Part shown: piece by piece, positions 1 to 64,000 of the stretch
How positions within the stretch are numbered: position 1 is the first letter of the stretch
Layout of the letters: every line of letters starts with the position of its first letter
NCBI RefSeq assembly: GCF_004010195.1
Contig: NC_057752.1
Coordinates: 6,959,802-7,023,801, forward strand
DNA: 64,000 nt
Source of the DNA: Chiloscyllium plagiosum
Lineage: Eukaryota
Reading direction: 5' to 3'
Program-made: the position numbers and the translations under genes
Notes under the pieces: model-generated
Told to the model about the DNA's origin: nothing
Databases searched by the model: none
What the model saw: the letters and a program-made list of their open reading frames with translations, nothing else

Positions 1-526
1 CCCCCTGGACTTTCAAATTGGCACAGATTAATTATGGAATGTATTCCCCTTGACTTCTTTACAAATATGGTGCACCGAAAGACCGAATTATTTTATAAAA
101 TATGGCAGTCCTTCTTGAATTATATGAATACAGATATTTCAGCTATCCTAACAAGGGCTTTTATTTAATTGAACCTGGCTGGTCCGGGGCCCCTTAGGAG
201 AGGAATCCCGCACGAATACGGGTTTTGTTACATTTGATGTTAACACATTCCGAACATGTATCTCACTACCCAATTTCTATGTTATCCGCTGTTTTTTTTT
301 CTCTTTCTCTTATTTGAATAATGTAAGAGACTTAAATATACACTCTGGTTAATTGTAGGTTAAATTAGTAGTTAGTTGAGTTTTGTTTTTTTTCTTTTGT
401 TAAATTTTGGTTATTATATATTTAAGATCTAATTGTATATCAATGTTTGTACTTGAGAGTTTTGTTTATTTTTGTAAACTTGTAAAAATGTTAAATTTCT
501 AATAAAAAATATCTATTAAAAAAAAC
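1..526 (+). mobile_element. 3' end of an L1/Tx1-type LINE (ORF2 C-terminus, 3' UTR, polyA)
   Basis: Frame 1 reads PPGLSNWHRLIMECIPLDFFTNMVHRKTELFYKIWQSFLNYMNTDISAILTRAFI* (stop 166-168), resembling the 'F.KIWQPF' end of fish L1 ORF2. It is followed by a T-rich UTR, AATAAA at 501 and an A-run to ~526. Confidence 0.7.
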
Positions 527-529
527 TCG

Positions 530-1797
530 CTAGTGAGGAAGGTTATCGAAGATCACAAAGAGATCTTGATCAATTCGGTTAATGGACTAAGTGGCAGATG
601 GCATTTAATTTGGATAAATGCAAAATATTGCATTTTGGTAAAATAACGAAGGGCAGGATTATACAACTACAAGTAGGGCCTCAGGTAGTGTTGTAGGTTC
701 CCCATGGGAGACTGGTTAGCAAGGTTAGATCTCATGGAATACAAGGAGACCTCGTGATTTGGATATAGAACTGGCTCAAAGGTAGAAGACAGAGGGTGTG
801 GTGGAGGGTTGCTTTTCAGACTGGAGGCCTGTGACCAGTGTGAACTAAAAGGATTGGTGCTGGGTCCAATACTTTTCGTCATTTATATAAATGATCTGGA
901 TGTGAGCATAAGAGGTATTGTTAGTAAATTTGCAGATGACACCAAAATTGGAGGTGTAGTGGACAGCGAAGAAGGTTGCCTCAGAGTACAATGGGATCTT
1001 GACCAGATGGGCCAATGGGCTGAGGAGTGGCAGATGGAGTTTAATTTAGATAAATGCGAGGTGCTCCATTTTGGAAAAGCAAATAAGAGCAGGACTTATA
1101 CACTTAATGGTAAGGTCCTGAACAAAGAGACCTTGGAGTGCAGGTTCATAGCTCCTTGAAAGTGGAGTTGCAGGTAGATAGGGTAGTGAAGAAGGCGTTT
1201 GGTATGCTTTCCTTTATTGGTCAGAGCATTGAGTATAGGAGTTGGGAGGTCATGTTGCGGCTCCACAGAACATTGGTCAGGCCACTTTTGGAATATTGCA
1301 TGCAATTCTGGTCTCCTTCCTTTTGGAAGTATGTTGTGAAACTTGAAAGGGTTCAGAAAAGATTTACAAGGATGTTGCCAGGGTTGGAGGATTTGAGCTA
1401 TAGGGAGAGGTTGAACAGGCTGGGACTGTATTCCCTGGTGCGTCGGAGGCTGAGGGGTGACCTTATAGAGGTTTATAAAATCATGAGGAGCATGGACAGG
1501 ATAAATATTTCATGGATCGGGGAATCCAAAACTAGAAGGCATAGGTTTAAGGTGAGAGGAGAAAGATTTATAAGGGGAAATATTTTCATGCTGAGGGTGG
1601 TGCACGCATGGAATGAACTGCCAGAGGAAGTAATGGAGGCTGGTACAATTACAGCATTTAAAAGGCATCTGGATGGGTATATGAATAGGAAGGATTTAGA
1701 GGGATATGGGCCAAATGCTGGCAAATGGGACTAGATTAATTTAGGATATCTGGTTGGCATGAACATGTTGGACCGAAGAGTCTGTTTCCATGCTGTA
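530..1797 (+). mobile_element. CR1-clade LINE fragments (RT C-terminal half and 3' UTR), frameshifted
   Basis: ORFs 809-1159 and 1138-1734 carry LGPILFVIYINDLD, KFADDTK, LVRPLLEYC.QFWSP and RLRGDLIEVYKIM; a short older fragment sits at ~530-695. Confidence 0.93.
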
Positions 1798-2025
1798 AAA
1801 TGGATTCAAGGTTTGCTTGTGACTAGGTATTTTTGTTCATTATCAAATGATATACATTACACAGACTATTCTATAACAGATAAAGTAGCCTAGTAACATT
1901 ACACTTTATAATGAATATTGGATGCATACTTAATTATTCCTTTGCCAATTAAACTTACAAACCTGAGACAAAGTATCAGAGAAACAAAAATAAAACTGTT
2001 TCCACATAAATTGAGCCTCTTTACT

Positions 2026-2031
2026 TTTATT
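2026..2031 (-). terminator. Probable polyadenylation signal (AATAAA) of the LRRFIP-like gene
   Basis: Plus-strand TTTATT about 165 nt beyond the stop codon at 2194. Confidence 0.5.
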
Positions 2032-2193
2032 AAGTGTGATTTAGCTTTCAAAAAAAATGGTTAGTAAAAGTGAAAGACTTGACATTAAGACGATTTAAAG
2101 ATACCATTCAAACTTGTGCATAGTTCATGTCACCTTGAAGAAGCTTTTCCCCTATGCTGGGCTTCAATATGTTGGAGGTGAGAAATCAGATTC

Positions 2194-3687
2194 TTATGAA
2201 ACCAGGCAGGTATCACTGTGTTTAAGATGTCGCTTGATGCTCTCACTGGCGTTTAAATTTCTCAACTCCACGTCATCACCAGTTGTTGTGTTTTCAGGGT
2301 CTTGTTTAACCTTTGTTTTGCTTTCTTGACTGTATGTTTCCATTTTTTGTTCAGATATAGTACTTTCTACTGAATTGTGCATTTCCTCATTGGATAGATC
2401 CGTCACAAGTCGTGCAGCTTCATCAATGAGTTCTGTCATTGCCTCCTTTCTTTCAGGTACCAACAGCTCCTGTCCACCATTGGCTAGCTCTTTCCGACAC
2501 AACTCATTAGTTTCCTCCTCAATCTCAACACTTATTGATTCTCTCTCTTTGTTCTCATTCCCCCTGTACTGTGCTTGCTTTGCAAGGACATATTCTTCAT
2601 CCTGTTCTTTTATTTCATCTCCTCTTTCTCCACTTATTTCATGCTTGGGACTATCAATATAATTCTCCTTGTTCATTTGCCTCTCACTGTCTGACAAACT
2701 CTTCTGCCGTATCACTACTTTTTTAAACAGTTGCTCCAACATTTCAAATGCTCCTTTTTCCTTCCCACCAGTGTTTTGTTCAGCACCACCACCATTCTGT
2801 GTTTCTTCCCCATCTACGTGTGCTTGCCCATCAGTTACAGTTTGCTGCTTTCTCATGTCTAAATTTGAATTTGTCTCACTTCTGTATTTATTGTCCTTTT
2901 GTGTTAGACTTTCTCTTGCATTTACTTCTTCTTTAATACCCTGTTCCTCTCTTGTTCTGCTGTCCTCTCTTTCATTTACCTTATTCACCGATAAATGTAG
3001 CCCATGGTCAATTTCTTCATTCTTTACAAGATGTTCATTGTCTCGTTCTTTCTCATCTCTTTGACTCTGAGCTTCATATGCAAATTGCTTTCTTTCACCA
3101 CCTTCCATCCCATTACTCAAAAACCCTTCATTGGATATTTCCTCTTTTGTTCTATCCTCATTTCCCTCACTTTTCTCTTCATTAATTTTCCCTTTGTGTA
3201 CTGCTTCCCCTGAAGTAACTTCACTTACCTCCACTATTAACTTGTTCTGTTCTTTCTCCTTGCAGTCGTTGCTGTCCTGATATTCTGGGTCCTTTTCTTT
3301 ACTCAGCAACTCCAACTGTTCTAAAGTTTCACTTCTATAGCCTTCCAGAACTTTCTCACTATCCTGAACGAGATCATTAGATTCTTCCACATGTGTATCA
3401 TCTGCACCCTGTTGTATGAATATGTTCATAATTCCCTCTTGATCATTTCCATTGGAGATGTCTTCAATAATTTTCATACTTTGCTGTTTGTTGGATTTGG
3501 TTTCAAAGTCATCATCAACTAAGAGTTTGAACTCTATATCTTGAAGGGTTACTGCTGAGCCCTGACGTTTCTCCACACAGTGTTTCCTCATTTTGTCCGA
3601 TTTAAACTCCATTTTCTTTGCATCCTTATGTTGGAGGTTACTCTGAATATTTTTATCTGTATTCTCTATGGTAACAATTTCAGTGCC
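2194..3687 (-). CDS. LRRFIP-like gene, terminal exon: 497-aa Glu/Lys/Asn-rich low-complexity region ending in CaaX (CLVS*)
   Basis: Acceptor ttttcaacAG|GGC at 3689/3688, phase 0; 25 codons upstream of and in frame with ORF 2194..3612. Long uninterrupted acidic ORF, comparable to the acidic last exon of the long LRRFIP1 isoform. Confidence 0.85.
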   Translation of the reverse strand, partial: GTEIVTIENTDKNIQSNLQHKDAKKMEFKSDKMRKHCVEKRQGSAVTLQDIEFKLLVDDDFETKSNKQQSMKIIEDISNGNDQEGIMNIFIQQGADDTHVEESNDLVQDSEKVLEGYRSETLEQLELLSKEKDPEYQDSNDCKEKEQNKLIVEVSEVTSGEAVHKGKINEEKSEGNEDRTKEEISNEGFLSNGMEGGERKQFAYEAQSQRDEKERDNEHLVKNEEIDHGLHLSVNKVNEREDSRTREEQGIKEEVNARESLTQKDNKYRSETNSNLDMRKQQTVTDGQAHVDGEETQNGGGAEQNTGGKEKGAFEMLEQLFKKVVIRQKSLSDSERQMNKENYIDSPKHEISGERGDEIKEQDEEYVLAKQAQYRGNENKERESISVEIEEETNELCRKELANGGQELLVPERKEAMTELIDEAARLVTDLSNEEMHNSVESTISEQKMETYSQESKTKVKQDPENTTTGDDVELRNLNASESIKRHLKHSDTCLVS

Positions 3688-3783
3688 CTGTTGAAAAATA
3701 AAAAATAGTTATAGTAGATATTAGGTATATCAGTTGCAGTCATATTATAAAATTAGTTGTAATGAAATTTAAATGTGCAATGT

Positions 3784-4626
3784 TGTTATGGACCAAACCT
3801 GACCCCCTCAAAATATATTAAGAAGATTAGCTTAGATTGCCTTACAGTGTGGAAACAGGCCCTTTGGCCCAACAAGTCCACACCAACCCTCCGAAGAGTA
3901 ACCCACCCAGACCCATTTCCCTCTGACTAATGCACCTAACACTATAGGCAATTTAGCACAGCCAATTCACCTGACCTGCACATCTTTGGACTATGGGGGA
4001 ACACCGAAGCACCGGGAGGAAACCCACGCAGACACGGGGAGAAGGTAGCCTAGACCCTAACTTTTTTCTTATTTTAAAGGTAAGTGTGAGATATTGTGTT
4101 GGAGATGCAATTTGATTGGTCAAACTACTTGAAGTTAAGCAAAACACAATTTATTCAAACACTATAGTTAAAATAGAACAAAAGAAAGAAACTTGGAATA
4201 ACTTAACTCAATTGGCAAACTTAACAGAATAATAAGATTATTTTATTACTAAACAGTAATTGTTCCGATATAGTAACATCCCATAAAGACACCCTTGGCA
4301 AATGGCAAATTCAGAAAACAGAATTGTCTCACAAGCAACTAAAACATCCAGAAAAAACTCAGCAAGAGAATGTAACAGCGAAGAGAGATCCGCCTTCCAA
4401 CCCTCCTGAGACCCAGCAACAACTGCTGCTAAAAGAAAACCTAAAGATTCTGTTTCTGTGAGAGCTCAACCCCACCCATTCAGGCTGGTTCTACTGTTCC
4501 AACTTTTAAAAAAAACAAGGCTTCCCAAGCTGTTTAGTGGTTTTGGTAGACTACTATGTACCTCTGCTTTAAAACCTCTCCAAAAAAAAGGACAAAATAA
4601 CCTGTTAAAGCCACAGCATCATCACA
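3784..4626 (-). mobile_element. Solo LTR (Gypsy-like family) interrupted by a V-SINE fragment (~3828-4045)
   Basis: TGTTATGG...CATCACA termini; flanks ATGT/ATAT (4-bp TSD with one mismatch); homologous to 24116-24551 and 38081-38722. Confidence 0.7.
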
Positions 4627-5167
4627 ATATTGATGGCCAATTGCACATAACTAACATTTGTTTCTGACTGTACAAATGATCACTTACTGTCCAGTTCAGG
4701 TATCTGTCCCTATTTAGTAGCAAGTAGGTGGATGATGAGAAGGGTCAAGCCACAGACAGTACTTTCCCTCAGAGCAATACTGAAGAGCACTTTTCTCATA
4801 ATAAGGACCAGGTTAGTTTAGTTGGCTAGATTGCAAGCACACAGTTCAGAATAATGGCAACAACAGAGGCTCAGTTCCTGTTCTGGCCAAGATAGACTTG
4901 GATTCTGCCTCATTGCCTTCAGACTAAAAGGCAATGGCAAACTAACAAGAAGAAAAAAAATCCAAAGGAAACATGGCAGGATGAGACATCACAAGACTTT
5001 GAAGCAAGGACATGTCATTGGACATCTGCCATTTTTCCCCTGCAGTTTAGGTCATTGCAATACAAGAGAACAGCTATGGCGACACAGACCCCAAACTGGG
5101 CATGTGGGAAGTAGTGTGGGAACCAACAAAAAGAAAAACCTATTAGAACTTGTCTCCGCCAATCATG

Positions 5168-5263
5168 GATTCCTGAAGAAGGGCTTATGCCCGAAACATC
5201 GATTCTCCTGCTCCTTGGATGCTGCATGACCAGCTGCGCTTTTCCAGCAATACATTTTTCACT
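5168..5263 (+). mobile_element. 96-bp Penelope pLTR fragment with hammerhead-like motif, TSD AATCATG
   Basis: CTGAAGA-A-GGGC-TTAT-GCCC-GAAA-CATC at 5173-5200; direct repeats at 5161-5167 and 5264-5270. Confidence 0.75.
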
Positions 5264-5533
5264 AATCATGTCATAGATGCATCTTTGCATGACACTACAG
5301 GCAGGAGTGACTAACTCATTCTGTATGAAGGTGAAATCCCATCTTCACGCTAAGCATACCTGAATGGTGTTGTGTCCCCAAAGGAAAAATTGGGTGAGTA
5401 GTAGGGGAAGAAAAAGTAAAAGACATTTTGGTTACATCCAGAAGTTCCAAGAGTGATGATTCCATTACCAAGTGCAATTTCCCTTAGACCCCAGGCACAG
5501 CATAAAGCAAACCTTTGTTTTAATTACTCTTAC

Positions 5534-5623
5534 GTGGCTCTCCTGCCTCTCCTCCAGCTGCTCCTGCATGCAAGTAATCTTTTGCTGCAATAAGTGCTTG
5601 GCAACTTTCTCTGTCTCCAGTTC
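5534..5623 (-). CDS. LRRFIP-like gene, coding exon (30 aa, coiled coil): ELETEKVAKHLLQQKITCMQEQLEERQESH
   Basis: tcaacAG|GAA ... CAC|GTAAGA, phase 0/0. Aligns by eye with LRRFIP1 [31 protein letters not shown]. Confidence 0.85.
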
Positions 5624-5944
5624 CTGTTGATGCAATTAAGAAAACAACAATTACTCAACAACTTTCATGTCAAACTATTTCCATTTTTATTTACTGCTTC
5701 TTTGTCCTCAGAAGTGGAGGGATGACGCTGCTTGGAAAGGAATTGTTTTTGTTCCTTTTTGTATTCAACACTTCCAGGTGACACACAAGCGTAAAGTTAG
5801 TTCTATACTGTCCCAACAATGGGCATTAACGCCTACTTTCCGCAGTGCACCCTTATTCCTCCAGTGACAGGAGTCACTATTTTAATTTGTCTTATGTGTG
5901 ATGTCAGTGCTGAACTGGTAAGGCCATTGGAGTGCTAATAAAGA

Positions 5945-7370
5945 ACGTAGGACTATATGATGTAGGAGCAGGAGGCCATTCAGCCCAATGTGTCTGCTCT
6001 GCCATTCAATGAGATCATGGCTGATCCAACAATCCTCAACTCCACTTTCCTGTCTTATCCTTGTGACCGTTGATTCCTTTATTGATTAAAAATCTATACT
6101 TAATGATCCAGCTTCAACAGTCCTCCTCAGTAAAGAATTCCACAAATTTACTCCCCTCTGAGAGAAAAAAATTCCTCCTCATCTCTGTCTTAAGTGCACA
6201 ATTCTTTATTGTGAGATTATGCCATCTGGTCCTAGATTCTCCCACAAGGGGAAACAACCTTTCTGCAAGTTGTCTCTCATTTTTCTAAATTCCAATGAGT
6301 TCAGGCCCAATCTACTAAACATCTCATAAGACAGTCCCTCTGTACTTAGTATCTGGTATCAACTGAGTGAACTGCCTCAGGATTGCCTGCAATACCAGTA
6401 TATCTTTTCTTAGATAAGGGACGCAAAACTGTTCACAGATTCCAGCTGTAGACCAACCAGTGCCTTGCATAGTTATAGCAAAACCTCCCTTTTTTTTCCC
6501 ATTCATTCCATTTGCCTTCCTTAGTACCCACTGAACTTGGATGCTAGCTTTTTGTGATTCATGGATGAGGTCTTCCAAATCCTTCTGTTCTGTAGCTTTC
6601 TGCAGATTTCCTCCATTTGAATAATATTCAACTCCTCTATTATTCCTGTCAAAGTGCATAGCCTCACATTTCCCCATTTTTTTTTCATCTGCTAAGTTTT
6701 TGCCCACTCCATTAACCTGTCTATATTCCCTATGCAGAGTCTTTATGTCAGCCTCACCACTTGCCTTCCCATCTATTTTTGTGTCATCCGCTATCTTGGC
6801 TACAGTACAATCACTTTCCTCATCCAAGTCATTAATATATATTGTAAATAATTGTGGCCCCAGCATTGATCTCTGTGGCACACAGTTAGTTACAGTTTGC
6901 CAAGCTGAAAATGCATTCCCTCCGCACCCTTGTCCAAACGCTGTCATTAATTAGTTAGCTAATCCTTGATCCACGCTAATGTACCACCTCCACCACCATG
7001 GGCTCTTATCTTATAAAGTAGCCAGATATGTGGCACTTTATCAAAAGCCTTCTGAGAATCCAAATATATTACATTTACTGTTTCACCTTTATTTATTCTG
7101 CTTGTTACCACCTCAAAAGAATTCTAGTAAATTTGTCAGGCATGGCTTCCCCTTCATGAAGCTATGCTAACTCTCCTTAATCTCCATGTCTTTGTAAATG
7201 CTCTATTATTACATCCTTTATCACAGAATCTAACATTTTCCCAATAACAGACATTAAGCTAACTGTCCTACAGTTACCTTTTTTTCATGTCTCCTTCCCT
7301 TTTCAAATAAAGGTGTTACATTGGCAGTTTTCTAATTCTCTTGCATTTCTCCAGAATCTAAGGATTCTGA
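5945..7370 (-). mobile_element. Degraded CR1-clade LINE
   Basis: ORF 6324..6947: VPQRSMLGPQLFTIYINDLD, KIADDTK; 3' tail near 5945. Confidence 0.85.
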
Positions 7371-7414
7371 CTATCCCAATATAGAAGATGATTAAAATGT
7401 CATCCATGATTAAC

Positions 7415-8045
7415 ATACATAAAACACAGGAGCAAGAGTAGGCCATTCAGCCCTTCAAGGCTGCTCTGCCACTCATTGAGATCATGACTAATTTTCTGCT
7501 TCAACACCACTTTCCTGGACTTTCCTTATATCCCTTGATGTTGTTAATATGTAGAAATCTATCAATCTCAGTCTGGAACATAATCAATGACTGAGCCTCT
7601 GCAATCCTGTAGGACAGCAAATTTGAAAGATTCACCACAATCTCTCCTTAGTCTGAGAGGCTGAGTCATTTGGATCTAGAACCTTTCCCACCCAACATAG
7701 GAACATAGAAAATAGGAGCCAGGCTGTCCTTTAAGCCTGCTCTGCCATTCATTATACCAACTGCCCAGCTTAATAGCCTGTTCTTGCTTTTCCTCCATAT
7801 CCTTTGATCCCCTTCGCCCCAAGTGCTACATCCAACTCCTTCTTGAAATCATACAATGGTTCGGCCTCAACTGCTTTCTATGGTAGTGAATTCCACAGGC
7901 TTACCACTCTCTGGGTGAAGACCTTTCTCATCTCAGTCCTAAATGGTTTACCCTGTATCCTTAGACTGTGATCCTGATTATGGACTTCCCCTGGATTTGT
8001 TACTAGGGGAAGTATCTTTCTCGCATCTGCTCTGTTGATCCTCGT
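7415..8045 (-). mobile_element. Two adjacent CR1 3'-end fragments
   Basis: aacatagaaaataggagc / ggccattcagccc tails and a GAATTCCACAGG motif shared with other CR1 copies in the window. Confidence 0.7.
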
Positions 8046-8186
8046 AAAGAAAGAATGGGACAGGATTCCCAGCTTTCCATAATAAACAGCATTTTAATTA
8101 TGGTTATTGTCTTGAAGACATATTGACTCTATGGAGCTCCTTTCAATTGCAAGTAAAATTGAAAATTAAGATACAAATTATATTAC

Positions 8187-8357
8187 CTTGTGTATTTGTG
8201 TGTGTTTCCTCTGAAGTTCTGCCAGCTCCTCCTCTGTGCTCTCTAGAATGTCCCTCAGTCGCTCCACCTCATACACAAGTAAAGTCTTCTCAGTTTCCAA
8301 AAGATCAATTGACTGAACTGCATCCATGTACTTGGCTTCAAGGTCTCCATGGATGTT
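8187..8357 (-). CDS. LRRFIP-like gene, 171-nt coiled-coil exon: NIHGDLEAKYMDAVQSIDLLETEKTLLVYEVERLRDILESTEEELAELQRKHTQIHK
   Basis: tttttgtttAG|AAC ... AAG|GTAATA, phase 0/0. Gapless 57-aa alignment by eye to LRRFIP1 [57 protein letters not shown]. Confidence 0.9.
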
Positions 8358-8399
8358 CTAAACAAAAATCAATAAAACAACTGCATTCTTTCATGAGGT

Positions 8400-10770
8400 T
8401 TACTTTTTTTTTATTCATTTGGCGGATTTGGTTTTGCTGGTTGGGCCAGCACTTCTTGTCTATTCCTAATTGACCGCGAGAGGGTGTTGGTGAGAACCTT
8501 CTTGAACTGCTGAAGTCCATGTGGTGCAGGTACATCTACAGTGCTATGAGAGAGGGAGTTCTAAGATTTTGATCGAGTGACATTGAAGGAACAACAATAT
8601 ATTTCCAAGTCAGGATAGTTAATATCTGTGTATCTTGTAGATGGTACACACTGCTGTTGCTGAGCATCAGTGGTGTAGGGGGCAAATGTTTATGGAGATG
8701 GTGCCAATGAAAGTGGGCTGCTCTATCCTGGATGCTGCCAAGCTTCTTGAATGCTGTTGGAGCTGCACTCATCCAGCAAGTGGGGAGTACTCCATCACAC
8801 ATCTGACTTGTGTCTTGTCGATGTTTTTTAATAGAATTCCCACAGTGTGGAAACATATCATTTGGCCCAACAGGTCCACACCAACCCTCTGAAGAACATT
8901 CCCCTACCCTATCTCTATAACCCTGCATTTCCCATGGCTAATACATCTAACCCACACGTCCCTGAATACTATGGGCAGTCTAGCATGGCCAATCCACCTA
9001 ATTTTCATATCTTTGGATGATGAACAGGCACTGAAGACACAAAAGGTGAGTTAGTTGCTGCAGGAGCTCTAGCCTCTGACATGCTCTGGTCAATGGTAAC
9101 AGTGAGGATGTTGATAGTGGGGGATTTAGTGATAGTATCAAAACTTGAACGTCAAGGGACAGGGATAAATTTTCTCTTATTCGAGATGGTCATTGCTTGG
9201 CACTTGTGTGGTGTGAATGTTGCTTGTCATTTATCAGTCCAAGAATGGAGATTGGATATGGACTGCTTCAGTACGTGAGAAGTCACAAATGATGCTGGAC
9301 ATTGTGCAATCAATCAGCAAATATCCCAACTTCTGACCTTATGATGGAGGGAAGGTCATTGTTGGAGCAGCTGAAGATGTTTGGAGCAAAGACGTACACG
9401 GAGGATCATAAAGGCTCTTGTGGTGCAGTGGTAGTGTCCCTACCTCTGAAGCAGGAGGCCCAGGTTGAAATCTCACAGCTCCAGAGGTGTGTAATAACAT
9501 TTTTGAACAGGTCGATTAGAAAATATCTTAAAACAGGCCATTGTAGAATTCATGGAATTCAAGAATCAAAACTTTGAAGATCTCAAAGGGCTCTTGTGGT
9601 GCACTGGTAGTGGTAACATCTTTGAATAGGTTGATTAGAAAATATCTACCCTGAGGAACTCCAGAAGAGATGCCCTGGAGCTGAGATGACTGACTTCCAA
9701 CAACTGCAATCATCTTCCTTTGTGGCAGGTATTTCTCCAAACAGTGGACATATTACTTCTTAACACCCATTTACTCCACAGTTTTGCTTGGGCTTCTAAT
9801 ACCATACTCAGTCAAATGTGGCCTTGATATCAATTGCAGTCCCTCTCACCTTATCCCTGGAATTCAGCTCTTTTGTCCATGTTTGAACCAAGGCTATAAT
9901 GAAATCATGAGCTGTGTGGTCCTGGCAGAACTCAAACTGACTATCAGTGAGCAGATTATTGTTAAGCATCCAATTCCATCCACTTTACTGATGATCAAAA
10001 GTATAATGATAGGGTGGTAATTGGCTGGATTGTATTCTTTCCTACTTTTGCACAATTTTCCATATTGCTAAATAGATGCCAATGTTGTAAATGTATTGAA
10101 ATAGCTAGGGATCTGGTAAACTTTGTAGCGCATGTCTTCAGTGTCAGGGCCCAGAGCCTTATCCAGTGCCATTTACTGATATCAAGTGGAGTGAATTGAG
10201 TTGGCTGAAGATTGCCATCTGTACTGCTGGGAATCTCTGGAGGAAGATGAGATGGATTATCCACTTGGCATTTCTAGCTGAAAAATGCCACAAATGCTTC
10301 AGCCTTATATTTTGCACTAAAGTGCTGGGCTCCCTTATCATTTAGGATGGGGAGATTTGTGGAACTACCTCCTTCAGTGAGATGTTTAGTTGTCCACCAC
10401 AATTCACAAATGGACAGGACCGCAGAGCTTAGATCTGAACCATTGGTTGTTGAATCGCTTAGCGTGATCAATTGCAGCTTATACTGTTCGGCACACAAGT
10501 AGTTATGTTTAGGTATACTTGGTGCCGTTCTCTTGCTCCCTTGAATCAAGGTTGATCCCTTGGCTTGATGGTCATAGTAGAGTGGGGAAACATGTTGGGT
10601 CATGAGGTTGCAGATCGTACTGCAGTCCAATTCTGCTGCTGCCCCAGAGCACCTTGTGGATGCTCAGTCTTTAGTTGCTTGATCTATTTGAAATCTACCC
10701 CATTTAGCATGGTGGTATTGCCGCACAATATGATGGACGGTATTCTCAATGTGAAGTTGAAACATTTTCT
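8400..10770 (-). mobile_element. Degraded second CR1-clade LINE family, with nested V-SINE 3' part (~8835-9017) and short tRNA-like SINEs (~9410-9530, ~9587-9647)
   Basis: Reverse-complement homology to the LINE at 14820-18150 (SSGVPQG, LKTCA, EGGSSTNLPILND motifs). Confidence 0.8.
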
Positions 10771-11284
10771 TCATAAGGGATGTCTGGTTGAGCTAAGTGT
10801 AAGATGAAAAACTTTAGGAACCTGTCTCTTCAGTAAAATCCAAATAACAAGGAAATGGATAACATCAAATTCAGTAAATTTGTTGAAATAAGTTTTAGGA
10901 ATGTGGGACAAGTGGACACAAATTCAGAATTTTGGAAATCCCTGAAGTGCATCACTGTACCCAAGAACATGCATGGATTTCAACCCTGCACATATTACTC
11001 ATGTATAAATCAATCTGATGTTTTGCCTAAACATGTGCACGTATGGGCGCTTCACTTATTTCAATGAAGTTAAATGTCTCAGTGGACTCTCACAGAGTAA
11101 CACGTCTGCTAAAGCTTCCTAGAAAATTCAATAGTGCCAGTTAGCTGCCCTTTAAAAGAAAGCTAAAGAAATATCTGGCTAAGGACTGAATTAAAACTTG
11201 TCTGTCACTATTTAAGTGCTACTGAAGGATATCAGAAATTGATTACCATTGACCAGAAACTTAACAGGACTCATCATATATATA

Positions 11285-11495
11285 AAACAAAGAACTGAGA
11301 ATGTTGGAGATCTGAAACAAAAACAGGAATTGCTGGAGATAGTCAGCAGGTCTGGCACTATCTGTGGGAAGAAAGCAGAGTTAACATTTTGAGTTGGGTG
11401 GCTGAAGAAGAGTCACTGGACTCAAAACATTAACTCTGCTTTCTTCCCACAGATGCTGCTAGACCTGCTGAGTTTCTCCACAATTTCTGTTTTTG
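11285..11495. mobile_element. Penelope-type inverted-repeat (pLTR fold-back) element with degenerate hammerhead motif
   Basis: Arms ~11318-11394 and ~11420-11493 are reverse complements; CTGAAGA-A-GAGTC-ACTG-GACTC-AAAA at 11402-11427. Confidence 0.65.
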
Positions 11496-12095
11496 CCATA
11501 TAAATACTGTGGCTATGAGAGCAGGTCGGAGGCTAGGAATCCTGCAGCAAGTAACTCACCTCCTGACTCCCCAAAGCCTGTCCACCAGCGACAACGCACA
11601 AGTAAAGAATATGATGGAATACTCTCATTTGCCTGGATGAGTACAGCTCCACCAACACTCAAGAAGCTTGATACCATCCAAGACAAAGCAGCGCATTTGA
11701 TTGGCACCACATCCACATTTACTCCCCCTGCTACTGATGCACTGTAGCAGCAGTGTGTACTATCTACAAGATGCACTGCAGAAATTCACCAAGACTTTGC
11801 AGACAGCACCTTCCAAACCCACAATCACCACAATCTAGAAGGACAGGAACAGCAGATACATGGTAACACCACCACCGGTAGGTTCCTCTCCAGACCACTC
11901 ACCATCCTGACATGAAAATATATTACCATTCCTTCACTGGTGCTGAGTGAAAATCCTGGAATTCCCACTTGAACAGTATTGTGCACAAAATCACACCAAG
12001 TGGATTATAGTAGTTCAAGAAGATAGTTCACCATCACCTTCTCAAGAGCAACTAGGACTCAGCCAGCAATGCCCACATCTCATGAGCAAAAAAAA
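11495..12095 (+). mobile_element. 3' part of second CR1-clade LINE family
   Basis: LSFAWMSTAPPTLKKLDTIQDKAAHLIGTTST, conserved 3' UTR and A-tail. Confidence 0.85.
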
Positions 12096-12537
12096 GTTCT
12101 GTGTGGAATAGCAATGGTCATAGATGAAGCATTTAGGCTGCAATAATAAAATTACCAGCTGGAATTTTCACGTAAGTATCTTCAAGGACCAAGGAGAAAT
12201 TATAGAGTGTAATATTTATGGAAATTATCTAACGGTTGGTCAATTTTCGTAATTAAGTCAAAATAGCATAAATGCCCTTGGGAGGAATGGAAAACTTAAT
12301 GTCCTTCTCAAATCTAATATTTTCTTCATTCTTTAATAATTTAAGCCATGCATTATAGCAATTACAATCAACAGATGTGTTCACTTTTCTTACAGAACTG
12401 ACAGAACTATAGAACAAGGCATTAAAAATAGATTTGCATAGGACAGACAGCCTACAGTTTGTAATTAAATGGTTACATTAGTGTCCCATGTGATTCTCAA
12501 GGATTCCAGTAACTTGTAATAACAGGATACTTTTTAA

Positions 12538-12652
12538 GAGAAAGTAAGGACTGCAGATGCTGGAGATCAGAGTTAAAAAGCGTGGCACTGGAAAAGCACA
12601 GCAGGTCAGGCAACATCTGAAGAGCAGGAGAGTCGACATTTTGGGCATAAGT
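12538..12652 (-). mobile_element. Penelope pLTR fragment truncated within hammerhead stem II
   Basis: Same pLTR as 22751-22870 and 63390-63505, in reverse orientation. Confidence 0.7.
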
Positions 12653-14599
12653 TTGTTGCCCAAACTCAAACTTTGTGATATCTGAGTTTTTTTTCTGAAT
12701 GACAGGGACTGAAATTAATCACCTTATATCTGTTACTGAATCCAGGATACCCAATACTCTTGAAAGACCTCAAATAGTCATACACCTACCAGATTAGCCG
12801 CTTGTTTTTCCAATAACTCGTCAACTTGTGAAATAAATAAAGAAACAAATTACTGTATGCTTATTCAAGATTACATCTTATGTGACCAAGGCATTCATTC
12901 ATATTTAGGCTTTCTCCTAGTCATTCACTTCAATTGACACAATAACTCTTCCCCTAAAGTCTCCATTTTGTTCCAATCCACAGAATTTGTGACGAGGAGG
13001 ACAATGATATCAAAATAAGATTCATCCTTCTTTCATTTATCCAGAGTTTCTATAGAGGTTACAGCTGAAGATCAAGAAAACCCTGCAGAAATGTTATTCT
13101 GTTGTGTTTAACTATGTGACAAGTTGTGCTGTATCTTTTACAAAGTTGCTAGGCCACAGCAGCCTAGTGACACAGAGTGCAGAACTATTCCTGCAAATCC
13201 AGACAAAGTATGTTTACAATCTGTGTTGGGGCATGAAGAGACAGTGAGAAGATGAACCTCTGCCACAGCAGGGGCATCAACCTGAGCTTCTCTCCCAGGG
13301 CCCTAAGGCATTGCACAAATTTGTGGGAAGAGAGTTGGTGACTTAAAACATTTTGAGGACATATGAAAGCAAAGGCACATTTGTTCAAGGAGCAATTATA
13401 TATTCTAGACGTTGCCGCCTCTTTAAAGTATTTGACTCACGAGCATCTGTCCCTTGCAATATTTACAAGTACACCAGGTAATAAATACTTTAAAGAGATA
13501 CAAGGCTATGGGGAAAGAGCAGGGGAGTGCAATTTATCAGAAAGCTCTGCTAAAGAGTTGATAGAAGCACAATAATTTCCTTCCGTGATGTAACATTCTG
13601 TGTTCCTGACTTCAACATGTTTGTTCCCCTTCAACCCATTATGGCTTGGCTTTGAGAGGCTTCTAAGCCTCACTGAGTGAGGGAATTGAATTGGCACACA
13701 ACTGAAATGGCAATTTATTGAAAGACCAGAGTCATTTCTGCAGATTATGCAGCTTCCTCATACTTTCCTTGTTAACTCCTAATGATTGAAATGGACCTAC
13801 TCTTTGAGCTGGACTTTAACCTAAGTTCAACTCAGAACAAAAGTCAGTGAATACCCCTCCTTGCTGATAAGGTCTTGATCACATGTTTGGTCAATGTCTG
13901 TTATCTGTAGCTTTGAAACTCTTTGAGAGAAAGAGAAGTGGGTGGTTCAACAACATAACTAGATAGCTAGCTAAAAATATTGCAGCTACATTTCTATCCA
14001 ACCCATGATAATCATCAATTTAATTCACTAAAATAAAACAATAAAATCGTAGAATCTTATTGCACCACAGATATCTTGTCACAACTATGCCAGCTCTTTG
14101 AATGAACCACACACCCTAGCTTTTTTCCTTACCCTACAAAGGAGAAATCTGGCACAAATTATTCAAAATTTTGAATTTTCCTTTTATTGCAAATCCATTT
14201 TCTTTTCAGAGTTGTTTTCTTTATAATAACAAAAACGTGCAGTCAACGAAATTCCAATCACAGTCGTCTTTCTGTCATTTAATATCAATCTGTACATAGA
14301 TTATTGAGCAAGTGGGAGTTATTTAGGTTCACATTAAGGTACACTTTCAGAGCCAATTATTTCAGAGAACTCAATGATCAACAGAAAGACGGCTATTAGA
14401 AATGATAACTGGATAGACTGTAATCAAATGATTTTCCCAACTTCTCAGCAGAGACAATGAAGTTAGTTATCTGTTTCAACTGAATTTTAAATTCAGACCT
14501 GACAGACAATAAGGAAGGAGACAATGCCAATGCTGTGTCTGGTCATCCTTCCCTGGCACTCAACAGCTGTGTCTTGTTGGTAGCATTTTTGCTTCTGCG

Positions 14600-14820
14600 T
14601 CAGATTTGTGGGAACTCAAACCCTGTTCCAGAGAAGTCAGCGCATAATCCAGGCCAACTGAGGGAGTGCTACACTTTCAACACTGCTGTCTTTTGGATGA
14701 GACTCAAAACTGAAGGACTGCCTGCCTTTTCAGTTGAATACAAAAGATCCCTATGTAAAGAAACACAACAGAGTTCACCTTGGCTAATATTTATCCCTCG
14801 ATCATATAATCACTAGAAAA
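14600..14820 (+). mobile_element. Deu-SINE (SacSINE1-like) 5' part; continues at ~18151-18290 after a LINE insertion
   Basis: gagggagtgct...gtcttttggatgagac...aaaagatccc...aatatttatccctc core; the tail tacttcaaaaagatacttcattaactgcaaagcactttg lies at ~18200-18250. Confidence 0.65.
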
Positions 14821-17800
14821 AAAAATCTAGAAGTAAGAGTCGACTGATAACCATGAAACCATTGTCAATTGTCACAAAAACCCATCTGGTTCACTAATGT
14901 CCTTTAGGGAAGGAAATCTGCCATCCTTAGCTGGTCTGACTCCAGAGCCACAGCAATGTGGTTGACTCTCAACTGCCCCCTGAAATGGCCGAGCACGCCA
15001 CTCAGTTGTATGAATTGCTAGAAAGTCATAATAAAGAAGTGAAACCCGACAGACCACCTGGCATCGACCTTGGAACAGGAAAAGACAATGGCAAAAACAC
15101 AAACAGTCCTGTCGAGCATGCAGAGTCCTCCTTACCAACATCTGGGGGCTAGTGCTGAAATTGGGAGAGCTGTTTCACAGACTAGTCAAGCAACAGCCTG
15201 ACATAGTCATTCTTACCGAATCATACCTTACAGATAACTCCCCAGACACCACCATTACCATCCCTGTCCCACTGGCAGGACAGACCCAGCTGAGGTGGCA
15301 GCACAGCTGCCCTGGGAGTCTTTGATATGGGGTCCAGACCCCATGAAGTCTCATGGCTTCAGGTTAAACATGGGCAAGGAAACCTCTTACTGTCCTCCTT
15401 CGGCTATGAATCAGTACTCTTCCATGTTGAACAACACTTGGAGGAAGCACTGAGGGTGGCAAGGGTGCAAGATATACTCTGGGTCTGGGATTTCAACGTC
15501 CACCACCAAGAGTGGCTCGGCAGCAGTATTACTAATCGAGCTGGTTGGGTCCTAAAGGATATAACTGCTAGACTGGGTCTGCGGCAGGTGGTGAAGGAAC
15601 CAACAAGAGGGAAAACCATATGTGACCTCATCCTTACTAATCTGCTGGCTGCAGAAGCATCTGTCCATGACAGTATAGGTAAAAGTGGCCACTGTACTGT
15701 CCTTGTGGAGACCAAGTCCTGCCTTCACATTGAGAACACCCTCCATCGTGTTGTGTGACACTATCACTGTGCTAAATGGGACAGACTTTGAACCAATCTA
15801 GCAACTCAAGACTGAGCATCAACAGCAGCAGAATTGCACTCCAGCACAATCTGCAACCTCATGGCCTCACTCAACCATTACCATCAAGCCAGGGGATCAT
15901 CAACCCTTGTTCAATGGAGAGTGCAGGAAGGCATACCTAAAAATGAGGTGTCAACCTGGTGAAGCTACCAAACAGGACTACTTGCATGCCAAACGGCAAA
16001 AACAGCCAGTGATAGACAGAGCTAAGTGATCCCACAACCAACAGATTAGATCTAAGCTCTGCAGTCCTTCCACATCCAGTTGTGAATGGTGGTGAACAGT
16101 TAAACAACTCACTGGAGGAGGCAGCTCCACAAATATCCCCATCCTCAATGATGGAAGAGCCCAGCACATCAGTGCAAAAGATAAGGCTAATGCATTCACA
16201 ACAATCTTCAGTCAGAAGTGCCGAGTGGATGATCCATCTTGGACTACTCCAGTGGTCCCCAGATCACGGATAACAGTCTCCAGCCAAATCAATTCACTCC
16301 ACGTGATATCAAGAAACCACTGGAGGCACTGGATACTGCAAAGGCAATGGGCCCCGATAACATTCTGGCAATAGTACTGAAGACTTGTGCTCCAGAACTT
16401 GCTGCTTCCTTAGCCAAGCTCTTCCAGTACAGTTACAACACTGGCATCTACCCGACAATGTGGAAAATTGCCCAGGTATGTCCTGTACACAAAAAACAGG
16501 ACAAATCCCACCCAGCCAATTATCACCCAATCAGTCTACTCTCCATCATCAGTAAAGTGGTGGACGGGGTCATCAACAGCGCTATCAAGCAGCACCTGCT
16601 CAGTGATGCCCAGTTTGGGTTTCACCAGGGTCACTCAGCTCCTGACCTCATTACTGCCTTGGTTCAAACATGCACAAAAGAGCTGAATTCCAGAGGGGAG
16701 GCAAGAGCGACAGCCCTTGACAGCATTTGACTGAGTGTGGTATCAAGGAGCCCTGTCAAAACTGGAATCAATGGGGATCGGAGGTAAACACTCCATTGGT
16801 TAGAGTGATACCTGGCACAAAGGAAGATGGTTGTGATTGTGGAGGGTCAGTCATCTCAGGTTTAGGACATCTCTGCAGGAGCCCCTCAGGGTAGTGTCCT
16901 AGGCCCAACAATCTTCAGCTGCTTCACCAATGACCTTCCCTCTGTCATAAGATCAGAAGTGGGGATGTTCACCAATAACTGCATAGTATTCAGCACAATT
17001 CACGACTCCTCAAATACTGAAGCAGTGTGTGCATAAATACAAGATCTGGACAATATCCAAGCTTGGGCCGAAAAGTGGCAAGTAACATTTTCGCTACACA
17101 AATGCCAGGCAATGACCATCACCAATAAGAGACACTCTAACCACCACTCCTTGACATTCAACAGTATTACCATCACTGAATCCCCCACTGTCAACATTCT
17201 TGGGGTTACCATTGACCAGAAACTCAACAGGACTCACCACATAAACACAGTGGCTACAAGGACAGGTCAGAGACTAGGGATAACTCACCTCCTAACACCC
17301 CAAAGTCTGTCCACCAAATACAAGGCACAAGTCAGGAGCGTGATGGAATACTCCCCACTTGCCTGCATGAGTGCAGCTCTAACAACACTCAAGAAGCTTG
17401 ACACTATCCAGGACAAAGCAACTGGTTTGATTGGCACCACATCTACAAACATTCAATCCCTCCACCACCAGCGATCAGCACAGCAGTGTGTACTATCCAC
17501 AAGATGCACTGCAGAAATTCACCAAAGATAGTGGGCGGCACGGTGGCACAGTGGTTAGCACTGCTGCCTCACAGCGCCAGAGACCCGGGTTCAATTCCCG
17601 CCTCAGGCGACTGACTGTGTGGAGTTTGCACATTCTCCCCGTGTCTGTGTGGGTTTCCTCCGGGTGCTCCGGTTTCCTCCCACAGTCCAAAGATGTGCAG
17701 GTTAGGTGAATTGGTCATGCTAAATTGCCCCTAGTGTTAGGTATGGGTGGGTTGCGCTTCGACGAGGCAGTGTGGACTTGTTGGGTCGAAGGGCCTGTTT

Positions 17801-18150
17801 CCACACTGTAATGTAATCTAATCTAATCCTTAGACAGCACTTTCCAAACCTGTGACAACTTCCATCTAGAAGAACAAGGACAGCAGGTACTTGGGAACAC
17901 CACCACCTGCATGTTCCCCTCCAAGCCACTCACCACCCTGACTTGGAAATATACCGCTGTTCCTTCACAGTTGTTGGGTCAAAATCCTGGAACTCCCTCC
18001 CGACTAGTATTGTGGGTCAACCGACAGCAAGTGGACTGGAGCGGTTCAAGAAGGCAGCTCACCACCACCTTCTCAAGGGTAAATAGGGATGGGCTATCAA
18101 TGCTGGCCAGCCAATGACACTCAATTCCCACAAATGAATTTTAAAAAAAA
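14820..18150 (+). mobile_element. Near full-length, decayed CR1-clade LINE (APE endonuclease + RT), with nested V-SINE
   Basis: APE motifs (ILTESYL, DFNVHHQEW, DLILTN), RT motifs (KAMGPDNI, YHPISLLS, QFGF, PQGSVLGP), C-terminal YKAQVRSVMEYSPLA and A-tail at 18143-18150; many stops and frameshifts. Confidence 0.9.
17533..17826 (+). mobile_element. Full-length V-SINE (HE1-like)
   Basis: tRNA head GGTGGCACAGTGGTTAGCA...GGGTTCAATTCCC, V core tgtgtggagtttgcacattctccccgtgtctg..., CR1-like tail and (TAATC)n. Confidence 0.9.
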
Positions 18151-18567
18151 CTAGATCACTGAATTTCCATGCTTCCTTAAATTATAACAGTGGATTACAA
18201 CATTATAATACTTCAAAAAGATACTTCATTAACTGCAAAGCACTTTGATGTCCGGACGTTATGAGTGAGACTGTAAACATGTATGACTGTTTCCAACATA
18301 ATAGTAAGTTAGTACACTCAAAGTTTGTTTAAATTCGAATCTAACTGTTGAAACAGTGACACTTTATATACATTCTTGCCTTCTTGTACAAATTGCAATT
18401 GAAAAAGTGCAAACTTTCTGTCAATTGCATGAGTTCACTGGGTGACCACTTATTCAAGAACGGAATAGCTATTTAATTAGCAGCAGTTTAATTATCGTTC
18501 CAGTCACGTTTCCAAGAATTCTGAGCTTGTGCCCACTTGTCCTATATTCCTGGAACTTACTTCAACA

Positions 18568-18945
18568 AATAGAGTCATAGAGATGTACAGCATGGAAACA
18601 GACCCATCCATGCCAACCAGATATCTCAACCCAATCTAGTCCCACCTGCCAGCACCCGGCCCAAATGACTCCAAACCCTTCCTATTCATATACCCATCCA
18701 AAAGCCTCTTAAAGGTTGCAATTGTACTAGCCTCCACCACTTCCTCTGGCAGCTCATTCCATACACATACCACCCTCTGCATGAAAACGTTGCCCCTTAG
18801 GTCTCTTTTATATCTTTCCCTTCTCACCCTAAACCTATGCCCTCTAGTTCTAGATTCCCCGACTCCCAGGGAAAAGACTTTGCCTATTTATCCTATCCAT
18901 GCCCCTCATAATTTTGTAAACCTCTATAAGGTCACCCCTTAGCCT
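18568..18945 (-). mobile_element. CR1 LINE 3' end
   Basis: ORF 18636..18827 ...WNELPEEVVEASTIATFKRLLDGYMNRKG. Confidence 0.9.
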
Positions 18946-20038
18946 GTATTGAATTCTACTTTATCCATTTTCTTATTAATTGAATTTTACTGAAAAGAGA
19001 GGCAGGTTGCTGAAACTTTTCATCTTGCACTCACCAGGACAAACACAAGAATGCCAAATTTTAACTCTGGTGCTGAATGGATTACAAGATAATTTTGATT
19101 GGTTGAGGCCTGGCCATGGAGGAAGAAATGGAGAAATAAAAGTTCCACAAGTTTCTTGGTAATTCAAAAAAGGCACGAGGCTTGAACATGTTCCTTTCTC
19201 TGGAGGGAATGGGTCCCTATGTATGAATACATGCCGCTTAAAGCAAGCATAAGTGATCCATGTTAAAACCATGACTGATTATCTTAAACCAGACATGTAG
19301 TTATTAGTGCATTCAGGGCTGTTCAGCAACAGTGGATGTTTTTGTCTTGGGTTTTGCAAGCGAGTGTGGTTGAGTCCAGTCTGTACTCCATCTATTACAA
19401 ACAGCATAAAGAAAATGCTGTTTGATTCAATCAGCTAACTGCTGAGACGTACAGGCCAAATCCCTGGCATCTCAGCGACACTGAAATTCATACACATTCA
19501 TATTGCTCAATCATGTGCTATTATTTGGACACTAGTTATATCTCTTCTCAATTTTGCTTTTGAATATCAATCTATCTTCATATCACAACAAAGTTCTTCA
19601 GCATGATATGGGATTTATTTTGGAATAAATGAATATTAGATCATTATTTAACACATTTCATATTTTAGTTACTGTGCTGTTTTGTTCAGGGAGATTAACA
19701 CTGGGCAGTGGAACACTCTTGTGCCCAATGGGAGCATCATGCTTGGAGGTAAAAGTCTAGATCTAATCTAGACTCTGATTTCCAGCATCTGCAGTCCTCA
19801 CTTTTGCTGAGTTGAAGGTAAAAGTGTCTATCCTATTAAAAGAAGTGCTAGCAAGGGATTCTTTCAATGTCCTGTGTCTCAATCCAAAGACGTATTTTTA
19901 ACTATGTGCTTTTATATCATTATTGTCCAAGCATTTGTCTCAACAGAAATTAACAACAACTGCCATTTATTTTGACAGAAACATCCTTTTGTTGATGAAG
20001 ACAAAGATTTAACTGTATGCCTTGATCTTATGTGTTAC

Positions 20039-20125
20039 CTCTTGCTGCTGTTGCACCAGTTTCTTTGTACAGGCCTCTTTGGCTTCAGCAAATGAAACCC
20101 TCCTGGCATTGAATTTTGCATCTGC
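20039..20125 (-). CDS. LRRFIP-like gene, coding exon 2 (29 aa): ADAKFNARRVSFAEAKEACTKKLVQQQQE
   Basis: ctgtttctcctctAG|GCA ... GAG|GTAAC, phase 0/0. Same length as [35 protein letters not shown], about 13/29 identical by manual count. Confidence 0.9.
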
Positions 20126-20379
20126 CTAGAGGAGAAACAGGAGAGGAGTGAACCAGATCATCTACATCGGTCAACAAAAAATCAATAGCAGAAAGATTGA
20201 AGAGATTGGTCAATCTTGGTATCAGCACTAGCAGCAACAAACCACCAGCTTATCAACAAGTCTTTTTGGGCTACCCAAAATTGAAATTCTACCAGCAGCA
20301 ATGCAATCTTGTATGAATCTTTCTTCAGCACTGTTATTATAATGATCAACGGGCTGCATTCCCTTTTGCCAACAGGAGG

Positions 20380-20748
20380 CAGTGGCATAGTGGCGATGTC
20401 ATCAAAGACACCTCCCACCCCAGTAATGTTCTCCGACAACCTCTTCTGTCATGTTGAAGATGCAGAAGCTTGAACACACGCTCCAACAGGTTCAAGAATA
20501 GCTTCTTCCCTAACATTATTAGACTGTTGAATGGAATCACTAACTTCAAAAAATGTTGATCTTGCTAATATTGATCTGTTAATCTTGCTTCACGCACCTC
20601 CTGTGCAGTGTAACCCTGTATGCCTCGATCGATGTAAGCACTCTTTTATATGTATGTCCTTGTTTGCTATGATCTGCCTTTTTCGCAAAACAAAGCTTTT
20701 CACTGTACCTAGGTATACGTGACTACAATAAATCAAATCAAATCAAAT
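20380..20748 (+). mobile_element. Rex1/Babar-like LINE 3' end with (AATCA)n tail
   Basis: IKDTSHP...RSLNTRSNRFKNSFFPNIIRLLN and tail aataaatcaaatcaaatcaaat; a second copy lies on the minus strand at ~30455-30905. Confidence 0.7.
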
Positions 20749-21085
20749 GTCACTGGACTTGTAAACCAGAACCCCAGGTTAACGTTCTGGGGATAAGGGT
20801 TTGAATCGTACCATGGATGATGGTGAAATCTGAACTCAACAGAAAATTCTGGAATAAAAAGCGTGCGTCGTGATAACCAGATAACTGATGTTGATTGTTG
20901 TGAAAACCCATCTTGTTCAATAATGTCCTTTCAGGAAGGAAATCTACCATCCTGATCTGATCTGGCCTACATGTAACTCTAGACTCAAGCAATGTAGTTG
21001 ACTCTTAACTGCCCTCTGGTAATTAGGAATGAGCAATAAATGCAAGCCTAGGCAGTGATGACCACACTCCATGAATGAACAATTT
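20748..21085 (+). mobile_element. tRNA-derived SINE sharing its core and 3' tail with the LINE at 14820-18150
   Basis: tRNA-like head (cactggact...gggtttgaatcgtacc), core aaaacccatcttgttcaataatgtcctttcaggaaggaaatct, tail gcaataaatgc...ccatgaatgaa. A diverged minus-strand copy lies at ~60095-60320. Confidence 0.7.
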
Positions 21086-21984
21086 TTTAAAAATCCATTC
21101 TCAGATGAATTTGCTGTTGGGTTACACTAAAAGCTGGATTTCTTTTTTTCAGCTGACTGATGTTTTACCTTAAGGAGGTGTGTTAGCAGCTCTGCTGAGA
21201 ACAAATGAAATTTATCTCTCTTTCTGTAGGCCCCTTGTTAATCATTCAACCAAAATGCTACATGATATGATTGCACAGCTGGCATCAAGCTGCACACAAA
21301 CAAGCCAGCAAGGTGACTATTGAAATGCGACAGTGATCCAGACACATTTTTAGTGGTGCGTATAGTCAAACTGAGATTTGTGTAAAATTTCCGATAAAGA
21401 GAAAAGCAAGCACATAGTTTTTTAAAATTTTCATAACAGTTCTTGAAATCTGGTTGGGCTAAATTTCTGATGTTAAATATTCACTATGCAAAGTGCTTAT
21501 GGGGAACATTCATTATGCAATATGAAATGGCTCCGAGCCCATTAAATGCTGTCCCCCTCGGAAAAAATGAAACGATGTAGCTACTTCACAGTTTTGATAT
21601 CCCTACAATACAAACATCTACCTATATTCTTCAATTCTTCACACCCTATTCTCTCGATCACTTTACTAGACAAATCCCCTTCTCCATCGTGTATAACCTC
21701 AAGATTCCAAAGTGGCTAACTTTTGAAGTTGCTGTTTATTTGCCTTGAAGCACACGCAGATTGTTTCATGTAGTTAAGTAATCTTTTCGTGCCACATTTT
21801 CATGGTGCAGCCAAGCTTATCTTCCAAAATTATCAATGTTCATTTTAACAAGGGTCAGGGAAAGGTCCTTGAAACCATTTTTGCTTTTTGCAAATTTCTT
21901 ATTTTAAATGTGGGTCCATTCATTTGCCCATTTCTTTACCCATTTATCTTTTGAATTTGCACACAACAATAAACTATTTTGGAA

Positions 21985-22642
21985 TTTATCTTGAAGCAAG
22001 TCGAACCCAACATAGTATTGGATGACTACATACTTTAATTAGCTATTGTGCTAATTTAGATTTGTGAAGTTACTGCTGTGCAGTGGGACACCTCCACTTT
22101 TTGAATCCAGTGTCATTCTCACATCAGACTGAAACTGTAAATGCTAATATGAAAGATCCAGCAAGCCTCAACCTTATTTGTTCTCAAGGTGAGAACAGGC
22201 TCTCTTATAAAATCAGGGGGGTCAGAAACTGCACTCCCAAAGTAACTCTATCAAAAGTAGGCAATATTAGTCATAATGAGCCTCTCAATCCATTGATGCT
22301 ATTGCACAATAACTTTATCTTGAAGCAAGTCGAACCCAACATAGTATTGGATGACTACATACTTTAATTAGCTATTGTGCTAATTTAGATTTGTGAAGTT
22401 ACTGCTGTGCAGTGGGACACCTCCACTTTTTGAATCCAGTGTCATTCTCACATCAGACTGAAACTGTAAATGCTAATATGAAAGATCCAGCAAGCCTCAA
22501 CCTTATTTGTTCTCAAGGTGAGAACAGGCTCTCTTATAAAATCAGGGGGGTCAGAAACTGCACTCCCAAAGTAACTCTATCAAAAGCAGGCAATATTAGT
22601 CATAATGAGCCTCTCAATCCATTGATGCTATCGCACAATAAC
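21985..22642. repeat. Direct tandem duplication, 2 x 329 bp
   Basis: 21985-22313 and 22314-22642 are identical except for two T/C differences; ORFs 22083 and 22412 are offset by 329. Confidence 0.95.
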
Positions 22643-22737
22643 ATGGTGTACTGTCAAAGTTTTTAATACTACTTCTCTACTACAATTTCCCTTTATGAAG
22701 ACATTTTATACAAGCTTGGTTCATTTGTAGAATAGAA

Positions 22738-22870
22738 AGAATCAACGTTTCGGGCTTATGCCCGAAACGTTGATTCTCCTGCTCCTCGGATGTTGCCTGG
22801 CCTGCTGCGCTTTTCCAGCACCACACTTTTCAACTCTGGTCTCCAGCATCTGCAGTTCTCACTTTCTCCT
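22738..22870 (+). mobile_element. Penelope pLTR fragment starting with a perfect 18-bp fold-back at hammerhead stem II
   Basis: AGAATCAACGTTTCGGGC-TTAT-GCCCGAAACGTTGATTCT (22738-22777), followed by pLTR sequence. Confidence 0.8.
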
Positions 22871-23134
22871 CTTTTGAAGGATACTCTTGCCTCAAGGCAG
22901 AAGGTAATGGTTTGAAAACTCATTCCAAAGATCGTACAAAGGGAATTCTGCACTGCTGGTGGTGCCATCTTTCACAAAAGACCTTAAATGAATGCCATGT
23001 AAAGATTAAGTTTGGTTTCTGCAGTTTCTCTTGCTTATTTATTGCAATATTGATGGAAAACCAATAGAAACCCTGGACAAAATGACATACAAAAATATAA
23101 TCTCCATACTGCTTCACAATGGTCCCTGTGGCTC

Positions 23135-24945
23135 TGTTTTTATTCACTCATGGAACATTGCTGGCTGGCCAGCATTTTTGTTGCCCATTCCTAGCTGCCC
23201 TCGAGAAGGTGGTGGTGAGCTGTCTTGAACCGTTGCAGTGCACAAACTGTAGGTAGACCCACAATGCCCTTAGAGAGGGAATTTCAGGATTTTCGGGACT
23301 CAGTGACAGCGAAGGAACGGCAATACATTTCCAAGTCAGGATGGTGAATGACTTTGAGGGGAACTTGCAGAAGTGATGTCTGCTGCCCCTGTTCTTCTTG
23401 ATGGGAGGGTTTGTGGGTTTTGAAGGTGCTGTCTAAGTATCTTTGGTGAATTTCTGCAATGCATCTTGTAGATAGTACACGCTGCTGCTATGGAGAGTCA
23501 GTGGTGGAGGGAATGGATGTTTGTAGATGCAATGCCAATTAAGTGGGCTGCTTTATCCGAAATGGCGTCCAGCTTCTTGAATATTGTTGCCACTGCACCC
23601 ATTCAGGCAAGTGGGGAGTACTCCATCACACTCCTGACTTGGGCCTTGTAGATGGTGAACAGGCTTTGGGGAGTTACTTACTGCAGTATTCCTAGCCTCT
23701 GTTCTTGTAGCCACTGTGTTTATGTGGTGACTCCAGTTGAGCTTCTGGTCAATGGTAACCCCCAGGATGCTGATAGTGGGGGATTCAGAGATGCTAATAC
23801 TGTCAAAGGATGGTGATTAGACTGCCTCTTATTGGTGATGGTCAATGCCTGGCACTTATGTGTTGCGAATGTTACTTGCCACTTGTCAGCCCAAGCCTGG
23901 ATATTGTCCAAGTCTTGTTGCATTTGAACATGGGCTGCTTCAGTATCTGAGTCACAAATGGTGCCGAACATTGTGCCATCATTGGTAAACATCCCCACCT
24001 CTAACCTTATAGTCAAGTGAAGGTCATTGTTGAAGCAGCTGAAGATGGTTAGGCCTAGGATAGGACTCCTCCAGACTCCTGGAGCTGAGATGACTGACCT
24101 CCAACGACTATCTTCTGTTATGGACCAGACCAAACGCCCTCAAAACATATTAAGGAGATAGTCTAGACCCTAACTTTTATCTTATTCAAAGGCGCTGTGC
24201 TCCAGATATAATTCGATTAGTCAAATGATTCAGCTTTAAGTAAAACAGATTTTATTCTGACAATGAATCTAGCAACAGAGAGCGAGGTCAAGCTTTTTGC
24301 AGCAGCAGATAGAGAGCTGTATCTAGCAGCTTCAACTCCAAACACCCCAACTTCAACAACTGAAAGCAAAACTAAAACCCTGGATCTGTGTGAGCCTGAT
24401 TTCACCCACTTATGCTTCTTTTGTCTAAGTTTTTAAAAACCCAAAGCAAATTACTCTGCTTTCCATGGAGCAGACACCTCGTTACCAGGTTTACAACACC
24501 TCTCTTCAAGAGAGACAGAACATACCCCTCTTAAAGGCATGTATCATCACATTTCTTATGTGCCAGGTATGACTCCATCAGGTGGAGAATTTACCCCCTA
24601 GTACCCATTGATTCCAGTTTTGCCAAGGCTCCTTCATGTCACACTCGATAAAATGCATCATTGATGTCAAGGACTGTCACTCTCACCTCACCTGTCTATG
24701 TTTGAACTAAGGTTGTACTGAGGTCAGGAGATAAGTGGCCCTGGCAGAACCCAAATTGAGCAGGTTATTGCTGAGCAGGTGTTGCCTGATAGCACTGTTG
24801 ATGACACTTGCCCTCACTTTACTGATGATCGAGAGTAGACTGATGGGGTGGTAATTGGTCTGCTTTTTGTGTACAGGACATATTTGGGCAATTCTTCAAA
24901 GTCAGGTAGACGCCAGTGTTGTAACTATACAGGAAGAGCTTGGAA
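23135..24945 (-). mobile_element. Second CR1-clade LINE family, interrupted by solo LTR
   Basis: ORF 23720..24133 (IFSCFNNDL...QQDLDNIQAWADKWQVTF); 3' UTR at ~23135-23450. Confidence 0.85.
24116..24551 (-). mobile_element. Solo LTR (same family as 3784-4626)
   Basis: TGTTATGGACC...CATCACA termini; flanks CTTC/TTTC. Confidence 0.72.
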
Positions 24946-24954
24946 ACAATAAAT

Positions 24955-25237
24955 CCCTACAGTTTGGATGCAGGCCATTCAGCCCATCAAGTCCACATGG
25001 ACCCTCTGAAGAGCATCCCACCCAGACCCAATCTTCTACCGTATCCTTGTAACCCTGCATTTTCCATGGCTAATCAACCTAGCCTGCACATCTTTGGACT
25101 GTGGGAGGAAACTGGAGCACACAGACACAGGGAGAATGTGCAAGCTTCAAACAGACGGACACCCAAAGGTGGAACTGAACCCAGGTCCCTGGTGCTATAA
25201 GGCAGCAGTACTAACCACTGAGCCACCGTGCCACCCT
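24955..25237 (-). mobile_element. Diverged V-SINE
   Basis: Reverse complement of the tRNA head and V core. Confidence 0.8.
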
Positions 25238-25319
25238 AAAGGCATTGTATTTTTCTATATATCCTCTTGCAATAATGCAGTTAGTAGACATTACAGTTTC
25301 TTCTGGATTTATCATAGAT

Positions 25320-25630
25320 TTAGAAACATAGAAAATAGGAGCAGGAATAGGTCACTTGGCCCTTTAAGCCAACGCTACCATTCAGTATGATCATGGCTGA
25401 TCATCTATCTCAGTACCTTATTGTCACTTTCTAACCATATCCTATGATTCCTTTATCCTCAAGAACTATATCTAACTCCTTCTCAAAAACATTTAATGTT
25501 TTGGCCTCAATTGCTTTTTGTGGCAAAGAATTCCACAGGCTCACCAATCTCTGGGTGAAGACATTTCTCCCCATCACAGTCCTGAACGACCCACCCCAAT
25601 TCCTTAGATTGCAACCCCTGGCTCTGGTTT
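25320..25630 (-). mobile_element. CR1 LINE 3' end
   Basis: ORF 25431..25643 FTQRLVSLWNSLPQKAIEAKTLNVF. Confidence 0.85.
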
Positions 25631-25871
25631 GTCTTAGAATCATAAATTAAGCCAGGACAGAAGGCCATTCAGCCCATCATGCTTGTGGTTCTGCTGCCTC
25701 TTTAAATATTATCTAATTTTGTGCCACTCTCCTATCCTTTTCCTGTAGTTCCATAAACATTTCCCATTAATATATTCAACTAAATGGAAGCATTTGCACT
25801 TCCATTGATTGTATTTTAACAAAGCAGAGAATTCTAAGCTGCTTCACAGAGAAGCCATCTGTTAATTAACT

Positions 25872-27020
25872 TTAGCAAGGCCTTCGACAAAGTTCTGCAA
25901 TGATAGTCTGGTTAGTAAGGTTCGGTCCCATGGGATCCAGGGAGAGCTGGCCAACTGGATACAAAATTGGCTTGAACGTAGGGGACAGAGGGTGGTGGAA
26001 GAGGATTGTTTTCAGACTGGAGGCCTGTGACCAGAGGTGTGCCACATGGATCATTACTGGAACCAATGTTGTCCATCATTTATGGAAATGATTTGGATGT
26101 GAACATAGGAGGCATGATTAGTAAGTTTGAGGATGACACCAAAATTGGTGGAATAGTGGACTATGAAGAAGGCTATCTAAGTGTGCAATGGGACCTTGAT
26201 CAGATAGGCCAGTAGGTGGAGGAATGGCAGATGGAGTTTAATTTAGATAAATGTGAGGTGTTGCATTTTGGGAAGACAAACCAGGATGGGACTTCTACAG
26301 TTCATGGCAGGGCCCTGGGGAATCTCGTCAAACAGAGACACCTTAGGGGTGCAGGTGCATAGTTCCATGAAAGTGGCATCATGGGTAGACAGGGTGGTGA
26401 AGGCAGTGTTTGGCACTTTTGCCTTCATTGGTCAGAGTGATGAGTACAGGAGTTTGGATGTCATGTTATGGCTGTATAAGACATTGGTAAGGCCACAATT
26501 GGAGTATTGTGTACAATTCTGTTTGTCCTGCTATAGCAAGTTATTATACTGAAAGGGTGTAAAAAAGATTTACAAGGATGTTACCGAGACTGGAAGATTT
26601 GAGTTATGAGAAGAGGCTGAATAGGCTGGGACTTTTTTCCCTGGATCATAGGAGGCTGAGGGGTGACCTTATAGAGGTTTATAAAATCATGAGGGGCATA
26701 GATAAGGTGAATAGCAAAGGTCTTTTTCCCAAAACTAGAAGCATAGGTTTAAGGTGAGAGGGGAAAGATTTAGAAGGGACCTGATGGGCAATATTTTCAT
26801 GCAGAGGGCGGAGCGTATACAGAACAAACTGCTAGAGAAAGTGGTAGAGATGGGTACATTTACAACATTTAAAAGACATTGGACAGGTACATGGATAGTA
26901 AAGGTTTAGACGGATAGGGGCCAAATACAGGCAAATAAGACCAGTTCAGTTTAGGAAATTAATTGGCATAAACAAGTTGGGCCGAAGGGTCTTTTTCCGT
27001 GTTGTATGACTATAACTCTC
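25872..27020 (+). mobile_element. CR1 LINE (RT to 3' end)
   Basis: FSDWRPVTRGVP, SKFEDDTKIGG, LVRPQLEYCVQF and the 3' tail. Confidence 0.9.
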
Positions 27021-27749
27021 TGAAACATTCTGGTCTGAAATCAAATGCACCATTTAAATATTAACTATTGTATCAGAGAATCCAGACTTGATGAACAATA
27101 GCTGAGAAAGAGCAAATAGCCTGTTACAAGACACAAGGTCAGCTACAGATCTGCTCAAAGCTCCAACATGACAGTCCACCTCCCAGTTGGTGACTTACTC
27201 GTTTAAAAATTAAACCAAGATGAGGCAATACATTTTGCATAATTATATTCTAGCTCATATAGTTTAAAACAGGGATGGCAACCTGTCTGGCTGACTGTAA
27301 AACTTGAAGAACTGGATTGTTGAGCTACATTTATACACATCTGAAGGTGGCGGGGACATATGAACAAACTGGGTATATGATTTAAAGGTGTAATCACATT
27401 GAGGGTTTTCCAAGTAGGTTTATTTTACATAAGGATCATATTCTGCCTGGGTGACTCATTTCAGCGTAACTTGTTTTCTGTTTCTTTTATTCATCTCCTT
27501 TCAATTCTTTTCACAAGTGCTGACATCTGCTGGCTATACTTCCAGATATCTCAGCCATCTTCTAGTATTGCACCCAAATTACTATTCTTCATGTTTGAGT
27601 CTAGACTGTTAATAGGCATGATGTAATTTTAAGAAACTTCAGGGCCAAGCTCAATCCTGTTTATAGTCAACATCAACAAGCAAACATTTCCAACACTAGT
27701 TGCTGAACTTTGTCTGAATTTATAGTACTTTACTTCCATCATCCCCAAA

Positions 27750-28150
27750 CATTCGCTCCCTCTGCTACCAACACTCAATAGCAGCAGTGTGTGCTACCTA
27801 CAAGGTTCACTGCAGAAATTCACCAAGGCTCCTCAGAGAGCACCTTCCACATCCGTGACCATTACCACCTAGAAGGACAAGGCCAGCAGATATACGGGAA
27901 CACTACCCTCTAAAAATTCCCATTCAAGCCTCTCACCATCCTGACTTGAAAATATATTGCTGTTTATTCAGTGTTGCTGGGTCTAAACCCTGGAATTCAC
28001 TCTCTAAGGGCATTGTGGATGTACTGACACCAAATGAACTGCAGCGGTTCAAGATGGCAGCGCACTTCCACTTTCTCAAGGGCAACTAGGGAGGAGCAAT
28101 AAATGCTGGCCATTCAGCAATGCCCATATCCTAAGAATGAATTAAAAAAA
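27750..28150 (+). mobile_element. 3' end of second CR1-clade LINE family
   Basis: Homologous to 11720-12095 and 17830-18150; ends in an A-tail. Confidence 0.8.
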
Positions 28151-28314
28151 ACTGATATAATGATTTCTGGGCTCCCGACCCCGAAAGATACACATCAGTT
28201 TTTGGACTGCATAGGAATTCAACAGCCAGTGTTTGGGAGGAACACCAACTGGAAGTCCCACACATTGGTGCTTCAGCACACTTAAGCTGTTACAATATCC
28301 AGCAGTCTGATACT

Positions 28315-28530
28315 TGTGACAATACTACAGCTTGCAGAGGTGTATTTTGTACTTTTTATTTTATGAAGAAATGTTGAAACAGAGGCGCCGAGCAGTCTGT
28401 TCAAAGCCAATGGAATAAATAGCTTGTGAGGCCTTTTGCTTTTTTTAAAGTTGGAACAATGGAAGCAGCCTGAATGGGCAGGGTCAAGCTCCCACAGAAC
28501 CAGAATTTTTAGTTTTAGCTTTCTGCAGTT
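28315..28530 (+). mobile_element. Partial LTR of the Gypsy-like family, cut by the ERV insertion
   Basis: Starts TGTGAC; gcctgaatgggcagggtcaagctcccacagaacc matches the reverse complement of 4440-4500. Confidence 0.55.
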
Positions 28531-28588
28531 TGTTGGCCAGAGGCTGCTCATACATAAAGACAGTAGTTATGAACTGACGTTACCCAAG

Positions 28589-29530
28589 AGAAAGTGAGGA
28601 CTGCAGATGCTGGAGATCAGAGTTGAAAAGTGTGGCACCGGAAAGGCACAGCAGGTCAGGCAGCATCCGAGGTGCAGGAGAGTGGACGTTTCGGGCAGAA
28701 GCCCTTCATCAGCAATGTGGGGTAGGGAGGGGGAAGGGAGGCTGGGAGATAAATAGGAGGGAGGAGGTGGGGGGGGAAGGTAGCTGTGAAGGTGATACAT
28801 AGACGCACCACCAGAGATATATTTCCCTCCCCACCCCTTTCAGCATTCCGCAGAAATCATTTCCTCCGCGACCCTCCTCGTTTGGTCCATGCCCCCCAAT
28901 AACCCACTCTTGGTATCTTCCCTTGCCACTGCAAGAGGTGTAAAACATGCGCCCACACCTCTCCCCTCACCTGCATCCAAGGCTCCAAAGGATCCTTCCA
29001 CATCGGGCAGAGATTTTCCTGCACATCCAAACACCTCACCTACTGTGTCTTTTGCTCTTGATGTGGCCTCCTACATTGGGGAGCCAGGATGCCAACTCAC
29101 AGAAGGTTTCAGGGAACATCTTTGGGACGCACGCACCAAACAACCCCACACGCTTCAACTTCCCCTCCCACTCCACCAAAGACATGCAAGTCTTGGGTCT
29201 CCTCCACCGTCAAATCCAAGCCACCCGACGCCTGGAGGGCGTCATATTCTGCCTTGGGACCCTCCAACCACACGGCATCAATATCAACTTTACCAGTTTC
29301 CTCATCTCCCCTCCCCCCATCTCATCCCCGATCTAACCCTCCAACTCAACACCGCCCTCTTGAACTGTCCCACCTGTCCATCTTCCTTCCTACCTATCCA
29401 CTCCACTTTCCCCTCTGACCTATCACCGTCAACCCCCACCTGCATCTACCTATCGCCTTCCCAGCTACCTAGCCCCACCCCCACCCTCCTATTTATCCCT
29501 CAGCCCCATTCCCCGCCCCACATTCCTGAT
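28589..29530 (+). mobile_element. Penelope-like element 3' part (GIY-YIG) preceded by an inverted pLTR with an intact hammerhead core
   Basis: YIGE...FREHL...FN.PSHS..DMQVLGLLH...FCLGTLQPHGININF; inverted pLTR ~28589-28800; minus-strand CTGATGA-A-GGGC-TTCT-GCCC-GAAA-CGTC at 28685-28712. Confidence 0.85.
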
Positions 29531-30100
29531 AGCTGCTGGCTTGAGCCAGTTTGAGCCAAATCCACTCTGAGGGATGACATAAGGTGGAAATCGTTAGTTG
29601 ATGGGAGAATGAGGTAATCCAAAAGGGGTCCTTGGAATGAGCCTATAGTGGAAAGACACCGGCTCTCAGATGAGCTGTGAACCAACAAGAATAAGACATC
29701 ACAGTTCAGGAAATTAAGGAAAAAGGATAAAAATGAAGAACTTTTGCGATTAGCAAAAATTCCAGACAGCAACATTCACAAAGTTATGGACCCCACACTT
29801 GAAAGTATGGAGAGGACCCAAGACCTGGGAGAAATTGCCTAGCCAGTGTGAGCTTCTACTCTTGGGTATCGGTCTTTATTTTGTTGACTGATCAGGGAAC
29901 GTCAAACTTACTGGCCGTGTGCTTGGATTGTAGCCTTGTACGAATTGCATGCCTGCTGTTAACCTTTCTCGAACCAAATGGTGTGAATGGTTTTGTCTGT
30001 TTTAAGTAAAGGTACTGGTTAGTTGTTACAGACTTGACTCTTGTCCACTTTGTGCCAAGCCAAAAAATGTTGTCAAAGGCAGTAACCAGGCAACATTAAT

Positions 30101-30118
30101 TGGCATCCCTGTGGGGGC
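30101..30118 (+). promoter_or_regulatory. Primer-binding site resembling tRNA-Asn complement
   Basis: TGGCATCCCTGTGGGGGC versus recalled tRNA-Asn PBS TGGCGTCCCTGGGTGGGC; 5 nt after the LTR end. Confidence 0.6.
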
Positions 30119-30454
30119 CTTCGACAAGAGGCAGCTTCACTGCTCCAACAGACCCAGACTGACTCCTTAAAGAAAACATCCAGCCTGGGCTGGAGAAGTA
30201 AGGAGAAGCAGTTAAAATAAACAGGGGAAATTCCACTGAGGCTAACAGCTGTCTCAGGAAGAGACAGTGAACTTGAGGACCGTTGAGTCAGTGGGAACTC
30301 AATTCAAGCCTGATCGGTAGAGCATGGAGAGAACAAGAGTCTGAGATAAAGTTGGACTTAACCCAGGATGACGAACAAAGGGAACATTCGAGTCCTAGGG
30401 ACATGGGTGCTAAATGTATGCAATGGGGGAGTAGCTGCAATATGGGGAGTATAC

Positions 30455-30905
30455 TGATTTGATTTATTGTCATGTGCACCTAAATACAGTGAAAAGCTTT
30501 GTTTGTGAGTAGTCCAGGCAGATCATAAGCAAGGAAGTAAGGACATACATATTATGGTGCTTGGACAGACTGCTACACTGCACAGGAGGTGTGCAAAGCA
30601 AGATCATTAACAAGATCAACATTATTTGAATTTATAGAGTCCATTCATGAGTCTAATAATGGCAGGATAGAAGCTGTTCTTGAACATGTTGATGTATGTG
30701 TTCAAGCTTCTGTATCTTCTGCCTAACAGAAGAGGTTGGAAGAGAGTATTACCAGGGTGGGAGGGTCTTTGATGATGTTGGCAGCCTTTATGTGGTAACG
30801 ACCAGTGTAAATGTCCATGGATGCAAGGTTGGTTTTCATGGTGGTCTGGCTTCTGTAGTTTTTTATGGTCCTAGACAGAGCAGTTGCCGTACCAGGCTGT
30901 TATGC
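30455..30905 (-). mobile_element. Rex1/Babar-like LINE 3' end inserted in the ERV
   Basis: (TGATT)n tail and reverse homology to 20380-20748. Confidence 0.7.
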
Positions 30906-33269
30906 CACTGGGGACAATTAAATAATGCAAAAGGCTAGATCAGACAGTTTGTTGAATGATTTTGCAGAAAGCCAGCAAAAGAAACTGCAGCTTTGAGCCG
31001 AGATAGATGACTTTCAAAAGGAGATAAACAGGCTTACAGAGAAAAATAAGTATGGGGAGGCATTTAAACACAATCATGTGGAGAAAGGGGCATTGAAAAA
31101 ATGTAGTGATTTTAAAATCTGCTATGAACATGTTGTAGAGAGCAGCACAGGAAAAGAAAAGCAACACTGGAAACCATATGAAGTGTCCAAAGCAGATAGA
31201 AAAGCTACAAAGCCAGCTCACCACTCAGAGAGTAATAGTGTGTGCTTTTGGACCTGAAAAGGGAGAGAAGCTAGTGGCAGAGATGCGGACTGGGGAGGTT
31301 TGGCATGTGGATTTGCTAGGTACAGCCAGGAAGATAAACAGGAATGGGACTCCTTGTTCCCTTTTGAGAGAAAAGGGAAGGACCCAGCCCCATCTACTCC
31401 GAAGACACCTGTAGTGACAAGCTGCACAAGAGGGGGGAATACTTAAGCAAATACTGCCATGTTAGTAGATAATTTAATTTACGGGGACAGCCCATGAATG
31501 TCATGTGATGATAGCAAATTATCCCAAAGGACCATTTGTATCAAAACAAAAAGGAGGGAGTATTGATAAAAGGAACATAGAAAATGAAAAATTATCCTTA
31601 AAATGTTTCTTGGAATGTAAAGCTACTGTGTGCTTCTCTCTCTATTTACAAGTCTTGGGAAGAAGAGAGAGCGAGAGCAAGAGAAAGACTATCTTTTATG
31701 TTTGACCAAGATAATAACTCTTCCCTTTCAGGATGCGAATGTGAGTTCCCGTAGATGTATCTTCGTTTGTTGGTTGTTAAATGTTGTCTTCTGTAATTTG
31801 TGTGTTTTGTCTTGAAGCTCGAGATCTGAAAATACTTTGAATTTAGTTTGTAGTTTGGGAATGTATGGTGATTTGAAATTGTGACATGTGCCTGTGTCAG
31901 TGTGGAACATGTATGGTTAATGTTAGGCCCTTTGAAGGAACTTTTAAGTGGTTGTGTATAGTAAACATCTGCGACAAAATGTTGACTTCAGATTTTGTTC
32001 TTCAAGCTTGATAAAAATTTACCTCTTGGAATCGGCTACAATTGATTAAATTTAATTGAAGAAGTAAAATTAAGTCAAAAGATATAACTTATTTTCTCTT
32101 TCCTCAAATTAACGTACTATCTGTGTTGTGTTTGGATTGATGAAAGAAACCTGGGAAAATTTTAATTTAAAAAAATTTATGTTTAAATTATCATGTTTGG
32201 AATTTTATTTTCTGGCCAGAGTGAACTTGCAAATAATGTTTTAATACAAGTGGACCATTAATTCTGGATAAGATATGCTCATTATAAATGTACTTTGGTG
32301 TGAAAGTGTCCAAGAAATAGAGAAATTGGGATTTTGGAAATGCAATTCTCTTTGAAACAAAATGATCTGATGATATATTCTAAAAATGTGAAAAAAACTA
32401 TTAGATTCTCCTCTTTTTAAAACTTCTCTAACAAAGAAGGACGGCTTTTCCTTTGGTAATTATAACACACTTATTTCTGTACAGGAGGAAGAAAGGCTGT
32501 TGATGTAATTGCATCCAGAGGTTTTCATCCTGCCCCCTTCAATCACTTTTGCACACTTACATCAGTATCCCAAGAATATGCCACCACTGCTAATTAACCC
32601 ATTCTGCATGAAGTGGAATAGATAGATACTGTTTGTTTTCTAGATAACTGAAGACACTGGAGGCTTTTGCCAACAGCTTTGAATTTCTGAACCTGTCTGC
32701 AGACTTTCAACGTCGCAACATAGTGATGGATGAGGGACCCTCAACCTATCAAGCCATTTGCTGACAATACATCTTAGCATCAGAGAACTACTGTGAAAAC
32801 ATTAAATGTATGGAGTATCAGGAATTTCAAAACCACTACGCCTGGGGTATACTTAATATAATTTTTCTATCACAATATGCTTAAGACCCACTGGCCTGGC
32901 ATTCGAAAACATTTAATGGGAATAGTTATCTGAAAATTTTAAATAATTCTGTAAAATGATAAAACAGATGCACACAGTCTCAGTGGTTTCAATGCATAAA
33001 AATTGCTAGTGTCTTTGAAGGACACTTTCAATTTGGACAAATTCACATATCAAATATCTAGAATTACATGATCATTCACTTAAAAAAAAGGGAGTGGTCT
33101 CAGAGTAGAAACGAACAAAGTATGTTGTTGCCTAAATCAGACATAAATGTTTGACTTCTATTTTTAAATGTTATAAGAATACATTCCATGGACTACAAAT
33201 CTCCCCAGGTTTCTAGAATTAGATAGGATTGTAAATCGCAAAATTGGATGACAGGAAGAGATTAAAGGT

Positions 33270-33492
33270 TCAAAGTTTGTGAGAAGATTTGTAGCTCGGG
33301 TGCTCGCTGCTGTGGTTCTGTTCGCCGAGCTGGAAGTTTTTGTTGCAAACGTTTCGTCCCNNNNNNNNNNNNNNNNNNNNNNNNNNNNNNNNNNNNNNNT
33401 CACAGGAGGCTCCCAAGCACTGAGGATGTCACATAGACAGGGGACGAAACGTTTGCAACAAAAACTTCCAGCTCGGCGAACAGAACCACAGC
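33270..33492. mobile_element. Penelope inverted-pLTR insertion spanning the assembly gap, 13-bp TSD, hammerhead motif
   Basis: TSD AGAGATTAAAGGT (33257-33269, 33493-33505); inverted arms on either side of the N-run; gca-CTGAGGA-tgtc...gac-GAAA-CGTT-tgc at 33417-33456. Confidence 0.8.
33361..33399. other. Assembly gap (N run)
   Basis: 39 N bases. Confidence 1.
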
Positions 33493-35420
33493 AGAGATTA
33501 AAGGTGGAGAGTAGTGGCAGAAGACAAAAAAATGGGCTGAATGAAGTTAAATGCATTTTAGTGAAAGGTTATGTTTAGATGAGAGCACTAACGTGATAGC
33601 TTTCTTTTGATGCTGTTTGTATCCTTGTCTTTCCTTTTAAGTGAAATGAATTTGATAATTGAGCTACTACCCTAAGCATCGGGACCATATGTGGAGAAAT
33701 AAGTAAAACCTCATAGATCTTTGATAAGATCATGAGAGTCAAGAATGCGTGACCATATCTCATGGTATTGGGATACTAACGTAAGTGTGCAAAAGTGATT
33801 GTTACCTAGGATGTAATGAACATGAGGGAATGTGTGACAAAAAATGCACCGAAGAATGGGTCTCAGACATGTACACCTACTTGACAAAAAGATTACAGTG
33901 GCCTTGAAGAACACAAAACAGAAATGACGAGACACTGACACATAATCCATAGAGAAACTGACTTAAAAACAAATAAATTATATTTCAGTGGAGGTGAAAA
34001 AAACAAACAAAATAAAAGATGTGATTGGCTATTCTGTTAAAATGTTACAGAAATGAAAGAATGTGGACTCTGGGAGGCGCGATAGTGAGCTGGAGTGAAA
34101 GGGCCCATCAGATGACATAAATACCCTGGATAAAAAAGGAAAGCAGAAGCAAAAGAATAAAGCCTGATGAATGAGTTGTAATTTCTCAGAGTTGTATTGT
34201 TTCCCACCATATATACATTGTAGCTCACTGGGGTATTTGTACATGGAGGCAGTTAACACTCAATGATACAATCATTCACAGAATTGGCAAGGAAGGAAAC
34301 ATATTGAATAAGTATCCTCAAGCCAGATACAGATGAAGAGAGCTGGAGAAATTTTTGAGTTCATGTATGATGTTAGTTTACTGTTATTGAGTGAGGTGAT
34401 CTGCGGACAGAGAACTGGAAGATTTTTTTTAAATTAAGGAGCATGAATCTGAATTTATAACATTCGTAAATTGCAGAATTTGAATATAGTGAGTTTTAGA
34501 ACAAGATATGCAAATAGATTAACTGAAAAAAGAAACATGTAGACAATTTGAGTAGATCAGTCCATTCACAGACCTCAGACCTGGTCACTGGGAGACAAAC
34601 CTTGCCTTGGCCAATAGTACGAGCAATAATGAAGGAAACACAAATTGTGAGAGAGGCAAAGGAGATAATCCATTAATGGACTAAACAAAGTAGAGCAATT
34701 AGAACTCATGCCAATAAGGCAAATGAGGTATTGCATGACCCTGTTTTTGGAGTAAATTTTGGACTTGGGGATCTAATATTCAAATACATCCATGGGTGAG
34801 AATATTTTTGCACGCGGCTGTAATATTGATCTTGTGTACACTGGTAATTGAAATACTCAAGGTGTATCAGCGCAGAAGGTGGAAAAATGAAATTATACAA
34901 AACTTATAAGTTGAAGTTCTAATGAAACAGAAAGGCCGATTGTAATTATAAAAGGGACGGTGTGAATTAAGTAGTTACTTTATTTTATTATTAAGTAGGC
35001 AGATGTAACACACCCACTGTGGGTAGATAGCAATCCCATGAGCAGTTAGCAGAGTGAAGGGAAAATTATGATCCGAAGAAAGGTATCTTTGGATCAAGAG
35101 AGAGGAGATGTTGGTTAGACGCTGCTCACACATAAGACAGTAGCTATGAACTGAGGTTACCCAGGCCTTAGCTGCTGGTTCATGCCAGATCAGCTCTGAG
35201 GGATGATATAAGGTGGAAATTGTTATTTGGTGGAAGAATAATGAGGTAATCTGAAAGGGTCCTTGGAGTGGGCTTATAGTGGAAAGATGAGCTGACAGTT
35301 AACAAGAATAAGACATCACAGTTCGGGATGATAAGGAAAAAGGATAAAAATGAAGGATTTCATCGTGCCATCAGTGAAAACTCCAGACTGCAACCTTCGC
35401 AAAATCATGGACCCCACACT

Positions 35421-37095
35421 TGGAAACCATAATTCTATTAGTTTTAAAATAATGATGGAAAAGGATAGACCAGATCTAAAAGCTGAAGTTCTAAATTGGA
35501 AGAAGGTTAATTTTGACAGTATTAGGCAAGAACTTTCAAAAGCTGATTGGAGGCAGATGTTCGCAGGTAAAGGAACGGCTGGAAAATGGGAAGCCTTCAG
35601 AAATGAGATAACGAGAGTCTAGAGACAGTATATTCCTGTTAGGGTGAAAGGAAAGGCTGGTATGACAAAAGAGATTGAGGGTTTGGTTAAGAAAAACAAG
35701 GAAGCATATGTCACATATAGACAACACAGATCGAATGAATCCTTAGAAGAGTTTAAAGGCAGTAGGAGTATACATAAGAGGGAAATCAGGAGGATAAAAA
35801 GGGGACATGAGATAGCTTTGGCAAATAGGGTTAAGGAAAATCCAAAGGGTTTTTACAAATACGTTAGGGACGAAAGGGTAACGAGGGAGAACAAATACGT
35901 TAGGGACGAAAGGGTAACGAGGGAGAGAATGGGGGCCCCTCAAAGATCAGCAAGGCGGCCTTTGTGTGTGTGGAGCCGCAGGAGATAGGGGAGATACTAA
36001 ACAGGTAGTTTGCATCAGTGTTCACTGTGGAAAAGGACATGGAAGATATGGAATGTAGGGAAATAGATGGAGACATTTTGAAAAATGCCCATATTACAGA
36101 GGCAGAAGTGCTGGATATCTTGAAACACCAAAAGTGGAGAAATCCCCAGGACCTGATCAGGTGTACCCTCAAACTCTGTGGGAAGCTAAGGAAATGATGG
36201 CTGAGCCCCTTACTGAGATATTTGTATCATCGATAGTCACAGGTGAGGTGCCAGAAGACGAGAGGTTGGCTAATGTGGTGCCACTGTTTAAGAAGGGTGG
36301 TAAGGACGCGCCAGGGAACTACAGACCAGTGAGCCTGACGTCAGTGGTGGGCAAGTGGCTGGAGGGAATCCTGAGGGACAGGATGTACATGTATTTGGAA
36401 AGGCAAGGACTGATTAGAGATAGTCAACATCACTTTGTGCATGGGAAGTGATGTCTCACAAACTTGATTGAGTTTTTTGAAGAAGTAACAAAGAGGATTG
36501 ATGAGGGCAGAGCGGTGGACGTGATCTATATGGACTTCAGTAAAGTTTGACAAGGTTCCCCATGGGAGACTGGTTAGCAAGGTTAGATCTCATGGAATAC
36601 AGAGAGAACTAGCCATTTGGATACAGAACTGGCTCAAAGGTAGAAGACAGAGGGTGGTGGTGATGGGTTGTTTTTCAGACTGGAAGCCTGTGACCAGTGG
36701 AGTGCCACAAGGATCGGTGCTGGGTCCACTACTTTTCGTCTTTTATATAAATGATTTGGGTATGAGCAGAAGAGTTACAGTTAGTAAGTTTGCAGATGAC
36801 ACCAAATTTGGAGGTGTAGTGGACAGTGAAGAAGGTTAACTCAGATTACAATGTGATCTTGATCAGATGGGCCAATTGGCTGAGAAGTGGCAGATGGAGT
36901 TTAACTTAGATAAATGCAAGATGCTGCATTTTGGGAAAGCAAATCTTAGCAGGACTTATACACTTAGTGGTAAGGTCCTGGGGAGTGTTGCTGAACAAAG
37001 AGACCTTGAAGTGCAGGTTCATATTTCCTTGAACGTAAAGTCGCAGGTAGACAGCAGAGTGAAGGTATTTGGTATGCTTTCTTTTATTGGTCAGG
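35421..37095 (+). mobile_element. CR1 LINE ORF2 fragment (end of APE through RT), decayed; contains a 36-bp tandem duplication at 35855-35926
   Basis: KENPKGFYKY, KSPGPD, NVVPLFKKG...NYRPVSLTSVVGK, GVPQGSVLGP, KFADDTK. Confidence 0.93.
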
Positions 37096-37217
37096 ATTTG
37101 GAGATGCCAGTATGGACTGGGGTGTACAAAGTTAAAAATCACACAACACCAGGTTATAGTTCAACAGGTTTAATTGGAAGCACACTAGCTTTCGGAGTGA
37201 CGCTCCTTCAGGTGATT
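37096..37217 (-). mobile_element. Penelope pLTR fragment of another subfamily with damaged hammerhead
   Basis: Minus strand cac-CTGA(---)AGGAGCGTCACTCC-GAAA-GCTA-gtg, an apparent 3-nt loss in CUGANGA; a diverged plus-strand copy lies at ~49370-49465. Confidence 0.6.
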
Positions 37218-38080
37218 GACAATCAGGGAATAGGTTAACAAGTGCAATTCCAGAAACTACAAGGTTATAATCTCACCATCAGGAATTAACCCCAAATGGA
37301 AGTTAATCAGTCCTGCAGTTGCAGTTAAGGAGAAGTAATAAAGTACATTTGTCTTTAAGAGTGTACAACATAACCACTTGTAGAGGCTATTACCAGTATG
37401 TGCTGCAAATATTCAAACAGACTAGTATTTATGCAACCTGCACAAGCAATGAATCATGAAATGTTGCTCTTTTATAGTCAGTAGCAAGAGGAACTTTAGT
37501 GATGGAGATTTGCACACCCTCTCACCTGGTCCTCACTATGCTCTCCTAGATCCCAATGCTCCATGATATTGACTTGGAAATCCTTAACATAGCTTTCAAA
37601 TTCCATCACTTTATCATGCAGTTGCTTATTTGCTTGCTTTGAAGACAGCTGGATTAAAGTGTGGGGCTCTTAGATTGCAGAGACAAATATCACAGATCTA
37701 TCAAATGATTGCTCCAAATTTAAACGCAGTGTTGTGGGGTGTATGCACACAAGTCTTATCCTGTATCATTTCTGGAGAGATCAAATTGCACGAATAACGT
37801 TATTAACCTTTTCCATTTTCTCTAAAAGAAACTCCCCAAATCAATAACAATGACACTGGAACAGTTGAGAAAAAAATTGCTAACCTAAAGAACAGCAATT
37901 TCTTTAATAAAATTCAACATGCACAGTGCCAATGTTCTGGCACTTGGAAGATGTAATTAGTCATATATGGGATAGAGACAGTACAGCAAAAAGAAAACAT
38001 GATACAGCCATGATTGGGTTTGCACCTCCCCTTCAAAACAGTTTTGAAATCACATACACTGCTTATGTGTATGTTAAAGT

Positions 38081-38722
38081 TATGACGATGCTGCTCCTTT
38101 AACAAGGTTATGGTGTCCTTGGCTTTTTTTTCAGAAGGATTGTAAAAGACACAGACTCCAAAAAATCTGAGTTGAAGGGTTTAGGACCAGTTTGATTATA
38201 GCTAACAGATACTGCCTCAAGAAACAGACTTTCAAGTTTTTGAAAAAACACTTGTGCAATGAAAGGAGAGTGGCCAGTTCTCCAAGCTCAGCTTTTCTCT
38301 CATTTGGTTTGGTTTGGTTTGAGCACAGTAGAGTGGAAAAGACTGCTGGACCCAGAGAAGCAGGTCCAGGCTGACCCTCCCCCTCTCTGACCTTTCTCCT
38401 GTAAGTCCCTGTGTTTGATGTTACCTTTTGTGCCAACGGGTATTTATGGGGATTGTTGCAAGTATTGGGAACAGCATCATTAAGTTGGTATAGTCTGTTG
38501 GATTTTTGGAGAGGTTAAGTTATTCTATATTCTGTTCTCTTTTGTTTGTGTTTCATTCGGTAACCTTGTGAATAAATTCTGTTTTGTTTAAAACTAAGTG
38601 GTTTGACCAGCTGTATCCCTCCTGGAACATCCACATTTACACCTGCTTAAAACAACGAGCAACGTTAGGGTCTGGGCTACTTCCTTGAAATGTTTTGAGG
38701 GGGTCCAGCCTGGTCCATAACA
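38081..38722 (+). mobile_element. Solo LTR with perfect 4-bp TSD (AAGT)
   Basis: Ends ...GGTCCATAACA; AAGT at 38077-38080 and 38723-38726; AATAAA at 38571; reverse complement of the 3784 and 24116 copies. Confidence 0.8.
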
Positions 38723-39025
38723 AAGTATGGAATGTTTTCAGTGCAGCATATTGTCCTGTTTATTCCATGGTCATGATAATATTTCTCCATGACAACTCTA
38801 CTACCTTTGAGCAGTTTTCAATAAAAATCAAAATCCATCCTTGATCTTAAGTTGCAGCTGAGGCTCAGCTAGCAGTAATTTTGCCTTAGGGTCAGAGGTT
38901 GTTGGTTCAGCAACCAAAGCCTTAAACTCAAAATTCTTTGCTGACAACCCAAATGAGATGTTAAAGTGGAGCCACATTTGCCTTCTAAGGCGGATCCCAT
39001 AGAGCTCTCTCAAAAAGGAGCAGCA

Positions 39026-40350
39026 CGCTAAAGTACCTATTCGAGACGGCTGAGGGAATCCCTGATGGACTTGACCTATGGCCTCTCTTGGTTCGTCCCG
39101 CAGATCATACTCTGTGATAGTCTGGAATATAAACCTCTTAAAAACAGTTTAGTTTAAATTATTACCTTTATTTATCAATGGTATCTATGTTATTACACAA
39201 TAACATAGATACCTACAAGCCAGGTTTGAGCTAAGGTTCTAAAACAATGAGCAGAGTAGTGGCTCTTGCCCCTAAGAGCTCGCTCAGGCTACTCCCCTTA
39301 TTGCTGCAAACAAACTGGCTTTATACAGAAATTGGTATTAAAATTACAAAAACACCACATGTCCTTCATCAGATAAGCAGCAATAAAATGGCAAAAGTTT
39401 GCAGAGGAAGAGAAACGCATTGACAGGTGTGTGTACACTTGACTATTTAAGCTACATGCACATCAAAGTGGGAAACCTTGATCTAGCCAGGCCCAAATGG
39501 CTGATTGCTTTGGCGAGATAACCTTCCCTTTTAACAGTACATCATAACGAAGGATTAGTCTAAACTATGTGGAAAGGTCATGGGGTCACCTCGCTCAGCT
39601 AACATGTCCAGTATCATTGTCCTACAAAATGGCTGTTTCTTTTAAAATCATCTTAGATTCCCAGAATGCAACTTAAATTCATAACATTCCCAAATCTCGA
39701 ACTCAGGAAACAATACACACGTTCAATCCATAACAAGCCAGTGTTCACTCAAATCGGACCATAAAGGGTTAATCCTTCCACCAGCTTCCATCCTGTCTGT
39801 CTGTCTCTCGGTGTGTTTGAACCCTTCAGTTAGTGAACATAATTTACAGAAGAATGTTTTTCTCTCTCTCACTCACACATGAACATCGTCCAACTTTCAG
39901 CCTTTGTGTTTTCCTAGCCTGTAAGGGTAGTGAGACATTCACTTCCCAGAACAGTCAAGATGAGGGAGCTGAGCTTCATAAATTCAAATCTGCTCAGTGT
40001 GGTATACATGAAAATGTATCAGTATTGTTCCATTAAGTGCATATTCCACTCAGCTTATTAAATTACAAGTTCTTTTCCTATTGAGTATGAGTTTTGTTAA
40101 GAGTCTTCGATACAAACCAGCAATTTAATCCGACATCCCACTGTGAAATATGCAGGCCTCCAGTGTTAGAAGGAAGTAGTGCCACACATTCCACAAATGA
40201 ACAAATATTATCACCCTATTTACACCAATCCAGTGACACTAAGAACATATGTCCCTAATTCTTCTGCACAATAGAACAGGCACCCCACCCCGTGGCTGAG
40301 CGCTTTCCAGCATCTCCTTAGCAGATGTAAGGCTACCACCTTTCTCAAGT
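39026..40350 (-). mobile_element. Possible second ERV remnant (3' LTR ~39026-39686 plus internal fragment) splitting a Deu-SINE
   Basis: Minus strand: purine-rich stretch then TGTTAT at 39686, TATAAA-like box at ~39320, AATAAA at ~39167. Deu-SINE halves lie at ~38880-39025 and ~40350-40560. Confidence 0.4.
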
Positions 40351-41954
40351 GGAGTCTGGGGTAATCTCCTAAATCAACATCGCAAAAACAGTTTATTTTG
40401 TCATGTTAACTTGCCATTTGTAGAACCTTGCTGTGCCCAAAATGGCTGCTGTGTTTTTGACATTATAATAGTGACTACATTTCAAAATCATTGTTGAGGT
40501 GCTTTGAAACATCCTGTGGTCATGAAAGATGCAGCATATGTGCATGCAGGCCATTATTTCTTAATTTTCCCCACTCTCATGTAAACAATACAGACTGCCT
40601 GCATGTCTCTCAGAGGGGAAGGGGAGCATGAAATCCTTTCATTCACGTGACTGATGACAGCCCTGGGGATGCTCAGACAGTTTATGCATCAAGTGCTGCC
40701 AGCTGAGGCATAGCTGGGGTAAAGCTGAAGCGTTCAAGCAATCTGAATGAGAAATTATGTTCCAGCTCAGTGGAGGAAATAAGGCAGCTCCATGTAACAT
40801 CTGTGTTTACAATTTAGTCAGTCAACCTTCATGATTTATTTCTCAGCACTCCCAATATACCTGGGTCTCCACAGCCTGCTACAATTCTTTCCTAACCCAT
40901 TGGTGACTTCTCATCTGTAACATTTTGTTCCTTTCTGAAACGAATTATCCAGGTTGTATTCTTTTCCCTTAGAACTGTTCTATGGCTACAACATACAGAT
41001 ACACATTCATAGCTTTCAGTGTACTTAGTAGAATCTAAACAATATGTTGTGGAGGTGAGTAAAATTTATAGGGTAGATTGGATTATGGATGAACATCGGA
41101 ATCAATTCCAGCAAACAGTGTTTTGTGTGTACTTGGTTTAAAAATTAACTAGCAATTCTGGATGAGTAACAAATTAGCACAAAGGCTTTTGTTCAATGAA
41201 AAGTCAAGCACTTAACAGTCAGGGAACAACAGGGAATTCAATAATTAGGAAGGCCAATTCTTCCCACGTTAGGTTCTCTGGCCAGAAAGACCCTATAAAT
41301 CGCCCATGGCAGCCATCAACCTCTTATGCTCCAACCCTACCAGAATAATCGAGTTTAGATGCCACAAATCAGCCACCAAAAAGGAATGTGCCGTGTAATT
41401 TTAAAACCTAGTGAAGTGCTGCTTTTGTGTATACTGTATCATGATTACTTAATATTTGCTTGGCTGGCGCTCTATGTTTTGATCACTCCATCTGAAGATG
41501 AACTTCTACATCTTGTTTTCTTGTTTTTTTTTTTCCCTGAAGGCAAGTCCGACCCATAGTGCCATGACCTCCACCATGGTAGGGCAAGGAGACAAGGTAA
41601 ATCCACTCCAATTGGAAAGAGGATAAAAGCCCATTTTGTTGCCACCAATCTCATCCATACTCACTGTCCAGCCTACTGGCTCTTTGCCATGACAATGTGC
41701 AATTTTACATATATGTCATAATGTATAGTGATGGCAGAAGCTTCAATTTCCTTCAATCACATGATTGATGAGGAATCTCTCTTAGCCTTGTCACCTGTCA
41801 TTGGCACACAGTCACAGAGATGTACAGCATAGAAACAGACTCTTCAGTCCAACTCATCCATGTCAACCAGATATCCTAAATTAATCTAGTCCTTTTTTTT
41901 TGCAAGGTTTGTAGCTCAGGTTGAGGTTTGCTCGCTGAGCTGTAGGTTTGATAT

Positions 41955-41994
41955 CCAGACGTTTCATTACCTGGCTAGGTAACATCATCAGTAG
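41955..41994 (-). ncRNA. Minimal type-I hammerhead ribozyme motif
   Basis: cta-CTGATGA-tgttacctagccaggtaat-GAAA-CGTC-tgg. Confidence 0.72.
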
Positions 41995-42486
41995 CGACCT
42001 CCAAGTGAAGCGGAAGCTGTTGTCTCCTGCTTTCTATTTATATGTTTGTTCTGGATGGGGTCCCTAGGGTTTGTGGTGATGTCATTTCCTGTTCGTTTTC
42101 TGAGGGGTTGATAGATCTCGATACCATCTATGTGTTTGTTTATGGCGTTGTGGTTGGAGTGCCAGGCCTCTAGGAATTCTCTGGCGTTTTGTCCATGGGT
42201 TGTATTGGGTCTTTTAAGTTTGTTAGTTTTTGTTTGAGTGTTGGTGGGTTTGTATGCTACTAAGATTCCAAGGGGTCTCAGTAGTCTGGCAGACATGCCA
42301 GAGAATTCCTAGAGGCCTGGCACTCCAACCACAACGCCATAAACAAACACATAGATCTAGATACCATCTATCAACCCCTCAGAAAACGAACAGAAAATGT
42401 CATCACCACAAACCCCAGGAACCCCATCCAGAACAAACATATAAATAGAACGCAGGAGACAACAGCTTCGCTTCACTTGGAGGTCG

Positions 42487-42526
42487 CCACTGATGATGTT
42501 ACCTAGCCAGGTAATGAAACGTCTGG
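42487..42526 (+). ncRNA. Minimal type-I hammerhead ribozyme motif (predicted cleavage after GUC at 42523)
   Basis: CCA-CTGATGA-T-GTTACCT-AGCC-AGGTAAT-GAAA-CGTC-TGG: stem I CCA/UGG, 7-bp stem II, palindromic ACGU stem III. Confidence 0.78.
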
Positions 42527-43840
42527 ATATCAAACCTACAGCTCAGTGAGCAAACCTACACCCTAATCTAGTCCCATTTGCAAGCATTTGGCCCATTTCC
42601 CTCTAAACCCTTCCTATTCATATACCCATCCAGGTGCCTTTTAAATGTTGCAATTGTACCAGCCTCCACCACTTCCTCTGGCAGCTCATTCCTTAGATAT
42701 ACCAACCTTTGCGTGAAAAGGTTGCCCCTCAGGTCCCTTCTAAATCTTTCCCCTCTCACCCTAAAGCTATGCTCTCCAGTTCTGGGCTCCCCCACCACAG
42801 AGAAAAGACCTTGTCTATTTATCCTATCCATGCCCCTCATAATTTTATAAACCTCAATAAGGTCACCTCCCAGTGTCTGATGCTCTAGGGAAAACAGCCC
42901 CAGTCAATCCTCTCCTTATAGCTCAAACCCTCCAACCCTGGCAACTTCCTTGTAAATCTTTTCTGAACTCTTTCAAGTTACACAGCAGCCTTCCTGTAGC
43001 AGGGAGACCAGAATTGCACACAATATTCCAAAAGTGGCCTAACCAATGTCCGGCACAGCCACAACATGACCTCCTAACTCCTGTAATCAATACTCTGACT
43101 GATAAAGGAAAACATACTAAAAAACCATGCACTTATCTGCTCCTCTGCTGTGAGCTCTCCCACACACGTTCTTCCAAGGTCAGCTGTGAATTTCAGTGCA
43201 TGTGTCAGAAGAATATGAAGGCTGATATTCAACCTGTTTATCTGTAATTTGAATGCATTTGCTTTAGCCATTAAACTCTGGAATGGGACTGGAACCCAGA
43301 ATTTCTGACTTAAAGGCAGGGATGCTACCCACTGCACCATACGACCTCCCTAACTTCTAGCTATCTGTTCTAAATTTAACTTTTTAACAGACCCATTGTC
43401 CAACTATAAAATCAGCCTTTCGATGTTTCTTTCCAGATTGAAATCCAAGCTTCTACAGCCTTCTCTCATAACCCAGACATTCGATGATACAAATGAACAT
43501 TCTATAACCAGTCACTCCCTTGTTTCTCAGTGAGTAGAATTGAGCACAGTATTCAAGGTGTGGTCTGACCAGATCTCCACACAATTTGCTAATGACTTTT
43601 GCTGACTTCTATTCTACAATTTTGGTTTTAGGGCTCAATATTATATTTCCAGTGGAGCACAGCAGGCCAAAATAATGAACAGAAATTTGAAAATGATAAT
43701 ATGTTGAGCTGTAAGAAAGGTTATTTCCTCTGTTTGTGGAGTCAGTGGCACAGGTTAAACCTGCCAGTGAGGTAAGGGAGCAGAATCATTTGGAAAAATA
43801 TCTTCACTCAAAGAATTGTTCCAACAATGAATGTTTTGCG

Positions 43841-43884
43841 GATCAATGGTGCTGGAAGAGCACAGCAGTTCAGGCAGCATCCGA
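43841..43884 (-). mobile_element. 44-bp Penelope pLTR micro-insertion with 12-bp TSD
   Basis: GAATGTTTTGCG at 43829-43840 and 43885-43896; the insert matches the reverse complement of ~63420-63463. Confidence 0.8.
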
Positions 43885-44768
43885 GAATGTTTTGCGACAG
43901 GAAGTGACTGAGACAGAGAGCACAGTATCTTTTAATAGAAAGTCAAATAAACATTTGAAACAGGACAACAGAGACAAAGCAATGCAGTGAGATTAGCTTG
44001 GAAATGCTGTCGAAAAGAATCAGCATAAGCACAATGGGCTAAATAGACTGTGCAAACCTTCGTGGATCCTGAGTTAGGGAAACCATAAAATATTATGTCC
44101 TAGCTCTACATACAGCTGAATAATTTCTGCCTCCTGGCTAGGGAGGAATAAACCAAGGTTGCTTTGAGTCCTGATATTGTCTTTTTAAAACAGATAAACT
44201 GACTTTGCTGACATACTCCTGCAAGATGAACTTTCCAGACAGTGCCTTCAGGAGACAAGAACTTTTATTTTAAAGAATAAACACGAAGACAAAGTTGAAA
44301 AACATGACAGCCCATCACTATCTTCTCAAGGGCAACTAGGAACGGACAATAAATGCTGGCCCAACCAGCAAACCCCAGCATCCCATGAATGAACATGATC
44401 AAAAAGTGTTATTTGTATTGCTCTGGAAATTAAGTGAATTCGATTGAATTCACCTCAGATGTTTGGGGAAGAATAAAGGTGTGTTGAAGAATTTTGTTAA
44501 TAAAACAGTTTCAAATACCAAAGTCATGTTTTAACACCTCACCCATGAAATACGTTCTACTTGTAAATCCGGAGCCTGATCCCCACTTGGAACAAGTAAC
44601 ACAGGAGACACAAAACCTTTGTGAATGGCCTGAGGTCACCTCATCTGATGATAGTTCGATCGCAGCACGATCTAATTGAAGTATTCATTATAAGAACCAA
44701 TTTTGACATGTTTTAGTAAAGTTACTTTTATTCTTTAAAAATATGTCACTATAATTAGTGGGCGTTGT

Positions 44769-45090
44769 GGGCGGCACGGTGGGCAACAGGGGTTAGCACT
44801 GCTGCCTCACAGCGCCAGAGACCCGGGTTCAATTCCAGCCTCTGGCGACTCTCTGTGTGGAGTTTGCACATTCTCTCCGTGTCTGTGTGGGTTTCCTTCG
44901 GGTGCTCCGGTTTCCTCCCACAGTCCAGACAAAATGCGCAGGTCAGGTGAATGGGCCATGGTAAATTGTCCATAGTGTTAGGTGAAGGGGTAAATGTAGG
45001 GGAATGGGGTCTGGGTGGGTTACGCTTCGGAGGGTCGGTGTGGACTTGTTGGGCTGAAGGGCCTGTTTCCACACTGTAATGTAATCTAAT
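44769..45090 (+). mobile_element. Full-length V-SINE (HE1-like)
   Basis: Same structure as 17533-17826. Confidence 0.9.
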
Positions 45091-45109
45091 CATAACTATT
45101 TAAGTCACT

Positions 45110-45700
45110 CGAAAATCAAACCGCGCCTTTTACCTCTCTGATGATGATCATCATATTTTCGTCGTCGGACATTTCTCTCGACATGATCCTTCGCCGGGAA
45201 TTGCCCGGGGTCCCCATCATTCCGCCTCTATACTAAACCTCCTGTTGCTTTTCGAAGATAAATTGATCAAAGAGTTCTTCAGGACGCCAGAGGCTTTGGA
45301 GAAACTCTCCACTGAGGAGATTTACTTGGCGCGCAGTCCGGTCAGATCCATGCCTTCATTCACTACAACGTACAGCATTTCCCGTCTCTGGCCCGATTAT
45401 GCCTATTTAAATAACGAAAACAGTGACTTTAAAAGGCTCCTCGCGCAGCCACTCGAAAGGTATTTCAGGATTGCAACAGTACCAGCAGTCACGCCTGCAA
45501 CTAGGCAGGCATTTGGGTCCTAGCGCACGGAGTTTTAAAGACAGTTGGCCCCATATAATTTTTGAAAAAATACTTGCAGATTTTTGTCTAGAAATTTGAA
45601 TGGGAGAGCCAGAAGGAGGTTGCAAAACTGATTTTGCAACCCCTAGCTACACACACCCCCGCTCCCAAAATAAAACAGAGTTACAGTTCTTTCCTTCTCC
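45110..45700 (-). promoter_or_regulatory. CpG-enriched promoter / 5' UTR region of the LRRFIP-like gene
   Basis: Local excess of CpG in unique sequence compared with the CpG-depleted surroundings; TATTTAAATA at ~45404-45413. Confidence 0.6.
45134..45220 (-). CDS. LRRFIP-like gene, first coding exon (29 aa): MMGTPGNSRRRIMSREMSDDENMMIIIRE
   Basis: ATG at 45220, donor GAG|GTAAAA, CpG-rich context. Aligns by eye with LRRFIP2 [30 protein letters not shown]. Confidence 0.88.
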
Positions 45701-45921
45701 AAAAGGAAGGATGCGAGTCTTGACATGCCTTTGCAGAGTTCGGCAATAGGCAATCCAATAGAAATTATAACTAAAGGTAAAATTACAACAAGTCAAAACT
45801 AAACTTACAAAACTACATTAGCACGCCTGAAAGTATGCAGCTGTCATAAACAAGATGTACAATAATTAACGTGGGAACAGGAAAGTCGTAATTTAGCTAC
45901 TCAAACCATGATTCAACTAGA

Positions 45922-46009
45922 GTCAAAAACTATGACATTGGAAAAGTACAGGTCAGGCAGCACGCGAGGCGCTGGAAAGTCGACGTTTCGGGCATAAGTC
46001 CTTCATCAG
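45922..46009 (-). mobile_element. 88-bp Penelope pLTR insertion beginning exactly at the hammerhead core, 12-bp TSD
   Basis: TSD GATTCAACTAGA (45910-45921, 46010-46021); minus-strand CTGATGA-A-GGAC-TTAT-GCCC-GAAA-CGTC at 45982-46009. Confidence 0.8.
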
Positions 46010-47154
46010 GATTCAACTAGATCATGGAATGACCTCAACTCCATTTAACTCCGCATTCCTTAGTATCTCAAAAATCCTCTCCGCCTTGTAAACGCTAATC
46101 CCAAGTATTTCAGGGGACGATGGTTTAGGTGTACAGAAGCTCTGATCTGACGCAACTGGAGTATTCATTCACATTTGAGATACCAAACTTAAAGGAACAA
46201 AATGTTACAAGAAACTGGTTTGTATCGTCCTGTCTAAAAGAATTAGAGGTGACCTGGTTGAAGTGTTCTAAAAGGATTGAATAGGTTAAATATATATAAA
46301 CTACTTCCACAAGGAGGATAATTTTAGAATCTTAAAAAAGGTAGCTCAGGTGGGAAGGTAGGAAGCATATTCAAGTTTGTAGAAATTTGGAAACGGAAAT
46401 GCGAGGGACTTAATGTTTAACCATGTGTGATTACAATGTTAATAATTACTCCAGTTGTATCCATAATATTTACTAGAAACTGACTGTCTACAAAAATATT
46501 TTAGACAACAGGAAAGGATGGGGGGAAAAAAATGTAAGGACATCTTTCAGATTGAAAAATTGTTTTTACAAATACCATGATGTACCCAAAAACAATACTA
46601 AAAACTTTCCTGCATACCTGGCACATTATAAAGCAACTCTAGCAATCCACTCAGATGTACAAAATCCCATATATCCAAACTTAATGCAATATCAGCAATA
46701 CAGGAATGAATCTGGAATGTTATGACTTTAGGAATCTCAACACCAATCCTGAGCATATTGGATTCACACCCAAAGAGATAGAAACATGGAAAATAGAAGT
46801 AGGCTGTTTAGTATATCTAGCTCCGTATCCTGTTTGCATTCTTATAACTACAGCAGAAGAGGAGGAAAACAAATGGAATTTTACATTTATAGCAAAAAAA
46901 AGGGTGTAAAGTTGGGAAGCTTTGCTAAGTTATACAAGACCACATCGTGGAGTATTGCATATAAAACTTTGGGGAAAGGAGAAAGTGGTAGAGAAAGAGG
47001 AGGAAGGGGGATAAAGAATTGCATTGGAGACCATTAAGATAGATATCTATATCTAAAAACATGCTTAAAAAAGGGAATTAACAGTAGACTTAAAGGGACA
47101 CGTGAGGCAATCTAGACTGAGAATGAGATTCAGTATTAGGATCGGGTAACAGAT

Positions 47155-48290
47155 TTAACAGTCAGATGTTCAGCACTGAAACAGACCCTTTGGTCCAACT
47201 TGTCTATGCCAACTAGATATCCAACTGCCAGCACCTGACCCATATCCCTACAAACCCTTCCTATTCAGGTGCCTTAAGTGTTTCAATTGTCCTAGCCTCC
47301 ACTTCCTCTAGCAGCTCATTCCATACACGTACCATCCTCTGAAAAAGTTACCCCTTAGGTCCCTTTTATATATCTTTCCCCTCACCCTAAACCTATGCCC
47401 TCTGGACACTCCCACCCCAGGAAAAGACTATTTATCCTATCCATGCCCCTCACATTTATATAAAACTTCCAAGGTCACCCCTCAGCCTCCAATTCTCCAG
47501 GGAAAACTACCCCAGCCTACATGAAAAAGGAATTACTCAAGGTTTGGAATCTGGAATTCACTGAGTGAGATGCTAGGATGAGTAAATTGGAGATGGAGTA
47601 TAGGTTAATTTGTAATGGTTGAAGGGTTATGGAGAACAGACAGGAAAGTAGAGTTGAAGCAGAGAAGAGATCAACTATGATCATATTAAATGACATAAAA
47701 GGCTCAAGGGGCTGAATTACCTAACCTATGTCTAAACAGTAGGAGTATGTTTAAACCTAGCAACCAATTCTCCTTGAAAACATTCAATGTTTTGGCCTCA
47801 ACTGCAGCAGAAAATATTATAGGCTCAATTCTGAGTGAAGACATTTTTCATCAGGCCTAAATTGCCCACCCCATATTCTTAAACTGTGATCCCCTGATCC
47901 AGACTGGAGTCATCAGGAAAATCCTTCCACTTAATCTAATCCTGTTTGGAAATTTATAGGTTTGAGATCACCTTATGCTTTAAACTCCAAATGAACAATT
48001 CCTGGGATGGAGGACTAATCTGGTCAGCCTCCACTACACTCCCATCATCAGAACATCCTTCCTCAGACCAAAACTGTTCAGAACACTAGATGTGTTCTCA
48101 CCAAGGCCCTGCACAATTTCAGCAAGACATCTGTGGTGCTGTATTCTAATCCTCACTATGAAGAGCAACATACCATATAATCTGCCTTTTTGCTACTAGA
48201 AAGCTCAAATTTAATCCAGATTATACTATCTGCCCACTCAAACTTGTCTAAATCATACCGACCCATCTCTGCATTGTCCTCCCAGTTCAC
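47155..48290. mobile_element. Cluster of degraded CR1 fragments (mostly minus; one plus-strand tail at ~47530-47730)
   Basis: Homology to other CR1 3' ends in the window. Confidence 0.7.
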
Positions 48291-48299
48291 CATCCCACA

Positions 48300-48540
48300 G
48301 CGACTGTGGAGTTTGCACGTTCTCCCTGTGTCTACGTGGGTTTCCTCCAGGTGCTCCGGTTTCCTCCCACAGTCCAAAGATATGCAGGTCAGGTGAATTG
48401 GCCATGCTAAATTGCCTGTAGTGAGAGGTAAGGGGTAAATGTATGTAGGGGTATGGGTGGGTTACGCTTCGGCAGGGCGGTGTGGACTTGTTGGGCCGAA
48501 GGGCCTGTTTCCACACTAAGTAATTTAAAATCTAATCTAA
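48300..48540 (+). mobile_element. 5'-truncated V-SINE
   Basis: V core and (TAATC)n tail. Confidence 0.85.
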
Positions 48541-51500
48541 CTGTCATCTGCAAAAGATGGAGATATTACCTTTAATTCCTTTAAGAGGATAAGGTTACAT
48601 ATATAATCCCACACCCAACATAATAGCAAACATCAATCCCATAGTATTCCACTATGGAGTCACTGCCCACCACTCAAGACTAATTTATGCCTAATGCTTC
48701 CTGTCTGCCAACCAGTTCTATCATTTCAGTACTTTCAATCCCATGCACTTTAATGGGAAGTCATTGCTAATCTTTAAAAGCTTTGAAAGATTAGCAAAGT
48801 CCAAGTAAACCACATCAACTTCTAATTACAGACTGGTTGGTCAAATGTTGTTTCATGAATGTAGACTCTTTCAACTGGGTTTTCCAAGTGCTCCATTAAT
48901 GTTTTTGATAGACTCAACCAATTAGGCTAAGTGGTCTTGGAGCCCCAGCTATTAAATTGCTTTGGATACTTCTAGTCTTGAGTTTTATACCAAAGTAGTG
49001 ATTAGGAGCCCAAATCCACCAGAAACTTCTGACCCAGAGGCAAAAAGCATTAAGTCAACCAAGCCAATATTGTGGTTCCATTAGGCACTAGAGAGATCAA
49101 CATTCTACAGAACTCCAGAAACTTCAACTGTATTAAGCCAATGCATTAAAAAAAACTAGTTGAGCAACCAAAACAATGTAAAAGAGATGCCAAGATGGAA
49201 TCATGAGATTACTAGTGGAATATAAACAGCAACTCAAAACTAGATAAGCCAACTGGCCTGTTAGTTACCTTGTCCTTGATTTTACACAACTGTTATTTAA
49301 CTAATACCACCAGTTGAGAAAGTCCATATCTTTCCTTCAATAAAGTTGAAAATTGCAAAAACCAGTTTTAGCTAGTGCTTCCAAGCAAGCCTTGGAACTA
49401 TCCAACTAACCTGGTTGCAATTAGCTTTGTCCACCACAGTCCAACACCAGCATCTCCACATCATGGCTTCCTTCACTAGTGGAGGCTCACCATGAAAGCT
49501 GATGGACTAGTCTAGGTCAAGAATGCATACATTTCCTTTTCTCAAACTCAGACTAATTGTATTTTAAACAAAAGATCTAAGCCAGTATTCAAAGTGCTCA
49601 AAACTCAGACAAATTAGTACAATTTCTGTCCTCCTTTCATGGTAGTTTTCTTCACTGCTTTAAATTTCTTGCCTCAAATTCTCTTCAAGTCAACTAAGAC
49701 AGGACAACTACTTCAGTCACTGAAGCTAATAAAAATAAAAGGTTTGTTCTTGCAGGAACAGTTTGGCTATCAGCCTACATTAGGGGTCTGACTGGCAAAT
49801 TCAGTTGTAATCAGGCAAAGCCATGTATTTGGACAAGATAGAGACTTAGTTGATCTTACATTTTCAGCACATTGCTCACTTTTACTTCACCTGCTGCAGC
49901 ATTCTAGTGAAAATGCAACAAGAGCAGCAGCACAACTTCCAGCTACCTAGACATTTTCCTAATCCGAAACTGCTGGTTTCTCCATGTCAAATTAGGTGCT
50001 ATTTGAACTGGTCACTTGCTTTCAAAACAGCTGTTTGGCCATTCTAACCTTTATATGCTATAAAAGCTTTTGCCTACTAGTTACCACTCCTTTACAACAT
50101 TAGAATGGAAGCACTCATTTATTCCTCCAGCCCAGATCTGGAATATTAAACTCCATACCAAGTGGAAAGGGACAAGTTGCTGCTGGCCCTGCTGATCTTT
50201 CAGTACTATACACCAAAACAGGTCAGGTACAAAAGTAACAGGAAGTCCTGCTTATAGTAATGCTAGATATGCAGTTGGGTACTATCCAACTGTCCTTATA
50301 TAGGAGAAAAAGATCTTCCAAAAAAAAAACCCACACACTGCAGCCACTTGAATTGCTCAAACATGTCACCATTCAAAAAACCTCTTGACACAGGACAAGT
50401 TAACACAACAACCAGTACAAGAGAACATGCAGAAAAAAGGGGCAAGGATAAAATGTTAATAATTTTCCTTGCTAAGTACCAAATTTAAAAGAGGTAATAT
50501 TTAACTCAATACACCAAGATTTTTAGGTCAGTCATCCATTGCTTGCTGTTTGAAGCCATACTGGGAGCATTTTGGCTGTTGCATTTGCTAGAGATACAAG
50601 GCTGCATTTGGGATATCCAGAGGTCAAAATGCAAATTCAAGTGTAAACAAGCTGAAATACACAGATTTAACAGATACAACCCTAAATCAGGGTTGAAGTA
50701 GTTAACCTGAAAATTTCAGTGCATTTTATTCACTAGCATTACAAGAGTGCTATGACTCAGGACCAGAAAATGCAAAAGTTGAGCCAGGGAAGTAATCAGT
50801 TGGGAGGGGCCATTTTGGTTGGATTAAAACAAACTGCATGTAGATTGCAAAATTAAGAACATAGGCTCTGGAAATTGAGTGGTTGACACTCAGATGCAAG
50901 TGTTTTTTCCTAAAAGGTTGGTGTTAAGGTATATTAAGTGAATGCTTGCAGAATAAAATGGCTTGGATTTCTCCCATCAAGCTTTAGTCAAAAAAGTGAC
51001 TAAATATAATAGTGCAATAGTTTAGTAAAAAAGACAGACCAATAGCTTCAAGGCCTAGTGACTTCAGTATAGAGATTTGACTGCTGATCTGGGGAAAAAA
51101 GTTATCACAGACAAGAGAAGTCAAACCTCTTGGAATAACTAGGGATATGTACAGGTGGTGCCTCAGTTAAGTTATTCATAGTTATTCCAACTACCCAAAC
51201 AGTAGTGAGTTTGAAATACAGTAGGGCTGGAATCACATGCAGGTCATACAGGGAAGGATAACTGGTTTCCTTCCTCTAATACACGTTGTTGACAATAGTC
51301 ACGTGGTTACTGTATTTTTAAAATGTGGGATTAAAGTTTTAAATCTGCCATGGTGTTTCAAACCCATGCTCAGGATATTTGACTTCTATTCCAGAACCCC
51401 AGTGAGCTTACAACATCAGCACCCCACAAAAAAATTGATACATTAAAAGTAGAGATGTAGTCCCTCATGTTTCCTCAAATGAAATGCAAATTGCTATTAG

Positions 51501-51589
51501 TGTATGACAATTCATCATAGCACAAGGTCTTTAATATAGGAGTTACATTAAATACATTGGTGAATCAGAATGAATTCCATTACCATGAA

Positions 51590-53970
51590 TTAGTTGCAAC
51601 ATAAGCTTTAATAAAGCCTGGCTTAATTACAAAATATAATGACATTTTAGAAGAGACTGTTGCATCTATTCACAAGCAGTTTCTTGGCACCAAAATTTAA
51701 CTTTACAGATCCTGCAGAGAACAATTGAAAAAAATAGGTTGCCCACAATCACATCCTGTTCACTTCCAATTGAAGACAAATATTGCATTACATGTACCAA
51801 GTAATTCACAACTGTACATACCCAAATATTTCACCCAGCTTCAACTCAGACAAGCTATTCAGCCACAGGAACTAGATCTGTGCTAAAGCAATGTACAGAG
51901 GGAAAATTTGGCAATCAGGCATTTAGTTTACAATTTAAAGTTTTGGAAAGAACAATCTTGCAATAACTATACACATTGTAGGCTCAAACATGAACTTGAG
52001 ATGTCATATTTGTACCTGGAAATCAACTGCCATGGGAAGACCCAATTCTGTGTCAAGAGGTCAGATGTGACAAATTCAGTGCATGATTTATACATAATGT
52101 GGATGACAAGGCACCAGACTACATGAAATGCAAAAAACAGTAACAGTAAAGTGCATTGAAAAGAGAATTCCTATGCAAAGCCCATTCATACTCTACAGTG
52201 GCAGATCTAAAAAGTGCACTAAAAATTAAGATGCATTCTATTTGCCAGTAGTCAAAGAAACACCCAGTCTCATGACAAAAACTGAAAAAATCTATTATGG
52301 ACCAATCTGACAGGCTGATATGGTATCATTGTTATGAACTGCTTAAAATCAGATTTCAATTGTTTAGAAGATAGAGATTTAAATCCAGAAGATAGAGCAC
52401 ATTTAAAAATTGCTCAGGTGAATCAGACAATGAAGCAGCATCTTTCAACCTGCCCCTGTCCTAAAAACAGCATTGAGGTCAATGACCTAAGTAGGCAGTC
52501 ACTTGCAGTACAAGAAATTCTTTGTCATCTAGATTCAGGAGATCATGACTACTGTCATAGCCTGTTAATTCATTGAGGGGACCTTGCACAAACCAGAAGA
52601 AAATAAATTGATGTCCAAGGCTGAATATCTTGAGGAAACAAGTGTTTAACTGGGGGAGAAAAAAAGTGACAAAGTAAACTTCAAGGTTTTTTTTAAAAAA
52701 ACTTCAGAAGCTGGTGCATTCTACTAGAGAATCAACCTTATGTTCAAGTTTTGCAGTCAAAAGCGGAATGCAATATTGGAAGGCGGCTCACAGTCATGTC
52801 AGTTTAAGTTTTATCCACAAACCCACCCTCTCCAAAAAGAGAAAGTAACAACCCACTTCCAAATGAAGCTGGACGAAATAGTAGAGCATCTAACTCATGG
52901 TAGAAACTGGCAATACAGATGTCAACTTGCACCAGAAAACAAAGTGGGGAAGTTAAAAGTGCTCAGCAAGTATTATATATATATATCCTATTGCAGGAAC
53001 CTGAACAAATTGGGAGCAAGGAGTTTTGGCCAAGTTATTCAGGATGTGTAGTGGTTAGTTTTCAAAACCTTGCTCAATCTTGCCAATATTCATAGCTAGC
53101 TTATTTATTGCACTCAACTTTAGATCACCCAGGAGCAAAAAGTATACAGTACTACTGCAGCCCATGTCAACAGGACTATTATGAAACTGCATTCCTCACT
53201 AGATTGTTTAACTTTACTGTACCATTATCCCCAAGCCTGCATGTGCTATTTGATTCCCAATTTCAAAAAAGTGGGCATTGCCATGAGATCTATACAATTT
53301 ATAAAAAAGTTAAACCCAATAGTTGTACAAACTAAAAAGCCAACTTGGCTATTTAAAACAGCACCCACTGCTTAAAACATGGTAAATTTCAAAGTGTACT
53401 GCCTAGAGTTCAGAGTCCTATCACAGCTATTTACCAGTGTAGGTTTAGTTACTATCTTAGCTGTTAGATTGCTTACCCTAGGGTGGGCACAACTGTTTAG
53501 TGCAGGATCTTTGATTTGTAGTTTTAATCCTAGAGGCCCAATTCCTACATACTAAGTGACAAAGGCTTCCCTGCCAAGGTTAAACAATGCAAACACTGAC
53601 ATGCAGTTTCAACATAAGGGCAAACATTGACAATTAGAGGATACAGTTTGCAAATCAGCACAAGCTGCAAAGTTAGAACAATCTGAATAGAGTTCCAAAT
53701 TATCTACAAGTCTTGTTTAAAAAAGCTTTGAATAACTGGTATTCTATGAAACAGAGTGCATTCATATAGCAATAACATTAAAAAAAGGAAGGTGATTAAG
53801 TTGATTTTACATCTCTAGTAAAAATAAAGATGGTGTTAAGTCAAATCCCACATCCATTCTGCAGGTACTTTTACTGAAGCATTGCAAGAGGCATGGATGT
53901 AGAGATTTCATTTCAACTTGTTATTGAATGTGCAGTTGTCAACTTGGAGCAAGCTCCCTTCATGGTTTGC
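51590..53970 (-). other. RAB5B: Probable RAB5B 3' UTR
   Basis: Repeat-free, U-rich (minus strand) stretch after the stop. Candidate signals: AATAAA 53104-53109, ATTAAA 51607-51612, and further AATAAA at 50725 and 50118. Confidence 0.55.
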
Positions 53971-54086
53971 TTAGTTGCTACAACACTGGCTCTTGTTCTG
54001 CTGAGACTGTTCATGGAGATCCACACCTCTGTTACGGCCGGTGGTTCCACTGGCATTCTGAAGTTCGGTCTTTGGCAGCTTCTTGG
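53971..54086 (-). CDS. RAB5B: RAB5B last coding exon: (A)[37 protein letters not shown]
   Basis: tctttatcttccAG acceptor; CCSN prenylation motif; TAA at 53971-53973. Confidence 0.95.
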
Positions 54087-54614
54087 CTGGAAGATAAAGA
54101 TATGTGTAATGGTGCTCCTTGTGACATAGGCTGATAAACAACCTTTGAAAAAAGCAGCTTAAAAATCAATTTGAAACCATTTCCAAGATCCAATTTAAAA
54201 AAGGGAATATTCAGCTGGAACTGGAGAATTTAAGTTAGAAAGCCAGACATCTCAGTCCCATGTATCAAGTGACTACCACTTTCTATAGAGTGTTGTTAGA
54301 AGAGTTTGCTTGTGGAAATTAGGGGTTCAAAATTAGTTGGTTGAACTGCAGAACAGTCTAAACCTAGACATTTAAACTTTCCACAGGAGTTAAGCATGTA
54401 TAAATGGCAATCACAGGCAAAAGTCAAGTGACTCAAACTGGACTGCCAAAACAATCTTTGAAGCCAGCAACTCATTTGCGCAATGGCAATTCTCACCTTG
54501 AAGCAGAGACTGGAGGTGTGGAGTTGTAGGATACATTTAGAAATATTTAAAAACAACCTCTGTTCTGCCTGAAACTTAACTGCTAGCAGCCTGGGTGGAT
54601 TAAAACCCAAAAAT

Positions 54615-54790
54615 GCTTGCATTTACATAGCGCCTCATCACATCTGTAGGGCATTGCCAAGCACTTTGCAACCAAGTAATTTTGTAGTGCACTTATGCAG
54701 CCAAATGCAGCAGCTAATTTGCGCTTGAGGTACCACAAACAGCAAGTAGAAAGACTGACCAGTTGATGTTGGTAGGGGTGTCAATTACAC
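54615..54790 (-). mobile_element. Deu-SINE 3' fragment
   Basis: cttgcatttacatagcgcc...aagcactttgcaacc tail. Confidence 0.55.
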
Positions 54791-55492
54791 ACCAACGATC
54801 CCCATTTTTGAATGCCACAAGATATGTACACTTTGGCTCACAAACCATCTGAAAAGACTATGTAGCAGTACTTGATACTATATAGATGTAAACAGCACAA
54901 GTTGTACAAGAGGTCCAGATAAAAAAAGGTTAATGAAACCATTAAAAAAGAATGCTGCCAGATTGTGCCAAGCTATTTGTAACTTGAAGGACCATATGAA
55001 TTAAAGTGATGCAACTCATCCTGCCTATTTCAAGTGCTATGGGATATGGCATTCTACAAGTTCTAACTTTACTAAGGGCTTTACACAGTTTTGGATACAA
55101 GCTATCCCTCACTTAAAATGGACTTTTTCCACACTAATTGGAACTACAAAATACTAAAGCTACACCAGTTTAAGTCTAGGAAAGACAAACCAGAAAGTGT
55201 GCACCAACTAAAGTCACCATACCTGGAAAAAGGAGTAGACATTTCAAGTTGCCAATGCATACAGAAGTTAGTCTACACAAACACCACATGCTTATTTTAG
55301 GCAGCTAAAGTAAATAGGATTGCTCTTTTATAAGATGGTGGGGATTGTTCTCCCTCAACTACTCAATTTCAGCAATTCTTTAAAAAAAAATCACTAACAT
55401 CTTATGTATTAAAAAAGTTCAAAGAATCAAGTTATCCCTCTCGATTGTTTCCCAGTTACCTGGATTATCTGCTGGAGGACTTATATTCCTGA

Positions 55493-55780
55493 TAGTGTGG
55501 AAACAGGTCATTTGGCCCAACAAGTCCACATTCCTCCCAAGAGCAACCCACCCAGATCCATTTCCCTCTGACTAAATGCACCTAACACATTGTGGGCAAT
55601 TTATCATTCCCAATTCACCTGACCTGCACATCTTTGCACTGTGGGAGGAGGAAATTAGTACCTGGAGGAAACCCATGCAGACATGGAGAACATCTGGAGT
55701 TTGCAGTTGGAGATTAGAATCAAACCAGGTCTCTGGTGCTATGAGGCAACAGTGCTAACCACTGAGCCATGTGCCACCCT
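55493..55780 (-). mobile_element. Diverged V-SINE in RAB5B intron
   Basis: Reverse tRNA head and V core. Confidence 0.8.
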
Positions 55781-55834
55781 ACTTCTTCCTACTCAAAGTT
55801 CACTTCAGCACAATTCAGATGTTACAAGTCTTAC

Positions 55835-55928
55835 CTATTGCCAAAAATAGGTCATTAACATTCATTGCTGTTTTGGCAGATGTCTCCATGAACAACAAAC
55901 TATTATCATCTGCATATCCTTGTGCTTC
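55835..55928 (-). CDS. RAB5B: RAB5B coding exon 4: [31 protein letters not shown]
   Basis: caacAG|GAA ... ATAG|GTAAG; G5 box ETSAK; 94 nt. Confidence 0.96.
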
Positions 55929-56015
55929 CTGTTGAAAAAGCAAAAATGGTGGCGGTGATGTTTGCTGTGACCTTATAGACCTACAAAGAATATTTTCTCA
56001 CTAATAAAAACCCAC

Positions 56016-56138
56016 CTCATATTCCACCATCCTTTTATTAGCCAGATCAGCTTTGTTTCCTGACAGGGCTATAACTATATTGGGACTTGCTTGTCGCTGC
56101 AACTCTTTTACCCATGTCTTTGCTCTTGCAAAGGTCTC
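56016..56138 (-). CDS. RAB5B: RAB5B coding exon 3: [41 protein letters not shown]
   Basis: tttcAG|GAG ... GAG|GTGGG; G4 box NKAD; 123 nt. Confidence 0.96.
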
Positions 56139-57126
56139 CTGAAACAAGATACATGTTTGATGCAAACAATTTAAACAGGTTAGATTCATTTCTGCATTCC
56201 AAGTTGTATTATAAGCAAGTCTAGGAAAGGGGTAGGCAAAGAATAAATTGTTGGTTACTTTTATTAAAATTCATTATGCTTAAAATGTTCAATATTACCA
56301 TATGAAAAGTTACTCTACAGACTTGCAAAAACAGTAAAATTTGAAGTATGACCAAAGTACTCCACTGCAATTTTTCATCCAATGAAAGGAAACAAGCCAA
56401 AACTACAGTTGCTGGCTCCCTCCAGAGAGCAGCTTATTCCTCCTTTAAGAGAAGAAGTGTTTGAGCAAAGGTCTGATGCTTTCATTCTTAAAGTACACTA
56501 CATTAAGTGTCTCTAAAAGCAGACCAGAGGGACATGACAGTTTAAAGCTAATTTAAAAATTTGTTCTAGTCAAAGATGAATATACACAAAATAAAAGCAC
56601 CAATTCTGAAATTACTCCAGTTTGGAAGCAGTTAAAAATTTATGAAACTCTCCACAAACTGCAGTCAACTTGTGCTTCAGCTCCAGGTAGAGATCAACTC
56701 TGGATTGGTCATTAGGTCTTGAAGATGTGAACTTGCAATTAAAAAAAGTTCAGTTCATATGGGTTGAAGTATTTTTAATTGCATAAATTTAGCAGCTTTC
56801 AGGAATGTGCTGTTTTACTAGTTATGTGCATTGTAAGACAGAAAGCAGAAGCCCCAAGGTATCCTTGGGTCTTCTCCAATGCAAGAGAGAGTGCACTAAA
56901 GGAACATTGGCTTGAATTGAAACTCAAAATTAATTTCTATAACAAAAATGAAAGGTGAAATGTTCCAATAACAGTGATTAGAGAATTACTTTGATGAAAA
57001 ATTCCCTAGCCTAGTTTCAGCTCAAGCTGGAGAAGAGATAGGACTAGCTCCAAAAAAAAAGGTGTCAAAAAAGGTATCCCATGAACAAGGACAATAACTA
57101 AATCACATTTCATCAGTAGCTCAAAC

Positions 57127-57278
57127 CTGATTGGTGATGTCATAAACCACAATGGCAGCTTGAGCACCTCTGTAGTACATGGGAGCTAAACTGTGATACC
57201 GCTCCTGTCCAGCAGTGTCCCAGATCTCAAACTTTACTGTTGTATCATCCAAGCAGACGGATTGTGTCAGAAATGCAG
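57127..57278 (-). CDS. RAB5B: RAB5B coding exon 2: (A)[50 protein letters not shown]
   Basis: aaatAG|CT ... CAG|GTTTG; G3 box WDTAGQE; 152 nt. Confidence 0.97.
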
Positions 57279-57339
57279 CTATTTAAAAAAAAACAACAGT
57301 GTCAGGGCATTGCATTCAAAAATAAAAACTAAGTATTGA

Positions 57340-58870
57340 GGCTTTCAAGCAAAGGTTAAGACAGCAGACAGGCAGGCATAATTGAAATTTAAAAGAGGTT
57401 ACTTTAAAAACAGTTGAGGAAACAAAAAAATTTTGGTAAGAAACGTCAGAGTTAAATAGATATTTTGCACCAGTCTTTATGGTGGCAGATTGTGAATGTT
57501 GATTACTGAAGAATAAGGGAGTAGGAATGAGGTGTACTATAGTATTAGACAAACTAATGGGACTAAAAAGGCAGACAAGTCACTTTGCTCTGATTGCAGG
57601 ATCTGCAGATCCTGCAGAGGTAGCACCAAAATAGTGAATGCATTAGTTCTAATTTTTGAAAAATTAGAATTCTAGGGAAGTGCCAGATTTTTGGAAAACT
57701 GCTAATGTGATACCCCTGTTCAGAGGGGAGGGTGGAAGCAAAAAGTAGGTAACTACAAGCTGATTAGCTTTGTTAAGTACAGAATTAAATTAAAAGGAAG
57801 CAATAGATTTAGAAGATCAGTGTAAATCAAGCAGTTAACATGGCTCCATAAAAATGGGAAATAGTGTCTGACTAATTTCTTGGAGTGGAGGAAGACTCAC
57901 TGCATAAAAGGGAACCAATAGATGTGCTGTATTGGACTTGAGGTGCTTGATAAAGGCACCTCAAAATGAGTCATAAGAGCCCACTATTGGGGGGGGGGGG
58001 GGGTGTCATATATTGACATGTATAGAGAATTGGCTCATGGGAAAAGTGGGGTAAAGGGTTCTTTTTCAGGTTGGCAAAGAATGATTATGGGTTTCACAGG
58101 GATCAATGCTGGATAGCAACTGTTTGCAATATTTAAATACTGAGACAAGTTTAGTGGAAAGGAGGTGGAGGGGTGAAAATTCAAAAAAGCAGAAGGATAT
58201 CAATGGGTTAAGTGGGCAAAAAAGTTGTCAGGAGTGGGTGGGAAAGTGTGAAGTTCTTCACTTTGAAGAATAGGTTACTGGAAGTTGCAAAGGTATTTGA
58301 GGATACTGGTGCACAAAACCAGCATAGGCGATCAGGAACACTGGCCCCTAGTTCTAGGGGGGTTGGAGTATGAAGTGCTAGTGAGACCGCATCTGAAGTA
58401 CTGTCAGCAGTTTTGATCATTTCATTGGAGGCAGTTCAAAGTTCACTATGATCCCTGGTATGGAGGGATCATCTTAAAGGCTAAAAACAGGCTGGGACTA
58501 CTTATTGGAGCTGAGAATTGAGTTTCTCATACTAAAACAGGATTCTTAAGAGCCTTGTCAAGGTAAGTGCTGAGAGGTTATTCCTCTTCATGGGAAAGTC
58601 TAGAGCTGGACAGCAGTCTCAGAACAAAGGGGTGTCAATTTAAGACGAGGAGGAGGAATTTGAGGACTGACTCTTTGGAACTCCTAGCCAGACAGCTGTG
58701 GGGTGAAAAGTCCTTTGTGGCTTGAATGTGTGATTAGGTAGGGATAGGGGAATAAAGAGTTTTGTTACGGGGGAAAAAAGTTAGGAAAGTAGAATGAAGA
58801 ATGCCACATCAGCCATGATCCTATTGAATGGTAGAGCAGAATCAAGGGGCTGAACAGTCTACTCCTGTTC
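57340..58870 (+). mobile_element. Highly degraded CR1 LINE in RAB5B intron
   Basis: Remnants of WKTANVIPLF, GNYKLISF, RT and the 3' tail. Confidence 0.7.
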
Positions 58871-58939
58871 TCCCTCCCCCAGAAGCAGAGCATAGACTGA
58901 TTAAGTCACACACTTCTACACAGAAGCATCCCCAACCAA

Positions 58940-59244
58940 AGATTAGATTAGATTAGTTACAGTGTGGAAACAGGCCCTTCGGCCCAACAAGTCCACACCG
59001 CCCCGCCGAAGCGCAACCCACCCATACATTTACCCCTTACCTAACACTACGGGCAATTTGGCAGGGCCAATTCACCTGACCTGCACATCTTTGGACTGTG
59101 GGAGGAAACCGGAGCACCCGGAGGAAACCCACGCAGACACGGGGAGAATGTGCAAACTCCACACAGTCAGTCAGTCGCCTGAGTCGGGAATTGAACCCGG
59201 ATCTCTGGCGCTGTGAGGCAGCAGTGCTAACCACTGTGTCGCCC
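58940..59244 (-). mobile_element. Full-length V-SINE (HE1-like)
   Basis: (GATTA)n tail, V core, tRNA head. Confidence 0.9.
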
Positions 59245-59489
59245 AAAGCTGGAGACGTAGACGAGTTAAATTTGTTTTGTTGGTATTGGAGAATTGAAAA
59301 GTGTTGAATGACTCACACTGCCAGTGATTGAAACAGGATTATGCCAAGATGTGGCCAGGATGGAGAAAACTCCAGCAGATTGTCAGAACCACAGTTTGGT
59401 TTGTTGAGATTAACAGAGGTCAAAGAAATTCTGCTACAGCATGATGCTTCTCAGGGGCATCATCCATTGGTACATTAAAAAGTACTTAC

Positions 59490-59652
59490 CACCAATTGTG
59501 CTTTCCTGGTATTCATGGAATTGTCCTTTAACAAAGCGTAGCACAAGACTGGATTTGCCCACAGCTGACTCCCCTAGTAATACAAGCTTAAATTGGCAGA
59601 TTTTGCTGGTTTGGGACTGACCATTTGGCCTGGATACTCCCCTGCTGGCCAT
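59490..59652 (-). CDS. RAB5B: RAB5B coding exon 1: [54 protein letters not shown]
   Basis: ACCATGG Kozak context, P-loop GESAVGKS, donor G|GTAAGT, exon acceptor at 59750/59751. The five exons sum to 648 nt (215 aa). Residues [31 protein letters not shown] and [16 protein letters not shown] are RAB5B-type. Confidence 0.97.
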
Positions 59653-61084
59653 GGTCCTCAATAGTTGTAATAGAATCCTATTTAGGAGAGACAAGTTTGC
59701 CCACCAACTCAAGGGTAGGCACAACTTCCACTGCTTTGAATTATGCAACCTAAAAAAGTGAAAAAAATTGCTTTAAGTTTCACTTTATTTCTAGTGATTG
59801 CTCAAGTAGAAACAATTCAGTAGAAAACCAAACCACATGGAACAATTCATTTTGTATATTAAGTGAAATAACATAACCCAAGATACTTAAACCAAAAAAA
59901 AGTTGGGGAGTAATACAAGGCCTTTAAAACAAAAGTGTTTCTGGATGTCTGAAGGCAAATCGCTAAGAGAAAAAAAAGCACACGAAGATTAACATTCCAG
60001 GGATAGGAATTACAGAATGTTTTTAGAAAAGTGAAAAAAGTTAATGAGGAGTCACTGGCCAGATCAGCTTTTTTTGCCCATCCTAGACAGCAGTTAAGAA
60101 TCAACCATACTGCTATGGTCTGGAATCATGTATAGGCCACGCAAAGATGGTAGTTTCTTTCCCTAAAGGAAAATCAGGGAAAAACCCATCCAGTTCCCTA
60201 ATCAACAGTGGACAAATGGTCATTATTAAACCATTAATTCCAGTTTTAATTTAACTCAAATTCCACCATCTGCCATTGCCTGGGTCTCTGAGCTAATAGT
60301 CCAACAATAATATTGCTGGGGAGGTGCTGGCCTGGCAAAAATAGCTGTTGCCAAGATTAACATGACAATTACATTCAGCTATGCTTAAATCTTGGAAGAT
60401 TTTTAAAAAGTTGTGCTAAGCTCGTGAAGTCAGGGCCCATACCAAATCAGACCAAGTTGGAAAGATTTATTTTCACAAGCAAATGCATGTGAAAACATTC
60501 TGTCAAAGGAAACTAAAATACAACAAAAATGTGTTAGTTGCTCACACCAAGTCACTGGGGAAAAAATGCATGATAGCACAACTATTTGAAGTGGAGGTGA
60601 CATTTATAGGAAGGAATGTTACTATTTGACAAGTTAATTTTAATATCACAATATCTCCTTGGAAATCATCATTTCCCTCCTGGTGGCTTTAAATCTTAAA
60701 TTTTCAGTCAGTGTTTATTTCACTGACTGCTCAATAGGACTACTGAATTTTTTTTAAAACTGCATCACTCTCCAAAGCCACATGGTTAACTAGAAGTGCA
60801 GTGACTATGAAGGAGCATCAATAGACATTTGACCAAAACAAATTAAAGTAGGCAGAAAAGGTAGATGACAAATATGTGGAACAACAATGCAAGGAACTGA
60901 TTGTGAAAAATGTCAAAGCTTAGTCAGGAGTTGTCCTAGAATGCTAGTTTAAAGGTAAACCATTATACAGAGTAAGAGGTGGCCAGATTAGTTGGCAAGT
61001 TGACTGATGGGTAAAGAGGTTGCAATGAAGAGTGTGCTCATAAATGCTGATTGACAGGTAGAGCAAAGTAAAAACTCAACTTTG

Positions 61085-61195
61085 GACATTTTCTAAACAA
61101 CTTGCTCAGATGTTTTACATGCCTCTGGAGCAGGTGGAACTTGAACCTGGGCCTCCTGACTCAGATAGGGATACTACCCCTGCACCACAAAAGCA
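61085..61195 (-). mobile_element. Short tRNA-derived SINE
   Basis: Reverse complement of the element at ~9410-9530. Confidence 0.6.
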
Positions 61196-62619
61196 GTCAT
61201 TCTCTGCAGTGCATGTTTTATAGCAAATTGAAGACAAGGTTTAGTTAACTGAGCAATAATGTGTGGGGGTGGGAAGGAAGGAGAGAATTTAAAATTCCTG
61301 TCCACTAAGTCTCACCACTTAATTCACCTCCGGTCTTTACACATTTGCCTCAACAGACGAGTAGAGGTCATAGATCAGCACTAGTTGTCTTATCTAGCTT
61401 GTACATTAAGCAGTGATTAGAGCTCAAATCTGAAAACATGCAGAACAACCTCATTGTAAACTGCATAACCATGCCTCAATTTCTGGTGTTGCAGCAGTTT
61501 CCAGAAAAATAGAAGCTACACAATTGAGCATGTAATCTTCCTATTGAGAAGCCAAGCAAAAAAAAGGTAGCATTACTGAAACTCAACATGCCTGTGCCAC
61601 CACATACTTGTGTTTGGATGACTTAACAGCTCCTCCCAGCCACTCACTGCTGCAGCCCTGGTCAAGCAAAAACTGTCTGACAGATTAGCTCACCTTTTGT
61701 AAATAGACACTTATGGGATATGAGCAACAGCACCAACTCCTACACAATCTGGCAAGATTAATAGCTACCTTGGATCAAGTAACAAGACTGCAAAAACAAA
61801 CTCAGGTGAAGCTAAAAAGGTGATATTGGAACTGCAAAGAATGACAAGTCACCAATGAAAGGTTTTGCTCTTTAATACATGTCACTTTAAATTTTCAAAG
61901 TACTCCACAAGTCACATTATAGTACTACAAGCAAGGTTCAACCACTACTAGATGGAAGCACTGAACCTTGCTGGACTACAGTTTAGCAAACACTCCATTT
62001 TTTAGGTCATGTACAACAATTAAAGAATTAATTCACCTCATGAAATTAATCCAAAGACATTACCAGTGAATACTGATCACTGTTGAGCAATAGGCTGAAT
62101 TAGTTTTATATGACCAAGGGATCACAAGATCTACAGCTGCATTCAAACTTTCAACTGTTCACACATCAGAAGTGATTAACTGACATCCAAGTCAAGTAGA
62201 CACCTGGCTCTGATAACAGGTGGTTACATGCTGATGGTTAACTGGAGTCTACAGTAATGGGATGAAAGAACCCTTACAGCCAGAGGATTAGAAATCATGT
62301 CCCAATCTTGACCTCAGATTCTGGGCCTAATGTCCACAGACTGCCAATTACTGCCGAGTTAGCAGTAACAATACAGGATGGAAGCAAGCTTTAAAAGTGT
62401 GTACAGTATGAGAGATCTTTTTCACATGTTAGTTATGTACTGTGGAAACCTAGTCAAATTTGAAGTTCAATTCTGAGCTCTGGTTTAATCCTAAAATCTA
62501 TTAAGGTGATCTAGATCTATCATTGGGTCTAGAGTTTACACAAGATAAGATAGCACAAGTTAAGTGCAAGTAAAACAGAAGTTCTGGACTCATGTACTAG
62601 ATTACTTGGGTTTAGGCCA

Positions 62620-63505
62620 AGTCATCCACCCACATTTCCACCACCTCCAAAAAGACCCCACCACCAGGGATATATTTCCCTCCCCACCCCTTTCCGCCTT
62701 CCGCAAAGACCATTCCCTCCGTGACTACCTGGTCAGGTCCACACCCCCCTACGACCTACCCTCCCATCCTGGCACTTTCCCCTGCCACCGCAGGAACTGT
62801 AAAACCTGTGCCCACACCTCCCTCACCTCTATTCAAGGCCCTAAAAGGAGCCTTCCACATCCAAAGTTTTACCTGCACATCCACTAATCATTTATTGTAT
62901 CCGTTGCTCCCGATGCGGTCTCCTCTACATTGGGGAGACTGGGCACCTCTTAGCGCGCTTTAGGGAACATCTCCGGGACACCTGCACCAATCAACCAAAC
63001 CGCCCCGTGGCCCAACATTTCAACTCCCCCTCCCACTCTGCCGAGGATATGGAGGTCCTGGGCCTCCTTCACTGCTGCTCCCTCACCAGACGCCTGGAGG
63101 AAGAACGCCTCATCTTCCGCCTCGGAACACTTCAACCCCAGAGCATCAATGTGGACTTCAACAGCTTCCTCATTTCCCCTTCCCCCACCTCATCCTAGTT
63201 TCAAACTTCTAGCTCCGCACTGTCCCCTTGACTTGTCCGACCTGCCTAGTTCCTTTTCCACCTATCCACTCCACCCTGACTTATCTCCTCCCCCACTCAC
63301 CTATTATACTCGATGCTACTTTCTCCCCACCCTCCTCTAGCTTATCTCTCCACGCTTCAGGCTCTCTGCCTTTATTCCTGATGAAGGGCTTTTGCCCAAA
63401 ACGTCGATTTTGCTGCTCGTCGGATGCTGCCTGAATTGCTGTGCTCTTCCAGCACCAATGATCCAGAATCTGGTTTCCAGCATCTGCAGTCATTGTTTTT
63501 ACCTA
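62620..63505 (+). mobile_element. Penelope-like element 3' part: Cys/His linker, GIY-YIG endonuclease, pLTR with hammerhead motif
   Basis: GTFPCHRRNCKTC, FTCTSTN, YCIRCSRCGLLYIGET, RFREHL, VAQHFNSPSHS, RRLEEERLIFRLGTLQP; CTGATGA-A-GGGC-TTTT-GCCC-AAAA-CGTC at 63378-63405 (GAAA mutated to AAAA). Confidence 0.9.
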
Positions 63506-63804
63506 CTTGGGTTTAGGGACAAGCAGAACAATTTGAGAAACCAGAAGCCTTAAAAAGAATTAGACCTGGGAAACGTTCAGAGTAGACACCAAATTCCAGA
63601 CAAAAGCATAGCATAACACTATTTTTGTTGAATTATGGTAATGAGCCACTAGGGTGGCCAGGCAAGTAAACTGGTCAAAAAAACTAGCATATCAGAAGGA
63701 CCCTCTGCTTCATATCAGACTAAGTAGTCTGTTTAGTTCAATAAAACACCTCAAAAAAAAGTGAGCACATTACAAAGTGTCTGTGCAAGCAAGGCAATTA
63801 TCCA

Positions 63805-64000
63805 GATAGTCAGATGTACAGCATGGAAACAGACCCTTCAATCCAACCTGTCCACACCAACCAGATATCCCAACCCAATCTAGTTCCGCCTGCCAGCACC
63901 CAGCCCATATCCCTCCAAACGCTTCCTATTCATATACCCATCCAAATGCCTTTTAAATGGTTGCAATTGTACCAGCCTCCACCACTTCCTCTGGCAGCTC
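63805..64000 (-). mobile_element. CR1 LINE 3' end (runs off window)
   Basis: Same tail as 18568-18945. Confidence 0.88.

What the first reader, a model, noticed from the sequence alone, without database searches (positions are those of the whole stretch)
2194..45220. Hidden, strongly diverged LRRFIP-family gene: candidate additional vertebrate LRRFIP paralogue next to RAB5B
Seen: five minus-strand GT-AG exons (87, 87, 171, 90, 1494 nt), all phase 0, splice into a 642-aa ORF that starts in a CpG-rich region. Knowledge (recalled sequences): the four small exons match LRRFIP1/2 segments almost gap-free (MGTP...IARE; AEARLAAKRAARAEARE...QQKE; ...EEKYKKAM...DNEK...YQVDTLKD...; EFEREK...). Inference: these blocks are normally highly conserved, yet here the best block is under half identical. 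Humans have only LRRFIP1 (2q37, beside RAB17) and LRRFIP2 (3p22, same arm as RAB5A). A copy beside RAB5B (12q13 paralogon) fits a whole-genome-duplication paralogue that mammals lost.
Basis: partly seen in the sequence, partly recalled or inferred. Interest (0 to 1): 0.82.

Follow-up and report, generated by a model that had tools for sequence, protein, structure and literature searches.

The report
Third LRRFIP gene of jawed fishes
This shark gene is a real, fast-evolving third member of the LRRFIP scaffold-protein family, shared with rays, chimaeras and bony fishes, likely born in an early vertebrate genome doubling, likely lost in land vertebrates, and predicted to hang from membranes by a lipid anchor.

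Summary
The five exons are real and splice to a 642-aa protein identical to a stored NCBI model labelled 'LRRFIP1-like' (P0025): annotated but unnamed, not hidden. Exon 3 passes the Pfam LRRFIP cut-off; separate LRRFIP1 and LRRFIP2 loci exist in this genome. Relatives occur in sharks, rays, chimaera, lungfish, coelacanth, sturgeon, gar and teleosts; the skate one carries the zebrafish name si:ch1073-456m8.1. They form one clade (100/100), and a shark-only duplication is rejected (AU p<0.001). The gene sits in PMEL-CDK2-RAB5B-[gene]-SUOX; the human list runs RAB5B, SUOX with nothing between. No tetrapod member was listed, so the loss looks tetrapod-wide, not only mammalian. New here: the protein keeps the N-terminal helix and 87-aa coiled coil, lacks the second coiled coil, has remodelled a motif invariant from annelid to mammal, and ends in a CaaX box (79 of 86 records), like long LRRFIP1 isoforms. 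It likely works as a prenyl-anchored coiled-coil dimer with changed partners. Ohnologue origin likely; sister paralogue unresolved; function untested.

The parts
45134..45220 (-). Coding exon 1 (29 codons, two in-frame ATGs), homologue of the LRRFIP1/2 first coding exon
   Evidence: 71-82% identical to 4 of 4 ray orthologues
45001..46000 (.). CpG-rich stretch around the start (likely promoter/5' region)
   Evidence: CpG observed/expected 0.83, highest of 64 one-kilobase bins
20039..20125 (-). Exon 2 (87 nt): N-terminal helix; skipped in some stored isoforms
   Evidence: same length and phase as in both other paralogues; skipped in P0019, P0021, P0022
12790..12825 (-). Remnant of a 12-codon micro-exon used in other sharks; acceptor reads AA, not AG, so likely unused here
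   Evidence: absent from the cluster-1 isoforms that span this junction
8187..8357 (-). Exon 3 (171 nt): first 57 residues of the central coiled coil
   Evidence: Pfam LRRFIP 29.8 bits, cut-off 28.2; same length and phase as paralogues
5534..5623 (-). Exon 4 (90 nt; 93 nt in the paralogues): last 30 residues of the central coiled coil
5513..5533 (-). 21-nt extension of exon 4 to an alternative donor (649-aa isoform)
   Evidence: P0023, P0018, P0019 and window sequence
2194..3687 (-). Terminal exon (497 codons plus stop): acidic, predicted disordered spacer with one amphipathic helix (about residues 456-474)
   Evidence: 24% D+E; pLDDT under 50 over most of it; helix
2194..2208 (-). CaaX box (CLVS) and stop, preceded by a weakly basic stretch: predicted prenylation site
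   Evidence: Cys at -4 in 79 of 86 records of this clade
2026..2031 (-). First AATAAA after the stop, candidate polyadenylation signal
   Evidence: use not shown
53971..59652 (-). Upstream neighbour RAB5B (coding span), about 8.8 kb from the start codon
   Evidence: paralogue label from synteny with CDK2, PMEL, SUOX

Best explanation
The window holds an intact five-exon gene that is a third jawed-vertebrate LRRFIP paralogue, likely an ohnologue of the early vertebrate genome duplications, whose protein likely works as a coiled-coil dimer tethered to a membrane by a predicted farnesylated CaaX tail. Shown: exon structure, family membership, a separate clade from sharks to teleosts, position between RAB5B and SUOX, the CaaX ending, absence of the second coiled coil. 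Inferred: (1) origin by whole-genome duplication, probably as the 2R sister of LRRFIP1, with which it shares the long acidic CaaX-ending last exon (about 0.8 for ohnologue, 0.6 for LRRFIP1 sister); (2) loss on the tetrapod stem (about 0.75); (3) farnesylation and membrane anchoring (about 0.75); (4) parallel homodimer through the 87-residue coiled coil (about 0.85); (5) the roughly 500-residue acidic tail is a flexible spacer that holds the helix and coiled coil away from the membrane; (6) the partner surface has changed, so Flightless-I binding is likely weakened or replaced (about 0.55).
For: Family: Pfam cut-off passed; profile of 10 orthologue N-termini hits PDB 4H22 (LRRFIP1 coiled coil) gap-free over 82 residues, E 2.6e-12, next hit E 0.18; exon lengths and phases 87/87, 171/171, 90/93 match both paralogues. 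Third paralogue: LRRFIP loci on C7 and on C4 beside MLH1 fall in the LRRFIP1 (98/95) and LRRFIP2 (98/87) clades; 21 of 46 rows form the third clade at 100/100. AU rejects cartilaginous-fish copy + cartilaginous-fish LRRFIP1 (p 0.0004), + shark LRRFIP2 (p 0.0002), and + all LRRFIP1 with bony-fish copies outside (p 0.0005). NCBI names the skate protein after zebrafish si:ch1073-456m8.1. Synteny: SUOX about 52 kb downstream, CDK2 and PMEL upstream of RAB5B; the human table lists PMEL, CDK2, RAB5B, SUOX, IKZF4 in a row (PMC6262175, passage). Four RAB5 genes lie on C43, C5, C33, C7, three of them chromosomes with homeobox clusters; a POU6-type pair links C43 and the LRRFIP2 block of C4. Expression: 9 of 15 listed members of the skate cluster are 744-745-aa proteins on contigs of 2.5-2.9 kb, which fits spliced mRNA. 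Mechanism: Cys at -4 in 79 of 86 clade records, 124 of 233 LRRFIP1-class, 0 of 6 LRRFIP2-class, kept while the tail is only 36-39% identical between shark and rays; this genome's LRRFIP1 also has a CaaX-ending acidic exon. Homodimer model of the Mustelus orthologue: score 0.53, best control 0.00, runs agree in 98% of contacts, pLDDT at least 87; that mark was reached by 17 of 29 eukaryotic solved pairs and 0 of 30 single chains, and may reflect likeness to 4H22. Of 37 coiled-coil positions nearly invariant in the 25 other rows, the window keeps 8 of 12 core and 12 of 25 surface ones; positions 12, 14, 15, 17, 18, 21, 22 are kept in at most 5% of the 21 clade rows.
Against: All third-clade branches are long (path to outgroup 2.68 against 0.87 and 0.85) and the tree tool warns that lungfish and coelacanth are joined long branches; by raw identity these two are no closer to shark copies (0.38, 0.41) than to LRRFIP1/2 (0.37-0.46). 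Only one invertebrate outgroup and four LRRFIP2 rows, 143 columns. Sister group unresolved: third clade + LRRFIP2 p 0.378, + LRRFIP1 p 0.396. The last exon here starts in phase 0 straight after the coiled coil, whereas LRRFIP1 has further exons in between, and no alignable tail homology with LRRFIP1 was found beyond composition and CaaX. LRRFIP2 is on C4, not C5; no Hox cluster was seen on C43 (150 of 412 candidates scored). Tail-motif profiles from elasmobranchs found only the chimaera clearly (14.1 bits against 6.5 for the best of 124 LRRFIP1 controls), not bony fishes. Tetrapod absence rests on capped lists (150 of 301 rows; 120 of 266). Synteny of bony-fish copies, prenylation, localisation and Flightless-I binding were not tested. 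Some orthologues have charged residues in the aa positions of the CaaX box (CRVS, CQVS).
Confidence: 0.72

Rival explanations
1. Same gene history, but the protein still binds Flightless-I (or heterodimerises with LRRFIP1/2) and serves to recruit or sequester that complex at membranes.
For: [quoted passage not shown]
Against: The longest invariant run (positions 12-24) is remodelled clade-wide, with a basic-to-acidic change at position 12; only 11 of 27 invariant helix residues are kept. The binding residues on the LRRFIP side were not given in the passages read.
Confidence: 0.35
2. A single-gene or segmental duplicate of LRRFIP1 in the jawed-vertebrate stem (or an older duplicate) that landed beside RAB5B, not a whole-genome-duplication product.
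For: Tree cannot place the clade; it resembles one LRRFIP1 isoform in layout; immediate neighbours are not paralogous to those of the other two loci as far as tested (MLH1 beside LRRFIP2).
Against: Introns are kept at homologous places, so not a retrocopy; C43, C7 and the C4 block share paralogue families (RAB5, POU6-type); each paralogue has cartilaginous and bony members.
Confidence: 0.13
3. A cartilaginous-fish-only duplicate; the grouping with bony-fish proteins is long-branch attraction.
For: Long branches throughout; lungfish and coelacanth identities are ambiguous.
Against: AU rejections; ray-finned copies are closer to shark copies (0.31-0.33) than to LRRFIP1/2 (0.25-0.32) despite greater divergence, and 10 shared derived columns were found; shared compact layout: SRRGS segment in 0 of 86 and second coiled-coil motif in 0 of 86; NCBI's zebrafish name on the skate gene.
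Confidence: 0.05
4. A decaying pseudogene or a chance chain of exons.
For: High divergence; one micro-exon has lost its acceptor.
Against: Open 642-aa frame; exons 1-4 60-86% identical to rays while the tail is 36-39%; spliced-length skate contigs; chance test.
Confidence: 0.02

Closest known systems
LRRFIP1 (GCF2/TRIP/FLAP), long isoform
   Same: N-terminal helix, central 87-residue dimerising coiled coil (PDB 4H22 match), same intron positions and phases, long acidic last exon ending in CaaX.
   Different: 41% identity over the blocks; no SRRGS exons; no short isoform with a second coiled coil found; no lysine-rich motif of the mammalian type (best 6 K/R in 12 residues against 9 in two mammal-type LRRFIP1); about three times longer branch.
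LRRFIP2
   Same: Helix and central coiled coil, intron positions.
   Different: 37% identity; LRRFIP2 has a second coiled coil and no CaaX in 6 of 6 stored class members; lies beside MLH1 on C4.
Zebrafish si:ch1073-456m8.1 and fish 'LRRFIP1/2-like' gene models
   Same: Likely the same gene: NCBI gives this name to the skate orthologue; gar, sturgeon and teleost proteins join the clade and end in CaaX.
   Different: The zebrafish sequence itself was not retrieved; teleost proteins are shorter (about 270-440 aa) and their helix exon is further eroded. No paper found under this name.
Ohnologues kept in fishes and lost in tetrapods or mammals (general class, recalled)
   Same: Fast-evolving copy on the small 12q13-type chromosome, missing at the matching human position.
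   Different: This family member has not been described in the papers searched.

Membership tests
LRRFIP family (Pfam PF09738) | Pfam LRRFIP score over the curated cut-off | tested here: met
   exon 3 alone 29.8 bits, cut-off 28.2; in the genome search the same exon scored 26.2, under the cut-off
LRRFIP family (Pfam PF09738) | N-terminal helix | tested here: met
   exon 2, 87 nt, 41-45% identical, gap-free; helical, pLDDT 83-90; 11 of 27 invariant residues kept
LRRFIP family (Pfam PF09738) | Central 87-residue coiled coil | tested here: met
   exons 3+4 = 87 residues; 4H22 match E 2.6e-12; heptad register kept
LRRFIP family (Pfam PF09738) | Homodimerisation through that coiled coil | tested here: inconclusive
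   model supports it for an orthologue (0.53, best control 0.00) but may reflect the solved relative
LRRFIP family (Pfam PF09738) | Binding to the Flightless-I LRR domain | not testable with these tools
   no Flightless-I protein was at hand; invariant motif remodelled
LRRFIP1 orthologue | Nests in the LRRFIP1 clade | tested here: not met
   the C7 locus is the orthologue
LRRFIP2 orthologue | Nests in the LRRFIP2 clade, next to MLH1, second coiled coil | tested here: not met
Ohnologue of the vertebrate genome duplications | Duplication before the cartilaginous/bony fish split | tested here: met
   clades 1 and 3 hold both groups; clade 2 holds the shark locus, a bird and two unnamed rows
Ohnologue of the vertebrate genome duplications | Duplication after the invertebrate split | tested here: inconclusive
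   one annelid outgroup, root unresolved (65/10)
Ohnologue of the vertebrate genome duplications | Paralogues on paralogous chromosome segments | tested here: met
   RAB5 on C43 and C7, POU6-type on C43 and C4, human 12q13 gene order; few families tested, and LRRFIP2 is off the C5 Hox chromosome
CaaX-prenylated proteins | Conserved Cys four residues from the C-terminus with X = Ser/Ala | tested here: met
   79 of 86 stored clade records, many redundant isoforms
CaaX-prenylated proteins | Actual farnesylation and membrane location | not testable with these tools
   needs labelling and imaging

The most novel reading that the evidence does not exclude
A third vertebrate LRRFIP, lost when tetrapods arose, that gave up the Flightless-I-binding motif conserved from annelids to mammals and exists only as a prenylated membrane tether (CaaX anchor, amphipathic helix, an acidic FFAT-like motif in many orthologues); it exposes an overlooked membrane-anchored job of the long LRRFIP1 isoform, whose tail is described only as nucleic-acid binding, and zebrafish offers a ready knockout.
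Probability: 0.2. Interest if true: 0.72.

Novelty: new member of a known kind. Interest (0 to 1): 0.5.

Why it matters
It turns a two-gene vertebrate family into a three-gene one and pins the place of loss (between RAB5B and SUOX). Databases mislabel these proteins as LRRFIP1, LRRFIP2, golgin-like or trichohyalin-like, which can mislead fish immunity and expression studies. The paralogue is a natural deletion experiment: it keeps helix, coiled coil and CaaX and drops the rest, pointing to a conserved membrane-anchored role also for long LRRFIP1 isoforms. It is not a new kind of system: fish-retained, tetrapod-lost ohnologues are a familiar class, and the gene model already exists.

Tried and rejected
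Sequencing runs: no RNA holder listed; no reads were laid on the locus, so junction evidence in this species stays open. Papers: 'si ch1073-456m8.1' and 'ch1073-456m8.1' 0 papers; 'LRRFIP3' 1 paper, a passing mention in a mammalian inflammasome discussion that I read as a slip for LRRFIP2; LRRFIP1+LRRFIP2+paralog+shark 9 listings, none about a third paralogue by title or abstract start; LRRFIP with phylogeny/teleost terms, 25 of 4,432 listed, none on this; LRRFIP1+farnesylated+CaaX 0, LRRFIP1+prenylat+farnesyl 1 and LRRFIP1+CAAX 5 unrelated listings. A chemical-proteomics report of LRRFIP1 farnesylation is recalled only; it was not held, nor was the 4H22 paper. Most subscription papers and all supplements were not searched. 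Earlier scan findings: nothing. Tail-motif profiles did not support bony-fish orthology or an FFAT-like motif statistically, and that motif is degenerate in the window's own protein. NIF, RAMP and BAR searches gave no clear extra paralogue on C43 (BAR hits on C43 and C4 were under the cut-off). Atlas searches only returned LRRFIP-labelled clusters. dN/dS was not computed: only proteins of orthologues were held. Tree rows changed before building: P0084 dropped (anchor failed), P0091 cut to one block, an insertion in the annelid row left out. Retrocopy, pseudogene and mis-assembled duplicate of LRRFIP1/2 were rejected on introns, open frame and 37-41% identity.


Full report
Observation. The five minus-strand exons exist at 45220-45134, 20125-20039, 8357-8187, 5623-5534 and 3687-2194 with canonical splice sites, all phase 0, and give a 642-residue protein ending CLVS. 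The internal exons stand far above all same-length candidates in the window when scored against this genome's own LRRFIP exons (59 vs 11 of 112; 103 vs -4 of 30; 53 vs 0 of 98). The start lies in the most CpG-rich kilobase of 64. The product is identical to stored model P0025, labelled LRRFIP1-like isoform X2 in a bamboo shark, so the gene is annotated, though under a borrowed name. Stored isoforms skip exon 2 or extend exon 4 by 21 nt; a micro-exon used by other sharks survives at 12825-12790 with an AA acceptor.

Family. Exon 3 passes the Pfam LRRFIP cut-off (29.8 vs 28.2), though it fell just under it in the genome-wide scan (26.2). A profile of ten orthologue N-termini matches the LRRFIP1 coiled-coil structure 4H22 without gaps (E 2.6e-12). 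Exon lengths and phases equal those of the two other paralogues, 87, 171 and 90 against 93 nt. Papers describe LRRFIP1/2 as sharing a short N-terminal helix and a central 87-residue coiled coil needed for dimerisation and Flightless-I binding (PMC13712786, section 8 and passages; PMC6406849, passages; bioRxiv 10.64898/2026.06.02.729301, section 10 and passages). Exon 2 and exons 3+4 are these two parts.

A third paralogue. G000 has two further LRRFIP loci, on C7 and on C4 beside MLH1; they are 72% identical to each other and 41% and 37% to this gene. Searches found relatives in sharks and rays, and, by profile over 1.84 billion representatives (301 hits, 150 listed), in chimaera, lungfish, coelacanth, sturgeon, gar and teleosts (names). 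NCBI names the skate protein after zebrafish si:ch1073-456m8.1. A 46-row, 143-column tree gave three clades: LRRFIP1 (17 rows, 98/95, holding C7), LRRFIP2 (4 rows, 98/87, holding C4) and the third (21 rows, 100/100, holding the window). AU tests reject a cartilaginous-fish duplicate of LRRFIP1 (p 0.0004) or LRRFIP2 (p 0.0002) and separate origins in sharks and bony fishes (p 0.0005). Against: branches are about three times longer, lungfish and coelacanth are no closer to shark copies than to LRRFIP1/2 in raw identity, there is one outgroup, and the sister group is open (p 0.378 and 0.396). Independent of the tree, none of 86 clade records has the SRRGS segment (195 of 233 LRRFIP1-class) or the second coiled-coil motif (55 of 233; 3 of 6 LRRFIP2-class); these records include many redundant isoforms.

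Synteny and loss. On C43 the order is PMEL (opposite strand), CDK2, RAB5B, this gene, SUOX (249 of 1303 candidate frames in 200 kb of flanks were scanned). The human deletion table lists PMEL, CDK2, RAB5B, SUOX, IKZF4 consecutively (PMC6262175, passage; also PMC12652976, passages), so the human interval lacks the gene. Four RAB5 genes lie on C43, C5, C33 and C7; C5, C33 and C7 carry homeobox clusters (the labels HoxA, B, D are my inference), and a near-identical POU6-type homeobox pair lies 4.3 Mb from this gene and 3.9 Mb from LRRFIP2 (family label recalled). LRRFIP2 is thus on a block moved off the C5 chromosome; in chicken it flanks the TRG locus (PMC7349638, passage). Gnathostome Hox clusters pair as A/B and C/D (PMC10972751, figure-legend passage), which would make a 12q13-type copy the 2R sister of LRRFIP1; that fits the shared CaaX exon but is inference. 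No tetrapod protein among the named clade members, and every named tetrapod hit among the 120 of 266 listed carries an LRRFIP1 label; none of those proteins scored best with the third-clade profile. Loss on the tetrapod stem is likely, not proven.

Expression. Nine of 15 listed members of the skate cluster are 744-745-residue proteins on 2.5-2.9 kb contigs; a gene with introns as here fits such contigs only as spliced mRNA (inference). Exons 1-4 are 60-86% identical between the window and four rays, the tail 36-39%. Junction reads for this species were not obtained.

How it likely works. The model shows one confident helix over about residues 20-160 and a low-confidence tail with a short helix near 458-480 (on the 96%-identical P0001). 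The coiled coil of the Mustelus orthologue folds as an in-register parallel dimer (0.53, best of 3 controls 0.00, 98% contact agreement, pLDDT at least 87; the mark was reached by 17 of 29 eukaryotic solved pairs and 0 of 30 single chains; may echo 4H22). Cys at -4 is kept in 79 of 86 clade records, the seven exceptions looking like fragments, and in 124 of 233 LRRFIP1-class records, 0 of 6 LRRFIP2-class; this genome's LRRFIP1 has such an exon too. By established CaaX rules (my knowledge) X = Ser predicts farnesylation. So the protein is likely a membrane-anchored dimer whose helix and coiled coil are held out on an acidic flexible spacer. The run that is invariant from annelid to mammal in the coiled coil is remodelled across the clade (seven positions kept in at most 5% of rows), and the mammalian lysine-rich nucleic-acid motif is absent, so partners have likely changed; retained Flightless-I binding remains the main rival. 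An amphipathic helix is the top-moment segment in 8 of 9 tails examined, and an acidic FFAT-like motif is visible by eye in many orthologues but degenerate here; profile tests gave these little support outside cartilaginous fishes, so they are leads only.

Novelty. No paper on a third LRRFIP was found in the searches named under Tried and rejected, but the gene is in databases under misleading names. It is a new member of a known family and of a known class of fish-retained ohnologues. Interest 0.5: solid, tidy and testable in zebrafish, not a new kind of system.

Noticed in passing
G000 C7:9.23 Mb (L041), with C43, C5, C33: Four RAB5 genes; the C7 copy looks like a fourth RAB5 ohnologue that humans lack (three human paralogues recalled).
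   Followed up: partly
P0060-P0065, P0067-P0070 and similar: Proteins with 4-10 tandem repeats of the LRRFIP coiled-coil exons; one is a catfish protein labelled myosin-6-like. Likely an LRRFIP1-derived lineage expansion.
   Followed up: partly
long LRRFIP1 isoforms (e.g. P0071, P0274; L097:466-1137): They end in a conserved CaaX box from sharks to mammals, not mentioned in the review passages read.
   Followed up: partly
L027 (just downstream of the window's left end): Broken retroelement-like pol remains (RNase H and integrase Pfam hits) between this gene and SUOX.
   Followed up: no
L012 (C22:24.95 Mb): A second copy of one LRRFIP2 exon region, 98.5% identical over 2.7 kb to C4; segmental duplicate or assembly artefact.
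   Followed up: partly
C7:32.26-32.45 Mb and C4:105.72-105.98 Mb: LRRFIP1 and LRRFIP2 exons are split between strands, suggesting local mis-orientation in the assembly.
   Followed up: no
window 12790-12825: Micro-exon with an AA acceptor, apparently silenced in this lineage but used in other sharks and rays.
   Followed up: yes
window 758-1734, 15294-17531, 35623-37238: LINE-type reverse-transcriptase remnants in introns and downstream, recognised from recalled motifs in the open frames.
   Followed up: no
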